Below are positions 1 to 64,000 of a stretch of DNA of 64,000 bases, piece after piece; the first letter of the stretch is position 1; each line of letters opens with the position of its first letter. Source of the stretch: an uncultured Lachnospiraceae bacterium. GTDB lineage: Bacteria; Bacillota; Clostridia; Lachnospirales; Lachnospiraceae. The stretch spans positions 1,242 through 65,241 of the forward strand of contig CALAEX010000066.1 of assembly GCA_937891165.1 (NCBI GenBank), read 5' to 3'. Made by a program: the position numbers and the translations under genes. The notes below the pieces were generated by a model. The model saw only the letters and a list, made by a program, of their open reading frames with translations. It did no database searches and was not told where the DNA came from.

Positions 1-642
1 ATCAGTAACGCAAGGAGAAACTTCTCCAACAGCATTTTTAATTAATTTAACATCTAATTTCTTAACAACACCATTATCTATAATAATAACATCTTTCGGA
101 GCTAACCCAGTTTCATAAGAGATAGCTACTACTTTTGCTGTAGTTGTAACATCTTTACCTGCTTCTAAATCGAGATAAGTTAATGCTTCATAAACACTAC
201 CTTCTCTGATTGTAAATTCATTTGAAGTTTCATCAGATAATTCAACTACAAACTGAACTCCGTAATTAAAGCTAACCATCATTCTTGCTACTTCATCGCC
301 TTTAGCATCGAATTCAAGAATTTCTCTTACTGGTACAGTAATGATATTAGATTCGTACTCTTTAGAACAATCTACGCTAATAGAAACCGGTGTTACGTCT
401 TCACTAAAATAACTCTTTGTAGTTTCAATAGAAGAGTAGTTACGTTTCACAGTTTTTGTTGTATAATTTACTTTACACAGCTTACCAGTGATAGTTTTAA
501 TATCACCATTTTCTGCATAACGAAGACCATTGATAACATCACCTTTAGTGAACATACTGCTGGAGACATTCCCATTTACATAAATTGTGTTAATAGCAAC
601 ATTCAGAACTGGGTCTAAATGAGTTTCAATAATTCTTGCCAT
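1..642 (-). CDS. hypothetical protein, truncated at left window edge
   Basis: ATG at 642-640 after a purine-rich RBS (agaaaggaataaattgaaATG on the - strand). All 214 codons are open to position 1 (MARIIETHLDPVLNV...CVTD). Not in the ORF track because there is no stop in the window. Confidence 0.6.
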   Translation of the reverse strand, partial: MARIIETHLDPVLNVAINTIYVNGNVSSSMFTKGDVINGLRYAENGDIKTITGKLCKVNYTTKTVKRNYSSIETTKSYFSEDVTPVSISVDCSKEYESNIITVPVREILEFDAKGDEVARMMVSFNYGVQFVVELSDETSNEFTIREGSVYEALTYLDLEAGKDVTTTAKVVAISYETGLAPKDVIIIDNGVVKKLDVKLIKNAVGEVSPCVTD

Positions 643-776
643 TTCAATTTATTCCTTTCTTATTTTCATTTGTGGAACACATCCACTACTTATTAATTTG
701 TTTTCTAATACGTGAAAATCCTAAAATTTATTTAGTGAAATGAAAGGGATACTATTTCAAGTATCCCTTTCATTAT

Positions 777-2087
777 TTAAACTTCTTCATCATTAATCGT
801 AAACTGGTATGAAATATCTTCATCCTTATCAATTGTGATGATTTTTCTTTCTTTTGAATCTGAATCTTCATTGATTGTAAGACCCATTAAAACATCTTTA
901 TCATTACTAGAAGTAAATAATACGAAATTATCACCTTCATAATTCATGATAGTAAACATCGTATAGACGTCATTATTTTTTATCATTGCAGCTAATAACT
1001 TACATTCAAGCTCCACTTGAATATACATTTTAAGCTGTTCATGAATATTAAAATCGATAACACAAGGTTCTACGACATTTGGAATGTATGTTTTTACCAT
1101 ATCTTGATTAAAATGATATAAATCTTTTTTAAGATATTCTAATCCTTTAGAAGCAATAGAATCTGCAATAGTTTTATCACCAAAAATGATTACATCTTTA
1201 TTTACTTCTCCAATAATATCACCATTCTCAAGATACATATTTTTTCTTTTCGTTTCATAAACTCTATCCAGAGTATCTAAAGTAGTTTCTCTTATAATAC
1301 CTGCTTTATAATAGTTCATGTAAGTACTAAGAACATCCATTAATTCCATATTAGAATTTTGAATTTTTTCTTCCACCAGTAATAAGAATGGGTCTTCTTT
1401 ATCACTTCCATTAAAAAAGGTTTCGTGACTAAAACCATGTTTATCGTAAAAACAGGATAAAACATAAGCAAAATCCATTATGATTTTTCCATTAAGCTCT
1501 GTTTTTACAATTTTGCGTAATACTTTAAAATATCTGAAAGAGCTGGAAATAATTTCATTCACACTCCCAGGAGCATATAAATCATATAAAATCTCTGTAG
1601 CATTTACGACCACGTCTAAAATATCAAAAAGAACGATTCTAGCCATTTTGATTGGGTAATAGAAATCGTCAATTTCTTTTCCATATGCTCTACACTCACC
1701 AAGGAATTCACAACTTTCTTTATAGATATACACTAAATCAGATAATCCACCTATAGTGAAGTTTCTAACTCTCATGTAATATTTATACAAAAAATGTTTT
1801 GGGTGAGATTCATTTGCTGCATCTGGTGGATAACCTAAATCTCTCAAAAAAGATTTTCTGATATTTCCCATTGTAGCATTGTCCCGGTTGTTGATATTTT
1901 CATATCGTTCAATGGTCCTTCGTGTTAAATCTTCTAATCCAAATCGTTTTGAAGTTTCAAAATCTATGGTCATTAAATTACGAATTTTTGAAGAATAGAT
2001 TTCATAGTATTGACCAATAGCTCTAGCGGATTCATCATCCACATGATTAATATTTTCTATTGTGATTTTATCATATATTCTTTCCAT
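777..2087 (-). CDS. hypothetical protein (436 aa)
   Basis: Long ORF, AGAGG RBS upstream of the ATG, tightly packed with the downstream gene. No motif recognised. Confidence 0.75.
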   Translation of the reverse strand: MERIYDKITIENINHVDDESARAIGQYYEIYSSKIRNLMTIDFETSKRFGLEDLTRRTIERYENINNRDNATMGNIRKSFLRDLGYPPDAANESHPKHFLYKYYMRVRNFTIGGLSDLVYIYKESCEFLGECRAYGKEIDDFYYPIKMARIVLFDILDVVVNATEILYDLYAPGSVNEIISSSFRYFKVLRKIVKTELNGKIIMDFAYVLSCFYDKHGFSHETFFNGSDKEDPFLLLVEEKIQNSNMELMDVLSTYMNYYKAGIIRETTLDTLDRVYETKRKNMYLENGDIIGEVNKDVIIFGDKTIADSIASKGLEYLKKDLYHFNQDMVKTYIPNVVEPCVIDFNIHEQLKMYIQVELECKLLAAMIKNNDVYTMFTIMNYEGDNFVLFTSSNDKDVLMGLTINEDSDSKERKIITIDKDEDISYQFTINDEEV

Positions 2088-2101
2088 GAGTAATAACCTC
2101 T

Positions 2102-2899
2102 CTATGGCATAAATATTTTGTCATTTTCATCATTATGAATTTTTTCTTTCATTAAAGACAAAAACTGTAAGAACTTAATATGGTTCTTATTTTCAATTTT
2201 GATATAGCTAAATGTATTTTTGTTTGATTTCATAACAGCATCTTTTAAACGTTCTTTTACTTTATCCACATCTTGAATTTTGTGATGCGTATTTGGGTTA
2301 TCACCACCATCTTTAATTTCAATTTCAAGACCTAAGGATGGGATGAAGAAATCAGGAATATAAAAATGCTGTTTACCTTCATATGTGTAAAAATAAGTAT
2401 GAGGTGATGGAGCAATAATATCCTTAGAATCGAAATACATATCCAAATCTAAGAATTTTAAAAACTCTAATTCATAACTTCCTGTATATGGAGTTTTTGT
2501 AATTCCATCTCTCCATGTATATATACCAGAAATCTTTCTATTAGCTAACATCTTTTTCTGTTGCTCTGGGTCGTCAAGTAAAGTAGTTTTACCATACTTT
2601 CCAATCATTCGTTTTTTAAATTCTTCTCTGTAAATATCTTTACATTTAGGATTATTACAGAATCTATTGTATTTATGGGTTACTTCGTTCCAATCTGTTT
2701 CTTTTTTACAGATAACACAAGAGCCCTTAAGTTTCCCTGTTTTTTGGTAGTAATAATATCTCCAGCCTGAAAAACCTGTTGGTAAGAAATCGATATGAAC
2801 GGTTTCTAAGTGTTCAGTATAGGCATCAGGTTCTAAGAAATATGTATCACAAAAGGAACAGCGAACTTTTTTCTTTGATCGCATCTTTGTTGTTGACAC
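2102..2899 (-). CDS. putative PD-(D/E)xK-fold nuclease with N-terminal Cys/His zinc-finger-like region
   Basis: N-terminus has CSFC..(12)..HLETVH (C2H2-like) plus CVIC/CNNPKC. C-terminus has IPDFF...LEIEIKD, which fits D...(D/E)xK. GTG start after an AGGTAGG RBS. Confidence 0.45.
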   Translation of the reverse strand: MSTTKMRSKKKVRCSFCDTYFLEPDAYTEHLETVHIDFLPTGFSGWRYYYYQKTGKLKGSCVICKKETDWNEVTHKYNRFCNNPKCKDIYREEFKKRMIGKYGKTTLLDDPEQQKKMLANRKISGIYTWRDGITKTPYTGSYELEFLKFLDLDMYFDSKDIIAPSPHTYFYTYEGKQHFYIPDFFIPSLGLEIEIKDGGDNPNTHHKIQDVDKVKERLKDAVMKSNKNTFSYIKIENKNHIKFLQFLSLMKEKIHNDENDKIFMP

Positions 2900-3021
2900 T
2901 TTTCTTACCTACCTTTCTTATTTAAAATACTTAAAGTAATGTGCTTTCATCTAAATAACTATTATACGTAAAATGGATAAAATCATTGATATAATATTAT
3001 GGTGTAGATGAATAAAAATAA

Positions 3022-3090
3022 TTGAATAGCGCTCCGTAAAAAGTCAGAATAAATCGGAGGCGGAAGAGTATCACTTCTAATTGATACACA
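3022..3090 (+). promoter_or_regulatory. conserved two-hairpin 5' leader, copy 1 of 3
   Basis: Hairpin 1: gcgctccg (3029-3036) pairs with cggaggcgg (3055-3063). Hairpin 2: gtatca (3068-3073) pairs with tgatac (3082-3087). Homologous to the copies at 21986-22055 and 39606-39675. Confidence 0.6.
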
Positions 3091-3091
3091 A

Positions 3092-3142
3092 GTAAATATA
3101 GTTATGGGTGGAGATAATATCAAGAGCCCGGAGGTAATTATG
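3092..3142 (+). repeat. ~50-nt translation-initiation module shared with 7969-8022
   Basis: gtaaata..ATGGGTGGAGATAAT..ATCAAGAGCC(C/T)GGAGGTAATTATG is nearly identical at both loci. It includes the GGAGG RBS and the ATG at 3140. Confidence 0.8.
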
Positions 3143-4306
3143 TTAAACAAATTTAAAATCGTAGAAAAATCCTTACAGGAAACTATCAAATCCAAAACTG
3201 GTCGTAAAGGTCTCAAGATGTACAAGGAAGTTAAATCTAACGTGGTTAAACCTTCCTTAGCGAAGAAAACCATCGGAGGTTTCAGTCGTGGGATTCAGAA
3301 AGAACGTCAGTTAATCGCAGACAAAAAGTATCATCAGGCGGTAAAAGAGTGGAGAGCTTCTATGCTCCGTCTTGCTCTTGAGATGGTTGATACCATCGAG
3401 TTTGCTATGAAGAAATTCGGGTATACAGAAGATGAAGCAAAGGCTTATTCCGACAGAGCACTTGCTAAAGTTTTAGTAATCAAAGAACGTCTTGCTTCTG
3501 GTAAGTATGATTCTATGATTAACGATGTTCCATTTGCAATCGAAACTTTTACAGCAGAAATCATCGCCGCATCTGGTATGGGATTGCTTGAACAGAAGTT
3601 CTTCAATTCCTGTGTGAATAGTGCTACCGAAGATTCTGAAGAAAATCTCGATGATGAGTTCGAAGATGATTCTTGGGATTTAGACGAAGAATTCCCAGAA
3701 GATTTCGAAGGAACAATCGAAGATTATGATCTCGGTGAAGAGTCTGTAGTAGAAGATTTTCGCGAAGTTGTAACTGTCGTAGATGGACCCAAAGTAGAAA
3801 TCGTTGAAGATGAAGAATACAGAAAAGCAGTTCGTCAGAGACGAATTACTTATGTAGAAAATCTTCTCATTGCTACAGGTCCAACAGTAGGATGTTATGA
3901 TGATGTCACAGACCTTCTTGATAAGCTTGGTGAAGCAGATCTTCAGAAACTTCACGATGGCGGATACGATGATGTGAGTGATAGCGATTTCTACAATCAC
4001 GTTCATACCGATATCATTACAGTAGTTACAGAGGCTTATGCTAATGCTCTTAAAAGAGAAGAAGTAAAAGCCGAAGAAACATCTGAAGAAACACCAGCAG
4101 AAGAAGCTCCGATTGAAGAATCTCAGGAACCAGAAGAAGTTCAGGTGGTTGAAGAAGTTATTGAAGAAACATCTGAAGAACCTGAAACTGCTGTTGAAGC
4201 TATAGAAGCTGCTGTAAAAGAAGTATTAGAAATAGATACCGAATCCAATAACAAATACCCTGCTAAAAAGAAGGGTAGAAAATCAGCTAATACTTCTGAA
4301 AAATAA
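3140..4306 (+). CDS. hypothetical highly acidic protein
   Basis: ATG at 3140 lies 7 nt after GGAGG. The track start at 3104 is in frame but has no RBS. C-terminal half is D/E-rich (EETSEETPAEEAPIEESQEPEE). Confidence 0.75.
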   Translation: MLNKFKIVEKSLQETIKSKTGRKGLKMYKEVKSNVVKPSLAKKTIGGFSRGIQKERQLIADKKYHQAVKEWRASMLRLALEMVDTIEFAMKKFGYTEDEAKAYSDRALAKVLVIKERLASGKYDSMINDVPFAIETFTAEIIAASGMGLLEQKFFNSCVNSATEDSEENLDDEFEDDSWDLDEEFPEDFEGTIEDYDLGEESVVEDFREVVTVVDGPKVEIVEDEEYRKAVRQRRITYVENLLIATGPTVGCYDDVTDLLDKLGEADLQKLHDGGYDDVSDSDFYNHVHTDIITVVTEAYANALKREEVKAEETSEETPAEEAPIEESQEPEEVQVVEEVIEETSEEPETAVEAIEAAVKEVLEIDTESNNKYPAKKKGRKSANTSEK

Positions 4307-4321
4307 TCTACTTATAAGAAA

Positions 4322-4351
4322 GGACAGGTCTAAACAACCTGTTCTTTTTTT
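4322..4351 (+). terminator. intrinsic terminator
   Basis: ggacaggt-7 nt loop-acctgttc stem followed by T7. Confidence 0.75.
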
Positions 4352-4410
4352 ATATTTAATACCACTAGAAAACAGTTGATTAAGCTTAAAAGAAAGGAGA
4401 ATCGCTCCTC

Positions 4411-5142
4411 ATGGTAAAGAATATATCTGGTGCTAGTAATGTAACTGAATATCAGTTACAGAAATTCAACCAAGCAAACAAAGTAGAACGAGAAGATATT
4501 TTACCATTATACTTAAAATATGCAGTACAATACAATGTCCAAGTAGATGTTGCATATGTGATGTGTTTACTATATACAGATTTCTTTAAGAATGAAATTG
4601 TGAGTAATAATATCGTCGGTATTGGAACACAGGCTGGTGGAACAAAATTAGAAGAGTTTAATTCGATTGAAGATTGTGTAATTGCTCATTGCGAAATATT
4701 GCAGAAAGTATCAACTGATGCCATTATTGAATTCCCAAAATCTAATTTATATAGAAGACTGGGAAACAATTCCTGTAACTATAGTTCTGAGTTATACGTT
4801 TTATTTAATTACGAAGAACTTACAAACTATACGATTTATCAATATTCCATTTTCATAAGAGAAATTAATAGAACGAGAAAAGAAAACCCGGGATGGGTCG
4901 TAAGTGACAATTTCTATTATTATATTAAAGTAATGAGTAGTAGAAGTAAGAGAAGAATAGTTTCTTTACGAAGTGAATTGTTCAATAAAGGATTTAAATC
5001 AGACCAGTTATTTATAACTTGTACAAATGGGATGTACACATTAGAAGCCGGAAGACATAGAGACCCATCATCATCACAAATTATGTTGAATAATTTACAA
5101 ATGTACGGTTATAATGGTATTATGAGTTTTAGAAGGAAGTAG
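4411..5142 (+). CDS. hypothetical protein, possible cell-wall hydrolase with SPOR-like C-terminus (weak call)
   Basis: AGGAG RBS. The N-terminal part loosely resembles glucosaminidase-type domains (NNIVGIG...FNSIEDCVIAHCEIL). The C-terminus resembles SPOR (YYYIKVMSS...GMYTLEAGRH...LQMYGYNG). Recognised from memory only. Confidence 0.6.
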   Translation: MVKNISGASNVTEYQLQKFNQANKVEREDILPLYLKYAVQYNVQVDVAYVMCLLYTDFFKNEIVSNNIVGIGTQAGGTKLEEFNSIEDCVIAHCEILQKVSTDAIIEFPKSNLYRRLGNNSCNYSSELYVLFNYEELTNYTIYQYSIFIREINRTRKENPGWVVSDNFYYYIKVMSSRSKRRIVSLRSELFNKGFKSDQLFITCTNGMYTLEAGRHRDPSSSQIMLNNLQMYGYNGIMSFRRK

Positions 5143-5167
5143 GAATTATCCTACTTCCTTCTTATTT
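5135..5167. terminator. hairpin between convergent genes
   Basis: ggaagtagg-6 nt loop-cctacttcc followed by ttcttattt. Confidence 0.6.
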
Positions 5168-5171
5168 AATT

Positions 5172-5498
5172 TTAGTCAATAAATAAATATATATCTGCAA
5201 TTAAATCATTAATAAATCCTTGGAAATATGTTCGCATATTTCCACATGTTAATATACCTGTATTTGAATCGTATGATTTAAATAAAATATATTCTTTTGG
5301 ATATCCAGAATTTAGTAAAGATGTATCAGCATAATTTTGTATTTTAACATAAGATATGAAAAAATCTGAAACTGTGATTTTATTAATATTATCAACTAAA
5401 CCAGATATATCAAAAGTTTGTTCCTTATTAAAAGTTACATTGGTCTTTATTAAAATTTTTTGTCCCATATCATTTCCGCCTTCTATTAAGGATTTCAC
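5172..5498 (-). CDS. small hypothetical protein downstream of 85-nt element copy A
   Basis: The track ORF starts at the GTG at 5498, which directly abuts the element. A better RBS context is the ATG at 5468 (aaggcggaaatgatATG). Confidence 0.6.
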   Translation of the reverse strand: MKSLIEGGNDMGQKILIKTNVTFNKEQTFDISGLVDNINKITVSDFFISYVKIQNYADTSLLNSGYPKEYILFKSYDSNTGILTCGNMRTYFQGFINDLIADIYLFID

Positions 5499-5499
5499 C

Positions 5500-5582
5500 T
5501 TACTATTTAGCTTAATAAAAATTCTCTATCTCCCGAGAATCATCGAGAGATAGAGAAAATTAATTGTGCTAAATTCAATCCC
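5500..5582 (-). repeat. 85-nt rod-like conserved element, copy A (loop class agaatcat)
   Basis: Arms at 5522-5535 and 5544-5557 flank an 8-nt spacer at 5536-5543. Flanks: ttactatttagcttaataaaaa and aattaattgtgctaaattcaatccc. Confidence 0.9.
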
Positions 5583-5625
5583 GAAAAAGAAAATATCCAG
5601 TTGCAGGAATGACCTGCAACTGGAT
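5583..5625 (-). terminator. intrinsic terminator immediately upstream (on the - strand) of element A
   Basis: 13-bp stem atccagttgcagg/cctgcaactggat, followed on the - strand by attttcttttt. Confidence 0.6.
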
Positions 5626-5819
5626 TGTCTTTAATTGATATTTTTATTCAATAATATATAAGCATATTCCGAAAAACGAAATATTGGAATATTTATAGCG
5701 GATATTTTACCCACTTACTTTATTGTATTATTTTACTTACTTTTTAATATATAAAATATACCCCTTGAAAACATTATACTAAATTATTGAATAAAAATTA
5801 GAAAGGATGGTTTGCGATT

Positions 5820-7349
5820 ATGGATCATTCAGTACAGAATCCTGTTATTAATTTCATTGATGAAGTTAATAAACAGAATACTCTTAGTAATAGCTATGAC
5901 GCAATTAATAATGACCCTAATATTAAACTTCGCAGATTGGGCGAAACCAAACAGCAGGGTAAAGTGCTTTGTATGAATTCCATTTTGTCCAGACTCTGCA
6001 GCAATTCAATCCCAGAAATCAATGGGCGTGTTGCGAACACTCCGGATTTAGATAAAGTAGTACGTGATTATGTGGCAAGAAGAACTAATGGTCAGGATAT
6101 TGACTTTTATGTAAAAGAAGCTATTAAACGTAATCCAAAAAATACAGAAGCGATTAAGAATATTTATGAATCTGTAAGCAAAATTGTCAATGAGATGTAT
6201 ATCGAAAAAGAATTACATCCGGAAACTATTACAGATAATGACTATTCTTTTTCTCTTACACCGGAAGTTGATGATAAATTAACTGCTATTATTAGAGATA
6301 ATAACCTAGATAGTTTATCAGATGTTATCAAAGATAACGTAAGAAATAATGCAATCACTGAAGTAGAACTTGCAAAGAAAGAACGTGAAGATAGACTTGC
6401 TTTGGAAGAAGAGCTTATGAATGATGAGACCATTACTACAGAAGCTGCTTTGGAAGAAGCACTAAGAGTACGTGGATTAAATGAAAGAAAATTCTACACT
6501 CCTTCTTTATTTGAAGCGGTTATGAATTCTAAGTTTAAAGAAATGCCAGTTCTTGAAAGTATTGGTGATGTAGAATATGAATGCGAATCTGAGTATTTGA
6601 CAGAGGGTGTTCTTAAGAATATTGCGAATAAATTTACTGGTAATACAGAAGAAGCTGCAAAAGCTGCGATTGAAAAGAACCATACACAGTTCTTAGCAAC
6701 AATCGAAAAAATGTATACCGGAGTTTATTCTCAGTACCGTTCTAAAGTATCTCCAATCAATGTAGATTTAATTTCTAAATCTATTAAGAAAATTATGGCG
6801 GATTCTAGAGTTGGAAATGTAACTTACAAATCCAAAGTAAATATGTCAGAAGTGAAAGAAGCAGTTAGTAAATACAAAGAAAATACAAAAACTTTGTTTA
6901 CTGCTAAGAAATTGACAAAATTTGATGTACCTAAGAATAAGAAAGCTTATTCTGCAAATGATGCTGTAAGTGAAATGGTTAGTATTGTAAGTGCATTAGA
7001 TACATATTTTGCAAAACCGGATGTAAAATCATTCGTAAATAAAGCGAGTGCTTTTGTTACTGGTAAAGTAAGTAAATGCGATAATGCAAAAGATGTAAAC
7101 GTTACTTACAAATTAGCAATCGAATATTATATGGCAGAACTTGCTTACTATGCACAGGGTATTGAATTTGTAGCATCTGTTTCTGAATTTGCGAAAAAAC
7201 TTATGAGTAAATACAGTAATGATGCTGTAAAAGAAGCAGCTTTTGATAAAGCTATTGTAGAATATACAATGCTTAATATTTCAAAAGCATTATATCTTGA
7301 AAGCTTTAGCTTGATGGATTTACCGAATGTGATTAGAAGTTACGAATAA
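5820..7349 (+). CDS. hypothetical protein (509 aa)
   Basis: Long ORF with an AAAGGA RBS. No motif recognised. Confidence 0.75.
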   Translation: MDHSVQNPVINFIDEVNKQNTLSNSYDAINNDPNIKLRRLGETKQQGKVLCMNSILSRLCSNSIPEINGRVANTPDLDKVVRDYVARRTNGQDIDFYVKEAIKRNPKNTEAIKNIYESVSKIVNEMYIEKELHPETITDNDYSFSLTPEVDDKLTAIIRDNNLDSLSDVIKDNVRNNAITEVELAKKEREDRLALEEELMNDETITTEAALEEALRVRGLNERKFYTPSLFEAVMNSKFKEMPVLESIGDVEYECESEYLTEGVLKNIANKFTGNTEEAAKAAIEKNHTQFLATIEKMYTGVYSQYRSKVSPINVDLISKSIKKIMADSRVGNVTYKSKVNMSEVKEAVSKYKENTKTLFTAKKLTKFDVPKNKKAYSANDAVSEMVSIVSALDTYFAKPDVKSFVNKASAFVTGKVSKCDNAKDVNVTYKLAIEYYMAELAYYAQGIEFVASVSEFAKKLMSKYSNDAVKEAAFDKAIVEYTMLNISKALYLESFSLMDLPNVIRSYE

Positions 7350-7352
7350 ATA

Positions 7353-7392
7353 AAATATAGAGTAAGACTATTTCTAGTCTTACTCTATATTT
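7353..7392. terminator. bidirectional terminator
   Basis: Perfect 18-bp stem aaatatagagtaagacta/tagtcttactctatattt with a 4-nt loop, between convergent genes. Confidence 0.8.
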
Positions 7393-7395
7393 TAT

Positions 7396-7830
7396 TTAAT
7401 TTGAAGCTTGACCTGCTTTTTTACCACATGAGCATGTATATGTTATTTTTGTTTCACCAGATATTGTTTTATTACACGTCATTGTTTGAGATACATTGCC
7501 ATACCATTGTACCCACCAATCATATGGTTGAGCGGATACTACTTGACCACATTTACTACACACATGCCAACAATCATGTCCCTCATTCCAGGGAGATTTA
7601 TATTGATCTCCGTATAAATATGCGGTTCCTCCGCATGTAGTAGTCGTGGTTGTTGTTTTCTTAGTTGTGAAACATCCCCCAGAGACTGTCGATTCATAAC
7701 TATCTGCCAAAGAAATATCTGGCATATTATTGGCAGGATTAATATGCCAGTGTTTAAAAGGATAGAATGTACTACTTACATAGAATCCATAATGTGAATC
7801 TTTTTTAGCAAATTTCAGTCCTCCGAGGTT
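7396..7830 (-). CDS. Cys-rich small protein downstream of element copy B; start unresolved
   Basis: The frame is open from the element (7830) to the stop at 7396 (145 codons). The only in-frame ATG (7725) has no RBS. Contains several C-pairs (CSKCG, CSCG) and a Thr7 run. Confidence 0.55.
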   Translation of the reverse strand, partial: NLGGLKFAKKDSHYGFYVSSTFYPFKHWHINPANNMPDISLADSYESTVSGGCFTTKKTTTTTTTCGGTAYLYGDQYKSPWNEGHDCWHVCSKCGQVVSAQPYDWWVQWYGNVSQTMTCNKTISGETKITYTCSCGKKAGQASN

Positions 7831-7914
7831 ACTATTTAGCTTAATAAAAATTCTCTATCTCCCGATAAATACCGAGAGATAGAGAAAATTAATTGTGCTA
7901 AATTCAATCCCCCC
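7828..7914 (-). repeat. 85-nt rod-like conserved element, copy B (loop class ataaatac)
   Basis: Arms at 7851-7864 and 7873-7886, spacer at 7865-7872. Shares an extra ~60 nt with copy E on the high-coordinate side. Confidence 0.9.
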
Positions 7915-7944
7915 AAAAGTAACCGTAAAGTAGTTTCTCTCAAT

Positions 7945-7954
7945 GATATATAAT
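7945..7954 (+). promoter_or_regulatory. promoter-like motif variant GATATATAAT
   Basis: Member of the GATATATTAT motif family, 66 nt upstream of the ATG at 8020. Confidence 0.4.
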
Positions 7955-7968
7955 TTTCGTGAATCAAA

Positions 7969-8022
7969 GTAAATATTTTAATGGGTGGAGATAATAATAT
8001 CAAGAGCCTGGAGGTAATTATG
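7969..8022 (+). repeat. ~50-nt translation-initiation module, copy 2
   Basis: See 3092-3142. Confidence 0.8.
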
Positions 8023-8400
8023 AATAAAAAGATTAGAAGAATGAAAAAAGAAATTAAACGTTGGTTGAAATATACTAGCATAATTAAATTTATAGATGAG
8101 TCTGATTATGAAATTGGACTGTCTAATGATGGTGGGGGTTATATTTATTGGACAACGTACAAGTATATACCCCAAATCAAAAAATTCGAAGTTAGTTACG
8201 GTTGCAGCTCTAGTTTTGAATACTGTCCAGTATGTGGGTCATTCAGTGATCACTATGTCAATGAAAGATTTGATGAGGTGGATATTTATGGCTCAGGATT
8301 CACATGTGGTGCATTTAAATTAATTTCATTTAATGAGATGGCTGTATCTGCAATACGTAATATGACAAATCATGAGAAAGTGGAATTATACTATCAGTAA
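8020..8400 (+). CDS. hypothetical protein with CxxC motif
   Basis: ATG follows GGAGGTAATT. Contains CPVCGSF. The track start at 7981 is in frame but has no RBS. Confidence 0.7.
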   Translation: MNKKIRRMKKEIKRWLKYTSIIKFIDESDYEIGLSNDGGGYIYWTTYKYIPQIKKFEVSYGCSSSFEYCPVCGSFSDHYVNERFDEVDIYGSGFTCGAFKLISFNEMAVSAIRNMTNHEKVELYYQ

Positions 8401-8431
8401 AGAAGAAGTTAAAAACTTCTTCTTTTTTTTA
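8401..8431 (+). terminator. intrinsic terminator
   Basis: agaagaagtt-aaa-aacttcttct followed by T8. Confidence 0.8.
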
Positions 8432-8498
8432 TTTTTTAGGCTTCATTTTCAACCCTTCTATTAACATCAAAATAACTTAATGAAGGGAGACGTAAACT

Positions 8499-9352
8499 AT
8501 GGCTAAAAAAGCAGTAGATACCCTCTTGGATATGGATACTCTAGTTCAAGAGGAAACAAGTAAAGTTCATAGAAAAACAATTGGACTTGTAGATGCATTA
8601 CGAGTAGATGATACAAAGAATAACTATTTTGATTGCAATGCATCTGTAGTAACTTATAAAACAGGATTCCCACAATTAGATTATTATTTGGGATATAAAA
8701 TTAATGTATATGATGATGATAATAATATCATAGATTCATATCCATCAATTGGTATTCCTGGTGGTTCCATTATTACATTTATTGGAAAACCATCCACCAG
8801 TAAAACAACTACAGCAGTACAGGTTGCTGCTAATATCGTTAGAGAATTTGAAAATGGATTCGTTATTCATTATGACCTTGAACAAGCACAGAATTACTCG
8901 AGAGTTCAAAACTTAACTAAATTTTCAATGAGTGATTTAAAAGCTGGTAAATATATTCTCAGACAGGAAAGAAACACTGTAGGAGATATTAAAAGTTCTA
9001 TCGTGAAGATTTGGAAAAAGAAAATCGACAATCCGGATATTTATAAATATAATTCGGGTAAGAAAAATGAATTCGGTGAAGATATTATTTTATATGAACC
9101 AACAGTCGTAATTCTCGATTCCATTGCTACACTTAGTACAGGTTTGAATGAAAATGATAAAAAAGACTTAGCTAAGATGGAAGAAGTAGGAAGTCAAACA
9201 GAAAGAATGAGAATTACTGGAGAAATTGGTAGATTCTTTAATGAAGTATTGCCATATCTTCGTGAAGCGAATATTATTCTTATCTGTATTAACCAGATTA
9301 AAGATAAACCACAATTGGGATTCTGCCCTGAACCATCAGAAATCCTTTATTT
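8499..9352 (+). CDS. RecA-family recombinase, exon 1 of 2
   Basis: Walker A GKPSTSKTT, Walker B VVILDSIATL, then ILICINQIKDKP (compare RecA IFINQIR). The track tail 9353-9377 is read-through into the intron. The 3' boundary is tentative. Confidence 0.75.
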
Positions 9353-10631
9353 AGCACAAAATGAGTCCTTAGTTTAGAAGTAAATATACTATTTAATTTA
9401 TTTATAAACGAATAAATAAATTAATATAAATTTACTGGTGAGGACCTATATAGTAATATATAGAAAATAAACCTTCTTAATTGCTGGAAACTCTCGATAT
9501 GTTGTTAGTACAGTAAAGTGTGACAATCTAACAAATAGAGACAATCAGCAGCCAAGACCAATTATGTAAATTTGTATTAAAATAAATTAGGAGATAAATC
9601 AATATGAATTTACGAGAAAAATTATATGAAATTGGTATGACATATGATGAATTAGATAGAAATTCATTACCATATGAAGTATTTATTCCTATGGATACAT
9701 CATTATACCCCATCATACCAAAGAATAAATTTATGATAAGTAATAAAGGAAGAATTTATGATTGTCATAAAAAAGAATTTAAGAAAATTTCATTACCGAA
9801 AAATGAAGATACTAGCGTATCATACTATACAGTAAATATTGGAGATGAAAAATATTTAGTCCACCGATTAATGCTGTCATCGTTCGAACACCTCGGTGAT
9901 ATCGAATTAATGAAGACACTCCATGTTGATCATAAAGATGGTAATAAACACAATAATGAACTGTATAATTTACGCTGGGCTACAAATAAAGAAAACACAA
10001 TTTATGCAAGAGATTTAGGATTATTAAATCCTAGACGTGGTGAAACACATCCATGTGCTACTATAACTGAGAAGCAAGCACGGGAAATATGTGAATTACT
10101 ATCTACAGGAAAATATTCAAAATCTCAAATTTCTAAAATGCTAAATGTACCATACGATGCTGTTTGTGGTATTTATATGGGTGTATCATGGGTTTGGATT
10201 TCGAAAGATTATAATGTTCAAAATAAACTAATAAAAGGATCTGGTTATCCAAAAGTTTTTACATTTGATCAATTACATATGATATGTAAATATTTTTCTG
10301 AAAATAAAAAACCCGATGATATGAGTGTTAGAAAATATTGTTTGAATACATTACATAGTATAGGTTATGATGAAAATATTATAACAGAGGGTGTATTGAA
10401 TGGTGTTCGAAGTATATATAATAAAAAACGGTATATCGAAATAACTTCTCAATATAATTGGTAAGGTTCAACGACTATCGAAAGGGTAGCTTAGTAAAAT
10501 AAGTGAGTAACCGAGTAGAGTAGGATACATATATCCGAAATGGAAGGCTCCTTATAGTTTATAATGAATTATAAGGATGAAGATATAGTCTGAACTATAT
10601 AGAGATATATAGATTAACATAATTAACCAGG
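9353..10631 (+). mobile_element. group I intron 1 (IA2-like) carrying an HNH homing endonuclease gene
   Basis: 5' core cttaattgctggaaactc...gacaatcagcagccaagacc (9476-9558). 3' core gttcaacGACTATcgaaa (P7 5' at 10473-10478) and agatATAGTCtga (P7 3' at 10585-10590). Candidate P1: exon tttattt (9346-9352) with gaataaa (9410-9416). Boundaries are accurate only to within a few nt. Confidence 0.8.
9604..10464 (+). CDS. intron-encoded HNH homing endonuclease
   Basis: HVDHKDGNKHNNELYNLRWATNKEN is an HNH motif. AGGAG RBS. Lies entirely inside intron 1. Confidence 0.85.
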   Translation: MNLREKLYEIGMTYDELDRNSLPYEVFIPMDTSLYPIIPKNKFMISNKGRIYDCHKKEFKKISLPKNEDTSVSYYTVNIGDEKYLVHRLMLSSFEHLGDIELMKTLHVDHKDGNKHNNELYNLRWATNKENTIYARDLGLLNPRRGETHPCATITEKQAREICELLSTGKYSKSQISKMLNVPYDAVCGIYMGVSWVWISKDYNVQNKLIKGSGYPKVFTFDQLHMICKYFSENKKPDDMSVRKYCLNTLHSIGYDENIITEGVLNGVRSIYNKKRYIEITSQYNW

Positions 10632-11058
10632 AGGAAAAAGTCCGCAGTTCAACGCAAGTGTATTGCTGAAATTTATTGCAGTCGGTAGTGCTAAATATGA
10701 ATTAGAAGATGATGGTTTTGATGGATTTGGTGTTAAGGTTATGATTATTAAATCCAGAGGAAATCAGGCAGGTAGATTTGTAAATTTAATTTACGATAAA
10801 GTAAGAGGTATTGACCCCATTCGTTCAAGTATTGCATTTGCAAAAGAACTTGGACTTACAGGGGGAAATAAAAATAGTTTTTATTTCAACTCTCATAAAG
10901 AAGAGAAATTCTCGTTGAAGAATGTAAATCAGGAGTTTAGAGAAAGAAGACATTTATTCAAGATTATGTTTGATAATATCAGACCAGTACTTGAAAGTAA
11001 ATTATCTATGTTAACTCCGGATGAATTAGAACCAGTTGATGAAGCTATGGATTACTAA
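10632..11058 (+). CDS. RecA-family recombinase, exon 2 of 2
   Basis: The frame is open from 10627. GKSPQFNASVLLKF aligns with RecA GGNALKFYASVRL. The joined ORF 8499..9352+10632..11058 is 1281 nt and in frame. The track Met at 10663 is an artefact. Confidence 0.7.
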
Positions 11059-11087
11059 GATTTTTGTAAAAGAATCTAAATTTTAGT

Positions 11088-11097
11088 AATATATTAT
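11088..11097 (+). promoter_or_regulatory. promoter-like motif AATATATTAT
   Basis: Motif family member upstream of 11196. Confidence 0.35.
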
Positions 11098-11195
11098 TAT
11101 ATTGAATATATGTGAGTAGAGAATGATTATCTCTACTCGCATTATTTATTTTTATAAACTATTTATTATATTCTAAAGAAAGGAGGTCTTAAATT

Positions 11196-12233
11196 ATGCT
11201 AAGACCAAAGTATCCCAATTTTGGGGAAAGTAAAATTTTTGTGAAAAGAGGTATTGTAAGGGGGATTACACTTCCAGATTATGTAGGGAATATGAAGGAG
11301 AGACCAGTTTTAATTATGTCTGATCCGACAGAACTTCCAGTAGGGTTTCAAAAATCCAGTGTTCAAGTATATGGAATAAGTACAAGTATGTATAGTTTAT
11401 TAGATATTCCAATTATTTTATTTTCCAATTTTTCAAGTCAATTATCTTTTATTTGTATGATGGATATTTTTACGATTGATACAAAGAGAGATACACTCCC
11501 TAATCTGGTAATTCAATCAGTTTGTCCAGATTATATTTATGATATCGTAGTTAGAGTAAGAGAATTGATGCAGGAAAATACTTCAGTATCATTTGATACT
11601 GCTCTTAAAATGGTAAATGAATACCGTGTGCAGTTTATGCAGACTCATAGAATTAAGAAATTTAGAATAAGAATTACTTGCAATGAATACTATGAAATCT
11701 GTTATACTGGCGAAGCTACATATAAAATTTGTAGTGATGCAGACATTATTGAAGGTATAGAATATTTTGAATCTGGGGAAGAGATTGATTTTACCATTCC
11801 AGTAAATGCATTGGTGAGTACGGTAGAAGTTGAAAAGAAGAATGACACAATTCATTCTTATGCATTTAATATGAAGTCACCATATGTTTATGTAGGAGAG
11901 AAAGAAACCGAACTTCGAAAGAAAATGGGGGTAAATCAGATATTCTTAGAAAAGAACCCAGTTCCTATTTTAGAAGATGGTATTGTCCCAAAAATATTTA
12001 AACAGGTTACAGAACTTAGTGATGGCGACTTAATTAAATTTATGCAAGAATTTACTAAAGGATATTCCGAAATGGAATTCTCTCAAAGAACTGCTATTGG
12101 TTGGAAGTTCATTACCAACCGTTATATTGCTTGTGAATTTGAAATGATTCGTAGAGGTCTTGATGAAAGGATTGTATCTTATCCATTTGGAAAGATTCAA
12201 TACAAGAATCAGTTATTTTATAATAATAAATAA
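11196..12233 (+). CDS. hypothetical protein (345 aa)
   Basis: Long ORF with an AGGAGG RBS. Confidence 0.75.
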   Translation: MLRPKYPNFGESKIFVKRGIVRGITLPDYVGNMKERPVLIMSDPTELPVGFQKSSVQVYGISTSMYSLLDIPIILFSNFSSQLSFICMMDIFTIDTKRDTLPNLVIQSVCPDYIYDIVVRVRELMQENTSVSFDTALKMVNEYRVQFMQTHRIKKFRIRITCNEYYEICYTGEATYKICSDADIIEGIEYFESGEEIDFTIPVNALVSTVEVEKKNDTIHSYAFNMKSPYVYVGEKETELRKKMGVNQIFLEKNPVPILEDGIVPKIFKQVTELSDGDLIKFMQEFTKGYSEMEFSQRTAIGWKFITNRYIACEFEMIRRGLDERIVSYPFGKIQYKNQLFYNNK

Positions 12234-12245
12234 ACTATTTGCTTA

Positions 12246-12278
12246 GAAAGAGATGTTTTCACATCTCTTTCTTTTTTC
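12246..12278 (+). terminator. intrinsic terminator
   Basis: gaaagagatgt-tttc-acatctctttc followed by T6. Confidence 0.8.
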
Positions 12279-12334
12279 CTTTTTTATGTTCTCACTCACA
12301 TTTCTTTAAATTTTATCCAAATATGTAATGAAGT

Positions 12335-12344
12335 AATATATTAT
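12335..12344 (+). promoter_or_regulatory. promoter-like motif AATATATTAT
   Basis: Lies 31 nt upstream of the ATG at 12375. Confidence 0.4.
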
Positions 12345-12374
12345 TTATTTGGAATAAAATGAAAGGAGACTAAC

Positions 12375-13622
12375 ATGAAAGAGAAGTACAATCTTAAAGA
12401 TGCCCTAAGAGCGTGTGACCTAGAATATCTGGATGACCGTTCTATAGAGGGTAAAGGAATGCTTACAACACCGCAGTATATCAATAGTATGCGAAGTGTT
12501 ATGTTTGCATCGCATTTAAACCAGTTTAAGAATATGGTACAACCAGATTTTCCTCAGTTCTTTACTGGTGGTGAAAATGTGGTTGGTAAGTATTCGGACG
12601 GTTATTTGAAACTTAACGAATCTACTGTATATAGAAAAATTGTTAAGTTTGAAGGATTAGTAGAAAATCCGACCGTATATGTTTTGTTTGTGTATAACAA
12701 AGTAAAGAAACGATTTGAAGTTATTAGACGAAAACCGAATGAAGACTTAATTGAAGTATTTGGATATAAATACGATAATACAGTCATTGACTCCTTTAAA
12801 GAAGGAGATGAAATTAGTGAAGACACTATAGCATTTAAGTCTACTTCCTATGATGAAAGTATGAACTATTCGTATGGGCGAGATGTCATCACACAGTTAT
12901 CTTTTGAACCGTTTACATCAGAAGATGCAGCTATCGTATCAGAAGAAATTCAAGACCTTCTTAGAAATGTAGAGGTTGAAGAAAATATTGCTACATTGAA
13001 TGAGAATGATTTTCCTCTTAATATTTATGGAGACGACTTAGAGTATAAAACATTTCCAGATATCGGGGAATTTTCTAAAGGTATCATTATGGCTACTAGA
13101 AGAAAATTTAATAATCAGGTCTTGTTTGATTTTAAAGAAGATATGCTTAGTAAAGTAACAGACACCGATACTAGATATTATCTGAATGGTAAAGTTGTTG
13201 ATATTGAGATTTATTGTAATAACGAGGATTTACAGGATAACTCATTTTATCATCAGATTTATAACTATTGGTGTTATCAGAATGCTTACTATAAAGATAT
13301 TAAAAGAACTTGTGAAGAGATTATGAATTCAGGAGAAGACTACACAAGGGATATTGATTATCTTTATAAACAAGCATGTTACATGTTAGACCTTAAAAAG
13401 AAATGGAAAGAAAAAGACAATGCTTTCTCCAATGTGCAAGTACATATCCTTGTGGAGAGAGAAATACCATTAGCAGTAGGACAGAAAATTTCGGGTCGTT
13501 ATGGAAATAAATCGGTAATATCTGATATTCGTAAGAAAGAAGATATGCCATTCTATTATGATGCTAATGGTAATAAAGTTCATGTACAGCTTATACTATC
13601 AGTGCTAGCTATTATAAACCGT
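12375..13622 (+). CDS. RNA polymerase beta subunit C-terminal half, exon 1 of 4
   Basis: SMRSVMFASHLNQ (compare NRALMGANMQRQ). GQKISGRYGNKSVISDI (compare GDKxAGRHGNKGVxS). Ends at ...LAIINR (compare PSRMN). 5' splice site: P1 aaaccgT (13616-13622) with Gcggttt (13633-13639). Confidence 0.9.
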
Positions 13623-14762
13623 AAACTGTTGTGCGGTTTTAAAACCTCTTTAATTGCTGGGAACTCTTTAATTAGACAATCAGCAGCCAAGACCTTAAAA
13701 TTATAGAAATAAATAATAAAAGGAGTGATCGATATAAAAAATATCATAGATATGTTATATCATGATGAAAAATGGAGAAAGATAAGATATAAAAATATTT
13801 GTAAAGATATATACGAAATTAGTTCATACGGTCGTGTAAGAAAAATTTCAAATAAAAGAATCTTATCATCTGCAATGGCTCCAAATGGTTACTTACGTAT
13901 AAACTTAATAATAGATGAATTTATAGAAAATAGTAATGAACATAAAAGGAATGCATTTTCAATTCATGTTTTAGTATTTACACATTTTTGTGATAAAAAT
14001 GATGTTGAAACATATTTGATTGGTAATTTATTTGAACGGAGATATGTTGTTAATCATAAAGATGGTAATAAGACAAATAATTATTATGATAATCTTGAAT
14101 TAATGACATATTCGGAAAATAATAAACATGCTTCAAAATTAGGGTTGATGCCTAAAGGAGAAAATAAACCAAATTCTCCAAGTTGGGTTACAAATGAATT
14201 AGTTGAAAAAATTTGTAAAATGCTAGATAAGGGCGAACCTAATTGGCGTATTATTCAGACACTTGAATTGCCAAATACGAAATATACAAATACATTGATA
14301 TCTCATATTTATTCAAAACAAGGTTGGGAATTTATATCAGAAAAATATAATTTCTATAATTCAAATTCTAAGTTTAAACGAAGTACTACATATTCATTAG
14401 AAATGATTACTTATATATGTAAACTATTGGAACATGGATATTCTAATAGAGATATAGCAGATATAGTCTGTAATAAATTCGAAATGGGTAAAGATAAAAT
14501 ACATGCTATACGAATAATCGTATCACGTATTAGAAATAAACAAAAATATATAGATATTAGTAAAAACTATAATTTTTAAGGTAAGGTTCAACGACTATCG
14601 AACACATAGCTTGAGAGAAATGCTTAAGTGAATAAGTAAGTAGAGTAGGAGAAATCCGAAACGGGAGGTAATGCATATCTGGTAATAGGATATGCTTTAA
14701 AGATATAGTCTGAACTATATAGGAATATATAGAAGTATTTATATACGTTAACAAAAGCAATG
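13623..14762 (+). mobile_element. group I intron 2 (IA2-like, subtype A) carrying an HNH homing endonuclease gene
   Basis: P1 as above. P10: ctgttgt (13626-13632) with 3' exon acaacag (14763-14769), 7 bp. Core: taaaacctctttaattgctgggaactctttaattagacaatcagcagcc, gttcaacGACTATcgaa, ccgaaacgggagg, agatATAGTCtga. The omega G is 14762. Confidence 0.9.
13725..14579 (+). CDS. intron-encoded HNH homing endonuclease
   Basis: VVNHKDGNKTNNYYDNLELMTYSENNKHA is an HNH motif. N-terminus has EKWRKI...YEISSYGRVRK. GTG start after AAAGGAG. Confidence 0.85.
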   Translation: MIDIKNIIDMLYHDEKWRKIRYKNICKDIYEISSYGRVRKISNKRILSSAMAPNGYLRINLIIDEFIENSNEHKRNAFSIHVLVFTHFCDKNDVETYLIGNLFERRYVVNHKDGNKTNNYYDNLELMTYSENNKHASKLGLMPKGENKPNSPSWVTNELVEKICKMLDKGEPNWRIIQTLELPNTKYTNTLISHIYSKQGWEFISEKYNFYNSNSKFKRSTTYSLEMITYICKLLEHGYSNRDIADIVCNKFEMGKDKIHAIRIIVSRIRNKQKYIDISKNYNF

Positions 14763-15287
14763 ACAACAGCAGCCGTTATTGGGGAATTGGCTACGAACTT
14801 TATTGGAAAACGAGTTAGTGCTCATATGAAGACTCTTAAGACTATGAAAGAAAAAGAGAAAATATTATTTGATGTTCTTAAGATGTACAATGTTGCCTAT
14901 TGTGAATTCTTGACTAAGAAATATAAAGCAATGACTACAGAGGAGAAGAAGAACTTTTTACAGTACTGCGAAGATGTTAAGATTCACTTTAATCAACCAT
15001 CTATGGGTGAAAAAGAACCTATGTTTTATCGTATTATGAATCTGAAGGAAAAATATAAAGATATTTTGAATCCAGATGAAATGTGGGTTCATCAGTTTGG
15101 TAGAGATATCCGTTGTGTTATGGATGGATATATTGCCAATATGTATATTATTACTCTGAAACAAACAGCGAAGAAAGGTTTCTCAGTAAGAGGAATTGGT
15201 GCTGTTAGTGCTAAGGGTATACCGGAAAGAAGTTATAAATCAAAATCTCATAAAGATTTATATTCATCAACCGCTATTAGATTCGGT
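14763..15287 (+). CDS. RNA polymerase beta C-half, exon 2 of 4
   Basis: Begins TTAAVIGELATNFIG (compare NIGQILETHLG) and ends ...AIRFG. 525 nt, in frame. The Met at 14760 in the track is intron sequence. Confidence 0.88.
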
Positions 15288-15511
15288 GACCGAATTTGCC
15301 GAAGTAAAACTTCTTTAATTGCTGGGAACTCTTTAATTAGACAATCAGCAGCGAAGCTTAGAAATAAGAACGTTCAACGACTAGCTCTAGTAGCGTAGGA
15401 CTTAATAAAAACTCTTTAAGTTCGAAACAAGAAGCATTTAATTATGAAGATATAGTCTGATACTTATAGGAATATAAGAGAGTAAATTCGTAAGAATTAT
15501 AAACGTAATAG
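15288..15511 (+). mobile_element. group I intron 3 (subtype B, no ORF)
   Basis: P1: ttcggT (15282-15287) with Gccgaa (15298-15303). P10: gaattt (15292-15297) with 3' exon gaattc (15512-15517). Core: gttcaacGACTAgct...tagcgtagga...ttcgaaa...gaagatATAGTCtgatac. Close paralog of intron 8. Confidence 0.88.
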
Positions 15512-15526
15512 GAATTCGAAACGCTT
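15512..15526 (+). CDS. RNA polymerase beta C-half, 15-nt micro-exon (EFETL); 3' end tentative
   Basis: RFG|EFE restores the universal beta RFGEME motif. The last 6 nt, acgctt, pair with gggcgt (15534-15539) as P1 of intron 4. Confidence 0.6.
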
Positions 15527-15772
15527 AGAAATTGGGCGTCATACACAGAGATGTGTATTGCTTAAACCTCTTTAATTGCTGGAACCTCTTTAAGTAGACA
15601 ATCAGCAGCGAAGTTCGAAAGGAAACGTTCAACGACTATCGAAAGACTATTGAAAAATAGAATCGAGTAGAGTAGGAGAAATCCGAAACGGGAGGTATCT
15701 GTAAAAGATAAAGATATAGTCTGGCTATATATGAAAATATATAGGTTAATTAGCAATTTCTGTATTGCAATG
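15527..15772 (+). mobile_element. group I intron 4 (subtype A, no ORF)
   Basis: Full core (ttaaacctctttaattgctggaacc..gacaatcagcagcg..gttcaacGACTATcgaaag..ccgaaacgggagg..agatATAGTCtgg). Candidate P1 at 15521-15526/15534-15539, P2 hairpin atacac/gtgtat (15541-15558). 3' end gcaatG|cag matches intron 2 (gcaatG|aca). The 5' boundary is less certain than the 3' boundary. Confidence 0.75.
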
Positions 15773-16300
15773 CAGCCAGAAGAAGTTGCATTAATCCATG
15801 CATTTTACCGCACTTCAGTAAAAGCACGAAGAGACTTTGGTAAAGCCTTACTTAATAATGAACCTATTATTACAGTAGGAAAAACTTATGAATCCAGAGT
15901 AGCTGAGTTCTTCGAAATCATTTTAAAATCGTTAGGATTTAGATTAGAATTCTTAGATTCTGATGATGATTTTGTAGAACTTAGTGTAGATGATTTACAG
16001 TGGTTTGAATTAGCAAATGGTAAATCAGTATTCTGTTCTGAGTATGATAAATATATTATTGATCGTAGAAATGAGATTGGTGCTGAAATCTTAGAAGAAT
16101 ATGGTGCATTAAATATTGATGAATTGAATGAGATGATTGATGACGAAATTAAAGACAGACAGTATTTTATTGCTAGTGATATAAAAGACGTTTATTTGAA
16201 TTGCGTTGAAATTGAACCTACATTAGTGAGCAGAGATATTGTATCTTGTGAAGAGATTTCTAGTCAGTTAGAATTAATTGACGTTCCGGTGGAAGTTTAA
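15773..16300 (+). CDS. RNA polymerase beta C-half, exon 4 of 4
   Basis: QPEEVALIHAFY... (compare EMEVWALEAYG / EMERDCLIAHGA). ESRVAEFFEIILKSLGF (compare PESFKVLIKELQSLG). The joined 4-exon ORF is 2316 nt and in frame. Confidence 0.85.
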   Translation, partial: QPEEVALIHAFYRTSVKARRDFGKALLNNEPIITVGKTYESRVAEFFEIILKSLGFRLEFLDSDDDFVELSVDDLQWFELANGKSVFCSEYDKYIIDRRNEIGAEILEEYGALNIDELNEMIDDEIKDRQYFIASDIKDVYLNCVEIEPTLVSRDIVSCEEISSQLELIDVPVEV

Positions 16301-16360
16301 ATGAAATTGGGTAATGAACTATTTATGTTCATTACCCATATTTTTTACTCGAAAAATAAT

Positions 16361-16370
16361 GATATATTAT
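16361..16370 (+). promoter_or_regulatory. promoter-like motif GATATATTAT
   Basis: Lies 42 nt upstream of 16412. Confidence 0.4.
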
Positions 16371-16411
16371 ATTATTAGAAATAATCATAATTAGAAAGGA
16401 GAACGAAAGAT

Positions 16412-16675
16412 ATGGTTATTATAAGTAATAAGAAGTTTAAGAAAATGCAGACAACAAATTTAGTTGTTGGGTGTACTGGTATTGGTATGGGTGTAATTGG
16501 AGTGGGTCTTGGAACAGCATCTTTAATTAAAGATTCTGTAAATAAGAAAAAGACAAATTCTGATATAGATCTAATTCAGCAACATATCAATGCTTTAGAA
16601 AGAGCAAGTAAGAAAACTTGTAAAGAGGTCGCAGTAATTCAGGAAACTTTAATGGGAAATGGGTTATTAAGATAA
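16412..16675 (+). CDS. small membrane protein (one Gly-rich TM segment)
   Basis: AAAGGAG RBS. VVGCTGIGMGVIGVGLGTASLI is a hydrophobic span. Confidence 0.7.
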   Translation: MVIISNKKFKKMQTTNLVVGCTGIGMGVIGVGLGTASLIKDSVNKKKTNSDIDLIQQHINALERASKKTCKEVAVIQETLMGNGLLR

Positions 16676-16681
16676 AAGTTT

Positions 16682-16709
16682 GGGAATAGTAATATTCCCT
16701 TTCTTTTTT
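16682..16709 (+). terminator. intrinsic terminator
   Basis: gggaata-gtaa-tattccc followed by tttctttttt. Confidence 0.7.
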
Positions 16710-16856
16710 ATTAAAAAATATATAAGAGAGTACAAAAATATAAGAATTTTAGATTCTATAAATATACCAAGATAATTAGCAATTACGCAATTATTTCTTT
16801 TGCATAACAGTACAAACTTTAGTTGTACGTCTCTTAGTAGTAGAATGTAAGTGTTC

Positions 16857-16897
16857 TAAAAAGTCCCCTAACCATGAATGTGGTTAGGGGACTTTTA
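16857..16897. terminator. bidirectional terminator
   Basis: 13-bp stem agtcccctaacca/tggttaggggact flanked by A-run and T-run. Confidence 0.75.
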
Positions 16898-16947
16898 TAG
16901 AGTAGATGTAAAATTTACTCTTATTTTTTGTATATGAAATAGTTAAA

Positions 16948-17268
16948 TTACACTACTGATAAACTTGGAGTGACTTTAGCTTTATTAGTTACACCAGTTA
17001 CAGCGTATTTTGCGTGTAAATATAAATCATTACTTGAGATTGACGCAGTTCCATTAGCTATTGATATTACAATAGAACCAGTGAGTTTAGCAGCACCTTG
17101 GTCTGCGTATATATGATTATCACCAACATGAGCATAGCTCGATGATGTAATACTTATAGTTAAACTACAACTAGCTTTACTACTAAAATTTAGTACTGAA
17201 TCAGCACCTGCACTATTCACAAAATGTAATTTTCCATCAGTTCCTACATATGTTTTCACCTTACTCAC
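16948..17268 (-). CDS. small protein of the KTYVGxDGKLHFVN family, downstream of element copy C
   Basis: GTG start abuts the element. The first ~75 nt are nearly identical to 21354-21827, after which the sequences diverge completely. Confidence 0.7.
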   Translation of the reverse strand: MSKVKTYVGTDGKLHFVNSAGADSVLNFSSKASCSLTISITSSSYAHVGDNHIYADQGAAKLTGSIVISIANGTASISSNDLYLHAKYAVTGVTNKAKVTPSLSVV

Positions 17269-17355
17269 GTTACTATTTAGTTAAATAAGATTTCTCTATC
17301 TCCCGTGTTTTACCGAGAGATAGAGAAAATTAATTGTGCTAAATTCAATCCCCCT
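17269..17355 (-). repeat. 85-nt rod-like conserved element, copy C (loop class tgttttac; degenerate lower stem)
   Basis: Arms at 17292-17305 and 17314-17327, spacer at 17306-17313. Confidence 0.9.
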
Positions 17356-17401
17356 AAAAAACAAAAATAAAAAACAAAAAGTGAGAAAAGAAAACGAATA
17401 T

Positions 17402-17737
17402 TTAAACCCATACAGTACCAGATAATGATGATGAATTTTCCCACCATTGGTCTGGTAAAGCCGAATTGTATAGATAATCTCCACTCTCATTAGTTAATAT
17501 AACACTCACATGTTGCCATATAGGATTTGATGGGTTACCGCCTACAGATCTTGTTACATAAAAATTCACTGGATGTGTTTTATCACTACCAGCAGCGACA
17601 CCAGCGTTATATCTATTAGTATAAATATTTTGTATACTAGTTACTATAGCTGCGGGAGTTTTTGCACTAGGGGTTGACCCACATGATTTGCATTTATTAT
17701 ATATTGAATCAACCCCAGTTTGAAAAGACGAGAGGTT
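17402..17737 (-). CDS. small protein downstream of element copy D, with no canonical start codon
   Basis: 112 codons are open from the element to the TAA (17404-17402): NLSSFQTGVDSIYNKCKSCG...SGTVWV. There is no in-frame ATG or TTG, and the first GTG is about codon 62. Absent from the ORF track. Confidence 0.55.
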   Translation of the reverse strand, partial: NLSSFQTGVDSIYNKCKSCGSTPSAKTPAAIVTSIQNIYTNRYNAGVAAGSDKTHPVNFYVTRSVGGNPSNPIWQHVSVILTNESGDYLYNSALPDQWWENSSSLSGTVWV

Positions 17738-17819
17738 ACTATTTAGCTTAATAAAAATTCTCTATCTCCCGAGAATCATCGAGAGATAGAGAAAATTAAT
17801 TGTGCTAAATTCAATCCCC
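17735..17819 (-). repeat. 85-nt rod-like conserved element, copy D (loop class agaatcat)
   Basis: Arms at 17758-17771 and 17780-17793, spacer at 17772-17779. Confidence 0.9.
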
Positions 17820-17928
17820 AAGTCTCTCCCGTACTACTAAAACCTCAGGTAATAGTGTAATCTTCTTAAAAAATAAAAGTATATAATTCTACTGTACAAG
17901 GTGCTTGTACATATGGTGATTGAAATAC

Positions 17929-17953
17929 GGCACCTTCGTGCTTTATTTTTTTG
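17929..17953 (+). terminator. weak terminator or attenuator hairpin in the leader of 18003
   Basis: ggcac-cttc-gtgct followed by ttattttttt. Overlaps alternative pairings at 17893-17911 and 17898-17904/17930-17936. Confidence 0.35.
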
Positions 17954-18002
17954 TATTTATAATCAAAACAACTACTTAAATAGTCAGATTTGAAAGGAAG
18001 AG

Positions 18003-18281
18003 ATGATTATGAATAAAATTAACACATTGAAGCTTGCTATTCATGAAGCTCATGCAGAAAACATTATCAGTTCAGATAAAAGAGATTCTATGTTAACTTT
18101 TTGCGAATCTGTAGATTTAGAAAATGCAGAAGATTATGATAAGTTTATGGAAATGACCCAGGAACTTATCAATATTGCAGAAGCTAAGAAAACAAATGAA
18201 CTTAAGCTTACTATTTTTGAAAGTGAAGCTTGCGGTGATATTACTGCAGAAGAAAGAGAAGAATTACTTAAAATGCTTTAA
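18003..18281 (+). CDS. hypothetical small protein
   Basis: AAAGGAAG RBS and an ORF of 92 aa. Confidence 0.7.
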   Translation: MIMNKINTLKLAIHEAHAENIISSDKRDSMLTFCESVDLENAEDYDKFMEMTQELINIAEAKKTNELKLTIFESEACGDITAEEREELLKML

Positions 18282-18298
18282 GTAGAACAAAATATAAT

Positions 18299-18340
18299 CC
18301 AGATACAGATTAATTTCTGTATCTGGAAATTTGTTTTTTT
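18299..18340. terminator. terminator between convergent genes
   Basis: ccagatacag-8 nt loop-ctgtatctgg followed by aaatttgttttttt. Confidence 0.7.
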
Positions 18341-18950
18341 AGAAATAGTCTCTTACTGTATTTTTAAAGATATTAACCATAACATCCGGTAAATTATGTT
18401 TTTTAGCATTAATTTCAACACCCTTTTCAAATGGTGTATCGGATACCAAACTACTAGCATAACAGTCACAGAAATATTCGAAGAAATCTACGATATTCAT
18501 ATCAGCAAGTCCATTTTCGAAATGCTCTGGATGATGACGGTTTACTTCATAATGATGAGATAAACATTCATCCATCATATCTTTTCTAATTTTATTATAT
18601 TCTGGCGTACCGTATTTCGCAGTTCTAAGAAGAGGAATAAATTTGTCATATCCTTCTTTCTCAGGTTTTTCTAACTTACTTTTGTCATGGTCATTCATTC
18701 TAACCTGCAATGCCTCAATTAAAGGAAGCATTACATTAAAAATATTATTTTTATGAATCATAGTATCTGAATATGAATCATAAGATTTTTCTTCTGGTAA
18801 ACTCATTGGTTTAGTTCCTCCTGTATATAAAATTGATTCTGGTTTATAATTACTTTCATCCCAAAAAGTAATTATTTGACCATTTACTATAGTTTTTGTT
18901 TTAATTAATTTTAAGGATTTCCCTATTCTATAATTTCTATCAATCTTCAA
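18339..18950 (-). CDS. hypothetical protein (HD/DUF5662-like histidine cluster)
   Basis: TTG start overlaps the upstream gene end. Contains HHYEVNRHHPEHF. Confidence 0.6.
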   Translation of the reverse strand: MKIDRNYRIGKSLKLIKTKTIVNGQIITFWDESNYKPESILYTGGTKPMSLPEEKSYDSYSDTMIHKNNIFNVMLPLIEALQVRMNDHDKSKLEKPEKEGYDKFIPLLRTAKYGTPEYNKIRKDMMDECLSHHYEVNRHHPEHFENGLADMNIVDFFEYFCDCYASSLVSDTPFEKGVEINAKKHNLPDVMVNIFKNTVRDYF

Positions 18951-19293
18951 AATTACCCACTTTCAATTTTTCAATATCATCTTTCATCTTTTGTAAATCA
19001 CTTAATTTCTTTTGATGATTTGTAAGTAATAATTGAACCGTTTCATGTTTCTTAACCATTTCTTTTATTGGTAAATACAATTGTTTGTATTTCTCTTCAC
19101 CAAATTCTCGTTTGATAAACTCAATAATGGTGTTAGTTTCGATAAATAAATTTATCACCATGCTTTCTAAAGCCAAATCTGTTTGGACTAAGTTTTTAAG
19201 ATTTTCCAATTCTTCCATTCGTTCATCCATTTCAGATTCAATTTCTTCCATCAATTTAGAATCAATATCTTTATTCTTACTAAATAAACCCAT
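18940..19293 (-). CDS. hypothetical coiled-coil protein
   Basis: AAAGGAG RBS and an ORF of 117 aa. Confidence 0.7.
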   Translation of the reverse strand: MGLFSKNKDIDSKLMEEIESEMDERMEELENLKNLVQTDLALESMVINLFIETNTIIEFIKREFGEEKYKQLYLPIKEMVKKHETVQLLLTNHQKKLSDLQKMKDDIEKLKVGNFED

Positions 19294-19350
19294 TAATTAT
19301 CTCCTTTCTTTATTTATAAACTTAACTATTAGTTAAAATCATAATAGAAA

Positions 19351-19797
19351 GTGATGATAATAATTATGAATAATGAACGATATTTTGCTATGTTTGATTT
19401 TATTCTTCATAAGAGAATCATTCCTCTTATTGCAGAAAAAGTGGATATACTATTTGAGACAGATAAATATTTTACGCATTATTATAAAGATGAATTCGAT
19501 TGTGGTGAGTATATAACAAGACCGATATTAGATTTGACTGAATTCGCCCTTCCTATATTGGCGATAGTTATTTATGAAGTAGACACAAAAGAATTTATCG
19601 ATAGATTTCATTCCGACATTATCCAAATAAATCCAATCAATTTCTTTGGATGGTTGAAAGAGTATATGATGGAAGAATATATTTTAGTGAAAGCCATGAA
19701 TAGAGATGGTATTATAATGACGTTTTGGGCTACAATAAACTTAGATTATCCTGCAATTGTGAGAGAAGGTTATGAATATATATTCGGAGATAAATAA
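19351..19797 (+). CDS. hypothetical protein
   Basis: ORF of 148 aa. The start may be the ATG at 19366. Confidence 0.65.
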   Translation: MMIIIMNNERYFAMFDFILHKRIIPLIAEKVDILFETDKYFTHYYKDEFDCGEYITRPILDLTEFALPILAIVIYEVDTKEFIDRFHSDIIQINPINFFGWLKEYMMEEYILVKAMNRDGIIMTFWATINLDYPAIVREGYEYIFGDK

Positions 19798-19799
19798 AT

Positions 19800-19827
19800 C
19801 CATTGGGAATTTGTATGTTCCCAATGG
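19800..19827. terminator. hairpin between convergent genes
   Basis: ccattgggaa-8 nt loop-ttcccaatgg. Confidence 0.55.
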
Positions 19828-19833
19828 ATGTTC

Positions 19834-20553
19834 TTATGCCCAGTAAGTAGATTTTCTTTCTAAATGGAAAATATCATCCCATTCTTTTAAGATTTCTTTT
19901 CTTTCATTTATAGAATCTGCCCAATCATCAATTTTTAAATTAATTCTTCCATGTGCAGTTTCTAATTCATTATAGTGTTTGATAATTCCATAGAGAGCTT
20001 TCTTACAATCAATAATTGCTAAGTTTTTAAATGTCTCTTCTTGAGACATTGGAATACTGGATAAATCTTTGTTGTGAAGTTTTGCATATTTACAAAACAT
20101 ACTTCCACCATAATAATGATACAGTCTTACTGTATTTGGAGAAAAGAATTCAAATGTTGGTTTTGGAAAAGCCATATTTGTTAAATCCGCTCCAATATTG
20201 GTGAATAATAAATCTCCTATCATGTTAGGGTTTGCTATTGGCATACCAGCACCATAATAACCAATTCCACTGATATCCGAAGCATCGTAATAAATATCTT
20301 CGATAAATACAATTTCTTGCCCTGGTGGAACTGATAATTTAATATCAGCATACTCTATATTTTGAATACCTTTTTCTATACTTGTATCAGAAATTCTAAT
20401 TGTTTCATACTGAGGAAAATATTGTGAATAGGTTCTTAATGTAGTTTCTTTAATCACTCTTGCTAATGTTCCATCAACATCGTCAAGAGGCAAAGCTACT
20501 GCATAGATACCCAATTCCATTTTTACGTTAAAGAGTAAATTAGATATATTCAT
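19834..20553 (-). CDS. hypothetical protein (239 aa), possibly structural
   Basis: Long ORF with an AGGGTAGG RBS. Confidence 0.7.
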   Translation of the reverse strand: MNISNLLFNVKMELGIYAVALPLDDVDGTLARVIKETTLRTYSQYFPQYETIRISDTSIEKGIQNIEYADIKLSVPPGQEIVFIEDIYYDASDISGIGYYGAGMPIANPNMIGDLLFTNIGADLTNMAFPKPTFEFFSPNTVRLYHYYGGSMFCKYAKLHNKDLSSIPMSQEETFKNLAIIDCKKALYGIIKHYNELETAHGRINLKIDDWADSINERKEILKEWDDIFHLERKSTYWA

Positions 20554-20702
20554 ACATTACACCTACCCTTTCTGTCATTACTAAAATGTTTTCTAGTGGT
20601 AAATATAATAAAGTATATAAAGAATAACGTTTTAGTAAGATGAAGTATATCTATAAAAATTCCAAAGCGTATCTTAATCTTTAAGCCAATGGTTTAAAAA
20701 GT

Positions 20703-20744
20703 GGACTAGCTACAAAAGTAGCTAGTCCTTCTTTCTTTTCTTTT
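20703..20744. terminator. bidirectional terminator
   Basis: ggactagctac-aaaa-gtagctagtcc with A-run and T-run on either side. Confidence 0.75.
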
Positions 20745-21168
20745 AATATACAAGATAAATTTCTAATGAGTTGCAATATGCAGATACTATATAGGCATTT
20801 GTTTCACTTCCACCTGGGCTTCCTAAATTATATGTAAATACACCTGTTGATGTATTATATGAATACGATGCTGTTGCATTGAATGTATATGTGGTAGTTT
20901 CGGTTAATGCATGAAAGTAACAAATATACATACTCAAATATGATTTTAATGGTCTGAATAAGAAATTATTTTTTGTAAGTGAAGAATAAATATTTGGGTA
21001 TGATGATTTTATATTTACAGTACCAGAATACTTACTTCCACTATATACTTTGACTATAGTAGCTCCACCACTACTAAAATTTAGTACTGTATCAGCACCT
21101 GCCTTATTTACGAAGTGTAGTTTACCATCACTACCTACATAGGTCTTTATTTTAGAAGTATCATCAAG
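20743..21168 (-). CDS. third KTYVGxDGKLHFVN-family paralog, lacking both leader element and start codon
   Basis: The frame is open from 21213 to 20743. ...DDTSKIKTYVGSDGKLHFVNKAGADTVLNFSSGG... is conserved with 16948-17268 and 21354-21827. The first canonical start (TTG at 20937) lies after the conserved module. Sits directly after a terminator. Confidence 0.45.
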   Translation of the reverse strand, partial: LDDTSKIKTYVGSDGKLHFVNKAGADTVLNFSSGGATIVKVYSGSKYSGTVNIKSSYPNIYSSLTKNNFLFRPLKSYLSMYICYFHALTETTTYTFNATASYSYNTSTGVFTYNLGSPGGSETNAYIVSAYCNSLEIYLVY

Positions 21169-21185
21169 ATATATATTATTATAGA

Positions 21186-21215
21186 TAAAAAAGAAACATC
21201 TGCTAAGATGTTTCT
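21186..21215 (-). terminator. intrinsic terminator of 21354-21827
   Basis: agaaacatct-gcta-agatgtttct, followed on the - strand by T6. Confidence 0.75.
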
Positions 21216-21353
21216 ATAAAACTTTACAACTTATTATAACCAATTATAAATTCTATCAATCTTCTCTATTAATAGGTTATAATATATGATTGAAAAAAGT
21301 CTATCCTATCAAAATATCACCACTAGGGTATTATACCCTAGTGGTTTAATATT

Positions 21354-21827
21354 TTAACCTACTTTTATTAGAAGTACCATACATAACAAACATCCACCAC
21401 AATTATCATTTGTATGTGGTTTTATAGTATCGTTTTTATTTACATTAAATTCTTTTATCACAAGATTAGTTCCATCTGCTCCATATTGACCCAATGCATC
21501 TGACGCATATATAGTACTATTATTTATAATAATTCCGTATTGTGAAACACTACCACTATATCTTTGATATTGGTCAACATATAATTTTAACCTCATATTA
21601 TTTTTAACAGTTAGTGTATATCCATCGCTTCCAAGTGTAAATAGTTCTGTGTTGTACTCTTTAGGTGGTTTGGAAGGATATAACCCATCTGCAGTTTTAG
21701 CATACCAAAATGATGCTATTTTATGTGCACTACTACCACTACTAAAATTTAGCGCTGTATCAGCACCTGCACTATTCACAAAATGTAATTTTCCATCAGT
21801 TCCTACATATGTTTTCACCTTACTCAC
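21354..21827 (-). CDS. small protein of the KTYVGxDGKLHFVN family, downstream of element copy E
   Basis: GTG start abuts the element. MSKVKTYVGTDGKLHFVNSAGAD... Confidence 0.7.
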   Translation of the reverse strand: MSKVKTYVGTDGKLHFVNSAGADTALNFSSGSSAHKIASFWYAKTADGLYPSKPPKEYNTELFTLGSDGYTLTVKNNMRLKLYVDQYQRYSGSVSQYGIIINNSTIYASDALGQYGADGTNLVIKEFNVNKNDTIKPHTNDNCGGCLLCMVLLIKVG

Positions 21828-21916
21828 GTTACTATTTAGCTTAATAAAAATTCTCTATCTCCCGATAAATACCGAGAGATAGAGAAAATTAATTGTGCTA
21901 AATTCAATCCCCCCCC
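21828..21916 (-). repeat. 85-nt rod-like conserved element, copy E (loop class ataaatac)
   Basis: Arms at 21851-21864 and 21873-21886, spacer at 21865-21872. C8 run at the high-coordinate end. Confidence 0.9.
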
Positions 21917-21949
21917 TGAAAAAATAACCGTAAAGTAGTTTCGCTTAAT

Positions 21950-21959
21950 GATATATAAT
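21950..21959 (+). promoter_or_regulatory. promoter-like motif variant GATATATAAT
   Basis: Same context as 7945-7954. Confidence 0.4.
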
Positions 21960-21985
21960 TTTTGTGAATCAAAGTAAATAAAAAA

Positions 21986-22055
21986 CTAAATAGTGCTCTG
22001 TAAATATAAATAATCGGAGGCGGAACTTGATAGAAGTTTGAAAAGACTATCAATA
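21986..22055 (+). promoter_or_regulatory. conserved two-hairpin 5' leader, copy 2 of 3
   Basis: gtgctctg (21993-22000) pairs with cggaggcgg (22015-22023); both C-to-T changes keep pairing as G:U. Second hairpin: ttgatag (22027-22033) with ctatcaa (22047-22053). Confidence 0.6.
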
Positions 22056-22083
22056 AAAATAAAAAAAGAAAGGCGGACTTTAT

Positions 22084-22602
22084 ATGGTCCGAGTGGTGAA
22101 TACCATGACAAAATTAGCAGAAATTAAAAATAACAAAATCGAAGCAACTGTGGACATGTTTATCGTTCCTAACTGTCCAGCTAGATTCTTGGAAGGATTT
22201 TCTTATGAAAATCCAGCTCCTGGTTATATGAATCTCAGAGATGATACCATCGATAGGATTGCAAAACTTAACGGTGTTGAAATCCATAAAGGAGAAAAAC
22301 TCATTCAAGTTTGGCTCACTTCCAAACTTGAATTGAGAAGCGAAAACCTAAATGACCATGGGTTTAGAGCTTTAAGTGAAAGTGGAGAGGAGGTTCATCT
22401 CCACTTTAACTGCCATAGTATACCGGCAACAATGTTGAACGGTAAAACTGAAGGTGAGGTGTTTGATATGAAAATCAAATGCTATGATAAAGAGAAAAAC
22501 GAGTATGAACTTTTGATGCATATTAGATGTAATCAGAGTGAATACCGTTATAGACGTTTCGGTAATTTCGAAAATGTGTTGGCAGAGTTGATTGAATGTT
22601 AA
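22084..22602 (+). CDS. hypothetical protein (172 aa)
   Basis: AAAGGCGGA RBS-like sequence and an intact ORF. Confidence 0.7.
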   Translation: MVRVVNTMTKLAEIKNNKIEATVDMFIVPNCPARFLEGFSYENPAPGYMNLRDDTIDRIAKLNGVEIHKGEKLIQVWLTSKLELRSENLNDHGFRALSESGEEVHLHFNCHSIPATMLNGKTEGEVFDMKIKCYDKEKNEYELLMHIRCNQSEYRYRRFGNFENVLAELIEC

Positions 22603-22605
22603 ATT

Positions 22606-22641
22606 GAAGAGTGAATCGAATGATTCACTCTTCTTTTTTTT
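22606..22641. terminator. terminator between convergent genes
   Basis: gaagagtgaatc-4 nt loop-gattcactcttc followed by T8. Confidence 0.8.
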
Positions 22642-23161
22642 AATTTCCCGTACTTCCAAATCCGCCATTTCTGATTCCATCAACATCATCATCTTCAGTA
22701 ATACCATACTCTAAGAAGATTCCCTGGATAAATCCATCACCTTCTTCTAAGTGTATATATTTACTTTCATTTGTATCATTGGTAATTTTAACAAAAATAT
22801 GACCTTCATTATCAGAATAGTAATAATCACTATCGATAATCCCTACCGTATTATTTAACTGGAGTCTAAATTTGAATCCGAGACCACTTCTTGGATATAA
22901 TTTAAGAACCCAATTTTCCTGCATCTTACATCTAATACCAGTTGGAATTTTTACTGTAACATTAGGTGCCATTGTCATTGTAAATGGAATAAAGAAATCA
23001 TATCCAGCACTTCCTTTTGTTGCACGTTTTGGAAGTTTAATACTGTCATAAATCTTTTTAATAGTTTCATCAGACCATTCTTTGTATGTAGGGTCAATAT
23101 CCCTAACTCCTTTATAAAACTCTTCAAAACTTACCTTCTCAAATTTTGCAATTCGTTTCAT
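22640..23161 (-). CDS. dut: dUTP diphosphatase (trimeric dUTPase)
   Basis: Motifs SAGYDFF, GIIDSDYYYSDNEG and RNGGFGSTGN. AAGGAGG RBS. Confidence 0.85.
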   Translation of the reverse strand: MKRIAKFEKVSFEEFYKGVRDIDPTYKEWSDETIKKIYDSIKLPKRATKGSAGYDFFIPFTMTMAPNVTVKIPTGIRCKMQENWVLKLYPRSGLGFKFRLQLNNTVGIIDSDYYYSDNEGHIFVKITNDTNESKYIHLEEGDGFIQGIFLEYGITEDDDVDGIRNGGFGSTGN

Positions 23162-23261
23162 TTTTTATCCTCCTTTTGTAAGTTACTCTTTTTGTTAATT
23201 TAATAATACTAATCGAAGATAGATATATTTTATTGATATATCATTCTTATGAATAAAGTAT

Positions 23262-23334
23262 GAAATATTAGATTAGGGGCAAATCGCAGGGTCCAACTCA
23301 CTCTGAATCGCGGGTTCGAATCCCGCATATTTTT
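23262..23334 (+). tRNA. tRNA-like gene with a non-canonical anticodon loop
   Basis: 7-bp acceptor stem (23262-68/23327-33), D arm gatt/aatc with a GGGG loop, T arm gcggg-TTCGAAT-cccgc (23310-26). The anticodon stem agggt/actct encloses CCAACTC, which has no U33 and a pyrimidine at position 37. No CCA is encoded. Confidence 0.5.
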
Positions 23335-23404
23335 TCCCTATTTTCAGTGAAAAACCGACCTGGAAACATTTTTGTAAGACTTCTAGATGAAAGGAAGTGA
23401 CAAA

Positions 23405-26400
23405 ATGGCGGGTAACGAAATCAAGGTTTCAAATACCTATAAGCAGAAAAACGGAGCTAAGCTAAATGCGCAATGGCTTAGAAACGCTACAAGATCATTA
23501 GGTTCGAACTCAATGTCTGTATTACAAGACATTAGCCCTAATATCTATAATGCTGCAGAAAGTGCAGTTGCTGTTACAAAAGCAATCCGTCGTACCAAAG
23601 TATCTTCTAATACTATAGCAAGAGCTATGGATAACAATAAGTATGTGAAGATGGGTAAGCGTGCTCTTAGTAACGCAATGAAAGATTTAAAAAGTGGAAA
23701 CTTCAATAATACAACACGAGGTAGTGGTGGTTCTGAAGATGTAGATACGACATATCATTTTGGTGATGATAGTGAATCTTCAGGTAGTGAAGGTCAAATC
23801 CACACAACGATAAACTTTAATCCAGAAGGGTTAAATAATATCAATAACTCAATTGTGCAACAAACAAAATACCAGATGCAAGCATCTCAGGCAAATATTG
23901 ATACTATGGTTGCAACATCGAGTGCAATGATGGCAATGAACCAGAGAAATGCAGAAGCATCTTTAAATATGTTAAATAATATTAATAATAGCTTACAGGC
24001 TATTATTAAATATAATAACGAAAATATGACAAAATTCATCACTTCTAGTATGACATACTATGAGATGATGGGTAAAGCATACACATCAACTGAAAAGAAA
24101 AGAGATGAAAAAATAACAGGAACGGATCTTGTTGATAAGAGGGGTAACTTATCCAAGGGTAAATTATCAGCGATATTAAAACAAAATCTAAAAGCTGCAT
24201 ATCAAGAATCTCAGCTTGGTGGTATGCTTGAAATGGTGGATAACTTCTCTGATGAAATCGTGAAGAATCCATTATCTTTTGTAACAAAACATCTGATTGA
24301 AAAATCTATTCCGAAAGCATTAAAAGAATCTACAAAGCAGTTAGATAAAACGTTTGGTAACTTTGTTACTGAAATGCTGCTTCGCACTTCTAAGAAACTT
24401 ATGGATAACCCTGGAGAACTTGGATTAAAAGGATTCCTCGGTAGAGTATTAAATATCGATGTAGAGCGTACAAAAGAGTTTAAATTTGCAGGTAAAATCA
24501 ATACCGATGCTGCTAAATTCGACAAAATAACGCATCATGCTATATCTGCAGAGATACCTAAATATCTTAGGGAAAGTACGGCATACTTGAGACAACTTGT
24601 TATGTTAAATGGAGGAGACCCCGAGAGAGCTCTTAAAGGTTCTCAAATATTTAACAGAGATACTGGTTCTTATGAACGTTACGGTGATTTTGGTAAATAC
24701 CTTTTAGGTTCTATCAATACTGCTGTAACTAGAAGTATGCGTGAATCCGATTTTGGTAAATCTTTAGATAAAGTTGGACGTAGTAATCTTGTAAAAGATA
24801 GCCAGAAAGATGCTTACGATAAATTATTAGACAACTTCTTTATTGCTTTAGAAAGAGAAGAAGGAAATGTTGACATCTCTAAACGTGGTGAAGATAGTGA
24901 TGTTTCTAGAATCATGGCTAGTTTGTCTGGAGATAAAGGATTAAAACGAATTCTAGAAGAATCTGTTTATGCTTCCTTTGCTAATGGACGTGCTGGTATG
25001 GGTGTTAACGCAGCAAGACTTCATGCAAAGTCTGCTCGTAATAAACGTATTTCTGAATTAGAAGAAACTAATTTAGCAGAATTATCTGGGCTGGTAAAAA
25101 CTGACCAGACGATTGATGATGCGTTAGCTTCTGTTCTTTATGGAACAGACGGCAAAACTACAAGAACTCAAAGTTACACTCCAACCTCTATGCTTGGTAG
25201 ACTATCTACCATCGAAAGATTATTGGATAGAGGTATCAACGTTCAAGTAGTTGGCAACGAAGGATTCGAATCTATTCATAAAGGTGTTCGAGGTCCTAAA
25301 ACTGATAGAAAAAATGACGCTACTCCAAGTAATCGTCCAACAGAAGGTGATGCTTCTGATATTTCAGCTGAAGATTTGGCTAAAGGTATTAATGATGCTA
25401 TGGGTGATGTAGCCTCTACTGATAATAGCGGTAAAGGAGGATTTATCATCAATGCTCAAAACCATATCGGTAATATTATGCATCACATCGTTCGTGGTGA
25501 TACTAGTGCTATTTATGCTGAAATGGGTGCTATGTTTGGTTCTGGACTTATGAGTCTTGGACAAAAAATGAACGATTCTGTTTTAACTCCAATGAAGAAA
25601 TTTATCTTTGGAGAAAAGGATGGAAAAGAATTCTCTATTACTGGTAAAGTAAAAGAGATGTTTGGTAATTTAAAATCCGATATGGCTGAGTTTGTTCTTG
25701 GACCTAAAGGAGAAGATGGAAAACGTGATGGAAAGAAAGCTACCGTTATGGGATTTTTACATGAAGGTATGGAATCCATGGCGAAATCTCTCTTTGGTGA
25801 AGAGAAATCTTTCGATGAGATTAAAGAACAGATTCGACAGAAAGTACAAAAAAATTCTGAAACTGGATTAAAAGGTGCAATCATTGGTGGTGGTCTTGGA
25901 CTTGCTAGTGGAGGTATATTAGGTACTTTAGTGGGTGGTCCTTTAACTGGAGCATTCCTCGGAACTGCTACAGCAATTGCTTCCAAATCAAAAGGATTCC
26001 AGAAATTCGTTTTTGGTAATGTGATTGATGATGAAGGTAATGTTGTTGAAAAGACTGGTAAAGGATTAATTTCGGATGCAACTCAGACTTTCTTTAAAGA
26101 CCATAAATCTGATATCGTAGGAGCTGCTGGTATTGGTGCTGTTGGAGGCATGTTAACTGGTGGTGGTTTACTTGGAACTATGGTTGGTGGTCCGCTTGCT
26201 GGAGCATTACTTGGTTCTGCAGTAGGAATTGCTAAGAATTCCAAAACATTCCAAAAGTTTGTATTTGGTGAAGAAGTTACTGATGAAAAAACTGGTCAAA
26301 AGAAAAAGATTGGTGGTATTTTAAGTGCCTTCAATAGAGCATTCAGTGATGCAAATCCACAGAACAAAAGACCAGGACGTGAATTAGTCGCTCGTGGTAC

Positions 26401-29400
26401 TGTAGGAGCTGGAGCTGGTTTACTTCTTAGTATGTTCACCCCACTTGGACCAATTGGTGGGGCTGCTTTAGGACTTGCTGGTTCTATGGTTGCTTCTAAA
26501 GACAAGTTCCATGAACTTCTTTTTGGTAAAGAAGAAGATAAAGGAAAAGGTACCAATGAAGGTTTAGTGAATAGATTAGGTGCTCAAATTTCTAAAACCG
26601 TCGTAGCACCTTTGGCAAATATTGCTAAAAATGCTTTAATGGATGTTAGAGATGCTGTCTTTGATAAAGTATTGTCTCCTATCGTAGATTTAGCAGAACC
26701 ACTTGCTGGTATGGCTAGGAGATTATACGATAAAGTGGAAGAAAAAGTATCTGGTGTTTTTGATACTTTGAAATCTAAACTTTTTAATGTGGCGAAAGGT
26801 ATCGGTAACTTATTTAGAGCTGGAATCAATAAAGTTTTAAATAGAGATAGTGATAAACCTAGTCTTATTGGTGGTGCTTTAAATATTATTAGTGGTGGTG
26901 CTAGAAAAGCTAGCGATGTAATGAGAGCTAGCAATGCCAAAGCGTCATCTAAGAAATGGTTTGATCCATCTTTTAGAACCACAAATGAATTTAAAGATAA
27001 ATATCAGGCAATGATGACCGAATGGGATAATTTAAGTCCTGAAGAAAGACAGAAATTCAAATCACTTAAGAATTTCGAAAAAGAATATGCCAAACGTGCT
27101 TTCTATTATGGTGGTAATAGTAGAAGTGCTATGAGAAAATCTGCTGAAGATAGAAAGAAAGATCGTTTAGAGAGACAAGCTGAACAGAAAGAAATTACCA
27201 ATCGTGAAAACTTAATTACGCGTCTTACGGGTGGAAAATACTCTACCGATAGTGAAGAAGCTAGAAAAGCTGCTTTGGATGCTTATAAGAAGAGTCGTGG
27301 TTATAAACGTGGTAAAGGTATGGCTGGATTTGATGACGCCACAGTTCAGAAATTATTATCACCAATGACTGCTCAAGGTGCAACAGTTGAAAATGAACAA
27401 CTTGATGAATTAAAAGAGCAGAATAGTAAGCTTGATAGTCTTATTGGTGGTGTAGCTGCTATCATAAGCACTATTACAGGTGCTCCTGTAAGATTAGCAA
27501 AAAGTGGATTTAAAACGTTTACTGGTGGTATTAAAGATACAATCAATGAACGTAGACAAAGTAAAGACGACCACGATGCCATGATGGATGACATCATGAA
27601 TAGTTCTCGTACTACTGAGAATTGGATTCGAATGGAAGGTGAAAAAGCTTTCAATGGAAACAGAAAAGATTTCAGTTTCCATATTTCGAAAAAAGAATAT
27701 AAACGTCTTAAACGTTATTCCAAAAATCCAAATAGTGTCTATTATCAGATGGCTAATGAGATTTTGGATGAAAACGCTGATCCAGAAAGAAGAAAACGAT
27801 TATATGAAGATTATCTTAAAGGTAGAGAAGAAAGAAAACAAGAAAGACAGGATGCTCGTGATACTCATGTAGGAAATATTAGACGTGCTTATAGAAATAC
27901 CAATGACATTATTCGTGGTGGATATGCTATTGGTACAAAGAATGCTACACCTGGTGTTCATCGTGTCGGCGAACAAGGAGTGGAGCTTATTTATTTTAAT
28001 GGTGGTGAAAGAGTTTACTCTAATAATGAATTACTTAATGTAAGACTTGTTGATGTAGAACCTAATGCCGCTAAAGTAATGAATACTAATGGAGAACAGA
28101 AAGTTGTTCTCGTTGGACAGAATGGATTACTTGCAACTTATGGAACAACTGCCAGACTCGATGCTAAGACAGATAATAAATCCAGAATTGAAAAAGCATT
28201 AAAAGACCCTAAATCCTTAATCAGTTACGACTGGGTTAAATCTGATAATGGTGACGATGATGGAGGAGATGGTGGTGACGGAGGAGATGATGACGAAAAG
28301 AAATCTCTTCTGGATAAATTAGGAGAAGTTGCAGGAAATCTTGGAAAAGCTTTACTTGCAGGTGGTGGAATTGCTGCTTTATTTAAACTTCTCAATAGTG
28401 AAAAATTCCAAGAGTTCTTAGAGAACTTTGGTGTGGTAGCAGAACGTTCTGCTGAAACTGTAGGAGAAATGAATGATATTGGCGGAAACACTGGTGGAAC
28501 GGATATTCCTACAGCAACTGGAAATGTAATCAGTAGATTGCTTAGTGGATATTTCTTTACAGATAAAGAAGGTAATGTAGATGGTATAGGAAAATCTTTA
28601 ATGAGGGGTTCTAGACAGGTGATGAAAACTGCTCTATTCGGCAGAAGTTTTAGACCGATGGATATCATTAAGCATCCATTCAAAACCATCAAAGGAATAC
28701 CAGATGCTATTAGTAAATTAAAACACCCGATTAAAAATTCCACATTCTATCAACAGGTTAATGGTGGATCAAAAGTTGTTAAAGGTTTCTTATCCGGTGG
28801 AGTCGATGAAGCGAATGAATATGTTGTTGAAACTGTGAGTAATATGACTCGTAAAGGTAAAGGTCTATTTGGTAATACTAACTTAATAGACATAATGAAA
28901 GAGAAGAAACCGACACAAGCAGCGGACAATGTAGTTGACTTTGCTGCCGAACGAGCTAAACGAGGAGCTGCCCAAAAAGGAACGCAAAAAGCGGTTCAGG
29001 AGGGTGCTCAAAAAGCTGCCGTTGAAGCGGCACAAAAAGCAGCTGTTGAAACTGCACAAAAAACCACACAAGAGGGTATTCTGGAATTTTGTGAAAAAGC
29101 TATCAAAGAAGCTATGCAAAATATTACACAGTCTTTAACTGAGAGACTTGGTAAAACTTCTGGTGGTAAAATTGTAAAAGCGTTAGCTACAAAAACTGAT
29201 AACGTTATTAAACTTTTGAAAAAAGCTACTGTAGGTCCATTGGCTGAATTTGTAGGAAAGAAACTTGCTAAACTTGGTACTTTTGTCGGTACTAATGCTG
29301 CAGTTGCTGCTACTGGTATCGGTGTTCTTGGTATCTTGGCAAAAGATGCTATCTGGATGACTTGTGGAGCTATTAACAGTGCAGGAAAAGGTGGGGCTGC

Positions 29401-32266
29401 AAGACTCTTTAAATGTGAACAAGATGCTGTTGACTGGAAGATGAGATTAATCGCTTCTTCAGTTGCCGCACTTGCTGAAACAACACCTGGTACTGTAGTA
29501 GATATTATAAATGAAATTGTTGTTGCTTGTTGTAGTTATGACTTCATTTGCGACTTTGCAACATCAATATATCTTACATTATCTAACGACGAAAAAGATA
29601 AAATACTTCTTAACTCCCAGAATGCTTTAAAAACTGATTATAAAGCATACCATGAAAGTACTTTGGAAAAAGAATGGAACGCTTGGAAAACAGATGGAGT
29701 TGATGAAGATAAATCATTGACTTTGGATCAGTTTAAAGAAAAAGTTAAAACTGGCAAAATCCAAGCAGACATTATGAGCTTTGACGAATACAATGATGAT
29801 GTTAATAAGACATTCGGTGCACATGCTTGGGATGCTACTGTTGGAGTAGCAAAAGACTTTGCAAAAGCTGCATCAAATATGGGGGTTTCTAAAACAACCA
29901 CAACCAATGCTACTGTAACTGGTGCAAATACATATAAAGCTTCAAACTATACAACTGGTACTGCAACAACAAGTTCTACCACATATAGTGCGAAACCTAA
30001 TATGGGTATGGGTTATGGTGGAAGAGGTAATATACCATTTTATTCACAAAAAGACCCTAGATGGAGCATGATGCCTTATGAACAAGGTGGTTATGGCGAA
30101 ACTATGGGTAATGCAGGTTGTGGACCTGCTGCATTTGCGATGGCTGCTTCTGGAGCCGGAGCTAAAATTGACCCAGTTCAATCTGCTATGTTGATGAAAT
30201 CGGTTGGTGCTAGAGACCATACTGGAACTAACTGGAATGGAATTAACGCTGCTGCAGGAAGAATTGGACTTAACTCAGTAATGAGTAGAAACCCATCTAC
30301 ACAATTTGTAGATTCGCAGTTAGCTGCTGGTAAACCAGTAATTCTTTCTGGTCGTTCTGGTGGATATGGTGAAAATACTCCATTTACTTCACAAGGGCAT
30401 TATGTCGTAGCAACTGGTAAAGATTCCAATGGTAATTATATCATTAACGACCCTAACTATAGGGGAGGACAATCAAGACGTTATAACAAACGTGATATTA
30501 TGAGAGAAACTGGAGCCGCTTGGGGCTTTGGTGGACGCGGTTTAGCTGGTGAAGGAAACGGAGCTATAGATAGAAAAGAATACAATAAAATTGTAGAAAA
30601 AGAAAGAAATCTTGAAAAATGGATTAGTATCTGTAGAGCAGTTAAACAAATTATTGCAAACTATGGTGTAGGGTATAGTACTTCAAATCATGTAGATGTA
30701 ACACTGGATGGAAAAACCGTTAAGAACAGAACCGACTGTTCCGGATATGTTTGTACATGTCTTAACTTCTATGGTATTGATAATCCGGGTTGGATGAAGT
30801 TTACAGATATGAGTAACTCTACATTATTAAATGCTGGTTTTGCACCACAAAGATTCCAATCATTCGATGGGCTTAAAGAAGGTGATATTGTTGCCAACCC
30901 TAAACATGTAATGATTTTTGCATATACACAAAATGGAAAACGTTTCTATTATAACTGCGGAAGTGATAATAGTAACAACAGTCCAACACCAACAGATTAT
31001 ACATCATTCAACCCTACAGTTATCTGGAAACCAGGTGCTGAAGGTGCTGCTGCTATTTCTAATGTAGTAGGTGGCGAAATGGGTGATGTGAGCTATGGAG
31101 CAAATAGTGGAACAAATAGTACGACAAGTACCGGTTCTTCTGCACTTGGATTCTTTGGAAAGATTTCCACATTCTTCTCTGAACTTGGAAATAGGGCAAT
31201 TGAAGGTATCACAACTGGAAATTGGAATATGGACTGGTCTGGAGTATTTGATAGTGGAGCCACTTCTGGTGGAGCTTATACAGGTTCTTCATGGAATGGT
31301 ACATCTACAGGAATAAATCCTTCTGCAGCAAAAGGTGTTGTAACCGGTAGTGCTGATGAAAAAGAATTATTTGAGAAATTAACCAGTAGTGCTTTCGGTC
31401 TTACAAAAGCTGGAGCTTCTGGACTTATGGGTAATCTTTATGCAGAATCTGGTCTTAAACCAAATAATATGGAAAACTCATACGAATCTAAATTAGGATT
31501 AAATGACATTACCTACACCAATGCGGTAGATAATGGAAGTTATACTAACTTTGTTAATGACAGAGTTGGTTATGGATTGGCTCAGTGGACATCTGCTGGT
31601 AGAAAACAAGGATTGATTGATCTTGCTAGAAGAAAAGGTCATTCTATCTCTAGCACAGATGTACAAACAGAACACTTGATAAATGAACTTAAGTCCAGTT
31701 ATAAGAAAACATACGGCATTCTTACTACAACAAATAATGTACGTGAAGCATCCGATATAGTTCTTCATGACTTTGAAAGACCTGCAGATCAATCTGCAGC
31801 AATGGAAGAAAGACGAGCTTCTAATGGTATGGCATATTATGAAAAATATGCTAATATGTCTGATACAAATACTGATATGACAAAGAAAGATTTCATCAAT
31901 ACTATCGAAGCCGATAAGGCTACTGGTGGTTATGGGGATTCTGTTTATACAAGTATCAATAATCCTAATAAAAATACATTAAAATACCAAGAAGGTGGAC
32001 ACGGTACTGCTAACGATGAAAGTGTTATAGTTTATCTTAAACAAATCCTTCAAGTACTGGGAGAATCTTCTGATAAGTTAAATGCATTGAATTATTTGAA
32101 AAACATCAGTAATTCAGCGGGAGGTAGAGGAGGAAATGTGACTAATAATACATTTATTGGTCAAAAGAACCCATCTCCAGTAAAGCATAGTGAACCTATC
32201 CCAATTCCAAAAACAGATTCTGCTAAATATACAATCGCTCAAAAGATTGCAAGAGGTGGTTTATAA
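23405..32266 (+). CDS. giant virion-associated protein (~2953 aa) with three peptidoglycan-hydrolase-type domains, tape-measure/ejection-protein-like
   Basis: ATG at 23405 follows AAAGGAAG; the track start 23387 is in frame. Domains: C39-like peptidase (~30030-30480: YSQKDPRW..GNAGCGPAA..GHYVV), NlpC/P60-like (~30600-31000: RTDCSGYV..HVMIF), tail-lysozyme-like (~31360-31800: GLMGNLYAESGL..GLAQWT). Three Gly-zipper TM repeats lie at ~25860-26530. Confidence 0.8.
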   Translation: MAGNEIKVSNTYKQKNGAKLNAQWLRNATRSLGSNSMSVLQDISPNIYNAAESAVAVTKAIRRTKVSSNTIARAMDNNKYVKMGKRALSNAMKDLKSGNFNNTTRGSGGSEDVDTTYHFGDDSESSGSEGQIHTTINFNPEGLNNINNSIVQQTKYQMQASQANIDTMVATSSAMMAMNQRNAEASLNMLNNINNSLQAIIKYNNENMTKFITSSMTYYEMMGKAYTSTEKKRDEKITGTDLVDKRGNLSKGKLSAILKQNLKAAYQESQLGGMLEMVDNFSDEIVKNPLSFVTKHLIEKSIPKALKESTKQLDKTFGNFVTEMLLRTSKKLMDNPGELGLKGFLGRVLNIDVERTKEFKFAGKINTDAAKFDKITHHAISAEIPKYLRESTAYLRQLVMLNGGDPERALKGSQIFNRDTGSYERYGDFGKYLLGSINTAVTRSMRESDFGKSLDKVGRSNLVKDSQKDAYDKLLDNFFIALEREEGNVDISKRGEDSDVSRIMASLSGDKGLKRILEESVYASFANGRAGMGVNAARLHAKSARNKRISELEETNLAELSGLVKTDQTIDDALASVLYGTDGKTTRTQSYTPTSMLGRLSTIERLLDRGINVQVVGNEGFESIHKGVRGPKTDRKNDATPSNRPTEGDASDISAEDLAKGINDAMGDVASTDNSGKGGFIINAQNHIGNIMHHIVRGDTSAIYAEMGAMFGSGLMSLGQKMNDSVLTPMKKFIFGEKDGKEFSITGKVKEMFGNLKSDMAEFVLGPKGEDGKRDGKKATVMGFLHEGMESMAKSLFGEEKSFDEIKEQIRQKVQKNSETGLKGAIIGGGLGLASGGILGTLVGGPLTGAFLGTATAIASKSKGFQKFVFGNVIDDEGNVVEKTGKGLISDATQTFFKDHKSDIVGAAGIGAVGGMLTGGGLLGTMVGGPLAGALLGSAVGIAKNSKTFQKFVFGEEVTDEKTGQKKKIGGILSAFNRAFSDANPQNKRPGRELVARGTVGAGAGLLLSMFTPLGPIGGAALGLAGSMVASKDKFHELLFGKEEDKGKGTNEGLVNRLGAQISKTVVAPLANIAKNALMDVRDAVFDKVLSPIVDLAEPLAGMARRLYDKVEEKVSGVFDTLKSKLFNVAKGIGNLFRAGINKVLNRDSDKPSLIGGALNIISGGARKASDVMRASNAKASSKKWFDPSFRTTNEFKDKYQAMMTEWDNLSPEERQKFKSLKNFEKEYAKRAFYYGGNSRSAMRKSAEDRKKDRLERQAEQKEITNRENLITRLTGGKYSTDSEEARKAALDAYKKSRGYKRGKGMAGFDDATVQKLLSPMTAQGATVENEQLDELKEQNSKLDSLIGGVAAIISTITGAPVRLAKSGFKTFTGGIKDTINERRQSKDDHDAMMDDIMNSSRTTENWIRMEGEKAFNGNRKDFSFHISKKEYKRLKRYSKNPNSVYYQMANEILDENADPERRKRLYEDYLKGREERKQERQDARDTHVGNIRRAYRNTNDIIRGGYAIGTKNATPGVHRVGEQGVELIYFNGGERVYSNNELLNVRLVDVEPNAAKVMNTNGEQKVVLVGQNGLLATYGTTARLDAKTDNKSRIEKALKDPKSLISYDWVKSDNGDDDGGDGGDGGDDDEKKSLLDKLGEVAGNLGKALLAGGGIAALFKLLNSEKFQEFLENFGVVAERSAETVGEMNDIGGNTGGTDIPTATGNVISRLLSGYFFTDKEGNVDGIGKSLMRGSRQVMKTALFGRSFRPMDIIKHPFKTIKGIPDAISKLKHPIKNSTFYQQVNGGSKVVKGFLSGGVDEANEYVVETVSNMTRKGKGLFGNTNLIDIMKEKKPTQAADNVVDFAAERAKRGAAQKGTQKAVQEGAQKAAVEAAQKAAVETAQKTTQEGILEFCEKAIKEAMQNITQSLTERLGKTSGGKIVKALATKTDNVIKLLKKATVGPLAEFVGKKLAKLGTFVGTNAAVAATGIGVLGILAKDAIWMTCGAINSAGKGGAARLFKCEQDAVDWKMRLIASSVAALAETTPGTVVDIINEIVVACCSYDFICDFATSIYLTLSNDEKDKILLNSQNALKTDYKAYHESTLEKEWNAWKTDGVDEDKSLTLDQFKEKVKTGKIQADIMSFDEYNDDVNKTFGAHAWDATVGVAKDFAKAASNMGVSKTTTTNATVTGANTYKASNYTTGTATTSSTTYSAKPNMGMGYGGRGNIPFYSQKDPRWSMMPYEQGGYGETMGNAGCGPAAFAMAASGAGAKIDPVQSAMLMKSVGARDHTGTNWNGINAAAGRIGLNSVMSRNPSTQFVDSQLAAGKPVILSGRSGGYGENTPFTSQGHYVVATGKDSNGNYIINDPNYRGGQSRRYNKRDIMRETGAAWGFGGRGLAGEGNGAIDRKEYNKIVEKERNLEKWISICRAVKQIIANYGVGYSTSNHVDVTLDGKTVKNRTDCSGYVCTCLNFYGIDNPGWMKFTDMSNSTLLNAGFAPQRFQSFDGLKEGDIVANPKHVMIFAYTQNGKRFYYNCGSDNSNNSPTPTDYTSFNPTVIWKPGAEGAAAISNVVGGEMGDVSYGANSGTNSTTSTGSSALGFFGKISTFFSELGNRAIEGITTGNWNMDWSGVFDSGATSGGAYTGSSWNGTSTGINPSAAKGVVTGSADEKELFEKLTSSAFGLTKAGASGLMGNLYAESGLKPNNMENSYESKLGLNDITYTNAVDNGSYTNFVNDRVGYGLAQWTSAGRKQGLIDLARRKGHSISSTDVQTEHLINELKSSYKKTYGILTTTNNVREASDIVLHDFERPADQSAAMEERRASNGMAYYEKYANMSDTNTDMTKKDFINTIEADKATGGYGDSVYTSINNPNKNTLKYQEGGHGTANDESVIVYLKQILQVLGESSDKLNALNYLKNISNSAGGRGGNVTNNTFIGQKNPSPVKHSEPIPIPKTDSAKYTIAQKIARGGL

Positions 32267-32296
32267 AAGTACGGAATTGAACATTTAGAAAAACAA

Positions 32297-32336
32297 ATTC
32301 ATAAGAGAGTCCAACAACTCTCTTATGAATTTTTTG
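32297..32336 (+). terminator. intrinsic terminator
   Basis: 13-bp stem attcataagagag/ctctcttatgaat followed by T5. Confidence 0.8.
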
Positions 32337-32355
32337 TCAGACGGGGTGAAAAACT

Positions 32356-33858
32356 ATGGCTGATTATAAAACCAATGTCAGTAATGACAAACGAGCGATG
32401 ATTAGTAATAACATGCGTTTGTTTGGATTACCATTTCAATTTATAGAATCGGTTGACCCCAGAATTGAATCTGTGTCAAAAATAATTGGAACTAACTTTG
32501 TAGAAAGAATTATTTCTGATGCTCCTACTGTTATGATTATTCCGGGTAAAGCAGTATTTTTACCAAATGCATCAAATAAGCAAGGAACTGCTCATGCATT
32601 ATTAGCCGCTGCCCATGGTTCGGTAAGATCATTAACAAATGCATTGGAAGTTCAAAAAGATAAGCATATCAGATATTATGATTTTGAAGAGTCATATAAT
32701 GAATATATTAAATATGTAAATATTATGTGTCGTACAGTTGCTGGTTTCTTAGAGATCACAGAAACTATTCAAGAAGGAAAAAATACGGTATCTTTTCAAA
32801 GTTATAACTGGAAAAATTACCGTTGGTCATCTGACCAATATTCTTCTGCGGCAGGTTCTGTAATTCAGAGCGCATGGAGTGCAACTGTCGGTAGTGCTAT
32901 CGATTTGGCTCGTGGTGTGTGGGGTGGATTGAAAGGTTCTGTAGTCCATGCAGTTAGTTTAGATGGTGGAGGAGATGGAGATAGAGGAATTACAGGAACA
33001 AATAACTTTGTTCAGTTTTATATCGACCCTTCCAGTGGATCTTCTCATAATATGAGTAACTCAGTTTCTCAATCGCAGATTAAATCAAGTCTGGATTCGG
33101 CTAGTGCAACCGTTAAAGAATTCCAATTTGTTGCTAACTCTGCTGGTATTCAAATGCCAGAACAGATGGAACAAATGACAGAAAGTGGATTAGATGCCTT
33201 AACTGCAAGTTTAGGTGGTGGAGATGGTCCTTTTGGTACAGTAATATCACAGTTACTTGGAGCTGGTAAAAGTGTGGTTAAAGGTGAAAATATCATCTTA
33301 CCAGAAATCTATCAGAGTTCTTCAAGTGATATGGATTATACTATTGATATTCATCTTCGTTCTCCATATGGAAATAAATATTCTGTATATATGGAAGTAT
33401 TAGTTCCACTTTTACATTTAATTGCACTCACAGTTCCAAAACAGGCTACTGCAAATACATTTGGTTCTCCATTCTTAGTAAAGGCGTATTGTCCTGGTGT
33501 ATTTAATATTAACCTTGGAATTATTGAATCTATGAGTATTTCAAGACCAGCATCTGAAGATTGCTATTCAGTGGATGGTCTTCCAACAGAAGTTGATGTA
33601 CAGCTTCGTATAAAAGATTTATACCATGATTTGTCAATCAGTTCTACAAATGATAGAGCATTATTTGTTAATAATACTTCATTGATTGATTATCTTGCCA
33701 CATTATCAGGTTTGGATTTAATTCAACCACAGATTGATACTAAATTAAACATGATAATTGCTAATTTTGGTGCAGGGATGCGAGATATTGATGATAACGT
33801 AGAATCTTTGATTTTTGACAAAATCGAAAGAACCTTTAGTGGGTTTATTACACTTTAA
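32356..33858 (+). CDS. hypothetical protein (500 aa), probably structural
   Basis: Long ORF directly after the giant virion gene. Confidence 0.7.
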   Translation: MADYKTNVSNDKRAMISNNMRLFGLPFQFIESVDPRIESVSKIIGTNFVERIISDAPTVMIIPGKAVFLPNASNKQGTAHALLAAAHGSVRSLTNALEVQKDKHIRYYDFEESYNEYIKYVNIMCRTVAGFLEITETIQEGKNTVSFQSYNWKNYRWSSDQYSSAAGSVIQSAWSATVGSAIDLARGVWGGLKGSVVHAVSLDGGGDGDRGITGTNNFVQFYIDPSSGSSHNMSNSVSQSQIKSSLDSASATVKEFQFVANSAGIQMPEQMEQMTESGLDALTASLGGGDGPFGTVISQLLGAGKSVVKGENIILPEIYQSSSSDMDYTIDIHLRSPYGNKYSVYMEVLVPLLHLIALTVPKQATANTFGSPFLVKAYCPGVFNINLGIIESMSISRPASEDCYSVDGLPTEVDVQLRIKDLYHDLSISSTNDRALFVNNTSLIDYLATLSGLDLIQPQIDTKLNMIIANFGAGMRDIDDNVESLIFDKIERTFSGFITL

Positions 33859-33874
33859 AGGAAAAAATAAAATT

Positions 33875-34483
33875 ATGAAAATGGAAACAGAGTATAAACA
33901 GGAGTACGGCAGTATTCCAAGAAATCGTTCGGAACGAATTGATGAGTTTATTAAAACTCATAACTTAGGAAAGTTTAAAATCTCTATCTTTGATGAGATT
34001 AAAAGAATCAATTCGATTCCATGGAAAGAAGAAAAGTTTATTATTTACCTTTTACCGAAAGGAACGCCAAGACCTAGGTCTACATCCAGAGGTTCTTTTT
34101 TCTATGTGAAAGGAGCAAAAGATAATAAGACTTTTTTTAAGAAGCAGCTTATGAATATGGAAGATTTACCATATATTACAACAGCATGTGAGTTTGAATG
34201 TAATTCCTACTTTCCAATTCCAAAAGGAATGAAAGCAATAGAGCAGCTCCTTGCTGAATATGGATTTGTTAGACCAATTAGTAAACCTGATTGGGATAAT
34301 TTAGGAAAGACTTATTCTGATATGATTCAAGATATTATATTAGATGATGATGCTTTCATTATTGACGGGGCTTCCAGAAAATATTATAGTTGGAAACCGA
34401 GAATCGAAATCACTATCAAATATATGACAGATTACGATTCTAGTTTCAATAAAAATAAAATTCTTAAGAAAGGTAAAAAGTAA
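33875..34483 (+). CDS. RusA-like Holliday junction resolvase
   Basis: GTPRPRSTSRG...KPDWDNLGKTYSDMIQDIILDDDAFI fits the RusA D-x-D-N..K...D...DD pattern. ATG at 33875; the track start 33815 overlaps the previous gene. Confidence 0.55.
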   Translation: MKMETEYKQEYGSIPRNRSERIDEFIKTHNLGKFKISIFDEIKRINSIPWKEEKFIIYLLPKGTPRPRSTSRGSFFYVKGAKDNKTFFKKQLMNMEDLPYITTACEFECNSYFPIPKGMKAIEQLLAEYGFVRPISKPDWDNLGKTYSDMIQDIILDDDAFIIDGASRKYYSWKPRIEITIKYMTDYDSSFNKNKILKKGKK

Positions 34484-34485
34484 CT

Positions 34486-35760
34486 ATGGCTCACTTATAT
34501 GGCTTTTTTAATAATAAAGTGTATAGAATGTCTACAAAGAAAAATGTAGCACCTAAAGTAGTTGAACCATTTCAGTCAACTACATACCTTAGAGAAGATA
34601 GCGTTAATCGTTCTATTACGAATGTAATTAAAGTGAATTCTATGGATTACTTCGCTGAAGAACCCAATGATGCTTTATACAATAAACTTATTGGTTTCAT
34701 TAAAGCATCTAAAATCTCTGGTATTGAAACTTTATTTTACCAATTTAAAATTGGGTTAGATTATCAGATTTGTGATCATAATGGGACTATTATTGATGCT
34801 GGTGTAAGATACATTCAGACAGATGCAAATGAAGTTGCTATATTATTAGACCCAGACCCAATGACAAATGCTTTACCATATAGAAAAGCAGAATATGTAA
34901 ATGAAAAATTTGCAATTTCTAAATTCAGTCCAGTTTCTTATGGTGTGATGGATAAAAAACCTAGAGGAGTTACCTTTAGAATTAATACCATCACCATTTT
35001 AGCAAACTTAACTGATATGGGAAGTGAATACTATATTCAGAACTTAGGACCATCTGCACAGGATACTACATTCTGTTATGGTTCTGGTACTATCAATAGT
35101 ATCAATAATCATTCTATCGTATTATTTGATACTGCAAGTATGGGTATTACAATTCCAGCTCATAAATTACATTATGTCCCAGAAACAATTTATGTGTCTG
35201 TAGAAGCACTGCTCAATCAGTTCTGCGCGGTATTTGATGATACAGAAATTTGGGAGATTATCGAAACTTATGGTGGAGAAATGTCTCAGGCACCATCTGA
35301 TTTCGATATTCCAGATTTCCCAGAATCACCATTTGATCCAGTGGTGGATAGAAAACCTTGCCCTGGAAATTATCCAATGCCACCATATATGCCACATCGA
35401 CCAGGGCATAAACCGCCATACAAACCTGGACATCATGAAAGACCGTGTCCTCCACCTCCAAGACCATTGGAACCAAGTAAACCACCAAAACCAATTATTC
35501 CTGGTGAAAATTGGAATCCGGAAGGTTCTATTGTTCCAAAACCTGACTATAATCAGGACCATGGCGATTTAAATGAGATGGAATGGTGCTTTGCTAGTGA
35601 AGCAGACCCGGATCATGAAAAATTTCTTGTTGTATCCGATGAGATGTCTGAATCTGAATTTGATGCAACTACAATGGTTCGTATTGCAGACGTTCTTCCA
35701 TTTGTTACAGATATACAGATTGGAGATTATGTAAAAAAATCAGATGTTCTGTATTGGTAA
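34486..35760 (+). CDS. hypothetical protein with Pro-rich low-complexity segment
   Basis: ORF of 424 aa. Contains PCPGNYPMPPYMPHRPGHKPPYKPGHHERPCPPPPRPLEPSKPPKP. Confidence 0.7.
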   Translation: MAHLYGFFNNKVYRMSTKKNVAPKVVEPFQSTTYLREDSVNRSITNVIKVNSMDYFAEEPNDALYNKLIGFIKASKISGIETLFYQFKIGLDYQICDHNGTIIDAGVRYIQTDANEVAILLDPDPMTNALPYRKAEYVNEKFAISKFSPVSYGVMDKKPRGVTFRINTITILANLTDMGSEYYIQNLGPSAQDTTFCYGSGTINSINNHSIVLFDTASMGITIPAHKLHYVPETIYVSVEALLNQFCAVFDDTEIWEIIETYGGEMSQAPSDFDIPDFPESPFDPVVDRKPCPGNYPMPPYMPHRPGHKPPYKPGHHERPCPPPPRPLEPSKPPKPIIPGENWNPEGSIVPKPDYNQDHGDLNEMEWCFASEADPDHEKFLVVSDEMSESEFDATTMVRIADVLPFVTDIQIGDYVKKSDVLYW

Positions 35761-35893
35761 ATTAAGTTTGAAATAACAAAAAAAATAAGTAGGAAGTATT
35801 CTACTATAAATATTCCAAGTATTACATTTTTAAAAGTTTTGAATGATCAAATATAAATCTGTAATACCTCCAAAACGAACATAAATTGACAGG

Positions 35894-35925
35894 TAAAAGA
35901 AGGTAGTGACGTTGTCACTACCTTC
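35894..35925 (-). terminator. intrinsic terminator for the beta' C-half gene
   Basis: gaaggtagtgac-3 nt loop-gtcactaccttc, with a T-run on the - strand. Confidence 0.65.
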
Positions 35926-35993
35926 GCTTATCCAATCATTCAATATAATTTCTTCAGTTGGGTTAGAGATACAATATCTCTAACCCGAAATAT

Positions 35994-37427
35994 TTATTCA
36001 ATTCCTCGAATTTCTCTTCTTTTCTTACCACCATTATCGGTACCATAAATTTCACTCATATTAGGAACTTTGCTCATGAGCAATGGATCGATATATGATG
36101 TACCAGTTCTTTCAGTAACAATTTCATCACTAAGTAACTGACGTTTGATATATTGTACAGATAATCCAAGACCTGGAGATTTATTATCTTCCAATGCTTT
36201 TCTTACTGTAATGATTGTATATGGTTCTAATTTAGTTCTTGTAAAATCAGGTCTATCGTATGTATTGATATCACTACGAACTAAACGGTTGATAATACAT
36301 TCTCCTGCTAAGCTAGATGCTTTGATTCCGGATTCTACCAACAACTCTACAAATCTCTGTGTTACTTCAGATATTGTCTGAGGTTCACCATCTTTTCTAT
36401 TTCTATTGAGAAGGTGCATCATAGAGTACAATGGTTTAGTCAATTCATTGTTAAGAATATCCATTTCTAAGATTTTAACAGAGTCGTCCAAATCTTTAAA
36501 TTTGATATATCCACGACTCTTACTCATAAGAGCTAATGCTTCATCAGTAATAAAGATTTCTTTACCCTCATTTTCTAATTGAATCTTATCCATTTCACCA
36601 GTTTCCATGTCAACCACATAGAAAATTCCACCGGCAATGAATGTATTATAACCATTCTGAGAGTCGAACTCATCTACTTTCTCAATTACATTTGTTGGAA
36701 TGTAAATTGCATATTTGTTGATATCTTCAACTTCATCATTTTCATCTACATTTGGATACACTTCTCCAGATGATAATGTAAAGTATTTGTCAAAGGCATC
36801 GTTGAATCGCAAAACTTCTGATTTTGTTGTAAGAAGATGTTTTGAGGAAAGAACGTTTTGCTCTAATTCTTTTGTCACTTCTTCTGATTCAAAACCTGCA
36901 GCACCAGCAGCAATATCATAATTAAGACCAGCAGTTCTACCAAAACATTTAGCACATACATGGTCTCCAAGAGCACATGTTACTGGAGAACGTAACCAAA
37001 TAGTTTCTCCAACTAAATGCTTATCTTTCTTAGCATTAAGAAGCTGCAATTCATCATCACCATCTAATTTATAGTAACGATTATTAAACTTCTTAAGAAT
37101 CTTTTTATTTGAAATATGAATTGGTAACAAATGTTTTGTATCACAGTCTGATATTGTTGTTGATAACTTAAGCGTCTTTGCTAACTGAAGAACCAGCTTA
37201 CCAAAGTTTCCTGCAAGACCCATAACTGTCTTATTTAAGATAAGAGATTTTCTTGCAGCGGAAGCATCAATATATACATAAGATGGTCTATCAAGTCCTC
37301 TAATAAGTGTAGAGTTTTCAATAGCTACTGGCATAATAACACCATCTAATGTAGGTTTTAATCCTTGGGCAATTGTAAATTCTGCGAACTGTTTCGTTAA
37401 TATTAATACGAAGTCGTTACTTTCGTA
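35994..37427 (-). CDS. RNA polymerase beta' subunit C-terminal half, exon 2 of 2
   Basis: FTIAQGLKPTLDG (compare MRGLMAKPDG). ASAARKSLILNKTVMGLAG (compare THGARKGLADTALKTANSG). RSPVTC..VCAKCFGRTAG. The track start (TTG at 37430) is the intron 3' end. Confidence 0.85.
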   Translation of the reverse strand, partial: YESNDFVLILTKQFAEFTIAQGLKPTLDGVIMPVAIENSTLIRGLDRPSYVYIDASAARKSLILNKTVMGLAGNFGKLVLQLAKTLKLSTTISDCDTKHLLPIHISNKKILKKFNNRYYKLDGDDELQLLNAKKDKHLVGETIWLRSPVTCALGDHVCAKCFGRTAGLNYDIAAGAAGFESEEVTKELEQNVLSSKHLLTTKSEVLRFNDAFDKYFTLSSGEVYPNVDENDEVEDINKYAIYIPTNVIEKVDEFDSQNGYNTFIAGGIFYVVDMETGEMDKIQLENEGKEIFITDEALALMSKSRGYIKFKDLDDSVKILEMDILNNELTKPLYSMMHLLNRNRKDGEPQTISEVTQRFVELLVESGIKASSLAGECIINRLVRSDINTYDRPDFTRTKLEPYTIITVRKALEDNKSPGLGLSVQYIKRQLLSDEIVTERTGTSYIDPLLMSKVPNMSEIYGTDNGGKKRREIRGIE

Positions 37428-37687
37428 CAAGTTATTTCTAACTTCTTTATATTCCTATAAAGACTAGACTATATCACTATCCTATTATTCATTACAAGTA
37501 ATAGGATACCTCCCATTTCGAACCCACTTGAGTTCTACTCTACTAAGTTCTTTATAAATTATTCATTTATAAATCTTTTCGATAGTCGTTGAACCATTAT
37601 TTTGGCTGCTGATTGTCCAATGAAAGAGTTTCCAGCAATTAAAGAGGTTTAAGCAGCATACATTTCTGTATGAGAGCACATTGTTTT
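37428..37687 (-). mobile_element. group I intron 9 (subtype A, no ORF)
   Basis: The - strand reads ttaaacctctttaattgctggaaactc..ggacaatcagcagcc..gttcaacGACTATcgaaaag..ttcgaaatgggagg..gtgatATAGTCtag. Candidate P1 is agcaT/Gtgct, and the P2 hairpin catac/gtatg matches the architecture of intron 4. Boundaries are inferred from frame plus P1. Confidence 0.75.
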
Positions 37688-38392
37688 ATGCTTAATTCCA
37701 GTTCTCGCTTTCAATATAGTACCAATTGGATTACCCGGATCATTTTTATATATCTCCAATTCTTCTTCCAAATATCTATCTATTGTATCTTCAATTTCAT
37801 GTGGTGGCATGGATTCAGGGAATCTACATTCCATAATCTCTTTTACCCTGGGGTACTTCTGATACATATCCGTAAACGTGAAATATGAGAAATTGAGATT
37901 CATAATTAACGAGAAATCCAATGAGATACCACGCAATCTATTACAAACATCAGATACAGATTGGTTAATAGTGATTTCTTTTACATTGAAATCTCGAAGA
38001 GTCATAATAATTTTTTCATTAATCCATGGGTCCAAATCATATTCAGGTTCTAACATAAATTTTGTTCCATCCATGACATATTTATCATTTAAGAACTTAA
38101 TTGAATTTACGTGAACGAATGGCTCCCATAATATTAAGTTAATTATAAAGTGTCTAAGCTGAACCGTATAGGTTTGTTTGTCATCGCTATAGAACTTAAA
38201 TGTAACAGGATATTCTCGACATTCTTTTTTCTCGATACATCCTTTAATAATTGAGTACATCTTCTGAAAGAAATCTTCATAAATTTCAATCGTTGTCATA
38301 TAGTACTCCAATGTGTAACAACTCTGAATGAGCTGTCCCAGATCATAAGTATTTTCAATGACTGGGATTTCATAAGTTTGTTGTTTTCCCAT
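37688..38392 (-). CDS. RNA polymerase beta' subunit C-terminal half, exon 1 of 2
   Basis: AAGGAG RBS. 705 nt, in frame, ending ...ILKARTGIKH (compare ..SGARG). The track tail KTMCSHTEMYAA* is read-through into the intron. Confidence 0.8.
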
Positions 38393-38440
38393 TTCTATTG
38401 ACTCCTTTATTTTGTTTTACATAATATGTGAAGAAAAACT

Positions 38441-38713
38441 TTAATAGTTATCCTCCACATATTCTACCGCTTTACGATGACCTACAATCATATCTTGTCT
38501 TGTATCATAAAAATCGATATAAATTGGATTAGGTAATTCTTCGCTATTTAAGATAGGGTATGCCCTAGTCCAATAATCATGGTCACGGTTTTCATAGTCT
38601 CTTATTGACTTTATTTTATAATAATTACCGGCATTTGTTTCCACTATTTCAATAATGTCTTCCCCAATAATTAATGGTACGAATAAGCAATTTGTTTTTA
38701 ATTGTTTACCCAT
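38441..38713 (-). CDS. hypothetical small protein
   Basis: ATG at 38713 follows AAAGGG. The track GTG at 38728 is an alternative start. Confidence 0.65.
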   Translation of the reverse strand: MGKQLKTNCLFVPLIIGEDIIEIVETNAGNYYKIKSIRDYENRDHDYWTRAYPILNSEELPNPIYIDFYDTRQDMIVGHRKAVEYVEDNY

Positions 38714-38731
38714 AAATCGCCCTTTCACGAA

Positions 38732-39184
38732 TCAGACGAAGGTATCTTTAAACAAATCCACAAATAAAGAAAATACATCTAGTTCTATTTCATGATGAGG
38801 ATTTACTAGATATAGGAAATTCTCAATAGATTTTCTATATTTCTTTTTAAATCCAACTTTTTGCAATAATAGTAAATATTTATTACATTTCTCCTGAATA
38901 TTTTCTAGTTCACAGTCCACCATATAATCCTCTCCAGTAGTAGCCATAATACAGACATAATCTTTTTCTTTCGAGCTATTTTGATATGGGAATTCGTGTA
39001 ATTTATAATTTTTATTTGCGAATCGAAAAATTTTACTTTCTTCGTCTGATTCGATTTTTATTTCTTTTAATTTAAACCGATTAGCATTTCTTTCTTGTAA
39101 AAATCTTTCCACATAATCCAGATTTTCTGAATATGCGTATAATGACTTATCGTCTTTTTTATACAATACATAAAACTTAGTCAT
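38732..39184 (-). CDS. hypothetical protein
   Basis: ORF of 150 aa that overlaps its neighbours in operon style. Confidence 0.7.
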   Translation of the reverse strand: MTKFYVLYKKDDKSLYAYSENLDYVERFLQERNANRFKLKEIKIESDEESKIFRFANKNYKLHEFPYQNSSKEKDYVCIMATTGEDYMVDCELENIQEKCNKYLLLLQKVGFKKKYRKSIENFLYLVNPHHEIELDVFSLFVDLFKDTFV

Positions 39185-39479
39185 TACGCAAATATTCTGA
39201 TTGGAAAGTGTGATCTTCGTGTGCTAATCGGTCGATAGTCTCACTATCAAAGTATAGGTGCAATCGTTTTCTTTTTCTTAAATCTTTAACAGCTTTCTTA
39301 ATTGCTTTTTTCTTTTTCTTGTACTGCTTTTGTGTCATTCCTTCGAAGAATAAATACTTGTCAACATACCCCATATATTCCTCAATTTGGTCTGCCAACT
39401 TGTCGATCTTTTCTGGTTTAATGAGTTGGATAATTTCGTCATTATCATACTCGAAATCTTCATTGTATTTTCTGCTCAT
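39177..39479 (-). CDS. hypothetical small basic/acidic protein
   Basis: AAAGGAAC RBS and an ORF of 100 aa. Confidence 0.7.
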   Translation of the reverse strand: MSRKYNEDFEYDNDEIIQLIKPEKIDKLADQIEEYMGYVDKYLFFEGMTQKQYKKKKKAIKKAVKDLRKRKRLHLYFDSETIDRLAHEDHTFQSEYLRND

Positions 39480-39583
39480 TTTTCTGTGTTCCTTTCTTAA
39501 GATTTAAAGTTTTATTATACTTCTAAATAATAATATATGGTTAAAGAGAAATTCTCAAATAAAGTATATACGAAATTTTAAGT

Positions 39584-39593
39584 GATATATTAT
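39584..39593 (+). promoter_or_regulatory. promoter-like motif GATATATTAT
   Basis: Lies upstream of leader copy 3 and of gene 39723. Confidence 0.4.
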
Positions 39594-39605
39594 ACTTTTA
39601 AACAA

Positions 39606-39675
39606 CTAAATAGCGCTCCGTAAATATAAATAATCGGAGGCGGAACTTGATAATGGTTCTAAAATATTATCAATA
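39606..39675 (+). promoter_or_regulatory. conserved two-hairpin 5' leader, copy 3 of 3
   Basis: gcgctccg (39613-39620) pairs with cggaggcgg (39635-39643). Second hairpin: ttgataat (39647-39654) with attatcaa (39666-39673). Confidence 0.6.
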
Positions 39676-39722
39676 CTACAAGAGAGGGCATAGACAATTT
39701 TGTCTATGGAAGGTAAAACAAA

Positions 39723-40241
39723 ATGTCAAAAACAACATTAGAACAGTATGGAGGAACTATTATGGAATCCGTTCCAGAAGCAACAGATGTAATTGTAGAA
39801 AAGTGCTTAAAGCAGTTAGTATATAATATCAAAGATACTTCAGAAGTATTTCTTAATTTCTGTTTACTGTATCTTGAAGAGAAGATGCCTTTAAAAGATA
39901 TTCCTGAAAAAATGGGAATTTCAAAATTAATGGCATCTGCTTGGGCTGCTGATATTATTGGGACGGTTAAGAATATGACTGTTGGATACAAGCGTAAACC
40001 TGAACTTGATAAGAAGGAAGTGTTATTAGATGAACGTCCTTCTAAGTGTAACGTCCATCCAAAGATTTATGGAATGGATATTTTTGATTATGCAAAACAG
40101 TTTAATGCTGATTATATGGATATGTACACAGGTACAATTTACCATATTCAGGATTACAATCATGCTAAGCGTATGGGTATGCCTAATTTTGGAATTAGGG
40201 TATCACAGGACGGAAATACTTTAGGATATATCAGGGAGTAG
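39723..40241 (+). CDS. hypothetical protein (172 aa)
   Basis: GGAAGGT RBS and an intact ORF. Confidence 0.7.
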   Translation: MSKTTLEQYGGTIMESVPEATDVIVEKCLKQLVYNIKDTSEVFLNFCLLYLEEKMPLKDIPEKMGISKLMASAWAADIIGTVKNMTVGYKRKPELDKKEVLLDERPSKCNVHPKIYGMDIFDYAKQFNADYMDMYTGTIYHIQDYNHAKRMGMPNFGIRVSQDGNTLGYIRE

Positions 40242-40250
40242 TAACGAGAA

Positions 40251-40679
40251 ATGAAAAACCTTGATAGAGAAACACGTGAGTGGCTTATATTTGGATTCTA
40301 TATGTTATGTTTATTTGCTGGAGCATTTATTGCTCTTGCAAGTTTAGAATCTTGTACAAAATATGCCACTGACAAAAAAGAAGAAACTCATTACACCACT
40401 ATAGAGACAACTCGTTTATATCAGGTTCTCGATATGTGGATTTCCGACGACATGTCTGTAGGAGTCAGAACAAAAGATTCCACAGGTGCTTGGCTAGAAG
40501 TAGACGCTGTCGGAGCTCATCAAGTCTACTTACATGATGGTGATACTGTCTTAGTAGTAATAGGTTGGATTGATATTGGATCTGTTCATGATGGTGTCAA
40601 AGAAAAATATCTCTATGTAAATAGAGATGAATACATGAAGTATTTAGAAAGGAGAGAAAGACCAGAATGGCTACCGTAA
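40251..40679 (+). CDS. hypothetical membrane-anchored protein
   Basis: N-terminal hydrophobic span WLIFGFYMLCLFAGAFIALASL. Confidence 0.7.
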   Translation: MKNLDRETREWLIFGFYMLCLFAGAFIALASLESCTKYATDKKEETHYTTIETTRLYQVLDMWISDDMSVGVRTKDSTGAWLEVDAVGAHQVYLHDGDTVLVVIGWIDIGSVHDGVKEKYLYVNRDEYMKYLERRERPEWLP

Positions 40680-40828
40680 TTGTTAAACGTTCAGGAAAGA
40701 AAAAGAAGAAGGAAACTTCTCCTCCTATAAATACAAAATTAATTAAAAAAATAGAAGGAAAGATAAGAGGAATGGATAGCGATGCATTTCACCACTATCT
40801 AAATTCAAATACATCAATCTTTGATTAA
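40667..40828 (+). CDS. small basic protein (53 aa), absent from the ORF track
   Basis: ATG at 40667 follows AGGAGAG and overlaps the end of the upstream gene. 54 codons checked by hand (MATVIVKRSGKKKKKETSPP...). Confidence 0.5.
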   Translation: MATVIVKRSGKKKKKETSPPINTKLIKKIEGKIRGMDSDAFHHYLNSNTSIFD

Positions 40829-40838
40829 CGTGAAAAGT

Positions 40839-40877
40839 CCCTAGAAGCAATTTTTGCTTCTAGGGTTTCTTTTTTTA
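40839..40877 (+). terminator. intrinsic terminator
   Basis: ccctagaagca-5 nt loop-tgcttctaggg followed by tttcttttttt. Confidence 0.8.
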
Positions 40878-40930
40878 TTATCTCAAAAGAAAAAGGTTAA
40901 GCAAATCTTAACACTTCGCGTAGTGGAATC

Positions 40931-41578
40931 TTAACCGAGTTTCTTAGCCGCATCTGCGATAGTAGCTGCTTTGGATTTACGTAATCTGATGATATATTCT
41001 TTTGCTTTTTTCATAGCAGACTGTTTATATCTCTGACGTAATACAGCTTTTAATTTTCTTCTCATTTCCTGTACTTTTGCAAGTTTGAAGTATACTGGGT
41101 CATTTTTTGCACGAGCAATAGCCTGTACACAAATTTCAAATAACTGATTTGTTCTTGCTTCTTTTGTGAACCGAACCTGATTCTGAGCATAGAATTTTGC
41201 TTCTGTAAATAAATCTCCACCGATACCACCGAAGTTATCTTTAGTTCCTTCCAAAGCAAATCCTTCAGAAACAGCGATATCCCAATCACCGGATTCTAAG
41301 AATTCCGCAACAGATTCTGTTGTAAGAACTTCTTTTAAGATTACAGGAGTAGCCGCAATATTAATAATAGAATCAGCTTCTGCTTCTTCTTCTGGAGTAA
41401 GTTCAAAAGAATCAGGTTTTTCTAAATCATCATCAAAACCGCCTTCGTTACCCCCTTCGATTCCTGGTAAGTCAATATTGTCTATATCATTTACACCTTC
41501 AGTAACTGCACCCTCAACAACAGGTGTTGCTACAGATGCAGAAGGAAGGTCTTCTCTCAATCTATCTAAAAAGCTCAT
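40931..41578 (-). CDS. hypothetical acidic protein
   Basis: AAAGGAAG RBS and an ORF of 215 aa. Confidence 0.7.
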   Translation of the reverse strand: MSFLDRLREDLPSASVATPVVEGAVTEGVNDIDNIDLPGIEGGNEGGFDDDLEKPDSFELTPEEEAEADSIINIAATPVILKEVLTTESVAEFLESGDWDIAVSEGFALEGTKDNFGGIGGDLFTEAKFYAQNQVRFTKEARTNQLFEICVQAIARAKNDPVYFKLAKVQEMRRKLKAVLRQRYKQSAMKKAKEYIIRLRKSKAATIADAAKKLG

Positions 41579-41898
41579 GATAAATTCTTCCTTTCTTATT
41601 TAGATTATCTCTAATTAAATTAATGTTTTTAGATTAAAAGTTATTAAAACTTGATAAAATATATGACTGACTTACCACCGCAAGTCAGTCTATATTAGAT
41701 ATAATTTCAGGAGTCATTCTATATGGACATTATCCAAACAAAATTATGTCAATAAAAACAAATTAACTGGAATATTCATATGGTTTTGAAACCATTCATT
41801 TACCAATATGTTAAATAGAATTCGTTTTATTATTTTTTATTATAGAGAATACTATAAATTAATTTGAAATAATTTGGGAATTAAACTAAAATTATAAT

Positions 41899-41908
41899 GA
41901 TATATTAT
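41899..41908 (+). promoter_or_regulatory. promoter-like motif GATATATTAT
   Basis: Lies 55 nt upstream of the ATG at 41963. Confidence 0.4.
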
Positions 41909-41962
41909 TTTAGTGAAATGAATCAAAGTTATTTCATACTAAAAGAGAAAGGAGACATTACA

Positions 41963-42304
41963 ATGTCAAGAAAAGCAAATCCTGTTAAGGCTGTAAAAAA
42001 GTCTTACAGAAAAGTGACAAAAGCTGTAGGGTTAAGTCATAGAGAATCTAGGGCATTCGCAAGAGAACTTGGTGATATCGGACATGACGTAACTGTAAAT
42101 GTGGCAACAGAATATGCTATCAGAGCTATTGATAATATTGCCTGTTTCACATTATGTGCAGCATCTGGAGTTGTTGCTGGGGTAAAATCTGCTTCCAGAC
42201 GTGTAAAAAAACTTCAGAATAAAAAAGTGAACTTTGATGTTGATATTGACATCGTTGAAGATCATGATTGCAGTTCTAATGAAGAACCTACAGATGTAAA
42301 CTAA
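41963..42304 (+). CDS. hypothetical small protein
   Basis: ATG at 41963 follows AAAGGAGA. The track start at 41897 sits inside the promoter motif. Confidence 0.65.
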   Translation: MSRKANPVKAVKKSYRKVTKAVGLSHRESRAFARELGDIGHDVTVNVATEYAIRAIDNIACFTLCAASGVVAGVKSASRRVKKLQNKKVNFDVDIDIVEDHDCSSNEEPTDVN

Positions 42305-42380
42305 CATAAGAAGATAGTGAGAGTGTGATAAATACTCTCACTATCAAATTTAACACAAAAAAGAAAGAGGTAAGTAAATA

Positions 42381-42596
42381 ATGAAAAAATTAGAAGTGAT
42401 GAAAAAAACAGGAATAAAAGTTTGGAATCATATTAAAGAGAATAAAACGGCTTATATCATTGGATTGGTTGTGACATACATTGGCTATCACATCATTAAG
42501 ATGTTAAGCGATAAAGGGTTAGATAAGGAAGGAAAACCATACTATGAAAACTTTGATGACCCAGTTGATGATTTAGAAAACAAGGAGGGAGAATAA
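42381..42596 (+). CDS. small membrane protein
   Basis: AAGAGG RBS. TM span AYIIGLVVTYIGYHII. Confidence 0.65.
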   Translation: MKKLEVMKKTGIKVWNHIKENKTAYIIGLVVTYIGYHIIKMLSDKGLDKEGKPYYENFDDPVDDLENKEGE

Positions 42597-42597
42597 T

Positions 42598-42795
42598 ATG
42601 TCAGCTAAATCAAGAAGAGAAAAAAGAGAACGTCAGGAAAAAATAATGTATGCAGGCATTGCTGCTGGAGCTGTTGCACTTGCAGGAGGAATTGGTGGTG
42701 TTATTGCAGCTGGTAAAAAGAAATCCAAAAAGTCTGATAACTTAGAGGATATTAAAGCCGGTGAAGAAGTCACTGATTCACCAGTGGAAGAATAA
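42598..42795 (+). CDS. small membrane protein
   Basis: GGAGGGAG RBS. TM span YAGIAAGAVALAGGIGGVIAAG. Confidence 0.65.
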   Translation: MSAKSRREKRERQEKIMYAGIAAGAVALAGGIGGVIAAGKKKSKKSDNLEDIKAGEEVTDSPVEE

Positions 42796-42801
42796 AATAA
42801 A

Positions 42802-42840
42802 GGGTTGTGGATAATTCCACAACCCTAATTCTTTTTTTTT
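42802..42840. terminator. bidirectional terminator
   Basis: gggttgtgg-ataatt-ccacaaccc followed by a T-run. Confidence 0.8.
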
Positions 42841-42843
42841 AAA

Positions 42844-44055
42844 TTAGTAGTTAGTTCTTTCCATTAAAGCACCCATTCTCATAAAGTCTTCTTCACTCAT
42901 AACGTTTGCTTCAACTGCTTCTAACATATAATCCATAATATCGTCTGCAGTAGCTGCACGACCTTTATTAATAGATACTTTTTCAAAGATTTCTTCTACA
43001 GATTCTTTTACAGGTTTTTCTTCTTTTGTTGGTTCTTCACCCTCGGTTTCACCTTCACCTTCACATTCTTCAGCTACAGGTTCTTCAGCAGGAGCTTCTT
43101 TTTTCATACCATCTGCAATCATCTGGTCGAATTTTTCAGCCATTGCTTTTTCTTCATCTGTTAATTTACATTTTAATGATTCTAATTTTTCAACGATACT
43201 ACAGTCAGCACCTTCTGTAACAGCTTCTGCTTCCGCATTATCTTTCATTTCTTTTACTTCTTTTGCTTCATCAATGTCTTTCTTGATTTCTGCTTTCGCT
43301 TCTTCATTACCTTCTTTAGCAGCTTCAATGTAAGCCATAACCATAGCAGGAATATCTTCTGGCTGAGGACCTTCAAACATGAAATCATCCTGTGCAAGTT
43401 CCATAAGAACTTCATGCTGTCTCATATTGATTAATCCAACATTGAAAGATTCTTCTACAAATTCTACAAAATGATCACGTTTTACATTTAACTTTTCAGC
43501 AACTGCTTCTAAGTAAGCATCCATTCTTTCTACCGCTGGAGTAACACTTTCAATTACAGTGAGCATATAATCTCTCATATTGTCAGTGATTTTACCTGCA
43601 GCATTTTCTTCAAAAATATCAAGTTTCATTGATTTAATATCAGTCATAGAAAACATAGTATTTTCAACTCCTTCTTTATAAACAATTTTTCCTCTTTTTA
43701 AAGCGTCTGGATTTACACTGCATCCGAGACGTCTTAATTCGGAAACTGTATCATCTATTTTTGATTTTAAGGAACCATGGTATTTCACTCTCCCTTTTAA
43801 CTGAGTGCCTGTCTCAGCCTTGCGGTTAGAATCAATTCCTGTTCCACCAACCATTCTATATTCATTAACTAATTCCGCTAATGTAGTTTTTAATTCCCTA
43901 ATTCTATCTTTCACCTCAGAAGTATTGCGTTTTTCTAATTCTTTAGCAGTTCGTCTATCTTCTTTCTTATTAGTGAAAGAATAATTATTAATACTTCTAG
44001 TTCTAGAAGTTGTGATATTGAATTTACTCATATCATTTTTATTAAATAAACCCAT
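42844..44055 (-). CDS. acidic coiled-coil protein, scaffold-like by position
   Basis: AAGGAGG RBS. E/K-rich and lies directly downstream of the putative prohead protease. Confidence 0.6.
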   Translation of the reverse strand: MGLFNKNDMSKFNITTSRTRSINNYSFTNKKEDRRTAKELEKRNTSEVKDRIRELKTTLAELVNEYRMVGGTGIDSNRKAETGTQLKGRVKYHGSLKSKIDDTVSELRRLGCSVNPDALKRGKIVYKEGVENTMFSMTDIKSMKLDIFEENAAGKITDNMRDYMLTVIESVTPAVERMDAYLEAVAEKLNVKRDHFVEFVEESFNVGLINMRQHEVLMELAQDDFMFEGPQPEDIPAMVMAYIEAAKEGNEEAKAEIKKDIDEAKEVKEMKDNAEAEAVTEGADCSIVEKLESLKCKLTDEEKAMAEKFDQMIADGMKKEAPAEEPVAEECEGEGETEGEEPTKEEKPVKESVEEIFEKVSINKGRAATADDIMDYMLEAVEANVMSEEDFMRMGALMERTNY

Positions 44056-44068
44056 GAATATTTCCTCC

Positions 44069-45007
44069 TTAGAAAGAGCTTAAGAAGTCAACAACTTCAT
44101 GTCTTGTTTTTGGAGACATATTTGCATAGATAGTATTGTCTTTATCTTTGATAATAACATGATTTAATCCATTATCAAATCCAACGATATCATCCATAGA
44201 CAAATCAAATGCTTCCATAATGACTTGAGTATTAACATCTTTATTTCCAGCATATTCTAAAATTTCTTTTAGAGGAATTAAAATATCCTGAGTATAATTA
44301 TCACGAATATCATTTGCAAAATTTCCGGAATGGAAACCTGCAGATTCCATAGTAATGAGAGCTTCGGATTTCTTAATAAATTTTGGTTTACCTTCCATAT
44401 TTGCGTCATGATGACTAGGGTATAAAACCCAATCATAGGTAATTAACTTACGAACGACAACATAAGGTTCACCATTAATATTTTGAATACCGGCAATAGC
44501 TCTACAACTAAAGGAAGGAATAAGACCCTGAATGATTTCATTATAAAATCCTCTTCCTGCTTCAGTACCAGATGCAGTTTGAATTGTGGCTCTTAAGATA
44601 TCACCTTTTACTTCAGGACGTAAGATTTTATGTGAACGTCTTGACATTTCAATTGCCTGAATACGTTCACTAGATAAATCTTTGTCTTTGTACTGACAAT
44701 AAGGATGATCCATTTCACCGTACCATGCATTAGTTCTTAACATGGTAATGATTCTTTCAGCCTTTAACATTTCGTCTATATTTGGACCCCAGTATTTTCG
44801 CTGATTTCTGTTTAAACAACGAAATGTCTGGAGGATGGTTTCAAACTCTGCATAGTTAGTACCTGCTTTATCATGGTATGTAAGATTAGTGATAATATTA
44901 TCTTCAGGAGATACCTGTTCTGCAATATACATAAGACCAATATTATCACCGGGCATTTTTTGATAGCCAAATTGTGTATTGCAACGATTTAAAGCTACTC
45001 CACTCAT
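44069..45007 (-). CDS. putative prohead (T4 gp21-like) maturation protease
   Basis: GEMDHP (candidate His) and SFSCRAIAG (candidate Ser), then YDWVLYPSHHDA. Family assignment is from memory only. Confidence 0.65.
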   Translation of the reverse strand: MSGVALNRCNTQFGYQKMPGDNIGLMYIAEQVSPEDNIITNLTYHDKAGTNYAEFETILQTFRCLNRNQRKYWGPNIDEMLKAERIITMLRTNAWYGEMDHPYCQYKDKDLSSERIQAIEMSRRSHKILRPEVKGDILRATIQTASGTEAGRGFYNEIIQGLIPSFSCRAIAGIQNINGEPYVVVRKLITYDWVLYPSHHDANMEGKPKFIKKSEALITMESAGFHSGNFANDIRDNYTQDILIPLKEILEYAGNKDVNTQVIMEAFDLSMDDIVGFDNGLNHVIIKDKDNTIYANMSPKTRHEVVDFLSSF

Positions 45008-45081
45008 TATGCATATACCACCTTTCTTAGTCTTTACTGATTAAATTATTGTTTTCTTTTGTATTTTATCGATAAAATGTT

Positions 45082-45091
45082 AATATATTAT
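45082..45091 (+). promoter_or_regulatory. promoter-like motif AATATATTAT
   Basis: Lies in a divergent intergenic region, far (about 210 nt) from the ATG at 45305. Confidence 0.3.
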
Positions 45092-45304
45092 ATTATAGTA
45101 TACAAAAGATAAAATACATACTATCACGATAAATTCTATAGGGTAAATGTAATGGGTTTATACTATAGATAAAAAAGAAACCAATAACGAATTCTTAAAT
45201 ATATTTTAATCTTTAATGGATTAAGTAACAATAAATATTGTGAAATGGTGGTGCTATATGCACCACCTGTGTATAACCCAAACGGTTATAGAAAGGAGAG
45301 ACAA

Positions 45305-45541
45305 ATGAGAACACAATTTGAAATTGAACAAAGAATCACATCATTAGAAATGGAGATAGCTGATTATGATGCTAAATATAATGAGTTGCTAACTTCAATG
45401 AAATCAATTCCATCTGGATATGAACAGTCAAGTGCTTTATTAATAGCACATTCATATTTAGATGCAATACACACTAAGCCGTATGAACTTAAAGGTTTAT
45501 ATTTTGCATTAGGAAAAGATTATACTCTAAAATACAAATAA
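45305..45541 (+). CDS. hypothetical small protein
   Basis: ATG at 45305 follows AAAGGAGAG. The track start at 45245 has no RBS. Confidence 0.65.
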   Translation: MRTQFEIEQRITSLEMEIADYDAKYNELLTSMKSIPSGYEQSSALLIAHSYLDAIHTKPYELKGLYFALGKDYTLKYK

Positions 45542-45559
45542 AATAAAGGAGATGACAAA

Positions 45560-45898
45560 ATGAAACTAAAGATTTTCATTGCTCAGAAAATGAACAACAT
45601 GCGTAAAACTAATGTAATGATGGAGAGAAAATTTGTTGAGGATGATTTGAGAAAACTTTATCCAACAGTAGATATTGAAATCATCGATAATTACTCACAT
45701 CCAGAAGCACCAGAAAATGCAGGTCGCTTGTGGCATTTAGGAAAGAGTATTCAGCAGTTAGAAGAAGCAGATTATATTGTATTTGCAAATACTTGTTGGC
45801 TATTCTCTAAAGGATGTTTCATCGAGAAAGTGATTTCTAAGGTATATGGTATTCCAACCATTAACCTAAAGAGAGAAAAAAGAAAAAGACTAAAATAA
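45560..45898 (+). CDS. DUF4406 / nucleoside 2-deoxyribosyltransferase-like protein
   Basis: LGKSIQQLEEADYIVFANTCWLFSKGCFIEKVISKVYGIP fits the family pattern (recalled from memory). Confidence 0.6.
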   Translation: MKLKIFIAQKMNNMRKTNVMMERKFVEDDLRKLYPTVDIEIIDNYSHPEAPENAGRLWHLGKSIQQLEEADYIVFANTCWLFSKGCFIEKVISKVYGIPTINLKREKRKRLK

Positions 45899-45905
45899 AG
45901 AAATT

Positions 45906-45940
45906 GAAACTGTATACTTCGGTATACAGTTTCTTTTTTA
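45906..45940 (+). terminator. intrinsic terminator
   Basis: gaaactgtatac-ttcg-gtatacagtttc followed by T6. Confidence 0.85.
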
Positions 45941-46013
45941 TGTTTTTACTCACATATTAGTAAAGTTAAAGTATTTTCTTTTTTGTAATATATCTTTAAA
46001 TTTTAGATTTAGA

Positions 46014-46023
46014 GATATATTAT
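46014..46023 (+). promoter_or_regulatory. promoter-like motif GATATATTAT
   Basis: Lies 50 nt upstream of the ATG at 46073. Confidence 0.4.
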
Positions 46024-46072
46024 TTTTATGTGTATAACGCATAAAAATATAATTGAAAGGAGTAAATTTATA

Positions 46073-46938
46073 ATGGGCAAAAAGAGAGCTGAAGTAAAAC
46101 GTCTTAATTTTGACGTAGAAGCTTATAATGATGTCATTAATGGTAGAGGGTTCTTTGTTGTAGATCCGCCAGAAGTAGATATCGATGAGACCAGAAAGAA
46201 AGCTTTGTATGGTCCGCAATCGCCATTATATGGAAGCACCTTCTCTGATGAGCAGTCCTTCCAAGAACGTTACCGTTGTAAATGCGGTGAGTTCAAAGGA
46301 ACTATCTTTGAGGGGGAAACATGTCCGAAATGTAATACAAAAATCGAATTTCGTGATGTAGACCCTTACATGACAGGATGGATTCCTCTTGGTGCTAAGA
46401 AAATTATCGCACCACATTACTACCGTATTTTACAACAAGCTATCGGTAGAGAAGTTTTCCCAGAAATTATTTTCTTGAAAATGAAAGTAACAAAGAATGG
46501 AAGACGAGAAAAATTAACGGAAGAAGAGATGAAAGAATTCGAACCTAAATCTCCATTTTATGGAATTGGGTTAGAAGAATTTAGAGAAAGATATTTTGAG
46601 ATTATTGATTATTTTAAGAAGTTAAAACCTGCAAAAGCAGAGACTTTTGACCGTCTTAGAAAAGAGGTAAACTCTGTATTTACATCTCATATTCCTGTAT
46701 ATACCACATTACTTAGACAGCAGTCAGTTACCAGTGAGAACTTCTATTTTACCGGTATTGATAAACAGATTAATACTTGTGTAAACTTAGCAAGAAACTT
46801 ACGTGATTCGGAAGAAATTGAAACACCAGTTATCTTAAATAGAATTCAGTCCAGAGCAAATGCTATTTGGGAAGCTAACTTTGAGCTTCTTAACACAAAA
46901 GATGGATTAATTCGTGATCAGTTGATTGGTGGGTCGCT
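46073..46938 (+). CDS. RNA polymerase beta' subunit N-terminal half, exon 1 of 5
   Basis: ATG follows AAAGGAG. Zn-ribbon CKCGEFKG..CPKCNTKIE (compare rpoC CxCG..CxxC). Ends ..RDQLIGGS + ct. P1: ggtcgcT (46932-46938) with Ggtgacc (46948-46954). Confidence 0.9.
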
Positions 46939-47218
46939 TAACAGTTGGGTGACCTTAAACCTATCTAACTGCGGGAACGTATTGAAAGGGATTAATTACC
47001 AAATCATATCAGTAATGAATATGATGGCAAAGAGTAACTACCTTTGGTATGGTAAAAAGATTAATCACTAATATAATCCGCAACGAAGACTCTTTCATTA
47101 GAGTAACGCTCAACGACTATCGAAAGACTATTTTTATTAAAATAGAATCGAGTAGAGTAGGAGAAATCCGAAACGGTAGGCAATCTAAATATTAGATTGA
47201 AGATATAGTCTAAATATG
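46939..47218 (+). mobile_element. group I intron 5 (subtype A variant, no ORF)
   Basis: P1 as above. P10: agttg (46943-46947) with caact (47219-47223). Core: gctcaacGACTATcgaaag..ccgaaacggtagg..gaagatATAGTCtaa. The omega G is 47218. Confidence 0.88.
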
Positions 47219-47252
47219 CAACTTTACAGCACGCAATGTCATTGTTCCCGAT
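47219..47252 (+). CDS. RNAP beta' N-half, 34-nt micro-exon (L)NFTARNVIVPD
   Basis: Restores GGSLNFTARNVIVPD (compare GKRVDYSGRSVIxxxP). The last 7 nt, tcccgaT, pair with Gtcggga (47266-47272). Confidence 0.88.
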
Positions 47253-47680
47253 TGATCAAACGTAGGTCGGGATTAAACCTCTTTAATTGCGGGAACGAAT
47301 TTTATAATAATACTTACTAAATTATGATAGTGATATTATAATGGCAATGGGTAATTCCAAAGGTATAGTAAAAAAAGTATTATTTTAATCAATCCGCAGC
47401 TAAGCTTCTTGATTTAAATATAATATAAATGGAGGTGATTTATTGAATGAATTTGAATTAAAAGTCAATTTAGAATTGTATTCATTAAATGATTTGGATT
47501 TAGAGATTTGGAAAAATATAAATCAAGAAGAAAGTTCAACGACTATCGAAAACATAGTGTAAGAGAAATACTTATATGAAGAAGTGAGTAGAGTAGGAGA
47601 AATCCGAAACGGGAGGTATTGTATATCTGGTAATAGGATATACTTTAAAGATATAGTCTAATAATAATTTATTATTATTG
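47253..47680 (+). mobile_element. group I intron 6 (subtype A) with a degenerate homing-endonuclease remnant
   Basis: P1 at 47246-47252/47266-47272. Core: ttaaacctctttaattgcgggaac..aatccgcagc..gttcaacGACTATcgaaaac..ccgaaacgggagg..agatATAGTCtaa. The omega G is 47680. Confidence 0.88.
47443..47562 (+). pseudogene. remnant of an HNH-type homing endonuclease N-terminus inside intron 6
   Basis: GGAGGTG RBS followed by a 39-codon ORF (LNEFELKVNLELYSLNDLDLEIWKNINQEE...) that runs into the P7 core. EIWKNI resembles EKWRKI in the 13725 endonuclease. Confidence 0.4.
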
Positions 47681-47999
47681 CCATCATTAAAAGATAACCA
47701 AGTAGATTTGGGTTATAGCTGTTTTTATGTAATGTTTAAATTAAAGATTATCCATTATCTTATGAAGATTCATGATATTTCATTAGCGCAGGCTAATAGT
47801 ATTTGGGAGGAAGGATATTCTTTCGATCAAAGAATTTATGAAATCATGAAAATGATTATTGAGATTGAAAAGCCATCTGTTGTAATCAACAGAAATCCCA
47901 CACTCAATTACTATTCAATCATTTTAATGGATATACGTCAGGTAAAACCTGATAAGGATTGCTATACATTAGCAGTTCCATTAAGTATATTACCTGGGT
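47681..47999 (+). CDS. RNAP beta' N-half, exon 3 of 5
   Basis: PSLKDNQVDLGYS.. (compare P.L.L.QCGLP). VVINRNPTLNYYSI (compare LLNRAPTLHRLGI). Ends ..AVPLSILPG + t. The track Met at 47678 is intron sequence. Confidence 0.9.
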
Positions 48000-48291
48000 A
48001 AACAAATCTGCAATTGCTCAGGTTAAACCTCTTTAACTGTCTGGAAGTTATCAATACATATAAGTTACTAAACTAAGTAGAAATATATTAGTGATAGTGA
48101 AAATATTTATATGTGATATAATCAGCAGCGAAGATTCTTTAAGTAGAATAACGTTCAACGACTATCGAAAAGATGTATATGTGAATAACGTATATAGAAC
48201 TTAGTAGAGTAGGAGAAATCCGAAACGGGAGGTATTAAGTATCTTGTAATGAGATATTTAGTAAAGATATAGTCTAATAAAATATTTATTG
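48000..48291 (+). mobile_element. group I intron 7 (subtype A, no ORF)
   Basis: P1: cctgggT (47993-47999) with Gctcagg (48016-48022). P10: ctgca (48008-48012) with tgcag (48296-48300). Core: ttaaacctctttaactgtctgg..aatcagcagcg..gttcaacGACTATcgaaaag..ccgaaacgggagg..agatATAGTCtaa. The omega G is 48291. Confidence 0.88.
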
Positions 48292-48308
48292 TAAATGCAG
48301 ACTTCGAT
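48292..48308 (+). CDS. RNAP beta' N-half, 17-nt micro-exon (L)NADFD
   Basis: ta aat gca gac ttc gat completes ILPG-L-NADFD. Nt 48302-48308 form P1 of intron 8. Confidence 0.9.
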
Positions 48309-48540
48309 AAACCCGAAAGTCTCTGTCGAAGTAAAACTTCTTTAATTGCTGGGAACTCTTTAAATAGACAATCAGCAGCGAAGCTCTTAATAGAGAACGT
48401 TCAACGACTAGCTTTTATAGCGTAGGATACTATAAAATCTTTTAGTATTCGAAATGGGGAGCAACGAAAGTTGAAGATATAGTCTGATACCTTTAGGAAT
48501 AAAGGAAAGTGAATTCTAGATAAGAATTGTAAACGTAACG
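48309..48540 (+). mobile_element. group I intron 8 (subtype B, no ORF)
   Basis: P1: cttcgaT (48302-48308) with Gtcgaag (48325-48331). P10: gtctct (48319-48324) with ggagac (48541-48546). Core nearly identical to intron 3. The omega G is 48540. Confidence 0.9.
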
Positions 48541-48711
48541 GGAGACATTTTAAATATCATTGGAATTATGGACCCTGCTATCAAACATATGTTTAGAAAG
48601 TTTAATCCTATTAAATATATGATTACATCAAGAGATAGTGGATTACTCAATGATTATTTTGCAGTAACAAAAGGTCAGAAGATTGACTTATTCAACTTCT
48701 GTCATATGTAA
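48541..48711 (+). CDS. RNAP beta' N-half, exon 5 of 5
   Basis: Begins GDILNIIGIMDP, completing NADFD|GD. The joined 5-exon ORF is 1407 nt and in frame, with the stop at 48709-48711. Confidence 0.9.
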   Translation, partial: GDILNIIGIMDPAIKHMFRKFNPIKYMITSRDSGLLNDYFAVTKGQKIDLFNFCHM

Positions 48712-48720
48712 AAACTTTTA

Positions 48721-48760
48721 TTAGTGTACTAGGTATTTATCTAGTACACTAATATTTTTT
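48721..48760 (+). terminator. intrinsic terminator
   Basis: ttagtgtactag-8 nt loop-ctagtacactaa followed by tatttttt. Confidence 0.8.
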
Positions 48761-48779
48761 GAAGAAGGTGATATAAATT

Positions 48780-48962
48780 ATGACAACAGAATTAGTACCA
48801 ATGGAATTCTTAACTAGAATAAAATTAAAACTACTAGTAAATTATATGAACTATGTAAGTATTCATCACACATATCAATTTACCAATAAAAATGAAGTTA
48901 CTATTCATCTTGGAAAAGTTGAAATGGGTGTGATTGAAATAATAGTTAGAAAGGACGAATGA
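48780..48962 (+). CDS. hypothetical small protein
   Basis: AAGGTGA RBS and 60 codons. Overlaps the next gene by 4 nt. Confidence 0.5.
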   Translation: MTTELVPMEFLTRIKLKLLVNYMNYVSIHHTYQFTNKNEVTIHLGKVEMGVIEIIVRKDE

Positions 48963-49522
48963 TTATGATTGGAAAATATCAAGTAGCACATTTAATAGGA
49001 TCTACAGAAAATAATGAGACCCGTTTTCGAGATGCTGAAATTACCTTAACTAAAATGGGTTATATTTGTTTTAGACCAGTAATCTATAATCTTGATAGGT
49101 ATTTAAGATGTAAAGATTTGATTGATGATATGTGTAAAGAGAAACTTTTATTATGTGATATTTGTGTCGTAGTAACGCCTGAAAAAATAGGAGACTCTAC
49201 AAAACAAATGATTCAACAAGCTATTGAACTTGGAAAGCCGGTATATAAATTCACACGAGGAATATTACAATTATTTCAGGAAGAAGAATTGAATAGTAAA
49301 GTAATCAAATTTAAACCTGTAGAAATTAATTCTATAGATGCTGCTTATAATCTTATAAAGTTATATACAGAAAAACGAGATGAAACAAATTTGGATACCA
49401 GGACACTGACAATAACATTACAAAGGAGCAGAACAAATCCATCATTTTGTAAAGGGAAGTTTTTAGTTGATTTGGATAGTGGTAAAGTTATCCAAACGGA
49501 AAGTGAGGCGAATGAAAAATGA
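48959..49522 (+). CDS. DUF4406 / nucleoside 2-deoxyribosyltransferase-like protein
   Basis: GSTENNE..MGYICFRPV..MCKEKLLLCDICVVVTPEKIGDSTKQMIQQAIELGKPVY fits the family pattern (from memory). Confidence 0.6.
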   Translation: MIMIGKYQVAHLIGSTENNETRFRDAEITLTKMGYICFRPVIYNLDRYLRCKDLIDDMCKEKLLLCDICVVVTPEKIGDSTKQMIQQAIELGKPVYKFTRGILQLFQEEELNSKVIKFKPVEINSIDAAYNLIKLYTEKRDETNLDTRTLTITLQRSRTNPSFCKGKFLVDLDSGKVIQTESEANEK

Positions 49523-49980
49523 GTAGAATGAAACAAATTACTAGTGGATTAAATAGTGGAGGTATTATTTCTAAATCGAGTAATATCAATATTATCAATA
49601 GAAATAAAACTACTGTGGTTTTAAAAGGCGGTGAGATTAAATTGGTAGACAATCGTTACGATTTTCAATATTTAATTTCCAGTGAACTTAAAAAATCTAT
49701 TATTGCAAGTTTAGCCGATGGTTCAAATTTTACATACTTAACAAAAGTAAAAGATTATTTTTATGAAATTAGAGAAGAATTGATAAGATCTCAGGAAACA
49801 TATTCTGAACTAATTGAAAAAGAAGTTCGATATAATACTATAGATGCTGCAAAAGTATACGCAGAAAAGAAACTTATTGAAGCTATTACTGATGTGGTAG
49901 ATTTGGTTAATTATTTGGATTATTCTAATGAAGATATCAATCGTTTATTAACAAATCATTATTTACCAAATACAAAATAG
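49519..49980 (+). CDS. hypothetical protein
   Basis: ORF of 153 aa, overlapped in operon style. Confidence 0.65.
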   Translation: MSRMKQITSGLNSGGIISKSSNINIINRNKTTVVLKGGEIKLVDNRYDFQYLISSELKKSIIASLADGSNFTYLTKVKDYFYEIREELIRSQETYSELIEKEVRYNTIDAAKVYAEKKLIEAITDVVDLVNYLDYSNEDINRLLTNHYLPNTK

Positions 49981-50061
49981 ATACCAATTCACTATCAAAA
50001 TAACCATCTTTTAACTAAGGTTTATCTTAGTACTAAATAAGAAAGGTGGGTTATAAATACT

Positions 50062-50601
50062 ATGAAACGAGAAGTACTCCTTGAAAAATGGGAGGATGAT
50101 AAATATGAAAATTTATATTCTTTAATCCAGATTGACGTGATTTTAAGTCGGTATACAGAATTTTGTAAAGATGGTGGAAGAAGAAATATTACAGTATCTA
50201 TTGAGGAATTCGCAGAACTTATCCAAGTAATTACAAAAGATATGAGAGGATTTCCCGACAGATTTAATTATATTGAAGAATTGGCAGATGTAACTATCTG
50301 TGCTATTTATATGGTTCAAATCTGTGGTCTTAGCTGGGAAAATATTTCCGGTCGTGAAGACCCTGTAATTGCAAATCCATTAGACTGTATTAAATTATTA
50401 AATGAAGCACAGTCTAATTTAATTCAATGGTTGGATTCTTCTTGTTGCAAAAGATACTTAGAAGATTCTGTTAAAAACACTACTTCTGTAGTAGAATTTC
50501 TGATGAACCGTTGTAAAATCTCTAGAGAAGAGATTAACAAAATGATGTGTATTAAAATCGACAGAATTAATACGGTATTTAAAGAAAGACATCTTATATA
50601 G
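50062..50601 (+). CDS. MazG-like nucleotide pyrophosphohydrolase
   Basis: SIEEFAELIQV...YIEELADVTICAIYM fits the EExxE...ExxD pattern. Confidence 0.6.
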   Translation: MKREVLLEKWEDDKYENLYSLIQIDVILSRYTEFCKDGGRRNITVSIEEFAELIQVITKDMRGFPDRFNYIEELADVTICAIYMVQICGLSWENISGREDPVIANPLDCIKLLNEAQSNLIQWLDSSCCKRYLEDSVKNTTSVVEFLMNRCKISREEINKMMCIKIDRINTVFKERHLI

Positions 50602-50623
50602 AAAGAGCAGGTAAAGATACACT

Positions 50624-50917
50624 ATGAAAATTATAAGAGACGATGAAGGGTTTACACCTTATTTCTTAGCATGTGAAGTTAGAAGAACTGATCCTTGCTA
50701 TAAGTTTCTCAGCGAAAGCAAAGGTTCAAAACAATCTATCGTTATTGAGATTGTCGATAGCGATATTGCAGGATTAGTGTTACAACAACTAATGACATCC
50801 CCTGAAGCTCATAAGGCTTTAGGATTTAAAGTAAATAAAGTTTATCCAAATGAATCCCCAACTCTAAATAAAGAAGAGTTAAAAAGAGAATTCGCTAAAT
50901 GGATCGATAATCAATAA
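50624..50917 (+). CDS. hypothetical small protein
   Basis: ORF of 97 aa on the same strand as its operon. Confidence 0.65.
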   Translation: MKIIRDDEGFTPYFLACEVRRTDPCYKFLSESKGSKQSIVIEIVDSDIAGLVLQQLMTSPEAHKALGFKVNKVYPNESPTLNKEELKREFAKWIDNQ

Positions 50918-50940
50918 CTTAATATGGAAGGAATAAAAAT

Positions 50941-51267
50941 ATGAAAATAGAATTCAATAAATATGAAAAAGATTTTGAAACTAAATGTAGAAATGGTGAA
51001 GTTGAGATTATGCTTATTGATAAGCCGGGTAAATACACCATCGAACTTTTAGTAGAAAAAGAAGAAGATGTTGCAAAAGCAAATACATTTATTATGTCAT
51101 TAGCTTCCGCTAATAGACATCACAATGAATCTTTCGACGCTATTGGATGTAGCATGTCGCAATTTTATGTAGTACCGGTTATTGCGTGTAGTGAATTAAA
51201 AGAGTTACATAGTTCATTATCAAATTATGTAAGAATGCTTGAACAAAAAATAGGAGAAATAAAATGA
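50941..51267 (+). CDS. hypothetical small protein
   Basis: GGAAGGA RBS and an ORF of 108 aa. Confidence 0.65.
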   Translation: MKIEFNKYEKDFETKCRNGEVEIMLIDKPGKYTIELLVEKEEDVAKANTFIMSLASANRHHNESFDAIGCSMSQFYVVPVIACSELKELHSSLSNYVRMLEQKIGEIK

Positions 51268-51581
51268 CCGCTTTGGAAAGACTTATGAATGGAGAAGATG
51301 AAGGTCTTCAGATAGAAATCGAAAGTTTTGGAATTCGAAGTGAAGAAAGAGATACCACTGGTGATTTCTATAAAATAGATTTAACTTTTGACGGGAATGA
51401 ATCTTTTTGTATCAGAGCATTTTTGTTTGATCCGAAAAGAGAGATTGAATTAATTGACGTTATGGAAACTTCTTTTGGAAATCCTATCGATATGAGGGAT
51501 GGAAATTATGAATTAGAAATGAGTATTGATGAGTTCAATGAGAATTGTATTCAGATTGTATCTGACATCATTACCGGGTAA
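51264..51581 (+). CDS. hypothetical small protein
   Basis: 4-nt overlap with the upstream gene. ORF of 105 aa. Confidence 0.65.
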   Translation: MTALERLMNGEDEGLQIEIESFGIRSEERDTTGDFYKIDLTFDGNESFCIRAFLFDPKREIELIDVMETSFGNPIDMRDGNYELEMSIDEFNENCIQIVSDIITG

Positions 51582-51599
51582 AAGTAATAAAAATATAAC

Positions 51600-51609
51600 G
51601 ATATATTAT
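51600..51609 (+). promoter_or_regulatory. promoter-like motif GATATATTAT
   Basis: Lies 37 nt upstream of 51646. Confidence 0.4.
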
Positions 51610-51645
51610 TCTATTGAATAGAATACAGAAAGGAGAAACTGAATA

Positions 51646-52509
51646 ATGAGACGAAAAATCGAAACAAATTCTGATGCAGGAGAAGTTAAGAAACCAGCAC
51701 CAAGAAAACGCAGTACTTCCAAGAAAAGTACTACAACTGAAAAAGAAACTAAAATAGAGGAAATTCCCACTGAAGAGGTAAAGGAAAAAGAAAATAAACC
51801 GGATATTTCTGAAATGTCTGTTGCTGATTATTTCAACCTCGTAAAAAGTATGAAAAGAGAGACTGACTCTGAATATGCTCGTAAGATGTTAGAAACTTGC
51901 GAAGGAATGATTAAAAGATTTGAAGTTCTTGGTCAGAAAGAGGCATCGAAAAAGGCAGCTCTTGCTGCAAAAGCTTTGACAAAAGACTTAGAGCTTTATG
52001 AAAAGGGTATCCGTACTTATATTCATATTGATGATATTACGAAATACATCAAAGAAATGAAAGCTGATAAAAAGAAACCGTTGAAACTTATCGAATTGGA
52101 AAACTTTCCACGTATCGTTCCTGATGATGTGGTAGATAAATGGTTACCAGTTCGTGAGTACTTTGATGCAGCATATGTATTATTTACAGATTATACTGAA
52201 AATACAGAAGAAAAAAGTACAGTTGCTGCAGCTATGGGAAAACAGTCTACACAGGCTGAAGTAGAGAAAAAGAGAAAGGAAAAAGACCCTATTCTCTTTG
52301 GTGCTATAAAAGTCGATCCAGACAGAAACACATTAAAAGGAAACTGTTATGAAAAGATGTATTTCATTGCCGACTGGGTTGATGACTACTGTGATTTAAC
52401 TTTCGATAAGTTATTAGAGCGGCTTGCAGAAGAAGGTAAAACCGATATGATTCACAATATCGAACCTATTGAGAGTGCAGACGAATTTAGAAAATTCGCT
52501 GAACTTTAA
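51646..52509 (+). CDS. hypothetical protein (287 aa)
   Basis: AAAGGAGA RBS. Confidence 0.7.
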   Translation: MRRKIETNSDAGEVKKPAPRKRSTSKKSTTTEKETKIEEIPTEEVKEKENKPDISEMSVADYFNLVKSMKRETDSEYARKMLETCEGMIKRFEVLGQKEASKKAALAAKALTKDLELYEKGIRTYIHIDDITKYIKEMKADKKKPLKLIELENFPRIVPDDVVDKWLPVREYFDAAYVLFTDYTENTEEKSTVAAAMGKQSTQAEVEKKRKEKDPILFGAIKVDPDRNTLKGNCYEKMYFIADWVDDYCDLTFDKLLERLAEEGKTDMIHNIEPIESADEFRKFAEL

Positions 52510-52521
52510 GGAGGTATCTTT

Positions 52522-53379
52522 ATGGTAGGAAACTATCCTTTACCACCAGATATTGATTTAACAGAAGATGCCGTATTTCAGGGAAGAGATGGATTTATCA
52601 CTGCAGAAAATCATAATCTTCCTTGGGAGGAAGATAAACTAGCCAATTTCACATTTCGATATGTGAATGGTAGTTGGGGAAATTTTGAAATCGTCAGTGA
52701 TGACCTATGGACTTCAAATAGAAATTTTGATAGTGCCTTTACAACACGAGTTATAAACAGTACAGCTACTACAATTACTACAACAAATGGCACTAATCAA
52801 AGAGTTTTATCTACATCATCCAATCAATTATATTACAAAACATATTCATTTAATGGATTGGAATCGATGGCATATTGGACGATTGATTCCTATTTTGAGA
52901 AATTGGAAGATGTATTCCATAAATATTATACGGAAGCTTTAGGAAAAGAAATATCTCCAGTATATAATAAGTGTCTGCAAGAAATTGACATTAAAGAATT
53001 GATTGTACAAAAACAAAGCGATGATATCGAAGTAGTAGATATAACAGAATTGAAAGTTGACTATGAAAAAATAGCTCGCGAATATTTTATAAATAGTACA
53101 GTCCTTAGACGAAAAGTAGCATATCAGGAAATCGGTATACCATTTTCTCCATACGAACCGGATAAAGACACACCAGATGATTTAACATCATTCACTGGTT
53201 TGGACCATGGTAGATTCTATAAAAACGTTTTACCTTGGGAAGAGAGTGATAGTGGAGAAAATATCTTTCGCATAGAAACAAATGATAGTATAAATACTAC
53301 CGTTGTTGATACCTCTATTATTTCAGAATCTTTGGAAAGTTTGGTAAATCAGGATGATGTGGAGGTATTTATAGCATGA
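52522..53379 (+). CDS. hypothetical protein (285 aa)
   Basis: AAGGAGG RBS. Confidence 0.7.
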   Translation: MVGNYPLPPDIDLTEDAVFQGRDGFITAENHNLPWEEDKLANFTFRYVNGSWGNFEIVSDDLWTSNRNFDSAFTTRVINSTATTITTTNGTNQRVLSTSSNQLYYKTYSFNGLESMAYWTIDSYFEKLEDVFHKYYTEALGKEISPVYNKCLQEIDIKELIVQKQSDDIEVVDITELKVDYEKIAREYFINSTVLRRKVAYQEIGIPFSPYEPDKDTPDDLTSFTGLDHGRFYKNVLPWEESDSGENIFRIETNDSINTTVVDTSIISESLESLVNQDDVEVFIA

Positions 53380-53897
53380 AAAAGAATAAAATATATGATA
53401 ATGTGAATAAGAAGCTTGAGAATTCTCAAGCTTCTATTCTTCTTATCGAAGAGATTTCAGAACTCATTACTGAAATCTCTTTAATTATGGCGGATGAAGG
53501 TTCTATAGACCATTTAACAGAAGAAATTATTGACGTAGAAATTATGACAAATTTGGTAATGAGGACTTTCAAAATATCCAATAAAGACGTGAATAAATAC
53601 ATGGATAAAATTAGAAAGAAAGAGGATGTAGAAACAAACTTAATACGTCTATCTTTTAATAAAGATGAACTATTTAAAAAATGTATTAAACGTCTATCTG
53701 TCTTCCAGAAAACGATATGTAAAAAGAATAGAGGAAGACATAATAAAAAAGATATAGCAGAAGCCATTGCTTCTGTTAATATATCCCTTGAGGTATTGAT
53801 AGAAATTTGCGACGTGTCTGATAATAGATATGGCAAATGGAGATCAAAGAAACTCAAGAGACTCCAGAAACGGAGTAAGAAAAATAAAATAATTTAA
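53376..53897 (+). CDS. MazG-like nucleotide pyrophosphohydrolase
   Basis: LLIEEISELITEI...LTEEIIDVEIM fits the EExxE...ExxD pattern. Confidence 0.55.
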   Translation: MKKNKIYDNVNKKLENSQASILLIEEISELITEISLIMADEGSIDHLTEEIIDVEIMTNLVMRTFKISNKDVNKYMDKIRKKEDVETNLIRLSFNKDELFKKCIKRLSVFQKTICKKNRGRHNKKDIAEAIASVNISLEVLIEICDVSDNRYGKWRSKKLKRLQKRSKKNKII

Positions 53898-53920
53898 TAT
53901 ACAACAAGGAGAAAAGAAAA

Positions 53921-55510
53921 ATGAAAAGAAAAGATCTAATGAAAATGGGAATGTATAACTCTATCAGCGATGCAATTGTAAAAATAGCATCTGCAAATAT
54001 TATGAGAGTGGTTAATCCGACACTGAATAATGTAAATGCATATATTAATGAAAATATGATGCCTCATTTTACAATCTCAGGACATTATGACAGCTACATT
54101 TCTAAAGCATGTGTATCTGTATTAGAAGACAAATATTTGAAGTATAAATACGGTTCTACACTTATTGATGTTGACCCAAGCTTCGCTCTCTGTACAGCAT
54201 CTATTGAAAGAGTAAAGAGAAAAGTAAGTTGCTTCCCAGAATTGGTTAATAAAACCATCAAACCAGGTATCTTCACATTGGTTATGGATGATGAAGGTTC
54301 ACGAATGATTATCGTAAAAGAACCTATATTAAATAAAGATGACCGTTCCGCTAATGGTATTCTTGGAAACATTGTCCACTATTCAACTAGTTTCTTCTTT
54401 ATTGGAAAAAGAAAGAATTACTGGTATAAAAAGATTAGAAGAGAAATTGACGATTTAGTATCTTCTATTTCTAAAGCAAACCAGAATAATGGTTCTGTAA
54501 GATACCAGACATTAGCAGCTTCCGGTGAATCCAGTAAAGATATGAAAGTAAAAGACATGGCTCTTTTACAATTTCCAATGAAAGAGCATATCTTAGATAA
54601 ACTTCAGAGTTTCAGAAATAAAGAATCTATCTATAAAGAATATCAAGTTCCATACAGAAAAGGTATTCTTCTTGGTGGAAAACCTGGTGTTGGAAAAACA
54701 GCTTTTGCATTTGCATTAGCAAATCACTTTGAAATGGAATGCGTTTCTGTTAACTTGGATTACTTTGATAAGGCTGACGGTGATGAAGCATTTAAGAATC
54801 CAAACACTGTTTATATCATTGATGAAATCGATTCTCAGTTAGTAAACAGAAGTACAACTGATCATTTAGAAATTCAGAAACAAAATACAACATCAAGAAG
54901 ACTGCTTCAGCTTCTTAGAGCAATGGATAGTATGGACGGTGGTTCCATTGTAGTAGCAACTACAAACTACCCAGAAAGATTAGATCCAGCTTTACTGCGT
55001 TCCGGACGTTTCGATATGAATATTAATATGGATGACTTGCCATATGAATATGCAGTAAATATGGTTAAATCTCGTGGATGCGATCCAGATGTTTTACTTG
55101 CTGGTAAAGAATTCCCATGCAATCCAGCTCAGCTCGAACAGGAAATCATCGAATATATTCTTAAGACAAATGAAGTTGGTCAGGAAGAAAAGATTTCTTT
55201 AGATGAACTTGGTCTTAATGAAGAAATAACAGATAAAGAAGTAGAGCCTAATGTTGAGAAGAAACCTCGTCGTAAAAAATCAAATCAAATTAAGTCTACT
55301 ATTCCAGGTTTCCCAACTTCATTTGCTGAATTTATGGGTGTTGTAGAAAAAGAAGAACCTAGTGATGAGAAAGAAGAATCTTCCGAAGTTTTCTTTGATG
55401 ACGAAGAGAATGATGAGATGATTCCAGATAATGGGGAAACGCCAGTAAATGCAGAACCAGTAAATACAGGTAATGATATATCTATGGAAGCAGTGGATGA
55501 AGAAGAATAA
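53921..55510 (+). CDS. AAA+ ATPase (classic AAA clade) with acidic C-terminal tail
   Basis: Walker A GGKPGVGKT, Walker B VYIIDEIDS, second region of homology VVATTNYPERLDPALLRSGRFD. Confidence 0.85.
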   Translation: MKRKDLMKMGMYNSISDAIVKIASANIMRVVNPTLNNVNAYINENMMPHFTISGHYDSYISKACVSVLEDKYLKYKYGSTLIDVDPSFALCTASIERVKRKVSCFPELVNKTIKPGIFTLVMDDEGSRMIIVKEPILNKDDRSANGILGNIVHYSTSFFFIGKRKNYWYKKIRREIDDLVSSISKANQNNGSVRYQTLAASGESSKDMKVKDMALLQFPMKEHILDKLQSFRNKESIYKEYQVPYRKGILLGGKPGVGKTAFAFALANHFEMECVSVNLDYFDKADGDEAFKNPNTVYIIDEIDSQLVNRSTTDHLEIQKQNTTSRRLLQLLRAMDSMDGGSIVVATTNYPERLDPALLRSGRFDMNINMDDLPYEYAVNMVKSRGCDPDVLLAGKEFPCNPAQLEQEIIEYILKTNEVGQEEKISLDELGLNEEITDKEVEPNVEKKPRRKKSNQIKSTIPGFPTSFAEFMGVVEKEEPSDEKEESSEVFFDDEENDEMIPDNGETPVNAEPVNTGNDISMEAVDEEE

Positions 55511-55521
55511 TTAAAATTAAT

Positions 55522-55557
55522 TCCAGTAGTGTTAAATTAACACTACTGGATATTTTT
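55522..55557 (+). terminator. intrinsic terminator
   Basis: 13-bp stem tccagtagtgtta/taacactactgga followed by tattttt. Confidence 0.75.
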
Positions 55558-55693
55558 GAGGTTTCTATGAAGATAAAAAAATTAAATATAGTTATTGAGA
55601 AGCAGAGTGATAAAGTATTAGATTCCGATAATGAGAAATTGCTTCCAAAAAATAAAAAGACAAAGAATAAAAATACCAAGGAGGGTAATAAGA

Positions 55694-57154
55694 ATGAAGA
55701 ATCCTAAACATGTCTTTGACATTCAAAAATTAATTAATGGTGAATATAGCTCAAAAGAACTCAGAGATAAATGTGAAGAACTCAAAATGGAACGAGAAGT
55801 TGTTAATGCCGTCGGACCATTCTTTAATATATCAATTATAAAGGCATTAAAGAGTAAGCATATTAATAGAGAGGATGCATTATCTTTACTTGCAAATCTC
55901 GTGAATATGCGAATTGAAGAATATATGTCAACCGGAGATGCTTCCGAAACAATTGAAAAGTTAGAGCATGATATAAAGCTTATTCGGAACGAATTATCTG
56001 AAAAAGATTTGATTATTCTTGCAAGAGATGAACAGATTAGTTCTCTTCAGAATTCTATTGAGGATTTAAGAAAGAAAGTAAAAGAAACATGTGATACTAG
56101 TGTATATGAAGATAAAATTAAAAGTCTAGATAGTAGATATAAAAACATGTGGTATCAAAAAAAGAAAGCTGAAAATGAAGTTAAATCCCTCAACACGATT
56201 AATTTGAAATTGCAAGATGAATTAAATATGGTTAAAGAAGACTTAGAAGCTATGAAGAAAGCTCAAAAACCAAAAGCTACCCCAAAAAATAAAGAAATCG
56301 CAAAATATAACGCACCATATACAGTAACAACAGTATCTATGAATACATCTGAAATATCTAGTGATGGATTAGAAAATGCACCTGCGAAAATAGTAAAAGT
56401 TCATTCATTTGAGGCTGCTGAATTTATTAATTTGACTATGGACAATTATGTGAAACGAAATAAAGTTACAGATAATATGGTTTATGATGCTCTTCATTAT
56501 TATATATTTCACTTTTTAACTTTAGAAGATGATGTATTTAGATATAAAATATTATTAGATATAGAGAAAAAATTAAAACATTCATCTGGAAAGTCTTTAA
56601 GAAATCTCCCTATTCCAGAAAAAGTTGAGATGTTGGATAAGTTTAATGATATGATTACTTATATATTAAAAGCAATTGAAAACAAATATGGTATCAGTAT
56701 CAAAGAAATATTTGAAACCGATTATTGTGTGAACTATGGTGATATTCCGATTCATAAAGAATTTGTAATTTTTATCGTTGGTTCTTTAATGCATTATATA
56801 CTTGACCCCTGTTACAAAGTTTCTAATTATGATAGAGCAAAATTATATTATAGTGCTGGATACGTAATTATGCAGGCATGTAATTTAGACACCTTAGAAT
56901 TTATCGGTTATATGAATTTACAAAAAATTTGCGGTACACCGATAGAAATTCCAAAAGATTGGGCTAGACTATATGATGGATATAAGAAAGGTTCGATGTC
57001 TGTAAAATATATTGCAGCATTAACCCGTCTTCCTGTAGAACGTGTATATACTTTATTATATAGAACCATTAATGGTCTTCAGAAAACCAAAGGTTGTGCA
57101 GCATACAGTTCTACTATACGTAAAGAAGTTTTAGCATATTCTGGAATAAAATAG
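55694..57154 (+). CDS. paralog-family protein 1 (coiled coil plus C-terminal HTH-like region)
   Basis: ATG follows AAGGAGGG. IPKDWARLYDGYKKGSMSVKYIAALTRLP is paralogous to IPKNWAELYHGYKSNFYTRSDLIKYTGLA in the next gene. Confidence 0.7.
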   Translation: MKNPKHVFDIQKLINGEYSSKELRDKCEELKMEREVVNAVGPFFNISIIKALKSKHINREDALSLLANLVNMRIEEYMSTGDASETIEKLEHDIKLIRNELSEKDLIILARDEQISSLQNSIEDLRKKVKETCDTSVYEDKIKSLDSRYKNMWYQKKKAENEVKSLNTINLKLQDELNMVKEDLEAMKKAQKPKATPKNKEIAKYNAPYTVTTVSMNTSEISSDGLENAPAKIVKVHSFEAAEFINLTMDNYVKRNKVTDNMVYDALHYYIFHFLTLEDDVFRYKILLDIEKKLKHSSGKSLRNLPIPEKVEMLDKFNDMITYILKAIENKYGISIKEIFETDYCVNYGDIPIHKEFVIFIVGSLMHYILDPCYKVSNYDRAKLYYSAGYVIMQACNLDTLEFIGYMNLQKICGTPIEIPKDWARLYDGYKKGSMSVKYIAALTRLPVERVYTLLYRTINGLQKTKGCAAYSSTIRKEVLAYSGIK

Positions 57155-57164
57155 TGAGGTTAAA

Positions 57165-58451
57165 ATGAAAAAGAAGATAATGAAAAATAAAATAGAGCAA
57201 CTCGAAAAAGAGTTGCTCTATTTTAAACAGAAACTATTTGAAAAAGATGGTGAAATAACTCATCTTAAAAAAGATATTGAGCAAATCAGACATCTTTTAG
57301 ATGTGAAAACTGAAAAAGAAGTAAGTATGGAATTATCTTCACTTTTAGAAGTGGAAAATCCGGATTTAAAATTTAAATATGGTCATAACTGTCATAAATT
57401 CTTTAGATCAATTGGCAATATATCGGATGAAATAATGATATCAATTGATAGTGTTGTGGAGTCTTTCATAACGGATCCGATTTATAGTCGTTTATTAAGA
57501 AATAATGATACTTACCTAACTACGAAAAATAGTATTAGACGTGAAATATTTATCGGTATCATGACATACCTTGGACATATATTAAAAGATGAAACTGATA
57601 TATTTGTGTATAGAGAGTTATCGAGAATTTATAAAGAGGATTTAGAAATTGCATTTCCTGGTGCAGTAAAAACAATTTCAAATACTGATTTGAAAGAGAA
57701 ATCGATAAATACACTTAATGGTATCATTGAGTATCTGTTTCAATTAATTCAATCATCAAGTATGATGAACATTGATGATATTTTAAATGAAACTGAAAAT
57801 ACAGGATGGAACTATTCTACCGTCGTGTATACTTTAGGTTCATTATTTGATAAAATATTTAACAATTTCGAAGATATTAAAATATGTAATGAAATTGCAA
57901 ATATATTATTATATCAATATACGAAAAATTATAGTACTACGAAATTTGAAAATATGAAAGAACGTCCACACAGACATCTGAATATTCCTAAAAATTGGGC
58001 AGAATTGTATCATGGATATAAGTCTAATTTTTATACTAGATCTGATTTAATTAAATATACAGGTTTAGCAGATACTACATTATATAAATTTATAGACTTT
58101 ACAGACAACGGTATTAGTTATCTTGGTATCAATAATCAAAAATATCAATCTATTAAAAAACTAGATGATGAGACAAAGAAAATGTGTTTCAGTGATTCAT
58201 ATATTGAAGCTTTTGTGGATAATATGTGTATCGTTGATAGTGGTGACTTTTGTATATCTACTCCTGTAATAGAATTATTTACGGCATATAAAGAATTCCG
58301 AAAACAACATGATGGACGTATTATTTTAGATGAAGAAAAAATATCATTTTCAAAACAACTTAAAAAATATACAGGATGTATATCAAAAAAGAAACGACAT
58401 CCAAACTATAAACATCCAGTTCATTGTTATAGAGGAATAAAACTTAAATAA
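57165..58451 (+). CDS. paralog-family protein 2
   Basis: N-terminal coiled coil EKDGEITHLKKDIEQIR. C-terminal ELFTAYKEFRK..FSKQLKKYTGC..KKRHP..YRGIKL is shared with 58481-58966. Confidence 0.7.
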   Translation: MKKKIMKNKIEQLEKELLYFKQKLFEKDGEITHLKKDIEQIRHLLDVKTEKEVSMELSSLLEVENPDLKFKYGHNCHKFFRSIGNISDEIMISIDSVVESFITDPIYSRLLRNNDTYLTTKNSIRREIFIGIMTYLGHILKDETDIFVYRELSRIYKEDLEIAFPGAVKTISNTDLKEKSINTLNGIIEYLFQLIQSSSMMNIDDILNETENTGWNYSTVVYTLGSLFDKIFNNFEDIKICNEIANILLYQYTKNYSTTKFENMKERPHRHLNIPKNWAELYHGYKSNFYTRSDLIKYTGLADTTLYKFIDFTDNGISYLGINNQKYQSIKKLDDETKKMCFSDSYIEAFVDNMCIVDSGDFCISTPVIELFTAYKEFRKQHDGRIILDEEKISFSKQLKKYTGCISKKKRHPNYKHPVHCYRGIKLK

Positions 58452-58480
58452 ATCTTATTGCGAAGAAAGGTATAAAATTT

Positions 58481-58966
58481 ATGAAGAAGAAAAAACTACT
58501 TGAAATGTTTATAGCACTTGAAAGGGAGATGGCTGAATTAGAAACAGCTCTTTCCAAAAAAGATGATGAAATAATTAAACTCAAGAAAGATATTGAGAAT
58601 ATTAAAAGAAGTATGGGTTTCGACAAAAAGTATTTAGATACTATACAAAAACCGTCGAAAATTGATCCTTATATCATTGATTTCATCAATACTATGTGTT
58701 ATGTGGATGTGAATGACTTCGGATTATTCACTCCTACAGACGAGTTATTTTCAGCATATAAAGAATTTCGAAAAAGTGATGGTCGTGAAATAGACGATGA
58801 TGAGAAAATTGGATTTTCGAAACGAATTAAGGAATATACAGGATGCGAGCCTAGAAAGAAACGTCATCCATTATATTTAAACCCGATGAATGGTTATCGT
58901 GGAATAAAATTAAATAAATCTTATTGTAAAGGAAGGAATGAAAGTTATGAAGAAAAAGAAACTTAA
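58481..58966 (+). CDS. paralog-family protein 3 (short form)
   Basis: KKDDEIIKLKKDIENIK plus ELFSAYKEFRK..FSKRIKEYTGC..KKRHP..YRGIKL. Confidence 0.7.
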   Translation: MKKKKLLEMFIALEREMAELETALSKKDDEIIKLKKDIENIKRSMGFDKKYLDTIQKPSKIDPYIIDFINTMCYVDVNDFGLFTPTDELFSAYKEFRKSDGREIDDDEKIGFSKRIKEYTGCEPRKKRHPLYLNPMNGYRGIKLNKSYCKGRNESYEEKET

Positions 58967-59696
58967 AAAAGAATTGAAAATTTATAAAGAAAAAGTTAAA
59001 CGACAGAAAAAGATACTTAACAATTTTACTCATATCAATAAGACGGATATTGTTGATGAAGCAGCTCTTATGCAGTCATTGACATCTATATTGGCAATTA
59101 ATGCATATAAACGGCTACCTATTATTATGGGAGATAGAATTCCTGGATATGAACCAGACTACTTATTTCAAGCAGGTTTGGCTTTGGTAATAGAAGATAT
59201 GATATCATTAGGGTATCGAAAATCCGATAAAGAAACACTTCTTGAATATATCGGAGATATCAAATGTGAATTTGAAATACCAGAATCTTTCGATTTGGAT
59301 ACAAAAGAAGGAATATATGATAGAAATTTATTATTCTTAATCAGAATATCATTTATGGAAATGATATATTGGGTATACAAATCATATTTTCAAACGTTTA
59401 ATGATGGTGGAATCAAAACTATGACAACAGAATATTATGGGTTGGCAGATATATTTGGAACTTTAGCTCATTTAACAGATTGGGGAGAGTTCTATAATGA
59501 AACCATTGTACTACTTAGACATTTACACCCAGCTAATTTAATAGCTGTTTATAATAAATATTTACAGGATTCTAAGTCCTTATGTATAGAGTTTGATGGC
59601 GATGCGGAAATTAATTTCCAATTAATTTATCATAAATTCTTACAAATTCGAGGAGGCGATGAAGCACCTCTCAATTATCTATTCGATAATAAGTAA
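58947..59696 (+). CDS. hypothetical protein following the paralog array
   Basis: ATG at 58947 follows AAAGGAAGG. The track start at 58938 is in frame. Confidence 0.65.
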   Translation: MKKKKLKKELKIYKEKVKRQKKILNNFTHINKTDIVDEAALMQSLTSILAINAYKRLPIIMGDRIPGYEPDYLFQAGLALVIEDMISLGYRKSDKETLLEYIGDIKCEFEIPESFDLDTKEGIYDRNLLFLIRISFMEMIYWVYKSYFQTFNDGGIKTMTTEYYGLADIFGTLAHLTDWGEFYNETIVLLRHLHPANLIAVYNKYLQDSKSLCIEFDGDAEINFQLIYHKFLQIRGGDEAPLNYLFDNK

Positions 59697-59705
59697 TTTT
59701 TACAC

Positions 59706-59749
59706 GAACACCATAATAAGTCTTTTGACGAATTATGGTGTTCTTTTTT
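59706..59749 (+). terminator. intrinsic terminator
   Basis: gaacaccataat-14 nt loop-attatggtgttc followed by T6. Confidence 0.75.
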
Positions 59750-59782
59750 CTTAAAAGGGGACAGAATAGGAAGTGATGACTT

Positions 59783-60220
59783 ATGATTACGAGAATTAAA
59801 AACTTTTTTACAAAGTTAGTTGATAGAGTAAGAGAATTGGCTTCGAAGAAAGAAGAGCCCAAAGACTCTACCATATCTGAAGTTAAGACGTATTTTATAA
59901 TACCGAAAAAAATTGATGATATATTGCAAGAGACTTTGTCGAGATTTTCTGGTAGCATGAGTATTCAAAAGGATATTGTTGCGACAATATATTTATCCAG
60001 GGATGGATATGACTACCGAGAAATTGGTAGAATATTTGGTGTATCAGCAACTACTATCTATAGAAGGGTGAAAGAGTTACCTAAGAAAATGCATACTATA
60101 TATGAAACCATTAAGAAGGAAACTGACTATGATGATGCAGTTATCTTGAAATCGATGGAAACCTTTTTTGGACCAAAATTCTCATTAGACGATAATGGTC
60201 ATATTGAAATGATCATGTAA
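59783..60220 (+). CDS. helix-turn-helix DNA-binding protein (sigma region-4 / resolvase-HTH-like)
   Basis: YREIGRIFGVSATTIYRRVKEL is a typical HTH. Confidence 0.6.
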   Translation: MITRIKNFFTKLVDRVRELASKKEEPKDSTISEVKTYFIIPKKIDDILQETLSRFSGSMSIQKDIVATIYLSRDGYDYREIGRIFGVSATTIYRRVKELPKKMHTIYETIKKETDYDDAVILKSMETFFGPKFSLDDNGHIEMIM

Positions 60221-60226
60221 AATAAT

Positions 60227-60269
60227 CCCTAGTATCATTTAGATACTAGGGATGTTTTATTTTTTTTTT
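60227..60269. terminator. bidirectional terminator
   Basis: ccctagtatc-5 nt loop-gatactaggg followed by atgttttattttttttt. Confidence 0.75.
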
Positions 60270-62994
60270 AAGCTTGAGTCTGTCCTGGAGCTTCTCCTTC
60301 TGTTGGAGCTTGTCCTTCAGTCGTCTGTTCAGCTTCCTGTTGTTCAGCCTGTGCCTGTTGTGCAGCTTTTACTGCTTTATCAGGAACAAGTTTTCTCAAT
60401 GCAAATAAATAATGACTTCCTCTGTTTCTATAACCAGTTAATACTGCACCTGTGAATACGCAAACTAAACTACAAACTTTTGTCATAGCTTTCATCTGTT
60501 CTTGTGTAGCATTTGCTGTTTTAAAACTATTTAATTTATTTTTCGATGCTGTCTTAAGAGCATTGATGTCATTCATTAAATTGGTATATCCATTATTTAC
60601 ATAGAAGTCTTCACAAAACTCAATCATTTCTACTACCTTATTTTTAAGGTCTGTATTTTTAAATGCAACCTTTTCTACTTTCTTTACATTCGGTCCTACT
60701 TTGTAATATAACTTCATATAATCATTTGGTTCCATTTCCGATGGGAATTTCAAGAAACTAAATAATTCTTTTTCTGTCATAGCAACTACATTCTCAGGAT
60801 TGATACTTCCAATAACATTAGTAACTGCTTTAATATTACTTAATATATCAGAAGATTTTACTGAAAAATAATTGTAAATTCTAAGTTCTACGGAATTGTA
60901 GGAACGATTTAACAAAGCATCTTTGTAGTTAGTGATTAATTCTTTTGCAGAATTAGCCATCTTACCAGTAATACCTTTCATGAAAGAATTGGTTACATTA
61001 TCGAAATATGATGTAATTTTATCTATTAAGGATTTAATCATATCTCCAAGTTTTTTCTGGTTTTCAGGGCTATTGTCCTGAACCTGCCCAGCTGCTTTTG
61101 CATTCTGTTCAGCAGATTGTGGATTCTTATGGGATTCATCTTTTACTTCTGGAGAAGAAGATTCTTTTCCTTCAGATGTAGCCTTCACTGTCTGTTCAGG
61201 TTTTGCCTGTATAATTGGTTGTGATGTTGTTTCAGGTTGTTCTGCTTCTAACATAACACCATATTCTTTGTAAATTTTGGATATACGAAATTTAGACATT
61301 TCCGCTTCCATTACATAACGAGTATAAATGTCTTCGATATCCATACAAGCTTCTACAGCAAGAACGTTAAAGTTAGGTGCATTATCCCCTTCAGGTTCCA
61401 CATCAAAACGTGTTACCATTCCATCAACCAATAATTCAGCCTCATCTTCTAAGATTTTATATCTCTGGATGATATTTTTAAGAACTTCTCCTAAGAAATT
61501 TCTATAATCTCTTTCAATCCTCTCCATTTCAGAAATCATTTCCTGACGAGCGATTTCATTAGGGATTTCATTATCTGGATTCATTGTGAGATATTTTGAA
61601 GTCTCATCAATCTTATCATAAACTTCTTTGATAAGATTTGATAATTTATCCAGTTCAAATTCAGAGTTTTTCATTTCTGATAAAATCTGGAATAATACTG
61701 CTGATTTTGCTTTTCCTTCATTTAATGTATCAGTATATTTAGCGATACTTGTAATATTTGAAATCATCATGCCAAATCTACTTGTTAACGTATCTTCAAA
61801 ACCTGCGGAACGGATTACTGCTTCTGGTGATACGAAATTATCTTTCATCTTAGCAATAATCATATTTAATCCGTTAGAAACATTGAAGAAACAATCCTTA
61901 ATTACACCATAAGGATATCCATCTGTATAATGGTTCAGTACAAAGTCGATATTCTCAACTTTATTATTGGAAGCATTTATGTATGCTCCTTTGGCTTTAT
62001 CGAAAGTTCTACGAGCATAATCTTTTACTGCAGATAAGTTTCCATAGATAGCCATATTCACTACAGAGTCGATATCCAAACCAGCCATAGAATCTTCGTA
62101 AACAGATTCATGATATACAGCACTACCTTCTGGATTATATGAATTTACTTTTCTGTATAATTCCATTAAGGAATTGATATTGAATGTATAACTTTCAATC
62201 TTTGTGAGTAAACAGAATGTAGTAAATGTAACACATTCATCTACAATACGATTTAAATTATAAAGGTAATAGTTTAAAGATTCAATTACAGAATCGGATA
62301 ACTGACCTTTGGCTTTCAATCCATTTGCTGTGTCTGTATAACTTCTCATAAGAGAAGTAGTTGTATTGATAGCTGATTTAACAGAACTAATTTCTTCCTG
62401 TAGCTCACGTTTCTTAATAGGGAATGAACGCAAGAATGGAATACATAAAGTCTGAATTGCTTGAGCATCCATAGGAACGATGTTTGGTCTTTCCTGAGAT
62501 TTGATATATGCTTTCACATCAGCGATACCACGTTGAGAAATAACTACTTGTTTTTTAATCTTAGCAGCTAAGCTGTCAGAAAAATATGCCATTAAATCTC
62601 TTGTGGAAATACGAGAGTTCATAATATCATTGATAGTACTAGCAGCATCTTTTACAACCTGTACTAAGTACTCTGGTTTAATTCTTCCGATATCATTGGT
62701 ATTTTTAAGAGGAGTGCCAAGAGGTATTTCCTCAAGCTCTGTAGTATGCTGAATCTTTTCAAAGAATGCTGTGATAGCTTCTGTATCTACAGAGATGTCT
62801 GATAACACTGTGAAAGTATCATCAATCTTTTTAATATATTTATCACTAGAATTATCAATTACAGGAATAAGTTCTTTCGTTGAACGAAGAACGTTTTCTG
62901 TTAATAATCTAGCACAAGCAACGTCATAATTAGTTGTGTTCTCACTGGCTTCTTTAATCAAACCATACTGAGTACCTAAAAAATTATCATACAT
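60268..62994 (-). CDS. hypothetical large protein (908 aa), probably structural
   Basis: Long ORF with an AGGTAGG RBS. Q/E/A-rich low-complexity C-terminus. Confidence 0.75.
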   Translation of the reverse strand: MYDNFLGTQYGLIKEASENTTNYDVACARLLTENVLRSTKELIPVIDNSSDKYIKKIDDTFTVLSDISVDTEAITAFFEKIQHTTELEEIPLGTPLKNTNDIGRIKPEYLVQVVKDAASTINDIMNSRISTRDLMAYFSDSLAAKIKKQVVISQRGIADVKAYIKSQERPNIVPMDAQAIQTLCIPFLRSFPIKKRELQEEISSVKSAINTTTSLMRSYTDTANGLKAKGQLSDSVIESLNYYLYNLNRIVDECVTFTTFCLLTKIESYTFNINSLMELYRKVNSYNPEGSAVYHESVYEDSMAGLDIDSVVNMAIYGNLSAVKDYARRTFDKAKGAYINASNNKVENIDFVLNHYTDGYPYGVIKDCFFNVSNGLNMIIAKMKDNFVSPEAVIRSAGFEDTLTSRFGMMISNITSIAKYTDTLNEGKAKSAVLFQILSEMKNSEFELDKLSNLIKEVYDKIDETSKYLTMNPDNEIPNEIARQEMISEMERIERDYRNFLGEVLKNIIQRYKILEDEAELLVDGMVTRFDVEPEGDNAPNFNVLAVEACMDIEDIYTRYVMEAEMSKFRISKIYKEYGVMLEAEQPETTSQPIIQAKPEQTVKATSEGKESSSPEVKDESHKNPQSAEQNAKAAGQVQDNSPENQKKLGDMIKSLIDKITSYFDNVTNSFMKGITGKMANSAKELITNYKDALLNRSYNSVELRIYNYFSVKSSDILSNIKAVTNVIGSINPENVVAMTEKELFSFLKFPSEMEPNDYMKLYYKVGPNVKKVEKVAFKNTDLKNKVVEMIEFCEDFYVNNGYTNLMNDINALKTASKNKLNSFKTANATQEQMKAMTKVCSLVCVFTGAVLTGYRNRGSHYLFALRKLVPDKAVKAAQQAQAEQQEAEQTTEGQAPTEGEAPGQTQA

Positions 62995-63020
62995 AATTAG
63001 TTACCTACCTTCCGATTTGA

Positions 63021-64000
63021 TTAACCTAATTTTGCTTTTGCTGTATTAGCTAAGTTTTTAATACCGTTAAGTTCTTTTGTAACAGCACCCATGACTTTTC
63101 TAATACCCGCTAATGCCTGATTGATTATCGTACCATCATTAGAGTCTTTTGCAGCTTTCGCTTTTTCTGAAATAGAAGTTTCAATATCTTTTAAATCAGC
63201 AGCCGCTTTTGTGCAAAATCCAATATGGTCTGTAAAGAAGTTTAAGACTTTCTGAATAGCTTTCATGATGTTGTCAGTAACAGCTGCTTCTGTAAAGAAA
63301 TCACCATCAACTTCATCTAAGAAAGATTCATTGTTAAGCTCTTCAATACGTTCTTTAGTTTTTCCCATGAAATTACCAAAAGCCATGTTAAACTGACCAA
63401 GCATTCTACTGTATGTTGTATAGTCAATAACACCATCATTTTTCGCTTGTTTTAACGAAGATAAGAAATTAGTTTTAGTTACAGGTCCATTAACGATACT
63501 CTGAAGATGTTTGATAATGTCTTCTTGTCTCTGTCTATTATCCTGTGCCTGTGCTCGGGTTTCCTGTGCCTGTGCTCGGGTTTCCTGTGCCTGTGCTCGG
63601 GTTTCCTGTGCTTGCCTATCACCTTTGTGATGCATTGCCCAATCGATACCTTTTCCTAAGTTGATAAGTGTTATTGGGACGCTTATTAATGCTGTGATAG
63701 CTACAGCTCTTTTTCTAAACTTCTCTAAAGCTTCATCGATCTTTTCTTCTTTTGTTTTATTATCAATTTTTCCGGTTAATAAATCGTTAGTAATACTTTG
63801 TGCTTCACTAATTAAAGCATTCATATCTTTTACATCATGAGCTTTAATATTTCCGCTAAGTACTGCTTTCATGAACTCCTGAGCCAATTCAGGATTTTCA
63901 CGCATAGCATTTTTAAATCCATCATCACTGGTTTTCTTACGAACACCAGTTACTGTGTCTTTGATACTATTTCCGATGTCTTTAAGAAACTCAATGAATG
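63021..64000 (-). CDS. hypothetical protein, N-terminus beyond the right window edge
   Basis: The frame stays open upstream of the track Met (63905) to position 64000 (..FIEFLKDIGNSIKDTVTGVRKKTSDDGFKNAMRENP..). Confidence 0.65.
   Translation of the reverse strand, partial: FIEFLKDIGNSIKDTVTGVRKKTSDDGFKNAMRENPELAQEFMKAVLSGNIKAHDVKDMNALISEAQSITNDLLTGKIDNKTKEEKIDEALEKFRKRAVAITALISVPITLINLGKGIDWAMHHKGDRQAQETRAQAQETRAQAQETRAQAQDNRQRQEDIIKHLQSIVNGPVTKTNFLSSLKQAKNDGVIDYTTYSRMLGQFNMAFGNFMGKTKERIEELNNESFLDEVDGDFFTEAAVTDNIMKAIQKVLNFFTDHIGFCTKAAADLKDIETSISEKAKAAKDSNDGTIINQALAGIRKVMGAVTKELNGIKNLANTAKAKLG
63541..63616. repeat. 21-nt tandem repeat, about 3.5 copies
   Basis: Unit tcctgtgcctgtgctcgggtt at 63541, 63562 and 63583, then a partial copy. 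Encodes (Q)ETRAQA x3 on the - strand. Confidence 0.9.

What the first reader, a model, noticed from the sequence alone, without database searches (positions are those of the whole stretch)
5500..21916. Five copies of an ~85-nt rod-like element placed exactly at the 5' edge of small minus-strand genes
Copies lie at 5500-5582, 7828-7914, 17269-17355, 17735-17819 and 21828-21916, all in the same orientation. On the minus strand the element reads G(3-8)ATTGAATTTAGCACAATTAATT-[TTCTCTATCTCTCG-8 nt-CGGGAGATAGAGAA]-TTTTTATTAAGCTAAATAGTAAC. It folds into one long rod: a 14-bp upper stem, TTAAT/ATTAA, and ATTTAGC/GCTAAAT. One position in the 14-bp stem is asymmetric in all five copies. It is a U:G pair in a minus-strand RNA but a C:A mismatch in a plus-strand RNA, which points to function as a minus-strand transcript. 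The 8-nt loop comes in three classes: agaatcat (copies A and D), ataaatac (B and E) and tgttttac (C). The hairpin is followed by a U-tract, which looks like a terminator. The downstream coding frame always begins in the same phase, 0-3 nt after ...AGTAA(C). The 5' G-run length varies: 3, 6, 5, 4 and 8. I cannot assign the element to any RNA or repeat class I know. Candidate roles are a terminator plus promoter insulator, an RNase III-type processing site, a protein-binding translational operator, or a small mobile palindromic element.
Basis: seen in the sequence. Interest (0 to 1): 0.85.

Follow-up and report, generated by a model that had tools for sequence, protein, structure and literature searches.

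The report
Palindromic heads of fibre-tip gene cassettes
The 85-nt hairpin element sits at the front of promoter-less gene cassettes, most lacking a nearby start codon, that encode the tips of a giant phage's fibre proteins, and in related phages its two ends are where different tips have been joined to a shared N-terminal fibre module, so it looks like a host-range switching kit.

Summary
There are five near-identical ~85-nt rod-forming copies on the minus strand, none expected by chance and none matching Rfam.

The window comes from an uncultured AR9-like jumbo phage. Its relatives carry 5 to over 34 homologous elements per genome, in four sequence lineages of identical length, and the palindrome co-varies between lineages. 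In 74 distinct copies the element is followed, always in the same phase, by an open frame (median 112-183 codons by lineage). 42 of 68 complete frames have no canonical start within 20 codons.

The last 11 nt (CTAAATAGTAA, encoding LNSN) are ordinary in-frame codons inside full-length fibre genes of relatives, where they link an N-terminal module to the tip. Near-identical genomes carry the same N-terminal module joined at this sequence to different tips. The same tips occur elsewhere behind a rod. The N-module can replace the hairpin core between the element's 5' arm and the junction.

Best reading: the element heads silent fibre-tip cassettes. It acts as a recombination linker at both ends and as a terminator and stop-codon insulator in the middle. 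The mechanism and the expression status are inferred, not shown.

The parts
5500..5582 (-). Element copy A: G3 run, 5' arm, hairpin 5522-5557, 3' arm, junction CTAAATAGTAA 5500-5510
7828..7914 (-). Element copy B: G6 run, hairpin 7851-7886, junction 7829-7839
17269..17355 (-). Element copy C: G5 run, hairpin 17292-17327, junction 17270-17280. Its 3' arm has 4 uncompensated substitutions, and an in-frame TAA lies directly before CTA AAT AGT.
17735..17819 (-). Element copy D: G4 run, hairpin 17758-17793, junction 17736-17746
21828..21916 (-). Element copy E: G8 run, hairpin 21851-21886, junction 21829-21839. It is identical to B over 83/83 nt.
5172..5504 (-). Cassette A frame (SKVKSLIEGG.., 110 codons). 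GTG follows the junction directly, and an in-frame ATG with the SD-like GAAGGCGGA lies 10 codons further on.
7396..7833 (-). Cassette B frame (SNLGGLKFAKKDSHYGFYV.., 145 codons). The first canonical start is 36 codons in.
16948..17274 (-). Cassette C frame (SNVSKVKTYVGTDGKLHFVNSAGAD.., 108 codons)
17402..17740 (-). Cassette D frame (SNLSSFQTGVDSIYNKCKSCG.., 112 codons). The first canonical start is 57 codons in.
21354..21833 (-). Cassette E frame (159 codons). Its first 90 nt match C (87/90) and the rest is unique. Its C-terminal domain is 85% identical to the C-terminal part of the 234-aa protein P0002.
20743..21165 (-). Sixth, rod-less paralogous cassette F (..LDDTSKIKTYVGSDGKLHF..). It has no canonical start and is preceded by a plain terminator at 21192-21215.
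   Evidence: D7; P0018 junction QLNDDTSKIKTYVG
7915..7975 (-). Upstream flank shared by copies B and E (the partner copy is 21920-21980, 93% identical). This is mosaic evidence for exchange at the element.
   Evidence: (D11)
5595..5625 (-). Separate terminator-like hairpin just upstream of element A, with an early-promoter-like TATATATTAT at 5651-5660 upstream of it
5131..5162 (.). Terminator-like hairpin closing cassette A. Equivalent hairpins lie at 7350-7395 (B), 21319-21345 (E) and 20703-20728 (F).

Best explanation
The element is the head of a silent fibre-tip cassette. Each copy precedes a 5'-truncated, promoter-less coding module, usually without a start codon, for the C-terminal tip of a phage fibre protein (lectin-like or adhesin-like). 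The element has three working parts. (1) Its last 11-12 nt (CTA AAT AGT AAN = L-N-S-N/K) copy the conserved codons that link the N-terminal module to the tip in a full-length fibre gene. This is the right-hand crossover point. (2) Its G-rich tract and 5' arm are the left-hand crossover point. In relatives, the N-terminal expression module (promoter region, Shine-Dalgarno, ATG and about 370 codons) occupies exactly the interval between the 5' arm and the junction, in place of the hairpin core. Exchange at the two ends therefore puts the expression module in front of another tip, and a single crossover between two junction copies brings a downstream tip up to the module. (3) The central 14-16 bp hairpin with its U-tract, together with stop codons in all three frames, keeps the unexpressed cassette insulated from upstream transcription and translation. 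Shown here: the anatomy, the phase rule, the covariation, that the junction is coding sequence in full-length genes, and natural variants with breakpoints at both ends. Inferred: that the cassettes are silent, that the hairpin terminates transcription, that the long palindrome or G-run stimulates recombination, and that the outcome is a change of host range. The expression module of this particular phage lies outside the 64-kb window.
For: Family and structure. Homologous elements occur in four lineages of uncultured AR9-like jumbo phages. 30 representative sequences (from 68 distinct cores) drawn from all four lineages align over 86 columns without a gap. The symmetric palindrome is 82% paired against 30-47% when the pairing is slid, and 10 pairs change on both sides.

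Phase rule. In 74 distinct copies the in-phase frame is open (median 112-183 codons by lineage; range 48-250 among the 68 complete frames). The other two frames close after a median of 2-8 codons. 42 of 68 complete cassettes have no ATG, GTG or TTG within 20 codons, and 4 have none at all. No long ORF reads into any element from upstream.

The junction is coding sequence. The L002 fibre gene (626 aa) reads ..QIDT-LNSN-MSSYLPLSGG with CTAAATAGTAAT in frame. The K-lineage fibre gene reads ..QIDE-LNCN.., which matches that lineage's element end, CAA AAC TGC AAC.

Switching. The same 1633-bp N-module, 100% identical, is joined to tip X in one contig and to tip Y in another. Tip X is rod-headed in a third genome, with 1 SNP in 19.9 kb. 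Tip Y is rod-headed 16.5 kb downstream in the first genome, in the same orientation. In the K lineage the N-module sits inside the rod of the HQIYY tip in L162, but that tip is rod-headed in L118. N-modules 66-95% identical carry at least 8 different tips after ..LN(S/C)(N/K).

Within the window. E equals B (flank plus element, 83/83) joined to C (first 90 nt of the ORF, 87/90), with the switch in the junction. Tip E is 85% identical to the C-terminal part of the 234-aa protein P0002, whose coding sequence ATT AAG ACG CTA AAT GAT AGT resembles the element's 3' arm.

Insulator. The hairpin plus U-tract is scored as terminator-like. An in-frame stop lies within 7 codons upstream of the junction in every copy. 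No AR9-type late promoter precedes the window copies.
Against: No expression data exist, so silence is inferred only from missing start codons and promoters. In the lineage closest to the window (L159/L160) a TTG or GTG sits directly before (L/I)NSN. In the window, A, C and E have GTG directly after the junction. Some cassettes could therefore be translated on their own. The shared sequence at the right-hand crossover is only 10-12 nt, which is short for ordinary homologous recombination, and no recombinase was found among about 30 window proteins scanned. The K-lineage hairpin is imperfect and its U-tract is weak, so termination cannot be the conserved function. Copy C has lost outer-stem pairing without compensation. 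The G-run has no tested role. The one fully resolved switch (L005) looks like a 16.5-kb deletion that would remove conserved genes, so that variant may be defective. Fibre identity rests on motifs, sub-threshold lectin hits (E about 0.004-0.005) and Pfam fibre domains on homologues. It does not rest on a curated family match or a structure. No N-module or full-length partner gene is present in the window itself.
Confidence: 0.6

Rival explanations
1. The element is a 5' leader for independently expressed small virion proteins. The G-rich tract acts as a Shine-Dalgarno sequence that the folded rod brings next to the first codon after AGTAAN (a split ribosome-binding site). Alternatively, the rod is a regulated attenuator or operator. 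The N-terminal fusions seen in relatives would then be occasional gene fusions.
For: The G-rich tract often contains GGAG or GGGGG. The codon directly after the junction is GTG or ATG in 3 of 5 window copies and 3 of 14 complete L002-type copies, above chance. L159/L160 copies have GTG or TTG directly before (L/I)NSN, and gene callers start there. An early-promoter-like motif lies upstream of copy A.
Against: 42 of 68 complete frames have no canonical start within 20 codons, and 4 have none at all. The L002 and K lineages place TAG or TAA where L160 has TTG. Normal genes in the window use AGAAAGGAG followed by ATG. The same frames are covalently continuous with a 370-codon N-terminal module in sister genomes. 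Dense arrays leave no room for promoters.
Confidence: 0.17
2. The element is only an intrinsic terminator that was duplicated together with fibre-gene fragments. Recombination at it is the passive by-product of any dispersed repeat in a highly recombinogenic phage, with no selected switching function.
For: The hairpin plus U-tract is terminator-like, and the genome uses many such terminators (50 found against 6 expected). The element shows concerted evolution within genomes. The PeSL precedent in T4-like phages is of this kind.
Against: A terminator needs neither 31-bp palindromic arms that co-vary across lineages, nor a 3' end that tracks the lineage's own fibre junction codons (LNSN against LNCN), nor a 5' arm retained at the left border of the N-module in two lineages whose N-modules are 65% identical. 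Start-less frames that stay open in 74 of 74 copies imply selection through use.
Confidence: 0.13
3. The element is a selfish, non-autonomous palindromic mobile element (MITE-like or PATE-like) that inserts specifically at the fibre junction sequence and truncates the genes.
For: It is palindromic, multicopy, present in both orientations within a genome, has variable G-runs at one border, and always abuts ..TTAC on the opposite strand.
Against: No transposase or HUH/Y1 gene was seen. No target duplication was seen. Insertion would leave the N-terminal part upstream, yet no element has a long ORF reading into it. The truncated frames remain intact, which parasitic disruption does not predict.
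Confidence: 0.06
4. The element is an RNA processing site (RNase III type) or a stand-alone small RNA.
For: It forms a long imperfect duplex like the T7 RNase III sites. The central stem shows a sense-strand G:U bias.
Against: There is no Rfam match. This reading does not explain start-less in-phase frames or the DNA-level breakpoints. Across the whole rod G:T and A:C pairs are balanced (115 against 119).
Confidence: 0.04

Closest known systems
PeSL cassettes of T4-like phages (Arbiol et al. 2010, PMC2839356; Comeau et al. 2014, PMC4122927)
   Same: Both are short, conserved, multicopy intergenic motifs containing a terminator stem-loop, sometimes with poly-G tracts. Both are found at module borders. 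Both act as linker sequences where closely related phages differ by insertion, deletion or replacement.
   Different: PeSLs carry a strong sigma-70 early promoter and flank complete, self-expressed ORFans. Here no promoter is detectable. The element is a ~31-bp-arm palindrome. Its 3' end is in-frame coding sequence of a fibre gene, and the modules are 5'-truncated coding cassettes. The phage clade is also different (AR9-like).
Silent-cassette variation systems (Neisseria pilE/pilS, Borrelia vlsE, yeast MAT/HML/HMR). The comparison rests on my own knowledge.
   Same: Both have many promoter-less, 5'-truncated coding cassettes kept open by selection, and one expression context that supplies the promoter and N-terminus. 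Variants join the same N-terminal part to different cassettes.
   Different: Those systems copy the donor by gene conversion and retain it. Here the resolved variants are replacement or deletion-type exchanges of single-copy cassettes. The expression module appears to move, and each cassette has a dedicated palindromic head. The system is in a virus.
Invertible tail-fibre segments and shufflons (Mu G/Gin, P1 C/Cin, R64 shufflon). The comparison rests on my own knowledge.
   Same: Both provide alternative C-terminal fibre or adhesin segments without their own starts, joined in phase to a constant N-terminal part at a short conserved crossover sequence that lies within coding sequence.
   Different: Those systems use inverted sites, a neighbouring recombinase and 2-7 segments in one locus. 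Here there are 5 to over 34 cassettes dispersed over the genome. In the window all copies share one orientation. No recombinase was found, and the variants observed are not inversions.
Integron attC sites (comparison rests on my own knowledge)
   Same: Both are imperfect palindromes with conserved ends and a variable centre, lying directly upstream of the next cassette's frame. In both, crossover occurs at the 3' end, and cassettes depend on an external promoter.
   Different: The RYYYAAC/GTTRRRY core sites are absent. No IntI-type integrase was seen. The cassettes are gene fragments, not whole genes.
Recombination at conserved motifs in T-even distal tail-fibre genes (Tetart et al. 1998; from my own knowledge, not read here)
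   Same: Both swap adhesin specificity by exchange at short conserved coding motifs.
   Different: That exchange is between expressed genes of different phages. There is no reservoir of silent cassettes and no palindromic head.

Membership tests
Rfam RNA families (any) | Score at or above the family's gathering threshold | tested here: not met
   One search gives no hit at the elements. In one search the best score is 23 bits against a 70-bit cutoff, E 0.65.
Intrinsic (rho-independent) terminator | G+C-containing hairpin immediately followed by a U-tract on the transcribed strand | tested here: met
   One search lists all five copies on the minus strand (15-16 pairs, 6 GC, tail TTTTTATT). The feature is weak in the K lineage.
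Intrinsic (rho-independent) terminator | Transcripts actually end there | not testable with these tools
   Needs Term-seq or a reporter assay.
PeSL (promoter-early stem-loop) cassettes | Strong sigma-70-type early promoter within the motif | tested here: not met
   One search finds no qualifying promoter inside the elements. By manual reading TTGAAT-17-CTCTAT matches 2/6 at the -10 box. There is no AR9 early or late motif.
PeSL (promoter-early stem-loop) cassettes | Stem-loop terminator component | tested here: met
PeSL (promoter-early stem-loop) cassettes | Breakpoints of indels or replacements between close relatives fall in the motif | tested here: met
Integron attC | Core sites R'' RYYYAAC and R' GTTRRRY at the ends | tested here: not met
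   By direct reading the ends are GATTGAAT.. and ..AAATAGTAAC. The reverse strand reads GTTACTA, which does not fit GTTRRRY.
Integron attC | IntI tyrosine recombinase with attI and Pc nearby | tested here: inconclusive
   No integrase domain among about 30 window proteins. The rest of the genome was not seen.
Invertible fibre segment / shufflon | Crossover sites in inverted orientation flanking the segments | tested here: not met
   All five window copies share one orientation. The resolved variants are replacement or deletion type.
Invertible fibre segment / shufflon | Start-less C-terminal segments joined in phase at a conserved coding crossover | tested here: met
Silent-cassette variation system | Multiple promoter-less 5'-truncated cassettes kept as open frames | tested here: met
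   74 distinct copies, in-phase frames with medians of 112-183 codons by lineage, against 2-8 codons in the other frames.
Silent-cassette variation system | The same expression module joined to different cassettes in near-identical genomes | tested here: met
   N-X, N-Y, rod-X, rod-Y; K lineage. These are in relatives, not in the window.
Silent-cassette variation system | Non-reciprocal conversion that retains the donor copy | tested here: inconclusive
   The L005 right flank follows tip Y's native flank for at least 5.7 kb, which fits crossover or deletion rather than patch conversion. The contig is partial.
Phage fibre protein (tail or head fibre) | Curated family or structural match | tested here: inconclusive
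   No Pfam, PHROG, NCBIfam or PDB match above threshold for the N-module or tips. B_lectin and H_lectin hits are sub-threshold. Homologues of the N-module carry PF03406, PF13884, PF09458 and PF11133, and one is named tail fiber protein.

The most novel reading that the evidence does not exclude
A clade of giant phages runs a programmed, high-frequency receptor-binding-tip switching system. It would comprise dozens of silent tip cassettes, each headed by a dedicated palindromic recombination signal whose hairpin or cruciform (perhaps with the G-tract) triggers a break or template switch. That event moves a single promoter-plus-N-terminal fibre module from one cassette to another. This would be a viral counterpart of antigenic variation or mating-type switching, with a new kind of recombination site and possibly a dedicated enzyme.
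Probability: 0.3. Interest if true: 0.92.

Novelty: new variant of a known kind. Interest (0 to 1): 0.78.

Why it matters
If this reading is right, uncultured AR9-like jumbo phages carry a built-in library of receptor-binding tips, at least 34 cassettes in one 275-kb genome. They also carry a simple DNA grammar for installing any tip behind one expressed fibre shaft: 5' arm, then either the hairpin or the expression module, then the junction codons. That would be a third route to phage host-range plasticity, beside invertase switches and diversity-generating retroelements. It would explain why metagenome assemblies break at these sites. It would offer a natural design for modular engineering of fibre tips. 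It also bears on annotation: the 'small genes' called here from GTG, TTG or later ATG codons are probably not independent genes.

Tried and rejected
Promoter readings. I looked in the element for sigma-70 and AR9-type early (AAATATATATTAT-N6-G) and late (AACA-N6-TA/G) motifs. Both AR9 motifs are conserved elsewhere in the window but absent from the element.

Translation tricks. I considered a conserved uORF across the rod, gene-60-style bypassing, stop-codon readthrough or recoding, a tmRNA-like resume codon, and a split intein (N|S, N|C). No uORF is conserved, stops close all frames, no upstream ORF exists, and ARAGORN finds no tmRNA.

Intron readings. The hairpin lacks the features of group II domain V, and Rfam's group I hits lie elsewhere, on the plus strand.

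Exact-pattern scans for the window's own element. IMG/VR, JGI metagenomes (twice) and GTDB genomes gave nothing, apart from one 23-nt chance match in Actinobacillus seminis with no hairpin. blastn against cultured phages gave nothing.

Source contig. An exact-protein look-up failed to find it.

A 'mini-rod' upstream of the full-length gene in L158. The alignment score was not above shuffles (42 against 33.6 +/- 4.5), so I dropped it.

Search for the N-module in L003's contig and in the window. It was not found.

Literature. A search for a described phage silent-cassette fibre system returned nothing relevant.

Full report
1. Observation

Reading the five sites on the minus strand and searching for the three blocks of the element with up to 3 mismatches gives exactly five copies. 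All are on the minus strand, at 5500-5582, 7828-7914, 17269-17355, 17735-17819 and 21828-21916. Shuffles expect 0.00-0.26 matches. The 5' arm GATTGAATTTAGCACAATTAATT and the stem halves TTCTCTATCTCTCG / CGGGAGATAGAGAA are identical in all five. Copy C has four substitutions in its 3' arm, none compensated. Each copy folds as a rod (-26.8 to -38.5 kcal/mol, z -5.1 to -8.6). Rfam gives nothing at the elements.

2. Context

The window has about 30% G+C. Its genes have strong AGAAAGGAG Shine-Dalgarno sites and ATG starts, and most genes end in a hairpin terminator (50 found against 6 expected). It contains several group I introns with HNH ORFs and a split multisubunit RNAP beta-like gene. That gene's nearest cultured relatives, at about 35% amino-acid identity, are AR9, PBS1 and the Staphylococcus and Listeria jumbo phages. 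The published AR9 promoter motifs (PMC5312081) are recognisable in the window: AACA-N6-TA lies in front of many genes, and GATATATTAT-type early motifs are present. Neither motif lies inside the element, and no late motif precedes any copy.

3. The oddity that led further

In all five copies the frame ..CTA AAT AGT AAN.. runs on for 108-159 codons. Copies B and D have no ATG, GTG or TTG for 36 and 57 codons. A sixth paralogue, F (20743-21165), has no rod. It differs from C and E mostly at synonymous sites and also lacks a start. So these frames are coding but are not ordinary genes.

4. Relatives

A flanking protein (5820-7349) found 58%-identical homologues on IMG/VR contigs of 275-279 kb. 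Those loci carry homologous elements. The L002 type is ..ACGGAATTTAGTTAAGTAAGTTTTCTGTAAGTCTCG-loop-CGRGACTTACAGATTCTTTATTTAGCTAAATAGTAA. The K type is ..GAACCAATTTTGTTAAGTTAACTTTCTCTATCTATCG-loop-CGAGGATTACAGAAATCTTACTTAACAAAACTGCAACC. Pattern scans and protein look-ups added many more, including a fourth lineage from ENA (L159-L161) that is closest to the window. One 275-kb genome holds at least 34 copies, in both orientations.

Thirty representative sequences (from 68 distinct cores) drawn from all lineages align over 86 columns without a single gap. A symmetric palindrome (columns 9-39 with 48-78) is 82% paired, against 30-47% when the pairing is slid. Ten pairs change on both sides. In the central stem G:T exceeds A:C 73 to 16 on the sense strand, but over the whole rod the two are equal, 115 to 119.

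5. Phase rule

In 74 distinct copies the in-phase frame is open (medians of 112-183 codons by lineage; the complete frames range from 48 to 250 codons), while the other two frames close after a median of 2-8 codons. Of 68 complete cassettes, 42 have no canonical start within 20 codons and 4 have none at all. The codon just before the conserved (L/I/Q)N(S/C)N is TAG in the L002 type, TAA in the K type and in window copy C, AAG in the other window copies, and TTG or GTG in L159/L160. No element has a long ORF reading into it. L002-type cassettes show recognisable fibre sequence features (HxH boxes, SYLPLSGGTLTG, PVRQGGG, a bulb-lectin-like motif). Some are followed by a second gene with a normal SD and ATG. 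That these features mark fibres is my own knowledge. Curated families give only sub-threshold lectin hits, and PDB sequence searches give nothing.

6. The key result

L002 and L003 are 99.99% identical, except that 51 nt of L003 are replaced in L002 by 1633 bp. Those 51 nt are the hairpin core and most of the 3' arm of an element. The 1633 bp carry a small divergent gene, a promoter region, an SD, an ATG and the first 374 codons of a 626-aa gene. That gene reads ..QIDT LNSN MSSYLPLSGG... The element's terminal CTAAATAGTAA is therefore ordinary in-frame coding sequence there, and L002 keeps the element's 5' arm at the left border.

The same 1633-bp module, 100% identical, is joined at those 11 nt to a different tip (KNYPPTWTF..) in a third contig (L005). 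Its right flank then follows, for at least 5.7 kb at 100% identity, the sequence that lies behind a rod in L023, L057, L064 and L079. In L002's own 279-kb contig that rod-headed tip lies 16.5 kb downstream in the same orientation. L005 therefore looks like a crossover between two direct junction copies. Only 11 nt are shared at the join, far too few to cause an assembly chimera. One contig begins exactly 11 nt before tip X.

In the K lineage the full-length gene reads ..QIDE LNCN.., which matches that lineage's element end. Its left border also carries the G-run and the 5' arm. In L162 the N-module sits between the 5' arm and the junction of the HQIYY tip, whereas in L118 that tip is rod-headed and the module is one cassette further on.

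A protein search with the N-module found relatives 66-95% identical carrying at least eight different tips after ..LN(S/C)(N/K). Some homologues have Phage_fiber_2, Peptidase_S74, H_lectin or head-fibre domains, and one is named tail fiber protein.

7. Back to the window

Copy E is a chimera. Its flank and element equal B (83/83) and its first 90 nt of ORF equal C (87/90). The switch lies inside the 12-nt junction, and a second switch lies at ..LNFSSG. Tip E is 85% identical to the C-terminal part of a 234-aa protein (P0002). That protein has a 75-aa N-terminal part and the junction ..VIKTLNDS, and its coding sequence there (ATT AAG ACG CTA AAT GAT AGT) resembles the window element's 3' arm (TTT ATT AAG CTA AAT AGT). 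The KTYVGTDGKLHF module of C, E and F is internal in other longer proteins (P0011, P0015, P0018, P0022). No N-terminal module lies in the window.

8. Interpretation

The element is best read as the head of a silent fibre-tip cassette, with a crossover point at each end and an insulating hairpin in the middle. Shown: the anatomy, the covariation, the phase rule, that the junction is coding sequence, and natural variants with breakpoints at both ends in two lineages and within the window. Inferred: silence, termination, any recombination-stimulating role of the palindrome or the G-run, and the host-range consequence.

The main rival is stand-alone expression from the element. Some GTG, ATG or TTG codons at the junction keep it alive. 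The many start-less frames and the in-phase stops argue against it.

The closest known analogue by mechanism is the PeSL linker of T4-like phages (PMC2839356, PMC4122927). The element fails the PeSL promoter criterion, and it differs in being a coding-junction mimic on truncated cassettes. By logic it resembles silent-cassette variation systems and invertible fibre segments, but it fails their defining features of donor-retaining conversion, inverted sites and an adjacent recombinase. Literature searches found no description of such a system in phages.

9. Limits

All switching evidence comes from metagenomic relatives, not from the window phage. No recombinase was found. The 10-12-nt right-hand homology is short. 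The G-run is unexplained. Whether these are tail or head fibres is open.

Noticed in passing
window 15268-15479, 15516-15743, 46914-47229, 48295-48506 (+); also about 9469-9560, 10461-10530, 13608-13694, 14581-14668, 47103-47180, 47529-47616, 48025-48232: There are four Rfam group I introns and several further intron-like repeat copies on the plus strand. Some lie next to HNH/NUMOD4 ORFs (9604-10464, 13725-14579) in and around a split RNAP beta-like gene (12375-13706). The intron load is unusually dense.
   Followed up: partly
window 4371, 5770, 8463, 17967, 23365 (+), 20579 (-); 16361, 39584, 41899, 46014, 51600 (+), 39530, 21279, 5651 (-): The AR9 late (AACA-N6-TA) and early-like (GATATATTAT) promoter motifs are conserved upstream of genes in this phage, although its RNAP beta-like protein is only about 35% identical to AR9's. 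The late motif is extended here to ACCNCTNGAAAACA.
   Followed up: partly
window 20743-21165 (-): This is a sixth fibre-tip paralogue, F (..LDDTSKIKTYVGSDGKLHF..). It has no rod and no canonical start, and sits behind a plain terminator (21192-21215) and an early-like promoter motif (21279-21288). Its start matches the internal junction QLNDDTSKIKTYVG of a 259-aa protein (P0018).
   Followed up: partly
window 21979-22055 and 39599-39675; partial copy near 2990-3060: An 87%-identical leader is repeated in front of the plus-strand genes at 22084, 39723 and 3104 (..CTAAATAGYGCTCYGTAAATATAAATAATCGGAGGCGGAAC..). It has a small hairpin (CTCCG/CGGAG) and begins with a CTAAATAG string like the element's junction.
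   Followed up: no
window 23262-23334 (+): A tRNA-Val with anticodon AAC, which is unusual for bacteria and phages.
   Followed up: no
window 23387-32266 (+): A 2959-aa ORF with Peptidase_C39-like and phage tail lysozyme domains near its C-terminus. It is probably an injected or tape-measure-like virion protein.
   Followed up: no
window 63541-63614: A tandem 21-nt repeat (TCCTGTGCCTGTGCTCGGGTT, about 3.5 copies) inside the minus-strand ORF 63021-63905.
   Followed up: no
L001 7817-7839 (Actinobacillus seminis NZ_NLFK01000003.1): A 23-nt exact identity to the element's 5' arm in an intergenic region. No hairpin follows, so I judged it a chance match.
   Followed up: yes
L002 3584-3668 and 4708-4792; L002 3630-4115 and 4754-5368: Two L002-type tips end in ..LSGTTLTITI. 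Each is followed by a 94%-identical junction and a second gene with a normal SD and ATG, which may be tip-specific assembly chaperones. No family match was found.
   Followed up: partly
L002 13947-14010; L118 1995-2040; L162 25-90: At the left border of the N-terminal expression module, the 5' arm ends at GTTAAGTA. About 20 nt later (..AAACAAAAC..) comes a second GTTAAGTAA. This direct repeat is conserved in two lineages and is unexplained.
   Followed up: partly

Follow-up and report, generated by a model that had tools for sequence, protein, structure and literature searches.

RNA polymerase (RNAP) genes disrupted by introns have been described in AR9 and in MarsHill-like staphylococcal jumbo phages (bioRxiv 10.1101/2020.12.14.422802; PMC12350094); intron-rich RNAP genes are, in other words, already known in AR9-like phages. 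Very short exons between group I introns have precedents as well: orf142 of Staphylococcus phage Twort is interrupted by three introns of group I, with a 23-nt internal exon, and shows exon skipping, and in the 23S rRNA gene of Coxiella a 34-nt exon lies between tandem group I introns (PMC10136302).

Here we analyze a 64,000-nt stretch of DNA (the window), part of an uncultured AR9/PBS1-like jumbo phage. A preliminary description had proposed nine homologous td-like (IA2-like) group I introns, I1 to I9, and comparisons of sequence and predicted fold confirm them. One intron interrupts the gene of a UvsX-like recombinase and eight interrupt three non-virion RNAP (nvRNAP) subunit genes, encoding the beta C-half, the beta' N-half and the beta' C-half. 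Together they occupy 4,372 nt of the window, close to the 4.4 kb estimated initially.

Detection, fold and architecture

The exact pattern CAACGACTAK occurs nine times, each copy followed 75-115 nt downstream by ATATAGTCT. In an Rfam search five of the nine introns reached the gathering score of RF00028 and a sixth, I7, gave a sub-threshold 32.7 bits, while the model was silent on the three introns with the largest insertions, I6 among them. With its filters switched off, a scan of the entire window by R1, a covariance model derived from the nine cores, recovered exactly these nine sites and none besides, the weakest true match scoring 90 bits (E=7e-20) and the next candidate 15 bits (E=0.1). 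Alignment to T4 td agreed with this assignment and showed that the td strings quoted in the preliminary description were correct.

An alignment with covariance analysis had been suggested as a check. Over 37 pairs, 94% of the cells of the nine-intron alignment are paired and 16 pairs carry compensatory changes, a level matched by none of 500 shuffles, and slid controls were only 36-46% paired; covariation backs the proposed fold. Two structural subtypes had been distinguished, of which subtype B (I3 in the beta gene and I8 in a beta' gene) is indeed distinct, but the family comprises at least three architectures: compact A (I2, I4 and I9, plus I1 with a P5 extension of its own), A with P5 greatly extended (I5, I6 and I7), and B.

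Insertion sites and splice junctions

All nine junctions were placed to the base, and joining the exons in silico gives open frames in UvsX and in all three RNAP genes. The identity of the introns, their exact boundaries and the restored reading frames are established here; that the introns self-splice from the mRNA is what their structure predicts. The spliced RNAP products are colinear with the AR9 nvRNAP chains (beta' N-half with 7S00_d, beta C-half with 7S00_C, beta' C-half with 7S00_D). Comparison with intron-less alleles, likewise suggested earlier, showed that all eight RNAP junctions are gapless at the DNA level against related uncultured jumbo phages, whereas intron-less alleles of UvsX, through their protein frame, and the DNA of L003 set the I1 junction (L003 and L143 are both intron-less). 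Alignments to the AR9 chains and to intron-less alleles also bear out the claim that every site lies inside a conserved motif of the host protein. It is unusual that several insertion points fall inside single catalytic motifs, and also that tandem introns of differing architecture are separated by exons of 14 and 17 nt.

In the UvsX-like gene I1 (1,255 nt, 9371..10625, plus strand) splits the Leu codon preceding PGG of the RecA-family L2 motif; its start had been put at 9353 and is corrected here to 9371. Its P1 loop is long, P5 is extended and the P6a loop holds an HNH ORF; R1 matches it twice, at 10439-10593 (98 bits) and at 9467-9625. Its pairings, read off the sequence, are P1 GTCCTT/GAGGAC and P10 ACCAG/CTGGT. 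The beta C-half gene contains three introns on the plus strand. I2 (1,140 nt, 13623..14762) lies between INR and TT, likewise has its HNH ORF within the loop of P6a, pairs through P1 AACCGT/GCGGTT and P10 ACAACA/TGTTGT and gives R1 matches of 102.9 and 50.1 bits; its joined exons match the DNA of intron-less L142 gaplessly. I3 (224 nt, 15288..15511; RF00028 76.2 bits, R1 137.8 bits) follows RFG in the motif RFG-EFETL-N, with P1 TTCGGT/GCCGAA and P10 GAATTCG/CGAATTT read off the sequence and a junction that agrees with L142 and L146. The compact I4 (228 nt, 15526..15753; RF00028 91.2 bits, R1 168.2 bits) follows EFETL, with P1 ACGCT/GGCGT and P10 CAATTTCT/AGAAATTG, and its junction was confirmed by alignment to intron-less alleles. 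Between them lies the 14-nt exon GAATTCGAAACGCT (15512..15525, plus strand), which codes for EFET and two bases of L; it is gapless against AGATTTGGAGAATTCGAAACACTGAATTTC of L142, and the spliced ORF, RFGEFETLNF, is colinear with VRIGNMEISNL of AR9.

Four introns lie within a single 1.45-kb coding sequence, that of the beta' N-half, all on the plus strand and all with junctions that agree with intron-less L128. I5 (280 nt, 46939..47218; RF00028 52.4 bits, R1 113.7 bits), in which P5 is greatly extended and the P9 hairpin is missing, follows GGSL, and the P5-extended I6 (428 nt, 47253..47680; R1 90.3 bits) lies between NFTARNVIVPD and P. The 34-nt exon between them (47219..47252, plus strand) codes for (L)NFTARNVIVPD, is gapless against the DNA of L128 and is colinear with INFSARNVITP of 7S00_d. 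The P6a stem of I6, 12 bp long, closes off a loop of 102 nt that holds a Shine-Dalgarno site and a 39-codon ORF that includes LEIWKNI. Further downstream I7 (292 nt, 48000..48291; R1 122-147 bits), again with a P5 extension, splits the Leu codon between PG and LNADFD, and I8 (232 nt, 48309..48540; RF00028 74.4 bits, R1 135.5 bits) separates NADFD from GD, with P1 CTTCGAT/GTCGAAG and P10 GGAGAC/GTCTCT. The intervening 17-nt exon TAAATGCAGACTTCGAT (48292..48308, plus strand) codes for LNADFD of the Mg-binding NADFDGD motif; its spliced ORF, LPGLNADFDGDILNII, is colinear with LSALSGDYDGDVLNII of AR9 and gapless against L128. The remaining intron, the compact I9 with a long P9 tail (293 nt, 37395..37687, minus strand; RF00028 73.2 bits, R1 170.1 bits), lies between TGIKH and KQF of the beta' C-half, and its joined exons are gapless against intron-less L124 and L126.

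Acquisition and persistence of the introns

Pfam searches and inspection of the ORFs agree with the earlier statement that I1 and I2 alone among the nine encode intact HNH genes. The I1 homing-endonuclease gene (286 aa, 9604..10464, plus strand) matches HNH_3 at E=2.2e-9 (37.2 bits, cut-off 24.8), with NUMOD4 below the cut-off at 18.8 bits, and L142 carries an intact orthologue. That of I2 (284 aa, 13725..14579, plus strand) is I-HmuI-like, exceeds both cut-offs (HNH_3 33.8 bits, NUMOD4 30.3 bits) and matches I-HmuI, PDB 1U3E, at E=4.3e-6. The two ORFs share 27% identity, and their products are presumably active. The I6 ORF had been called an endonuclease remnant, which is plausible, as its EIWKNI is similar to DEIWKPI, found N-terminally in the HNH ORF of L145, but this is not statistically demonstrable, its DNA similarity to the I1 and I2 ORFs being not significant.

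Contrary to what had been supposed, the family is not confined to this genome. More than 120 IMG/VR stretches contain the P4-P6 motif common to it. External introns were sampled by exact match to a pattern of the window, up to a limit of 120 stretches, and in the 100 sources scanned with R1 they reach 170 bits, the same as the window's own; introns of cultured phages are 70-86% identical to those of the window. I3 and I8, described as nearly identical, share 82-83.5% identity and show compensated differences in P6a, P7.2 and P9, and among the sampled stretches an intron of an unrelated contig, L031, is equally close to I8 (83.5%), as the UvsX intron of L137 is to I1 (83.5%). As identity within the window does not exceed 83.5% and external neighbors in the sample match it, the nine introns do not appear to be a recent burst. 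I1 is 70% identical to its L142 orthologue and the flanking exons are 72-73% identical, which indicates vertical inheritance and co-divergence with the host gene. On the unrelated contigs L034 and L036, which are higher in GC, subtype B is present too, within ribonucleotide-reductase-like genes.

Based on these data we propose, and consider highly probable, that the nine are self-splicing members of an old phage intron family of large size and wide distribution, and that they arrived in UvsX and the three nvRNAP genes at different times, accumulating by homing and by occasional target-guided movement. Each would fold into a P3-P8 catalytic core with an IA-type P7.1/P7.2 insert, its internal guide pairing with 5-7 bases at the end of the exon before it (P1, a U.G lying at the cut) and, in seven introns, with the bases that open the next exon (P10, weak or absent in I6 and I9), so that excision from the mRNA would leave an uninterrupted frame across the catalytic motif. 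The likely routes are homing by I-HmuI-like HNH nicking endonucleases, still encoded by I1 and I2, and occasional moves to sites resembling the old target, as for I4/I5 and I3/I8, the endonuclease gene being later lost from most copies. The introns may persist because splicing is clean and inexact removal from within a catalytic motif would prove fatal. Both the route and the order of acquisition are inferred, and sequence cannot separate reverse splicing from endonuclease-driven ectopic movement. It had been argued that most copies must spread or persist without an endonuclease of their own, but this is not a necessary conclusion; loss of the ORF after fixation would explain them equally well, and in L145 the I4 site is occupied by an ORF-bearing, 1,202-nt HNH intron of the same family.

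It is conceivable, if somewhat unlikely, that homing alone brought in each intron from co-infecting relatives, by its own or a free-standing endonuclease and with no movement between sites. Occupancy does vary among relatives: the closest (72-85% amino acid identity) are intron-less at most sites and others have family members at the same or neighboring positions, such as the different, HNH-bearing member at the I4 site of L145. At least 11 metagenomic UvsX alleles carry an intron exactly at the I1 site, and L002 differs from L003 by the intron and two silent changes adjoining it, as co-conversion would leave. Under homing alone, however, the resemblance between targets would be coincidence or a shared endonuclease preference, whereas introns with more similar cores tend to have more similar targets (Mantel r=0.345, p=0.025, n=9 introns, driven by two pairs), with matches at 9 of 12 positions for I4/I5, whose targets read CGCT before and CAAYTT after the insertion point in different genes, and at 8 of 12 for I3/I8. 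Moreover, related introns lie 3-7 nt apart in the same motifs across different phages, which strict site-specific homing does not predict. Target-guided movement to new sites, as we propose, is thus partly supported, and of the transposition with guide retargeting suggested initially this portion stands, while "recent intragenomic" does not, L031 being as close to I8 as I3 is.

I1 ends in a conserved A replacing the usual G, which is unusual; junction scoring gives 114 for the terminal A and 88 for the best U/G junction. Since that G is thought to be needed for exon ligation, canonical splicing should not be assumed. Some copies, I1 above all, might be splicing-defective relics that leave the host gene inactive or its protein altered, as would be the case if the in-frame G found 6 nt further downstream in the window, L142 and L002 were used and Pro-Gly of PGG lost. 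This we regard as doubtful. Between the window and L142 the UvsX exons stay open at 72-78% identity, each of the two has an intact HNH ORF, and the 14-nt intron tail GATTAACATAATTA is the same in both even though the whole intron is only 70% identical. PGG is invariant across every intron-less allele of the reference panel, and the beta' intron of L131 likewise ends in A, where the only canonical alternatives seen on inspection of the exon sequence would run into a stop or remove seven conserved residues.

Finally, a recent expansion within this genome, in which one or two founders were copied and their guides retargeted with I3/I8 as the freshest pair, is very improbable. In its favor, I3/I8, I2/I6 and I4/I9 are mutual best or joint-best matches, the I3/I8 and I4/I5 targets are similar, and G.U wobble would let the I8 guide GUCGAA pair with TTCGAT as well as TTCGGT. 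Against it, identities are only 78-83.5% and compensated helix changes are numerous, introns on unrelated contigs match just as closely, I1 has diverged in parallel with its host gene and subtype B occurs elsewhere.

Comparison with known intron systems

The T4 td and nrdB introns (subgroup IA2) share with the window introns the P7 strings AACGACUAUC and GAUAUAGUCUG, GAGUAG..CGAAAC between P7 and P3', the P7.1/P7.2 insert and the habit of interrupting conserved motifs of nucleic-acid enzymes. The td ORF sits in the P6a loop, as do those of I1 and I2, but the td enzyme, I-TevI, is GIY-YIG whereas those of the window are HNH, and the T4 introns are only distant relatives (for the two halves of each intron R1 scores td at 33 and 20 bits and nrdB at 31 and 26, compared with 90-170 bits within the family). 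The HNH_3 and NUMOD4 layout is that of I-HmuI, I-HmuII, I-BasI and I-TwoI of SPO1, SP82, Bastille and Twort, which are likewise encoded within group I introns of Firmicute-type phages; the enzymes of the window are longer (284-286 versus 174 aa), with extra C-terminal repeats, and are predicted to target UvsX and RNAP beta in place of DNA polymerase or NrdE.

AR9 belongs to the same phage clade, with UvsX and beta in the same order and an nvRNAP beta C-half of about 35% amino acid identity, and AR9/PBS1 and the MarsHill-like phages likewise have multiple introns in multisubunit RNAP genes. The intron of the AR9 virion RNAP beta' gene is of the same ribozyme family (R1 111 bits), and AR9 g145 is annotated as three joined pieces with intron-encoded homing endonucleases, VSR-like and Hef-like where those of the window are HNH/NUMOD4. 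UvsX (g086) and the nvRNAP beta C-half (g089) of AR9 are intron-less, whereas their counterparts here together contain four introns; the set of four introns in the beta' N-half coding sequence, with its 34-nt and 17-nt exons, also sets this phage apart.

As in Twort and Coxiella, a very short exon has to provide P10 to the intron upstream and P1 to the one downstream (PMC10136302), but at 14 and 17 nt the window's exons are shorter still. Twort introns 2 and 3 are highly similar, whereas the tight pairs of the window differ in architecture (B followed by A, A followed by B), and if the 14-nt or 17-nt exon were skipped, the reading frame would be lost and the catalytic motif destroyed.

Nine td-like introns and their host genes

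The nine group I introns recognized in the preliminary description (I1 to I9) are confirmed and their description is sharpened, whereas the interpretation given to them proved partly right. Three details stand out: the short exons between unlike introns, a spread that target similarity may guide, and the conserved terminal A of I1. The motif CAACGACTA[T/G] occurs in nine exact copies in the window, of which eight lie on the plus and one on the minus strand, with ATATAGTCT located 75-115 nt 3' of each. The Rfam group I intron model RF00028, with a gathering score of 50 bits, recovers five of the nine at or above this score (I4 91.2, I3 76.2, I8 74.4, I9 73.2 and I5 52.4 bits); I7 at 32.7 bits falls under it, and I1, I2 and I6, which carry the largest insertions, were undetected by this model. 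A covariance model of 192 positions built from the alignment of the nine cores (R1) was scanned, unfiltered, over every window position of both strands. Scores were 90-170 bits at the nine sites and 15 bits (E=0.1) for the next candidate, a gap indicating that the window holds exactly nine members of the family. A tenth candidate, in minus orientation (AAACGACTAT at 57484-57493, ATATAGTCT at 56966-56974) is noise, as R1 gives it 9.2 bits (E=2.7). For annotation this means that standard models overlook four of the nine introns, and that the exon pieces would become separate "hypothetical" genes.

Bacillus phage AR9/PBS1, the staphylococcal jumbo phages and Listeria phage LPJP1 are remote relatives of the window, at ~35% identity in the RNA polymerase beta fragment; neither intron cluster had a near-identical counterpart when searched by megablast in 50,697 phage records. 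Based on PHROG and PDB searches, I1 (9371-10625; plus strand, as are I2 to I8) interrupts a UvsX-like recombinase gene, and I2 (13623-14762), I3 (15288-15511) and I4 (15526-15753) interrupt the C-half of the non-virion RNA polymerase beta subunit (top match AR9 7S00 chain C, E=3e-72). I5 (46939-47218), I6 (47253-47680), I7 (48000-48291) and I8 (48309-48540) lie in the N-half of beta' (7S00 chain d), and I9 (37395-37687, minus strand) in its C-half (7S00 chain D). The gene order UvsX, beta is as in AR9, in which both genes are uninterrupted. The introns total 4,372 nt; the end of the span first proposed for them, 9353-48540, is exact and its start is 18 nt too early.

The junctions were set by three kinds of evidence: sequence-derived P1 and P10 pairings (of the guide with the 5' and 3' exon), the reading frame, and homologues. 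The 5' exon ends in T in all nine cases, and a P1 of 5-7 bp with a terminal U.G can be read for each. Removing the introns in silico leaves open frames that align without gaps to the AR9 proteins across every junction. Intron-less alleles from related uncultured jumbo phages in IMG/VR are more decisive than this protein alignment, and they bear out all nine junctions. The joined exons of I2-I4 align as DNA without gaps to contigs L142 and L146, those of I5-I8 to L128 and those of I9 to L124 and L126, and the I1 junction is set by the UvsX alleles of L003 and L143. The closest relatives were missed by single-protein queries and recovered by alignment queries. A 3' splice site of I9 after TTG (37428) was rejected, as it would add 11 residues lacking in AR9, L124 and L126, whereas ACG/AAACAG (slashes mark junctions) is gapless.

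The tested structure comprised P3, P4, P5, P6, P6a, P7 (the pseudoknot), P7.2 and P8. Across the nine introns 94% of the cells are paired, and in 16 of the 37 pairs both partners have changed. Neither value was reached in any of 500 shuffles, and sliding the partners left only 36-46% paired. P7 is invariant across the nine and for this reason uninformative for covariation. The alignment and its covariation thus support a shared fold. Michel and Westhof are said to have defined subgroup IA in 1990 by P7.1 and P7.2 hairpins between the P7 5' strand and the P3 3' strand. Both hairpins can be read at this place in all nine introns; P7.2 forms at the modelled columns in seven, and in subtype B the hairpins occupy other columns, with compensated differences between I3 and I8. 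R1 aligns to the two halves of the T4 td intron with 32.9 and 19.9 bits and to those of nrdB with 31.2 and 25.7 bits (E 3e-6 to 4e-3), bearing out the td sequence blocks given in the preliminary description; at 20-33 bits per half the T4 introns are detectable yet distant relatives. The phage "IA2" group is itself heterogeneous (PMC11878797). IA2-like is a fair label for the nine introns, short of a formal subgroup assignment.

The division into two subtypes held for one of them. Subtype B (I3 and I8) is real, as it lacks P2, has distinct P7.1 and P7.2 hairpins and shares a long 3' extension. Subtype A is heterogeneous: I5, I6 and I7 have a common P5 extension of 85-95 nt, and I5 is also devoid of the P9 hairpin. 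The peripheral elements pair the introns as I2/I6, I4/I5 and I7/I9.

Outside the introns, a tRNA gene (23262-23334, 45.7 bits with Rfam) lies directly upstream of a 2,959-aa ORF (23387-32266). Weak matches to one and the same Rfam microRNA-precursor model, MIR7994 (E 0.24 and 0.33 on the two strands), cover ~73 nt at 7336-7410 and point to a long hairpin of almost perfectly palindromic sequence. A terminator or a fortuitous match is the probable explanation.

A predicted terminal A in I1

The 3'-terminal guanosine of group I introns (omega G) is regarded as universal. Eight of the nine window introns end in G and I1 ends in A. The end of I1 (10612-10631) reads ...GATTAACATAATTA/ACCAGGAGG, the next exon bases being ACCAGG, and every I1 junction that retains the invariant Pro-Gly-Gly places an A at the last intron position. 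The P1 and P10 pairings of I1 are contiguous on the guide, consistent with this junction. The orthologue of I1 in L142 (8367-8390) has an identical 14-nt tail despite the introns being only 70% identical overall. A different UvsX intron, in L002 (4686-4705), also ends in A, its boundaries being exact by virtue of the near-identical intron-less L003, and so does a beta' intron of L131 (about 7040-7060), in which inspection of the exons found no usable in-frame G. A literature search for natural introns without omega G yielded nothing relevant.

Tentatively, and with somewhat less than even confidence, we propose that I1, its L142 orthologue, the independent L002 UvsX intron and the L131 beta' intron ligate their exons with a 3'-terminal A. 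In its P7 guanosine-binding region I1 does not differ from relatives that end in G. It is conceivable that I1-type introns need help to splice, an explanation that stays alongside ligation at A. So does the use of a downstream G, which would produce a UvsX without Pro-Gly. Of 15 UvsX introns from metagenomes, inserted at the I1 site or close to it, 14 end in G. The best of the canonical (U/G) junctions for I1 scores 88 as compared to 114 and removes residues of the invariant PGG, for which we rejected these junctions. If ligation at A is true, I1 and its like would depart from the omega-G rule in a natural and conserved way, their P7 guanosine-binding site looking entirely standard, and if the I1 lineage splices with no terminal G, it bears on how the site of the second splicing step is selected.

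Short exons between unlike introns

Three exons of the polymerase genes are very short, that between I3 and I4 being 14 nt (GAATTCGAAACGCT), that between I7 and I8 17 nt (TAAATGCAGACTTCGAT, encoding LNADFD) and that between I5 and I6 34 nt. Each of them starts with bases that pair with the upstream intron as P10 and ends with bases that pair with the downstream intron as P1, and the two stretches do not overlap. Exon skipping occurs in both published natural cases that we found, Twort orf142 with an exon of 23 nt and Coxiella with one of 34 nt; in Twort it was ascribed to the joining of two introns of high similarity into a single large ribozyme (PMC10136302). Unlike the Twort introns, the tight pairs of the window combine a subtype B with a subtype A intron: both the 14-nt exon (within 15288-15753) and the 17-nt exon (within 48000-48540) are flanked by one of each and never by two alike. 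Skipping either exon would shift the frame and destroy a catalytic motif. Unlike neighbors may be favored since they are unable to cooperate as a joint ribozyme, limiting exon skipping. The three tandem pairs, with their 14-, 17- and 34-nt exons in catalytic motifs, could serve to test how neighboring ribozymes avoid skipping. In another contig, L071 (IMG/VR 3300029847_000004), seven matches to the family model fall within ~2.5 kb (1170-3588) and the first three cores are just 80-90 nt apart, implying further very short exons.

Endonucleases, spread and related phages

The P6a loops of I1 and I2 hold one intact ORF each, both with an HNH_3 domain and similarity to NUMOD4. The I1 ORF scores 37.2 bits with HNH_3 (cut-off 24.8) and falls under the cut-off of NUMOD4; the I2 ORF exceeds both cut-offs (HNH_3 33.8, NUMOD4 30.3 bits), and its product matches the I-HmuI structure 1U3E (E=4.3e-6). 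The two are predicted HNH (I-HmuI-like) intron-encoded homing endonucleases, although their proteins are just 27% identical. In the window, tblastn found no further HNH-like sequence, in agreement with the initial count of two intact genes. The P6a loop of I6, which had been regarded as a remnant of such a gene, contains a ribosome-binding site and a 39-codon ORF with the motif EIWKNI, resembling the N-terminal DEIWKPI of the HNH ORF in a related intron (L145). Aligned locally as DNA with the ORF regions of I1 and I2, it scores 14 and 18, within the chance range (shuffle means 15.9 and 15.5, sd 2), so that an HNH remnant, backed by the EIWKNI motif and the ribosome-binding site, is plausible at most.

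I3 and I8 had been taken for nearly identical, recent copies. They are 83.5% identical over model-aligned columns and differ by many compensated changes in P6a, P7.2 and P9, and are accordingly not fresh copies. The other closest pairs of the window are I2/I6 (83%) and I4/I9 (81%). Among the matches listed, external neighbors are as close: L031 to I8 (83.5%), the UvsX intron of L137 to I1 (83.5%) and L066 to I9 (81%). The P4-P6 motif alone was found in more than 120 IMG/VR stretches among the matches listed, introns of unrelated contigs reach 170 bits with R1, equal to the best of the window (again among the matches listed), and cultured phages of Vibrio, Pseudomonas, Bacillus, Aeromonas and Escherichia are 70-86% identical over parts of the core. 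As the shared blocks are found widely outside the window and external introns are equally similar, the view of a genome-specific, intragenomic family did not hold.

The proposed movement to new sites by retargeting of the guide survives in a weaker form. For each insertion site the 12 flanking bases of the spliced transcript were compared among the introns, as were the cores, in an alignment from which the guide sequence was omitted. The targets of I4 and I5 are alike at 9 positions (CGCT/CAAYTT, encoding TLNF in beta and SLNF in beta') and those of I3 and I8 at 8 (TTCGRT/G), and over the 36 pairs target similarity tracks core similarity (Mantel r=0.345, p=0.025). With a G.U wobble, the guide of I8, GUCGAA, could base-pair to the I3 target as well as to its own. 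This pattern fits guide-directed reverse splicing or an endonuclease of relaxed specificity, and the jump may have taken place in this genome or in another.

The same sites are polymorphic for presence and absence among relatives, as for mobile (homing) introns. The I1 site is occupied in L142/L160, L002, L152 and L155 and empty in L143-L146, L003 and many others; at least 11 metagenomic UvsX alleles have an intron at exactly this site and ~25 are uninterrupted. The I4 site is occupied in L145 and empty in L142 and L146, and the sites of I5-I9 are empty in L128, L124 and L126. In L142 (3300031555_004728) the orthologue of I1 agrees with it in site and architecture and keeps an intact orthologous HNH gene; identity is 70% for the introns and 72-73% for the flanking exons. 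I1 has descended vertically throughout the divergence of the two phages. The beta gene of L142 is intron-less, and its beta' N-half has two introns at other positions, TAR/N and near residue 393. In L137, members of the family sit 7 nt away from the site of I1 and 3 nt away from that of I3, and three more lie in beta.

L145 (3300029305_005547), intron-less in UvsX and in both halves of beta', has a 1,202-nt intron of the family (11786-12987) exactly at the I4 site, with a 310-aa HNH/NUMOD4-like ORF. Its P7.1, P7.2 and P8 resemble I1 rather than I4, by which the idea that I4 is its ORF-deleted orthologue is not supported (identity values from a gap-permissive alignment carry no meaning here); the likeness suggests independent invasion or replacement at one site. 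L002 (3480-4720) and L003 (4684-4760), near-identical contigs from one sample, are identical around the UvsX site apart from the intron and silent changes. Two silent substitutions lie at most 9 nt downstream of the site (CTT CCA GGC as compared to CT/C CCA GGG), and these look like a co-conversion tract or endonuclease-resistance changes.

The NADFDGD motif of beta' and its preceding Leu codon hold four insertion points across phages within ~20 nt: those of I7 and I8 (47990-48545), one inside the Phe codon in L031 (4080-4400) and one at NAD/FD in L132 (6231-6660). The L132 intron has no match to the family model, and its weak match to RF00028 (34 bits) marks it as a more distant group I intron. 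Genes in L133-L136 are broken near the same point. Across these phages the Mg-binding motif is an insertion hot spot for at least two ribozyme types.

Related phages in which a given site is empty, holds the same intron or holds another family member can be used to test homing as compared to ectopic transposition. In AR9-like jumbo phages, the phage's RNA polymerase and DNA-metabolism genes are known to accommodate many self-splicing introns. As intron-rich RNA polymerase genes were previously described for AR9 and its relatives (bioRxiv 10.1101/2020.12.14.422802; PMC12350094), the introns of the window extend an established picture.

Follow-up and report, generated by a model that had tools for sequence, protein, structure and literature searches.

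An AR9-like phage RNA polymerase gene with three predicted group I introns, two of them flanking a 14-nt exon

Our analysis of a 64,000-nt stretch of DNA (hereafter the window) revealed that the gene for the C-terminal half of an AR9-like RNA polymerase beta subunit very probably contains three group I introns, with the ends of one of them corrected here, while splicing, its order and the activity of an intron-encoded endonuclease are predicted. The direct basis of the three-intron reading is the ribozyme cores, the guide pairings, the conservation of the exons and the presence or absence of the introns in relatives. Judged from the sequence, three small phage-type self-splicing group I introns would interrupt the gene, each inside a conserved polymerase motif, and each would recognise its own splice sites by a guide close to its 5' end in which the P10 and P1 strands are contiguous. 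The predicted ligations (13622^14763, 15287^15512 and 15525^15754) would give a protein of 777 aa. The features of the gene are as follows:

12375..13622, plus strand: exon 1, 416 codons, ending in ...LAIINR (last codon CGT); aligned with Pfam PF00562, AR9 gp089 / 7S00_C and uninterrupted homologues (P0001 and others)
13494-13511, plus strand: GRYGNK motif, within exon 1
13623..14762, plus strand: intron 2 (group I), 1140 nt, endonuclease ORF in the P6 loop, last base G14762
13725..14579, plus strand: HNH ORF of intron 2, <=284 aa, start codon uncertain; HNH_3 2.5e-8, NUMOD4 5e-7 (Pfam)
14763..15287, plus strand: exon 2, 175 codons, TTAAVIGE...TAIRFG, last codon GGT; homologues aligned; contiguous with L009 and AR9
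15288..15511, plus strand: intron 3 (group I), 224 nt, no ORF, last base G15511
15512..15525, plus strand: internal exon GAATTCGAAACGCT, 14 nt, codes for E-F-E-T plus bases 1 and 2 of a Leu codon
15526..15753, plus strand: intron 4 (group I, corrected ends), 228 nt, no ORF, last base G15753
about 15540-15560, plus strand: P2 hairpin of intron 4
15754..16300, plus strand: last exon; its first base C is base 3 of the Leu codon, followed by NFCIAMQPEEVALIHAFY... to the stop codon

The product of 12375-16300 (plus strand) matches PF00562, which is Rpb2 domain 6 (1.5e-9), and AR9 gp089 (PDB 7S00_C, E=4.5e-70 to 6e-73, 29% identity), and contains both catalytic-cleft motifs, GRxGNK and RFGExE. Its GRYGNK aligns with GRHGNK of E. 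coli (1068-1073), and RIGNME is the aligned counterpart of its RFGEFE in AR9. As the earlier note on this DNA had recognised, the gene encodes, on this sequence evidence, the C-terminal beta half of a multisubunit giant-phage RNA polymerase of the AR9-like kind. The protein joined with the corrected ends of intron 4 aligns to gp089 free of gaps, and the predicted product (RFGEFETLNFCIAMQPEEVALIHAFY) then has 777 aa, not 771. Both INRTTA and RFGEFETLNFxI[AG]M are read through at the junctions in 40 homologues, in L092 and in AR9; P0005 in the homologue set is the window's own first ORF. In every uninterrupted homologue, ETL is followed by NF[SC]I[AG]M-xPEE (RFGEFETL-NF[SC]I[AG]M-xPEE), and among 22 homologues R589, F590, G591, E592, E594 and F598 are invariant and I600 is nearly so. 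Megablast with the whole gene gave no match among GenBank phages; metagenomes are the only known source of the phage with this tandem-intron polymerase gene. Gene callers break the gene into three or four separate 'hypothetical' ORFs and miss the 5-codon exon.

The ends of intron 2 (13623-14762) had been called exactly, as shown by the intron-less allele of a relative with 98-99% identity (L009), in which position 9468 corresponds to window 13621 and position 9470 to window 14763. A 7-bp P1 is formed by exon 13616-13622 with guide 13633-13639 (wobble U13622-G13633) and a 7-bp P10 by guide 13626-13632 with exon 14763-14769; these pairings had also been proposed, and their total of 14 contiguous bp was reached by 0/20000 shuffles. 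Each half of the intron, searched alone, matches RF00028 (5' half: 34.4 bits, 13613-13705, model 1-116, E=8.4e-8; 3' half: 42.2 bits, 14578-14732, model 129-253, E=7.4e-10). The gathering score of this model is 50; introns 3 and 4 are above it, and intron 2 is split by its ORF. After removal of the ORF, intron 2 is 74% identical to intron 4. It follows an Arg codon that corresponds to R of E. coli PSRMN. The split LAIINR|TTAAVI agrees with the homologues, but its E. coli counterpart is PSR|MNIGQILE, not PSRMN|IGQILE as had been stated.

The HNH gene noticed in intron 2 was substantiated by the HNH_3 and NUMOD4 matches and by similarity to I-HmuI (PDB 1U3E, E=4.3e-6, residues 28-200). Relative to the RF00028 model, the ORF lies between positions 116 and 129 (P6 loop), and its HNH domain with a NUMOD-type module in an intron loop places it with the I-HmuI-type endonucleases; a convincing start codon at normal distance from a Shine-Dalgarno sequence was not found. 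The I-HmuI-like product would presumably cut or nick intron-less alleles and drive homing. Near-identical genomes differ in the presence of intron 2: L009 lacks it exactly at 13623-14762, carries both tandem introns, and has a different intron at 13496|13497, a site that is intact in the window. The exon segment from site X to site 2 (125 nt) is 92.8% identical between the window and L009, compared with 98.5% in the exon sequence upstream of this segment and 98.8% downstream of site 2, a dip that would be the pattern expected for co-conversion.

Intron 3 likewise has the ends that had been assigned to it (15288-15511). It matches the full RF00028 model (76.2 bits, E=1.4e-17, 15268-15479, model 1-253), and exon 15282-15287 pairs with guide 15298-15303 in a 6-bp P1 (wobble U15287-G15298), while guide 15291-15297 pairs with 15512-15518 in a 7-bp P10, giving 13 contiguous bp, a total reached by 1/20000 shuffles. 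RFGEFETL is unbroken at this site in relatives, and the uninterrupted homologues read RFG-EFETL.

Intron 4 is the third intron that the earlier note assigned to this gene and also matches the full model (91.2 bits, E=4.6e-22, 15516-15743, model 1-253). In an exhaustive in-frame scan of splice sites, the pair 15525/15753 ranks first, with 14 contiguous bp (6 for the earlier pair), and no shuffle among 20000 reached this pairing. The P1 has 5 bp (exon 15521-15525 with guide 15535-15539, U15525 pairing with G15535) and is contiguous with a 9-bp P10 (guide 15526-15534 with 15754-15762). Column for column, the 3' end aligns with that of its closest relative, the intron at L009 9123-9343, for which the window supplies the intron-less allele that fixes both ends, and the site-4 introns of relatives show the same splice register. 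Because P1 has only 5 bp and U15526 may pair with G15534, the exact 5' site is placed indirectly, by the reading frame, the P10 register and the need for G as the last base; the protein is the same in either register. With intron 4 at 15526-15753, the internal exon is therefore 14 nt long, the product has 777 aa, and its predicted sequence across the tandem introns is ...IRFG-EFETL-NFCIAMQPEEVALIHAFY....

Introns 3 and 4 flank the 14-nt exon GAAUUCGAAACGCU in the RFGEME-equivalent motif. That they are complete but different ribozymes, as had been claimed, is borne out by two full-model RF00028 matches with an exon between them and an overall identity of 65%; they are separately recognisable, and the exon is predicted to be retained in the mRNA. 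Over 77 nt, their 5' core halves share about 88% identity, and their P7 strands are the same. All introns of the gene align across P3-P9, and all three end in G and have P10 beside P1 (in introns 2, 3 and 4, P10 has 7, 7 and 9 bp and P1 has 7, 6 and 5 bp). The 14-nt exon codes for E592 and E594, both invariant, and nearly all of it is covered by the P10 of the upstream intron (bases 1-7) and the P1 of the downstream intron (bases 10-14); because these two helices do not overlap, either ribozyme could act independently and splice first. A twintron was also considered and rejected, as the cores lie side by side, each complete and without nesting, and the intervening 14 nt are coding and contiguous with the upstream exon in relatives without intron 3.

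Insertion sites in relatives were mapped by tblastn and by reading the exon ends. Across the family, the RFGEFETL segment contains about five distinct insertion sites within 21 nt (the intron-3 and intron-4 sites and about three others) and is an insertion hot-spot. An intron at the intron-4 site only is present in seven protein clusters and 12 IMG/VR loci, in which the 5' exon ends after CU and the guides complement (N)AAUUUC, the Asn-Phe codons. L060-L063 have a 76-bit group I intron at the intron-3 site alone, at or within 1 nt, the register in L060 being ambiguous (GGC|GAT, with C at -1, or GGCT|AT). Among the relatives compared, the two sites are jointly occupied only in the window's lineage. 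At the gathering threshold, Rfam found only 5 introns in 14 relatives, because ORF-bearing introns escape the model. For P0003, P0004, P0017 and P0025 the contigs stop 80-190 nt inside introns and leave the 3' splice sites unreadable; complete examples were taken from IMG/VR loci. L015 (intron-less) and L016 (intron-bearing) showed no DNA similarity at the blastn level and are thus unusable as an allele pair. Degenerate-pattern scans of IMG/VR or JGI metagenomes found no close intron-less allele encoding GEFETLNFCIAM; an uninterrupted allele with 73% identity was found by protein search.

The earlier note had intron 4 run from 15527 to 15772, so that cleavage would follow U15526, the exon would have 15 nt and the product, reading RFG-EFETL-QPEEVAL, 771 aa. 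Although this choice lengthens P1 to 6 bp through U15526-G15534, keeps G15772 in frame and gives the intron an end (GCAATG) in common with intron 2, it is very improbable. Its P10 has 0 bp, so that the P1+P10 total of 6 bp was reached by 1888/20000 shuffles (9%), and the L009 homologue, with its empirically fixed end, aligns to G15753. The guides of the site-4 introns in relatives complement AAUUUC, and the six residues NFCIAM, encoded at 15755-15772 just upstream of the earlier 3' site, would be deleted; among them are F598, which is invariant, and I600, which is nearly so, and all six positions are present in every uninterrupted homologue and in AR9. The hexamer match is real, but near intron 4 it is exon sequence encoding Ala-Met. 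The P1 helix and P2 hairpin stay as drawn, but not the cleavage register within P1; the 5' site, flagged as the weakest call, is indeed off by 1 nt, but the larger error, 19 nt, lies at the 3' site. A short exon between tandem introns was rightly seen, with a spacing of 14 nt after correction and not about 15. Because those ends are wrong, the earlier protein lacks six conserved residues, and a 15526^15773 junction is not expected.

With the corrected ends, the two tandem introns could still behave as a single composite, through a hybrid ribozyme or skipping of the exon, with 15287 joined to 15754 as the main product. The similarity of their 5' core halves and the identity of their P7 strands would allow this, as would the pairing of 5/7 first bases of the last exon with the intron 3 P10 guide, and there are documented cases in which tandem group I introns skip the exon between them, as in Twort orf142 and SIOphi (PMC10136302, PMC11878797). 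However, loss of the 14 nt would shift the frame and truncate the protein 30 codons after RFG, E592 and E594 would be removed, and the P1 guide of intron 4 mismatches the end of exon 2; a composite product as the main one is therefore highly improbable, and Twort-like skipping could yield no more than a minor by-product. Since each occurs singly in relatives, introns 3 and 4 are separate elements. It is hardly credible that the gene is not spliced, being a decaying pseudogene or one whose pieces are translated as separate polypeptides: against the separate ORFs of the gene callers and the ATG codons at 14760 and 15731 stand three intact ribozyme cores with high CM scores, exons that are in frame and conserved only if joined at the predicted sites, a five-codon EFETL segment that cannot come as a separate polypeptide, and the lack of a Shine-Dalgarno sequence before the internal ATGs. 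Additionally, the tandem-intron region (15069-15810) has 1 difference in 742 nt from L009, while the remaining exon sequence in this comparison differs by 17 substitutions over about 850 nt. A metagenome assembly artefact would suit the core repeat, which is real, and the contigs of relatives, which often break inside introns, but it is hardly credible: three contigs assembled independently from other samples show the same arrangement, the identity of introns 3 and 4 is only 65%, and misassembly would not yield junctions at which P1 and P10 match and a conserved ORF is restored.

In the same window, a 17-nt exon carrying NADFD was observed in the beta' gene, and in both pairs, around the 14-nt and the 17-nt exon, the neighbouring introns differ in structural subtype. 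As a rather unlikely speculation, exons of 14 and 17 nt may mark the lower spacing limit for independent splicing, and the subtype difference could be a selected safeguard against skipping by hybrid ribozymes; alternatively, frame-shifting partial skipping could be a GTP- or folding-sensitive throttle on the late RNA polymerase.

For annotation, the corrected splice sites give a 777-aa protein of an essential polymerase subunit; in relatives, the recurring intron cores are the places where assemblies break. The lineage offers a compact natural system in which to ask how close two group I ribozymes can lie, and the near-identical genomes that differ in site occupancy are useful for studies of jumbo-phage homing and co-conversion.

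Among characterised proteins, the nearest homologue is gp089 of Bacillus phage AR9 / PBS1 (PDB 7S00 chain C). AR9 and the window have the same gene order (UvsX-like recombinase, small genes, beta C-half), but gp089 is uninterrupted; other AR9 genes reportedly contain introns of groups I and II. The intron 2 ORF resembles I-HmuI, the HNH nicking endonuclease of the SPO1 DNA polymerase intron, in being encoded in the loop of a phage group I intron and in having HNH_3 and NUMOD4, although similarity is low, the target gene is another one, and nicking by the intron 2 product is putative. In PhiPA3, an intron was described in the virion RNAP beta-subunit gene gp210 (Birkholz et al. 2024, PMC11620839). 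Like intron 2, this group I intron carries an HNH homing endonuclease gene and lies at conserved catalytic residues of a jumbo-phage multisubunit RNAP beta gene, and occupancy varies among related phages; however, it is a single intron after a conserved Asp-Asp (E. coli D675) in the virion RNAP of a Pseudomonas nucleus-forming phage, whereas the window has three introns in an AR9-type non-virion beta C-half.

Small exons are also found between group I introns in Coxiella 23S rRNA (34 nt, PMC10136302) and phiNIT1 rNDPL (PMC11878797), and mini-exons of <4 codons occur in mitochondria (PMC10352661). Here too, separate introns invaded neighbouring sites of a highly conserved segment and left a tiny exon, which in the window lies in a phage protein-coding gene. 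The most similar case is orf142 of Staphylococcus phage Twort, with three group I introns, of which introns 2 and 3 flank a 23-nt exon (Landthaler & Shub 1999, as summarised in PMC10136302). One phage gene, three group I introns, small related ribozymes with similar cores and a very short exon are common to both; the exon is of 14 nt here and 23 nt there, the gene encodes an RNAP subunit here and a tail protein there, skipping would shift the frame here, and splicing here is predicted from sequence. The 14-nt exon is shorter than the bacterial and phage values quoted in these sources (23 and 34 nt) but not than the mitochondrial mini-exons. Tandem group I introns around short exons are already known from Twort orf142; the current understanding of group I introns is unchanged by the tandem-intron RNAP gene, whose arrangement is an extreme case of something already described.

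The interrupted gene lies in pieces along the + strand from 12375 to 16300, and its earlier assignment to the C-terminal half of an RNA polymerase (RNAP) beta subunit was borne out by database comparison. The first ORF, identical to database protein P0005, matched Pfam RNA_pol_Rpb2_6 (1.5e-9). The joined protein, 777 aa in its corrected form, matched AR9 gp089 (6e-73), which carries the annotation non-virion RNAP beta, C-terminal half, and the AR9 chain in PDB 7S00 (4.5e-70), followed by phiKZ gp71 and then bacterial beta subunits. At the protein level the top matches, about 35% identical, came from AR9/PBS1-like jumbo phages of Bacillus, Staphylococcus and Listeria, while none of the GenBank phages searched with the gene was similar at the DNA level.

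Introns and internal exon of the RNAP beta gene, with intron 4 as corrected here
13623-14762, + strand: intron 2
15288-15511, + strand: intron 3
15512-15525, + strand: internal exon, 14 nt, GAAUUCGAAACGCU
15526-15753, + strand: intron 4

Rfam model RF00028 was covered whole by intron 3 (15268-15479, 76.2 bits) and by intron 4 (15516-15743, 91.2 bits). Intron 2 was missed by the plain scan because an 855-nt ORF occupies its P6 loop; when the two pieces were searched alone, the 5' piece (13613-13705) matched model positions 1-116 (34.4 bits, E=8.4e-8) and the 3' piece (14578-14732) positions 129-253 (42.2 bits, E=7.4e-10). Without its ORF, intron 2 is 74% identical to intron 4, aligned through all core elements. 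On sequence grounds, the introns in this gene are real. The intron 2 ORF contains HNH_3 and NUMOD4 domains and also matched I-HmuI (PDB 1U3E), in agreement with the HNH gene placed there in the earlier note. In its start region (13717-13755), a good Shine-Dalgarno sequence (AAAGGAG) ends at 13725, and no ATG, GTG or TTG is found at normal Shine-Dalgarno distance; the Shine-Dalgarno is itself overlapped by a GTG at 13725, and the first ATG follows only after 26 nt. Possibly the in-frame ATA at 13734 serves as a non-canonical start; alternatively, translation of the ORF could be poor.

The ends previously proposed for introns 2 and 3 were retained. The sequences ...LAIINRTTAA... and ...IRFGEFETL... 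are continuous across these junctions in 40 homologues, many of them uninterrupted. In L009, a near-identical relative with exons 98-99% identical to the window, intron 2 is absent exactly (13621 and 14763 correspond to L009 9468 and 9470), and the intron-less allele reads ...ATAAACCGAACTACAGCAGCC... The guide pairings with the 5' exon (P1) and the 3' exon (P10) are both 7 bp for intron 2 (AAACCGU with GCGGUUU and CUGUUGU with ACAACAG), and 6 bp and 7 bp for intron 3 (UUCGGU with GCCGAA and CGAAUUU with GAAUUCG). In both introns the P1 and P10 segments of the guide adjoin each other, and no more than 1 of 20000 shuffles matched the total for either intron. Removal of intron 2 would join GCTATTATAAACCGT^ACAACAGCAGCC. 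Alignment with E. coli beta places this site at PSR|MNIGQILE, after R1106 (alignment numbering), and not at PSRMN|IGQ as first described.

The ends first given for intron 4 (15527-15772) had to be revised. All uninterrupted homologues read RFGEFETL-NF[SC]I[AG]M-xPEEVAL, and six of these residues are absent from that join; NFCIAM is encoded at 15755-15772, directly upstream of its 3' splice site, and in a 22-sequence alignment F598 is invariant and I600 nearly invariant. The GCAATG taken as the 3' end by its match to intron 2 is exon, coding for Ala-Met. The candidate junction ...AAACGCTT^CAGCCAGAAG was rejected on the missing NFCIAM and the absent P10.

Because of four independent lines of evidence, 5' cleavage is instead predicted after U15525 (paired with G15535), with G15753 as the last base and the junction ACG CU^C AAU UUC (T-L-N-F). 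In a scan of every choice of U and G that keeps the reading frame and creates no stop, 15525/15753 came out clearly first: its P1 of 5 bp is continuous with a P10 of 9 bp (UAGAAAUUG with CAAUUUCUG), against a P1 of 6 bp and a P10 of 0 bp for the former pair; the P1 plus P10 total was reached by 0 of 20000 shuffles for the corrected ends and by 1888 of 20000 for the former ones. The corrected protein aligns with AR9 gp089 over this region free of gaps, whereas the former join, for which alignment with AR9/phiKZ-like phage beta subunits had been proposed as a check, requires gaps. The closest relative of intron 4 is an extra intron in L009 (9123-9343, 75% identical); the ends of that intron are defined by comparison with the window, which has the intron-less allele, and its 3' end aligns with G15753. 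Finally, introns at the intron 4 site (site 4) of more distant relatives (L003, L006, L007, L016 and others) have cleavage after CU, and their guides (GAAAUU, AAGAUU, GAAAAUU and AAAAUUA) can pair with (N)AAUUUC, where Asn and Phe are encoded; the L016 intron ends ...ACAUG^UAAUUUC.

With this correction, introns 3 and 4 remain a tandem pair with two complete cores, as the earlier note had it, and the spacing becomes 14 nt instead of about 15. Bases 1-7 of the internal exon pair with the intron 3 guide (P10) and bases 10-14 with the intron 4 guide (P1). The two helices do not overlap and neither requires prior removal of the other intron, from which we infer that the introns would splice independently, in either order, giving GATTCGGT^GAATTCGAAACGCT^CAATTTCTGTATTGCAATGCAG. 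Skipping of the exon, with the junction GATTCGGT^CAATTTCTG, is not impossible, given that the 5' core halves of the two introns are about 88% identical, that 5 of the 7 first bases of the last exon can pair with the P10 guide of intron 3, and that two reports (PMC10136302, PMC11878797) document such skipping for similar tandem introns in Twort and SIOphi. However, skipping shifts the frame and translation stops 30 codons later, so it would be at most a wasteful by-product beside independent splicing that retains the exon.

Intron occupancy was surveyed in the best 120 protein clusters and in 77 IMG/VR loci. Of the clusters, seven break off directly after E[TS]L, which marks an intron at site 4 alone; the break falls after ..PIR in two, at the intron 2 site in three and inside G|RYGNK in two. 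A single intron is located at ETL|NF in 12 of the 77 loci, at RF|G in L045 and at RIGD|Q in L084, and in L060-L063 a group I intron scoring 76 bits sits on RIG|D, the intron 3 site, or no more than 1 nt away. The survey therefore points to about five insertion points within 21 nt. Among the clusters and loci surveyed, sites 3 and 4 are jointly occupied only in the lineage of the window (its contig and three independently assembled contigs). Site-4 introns elsewhere can hold an HNH gene (e.g., a 310-aa ORF in L016), and an ORF is absent from both tandem introns of the window. Rfam-scoring group I introns were also seen in the same gene of other distant IMG/VR relatives: two in L083 (2179-2470 and 2603-2944, with about 130 nt between them, in the regions of GRYGNK and INR|TT), and others in L080 (5125-5511) and L077 (3027-3397).

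The extra L009 intron belongs to group I, is 221 nt long, has no ORF and interrupts G|RYGNK, and the equivalent position in the window (13496|13497) is without intron; which sites are occupied thus varies between nearly identical genomes, and the variable introns include one with no ORF. The 125-nt exon segment between this site and the intron 2 site (window 13497-13621, L009 9344-9468) is 92.8% identical, compared with 98.5% upstream and 98.8% downstream, and synonymous changes are seen in the two codons that flank the intron 2 site (CGT ACA in the window, CGA ACT in L009). The divergent segment is consistent with a homing-associated co-conversion tract. Over 15069-15810 (742 nt, including both tandem introns, the mini-exon and exon flanks) there is one difference, at 15654, while the other exon sequence compared, about 850 nt, has 17 substitutions, suggestive of strong constraint or of a shared acquisition in the recent past.

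Core-motif scans of the window (AGATATAGTCT, TTCAACGACTA and ACAATCAGCAGC) indicated about nine group I introns in 64 kb, an unusually intron-dense stretch; one, bearing an ORF, is in an upstream UvsX/RecA-like gene, and one is on the minus strand. Four group I introns appear to be present, read by eye from P1/P10, in a beta'-like gene (46028-48700, + strand; zinc-finger CKCGEF..CPKC, NRNPTL and ..AVPLSILPG), and the last two are also tandem (especially 47999-48541).

Further candidate intron regions (core-motif scan) and the putative tandem beta' pair (by eye)
~9500-10600, + strand: intron region
~37460-37620, - strand: intron region
46914-47229: intron region
~47389-47659: intron region
~47999-48282, + strand: beta' penultimate intron; exon before ends CCTGGGT|
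between ~48282 and ~48300, + strand: beta' 17-nt exon TAAATGCAGACTTCGAT, encoding (L)NADFD
~48300-48541, + strand: beta' last intron; Rfam match 48295-48506; ends ..gtaacG|GGAGAC

The Mg-binding NADFDGD would be split as NADFD|GD, on the 17-nt exon. In both tandem pairs the neighbours are of different peripheral subtypes, as had been noticed for introns 3 and 4: the stretch from P6 to P3' holds GTAGAGTAGGAGAAATCCGAAACGGGAGGTA in one neighbour and GC(T)NTAGCGTAGGA...TTCGAAA.. in the other. With two pairs only, this difference is suggestive at best.

Taken together, the original observation is partly confirmed and its interpretation partly supported. As in this gene, PhiPA3 gp210 has an HNH-bearing group I intron at a catalytic motif of a jumbo-phage RNAP beta gene (PMC11620839). 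Another report (PMC10136302) describes three introns in one phage gene, Twort orf142, which is also the case here, with a 23-nt exon between two similar introns, and a 34-nt exon in Coxiella 23S rRNA, whereas the exon here is 14 nt. A small exon lies between two introns in phiNIT1 (PMC11878797), and mini-exons of less than about four codons are routine in mitochondria (PMC10352661). The arrangement is therefore of a known kind, and what stands out here is how close the two introns lie (14 nt) and that P10 and P1 tile the exon between them.
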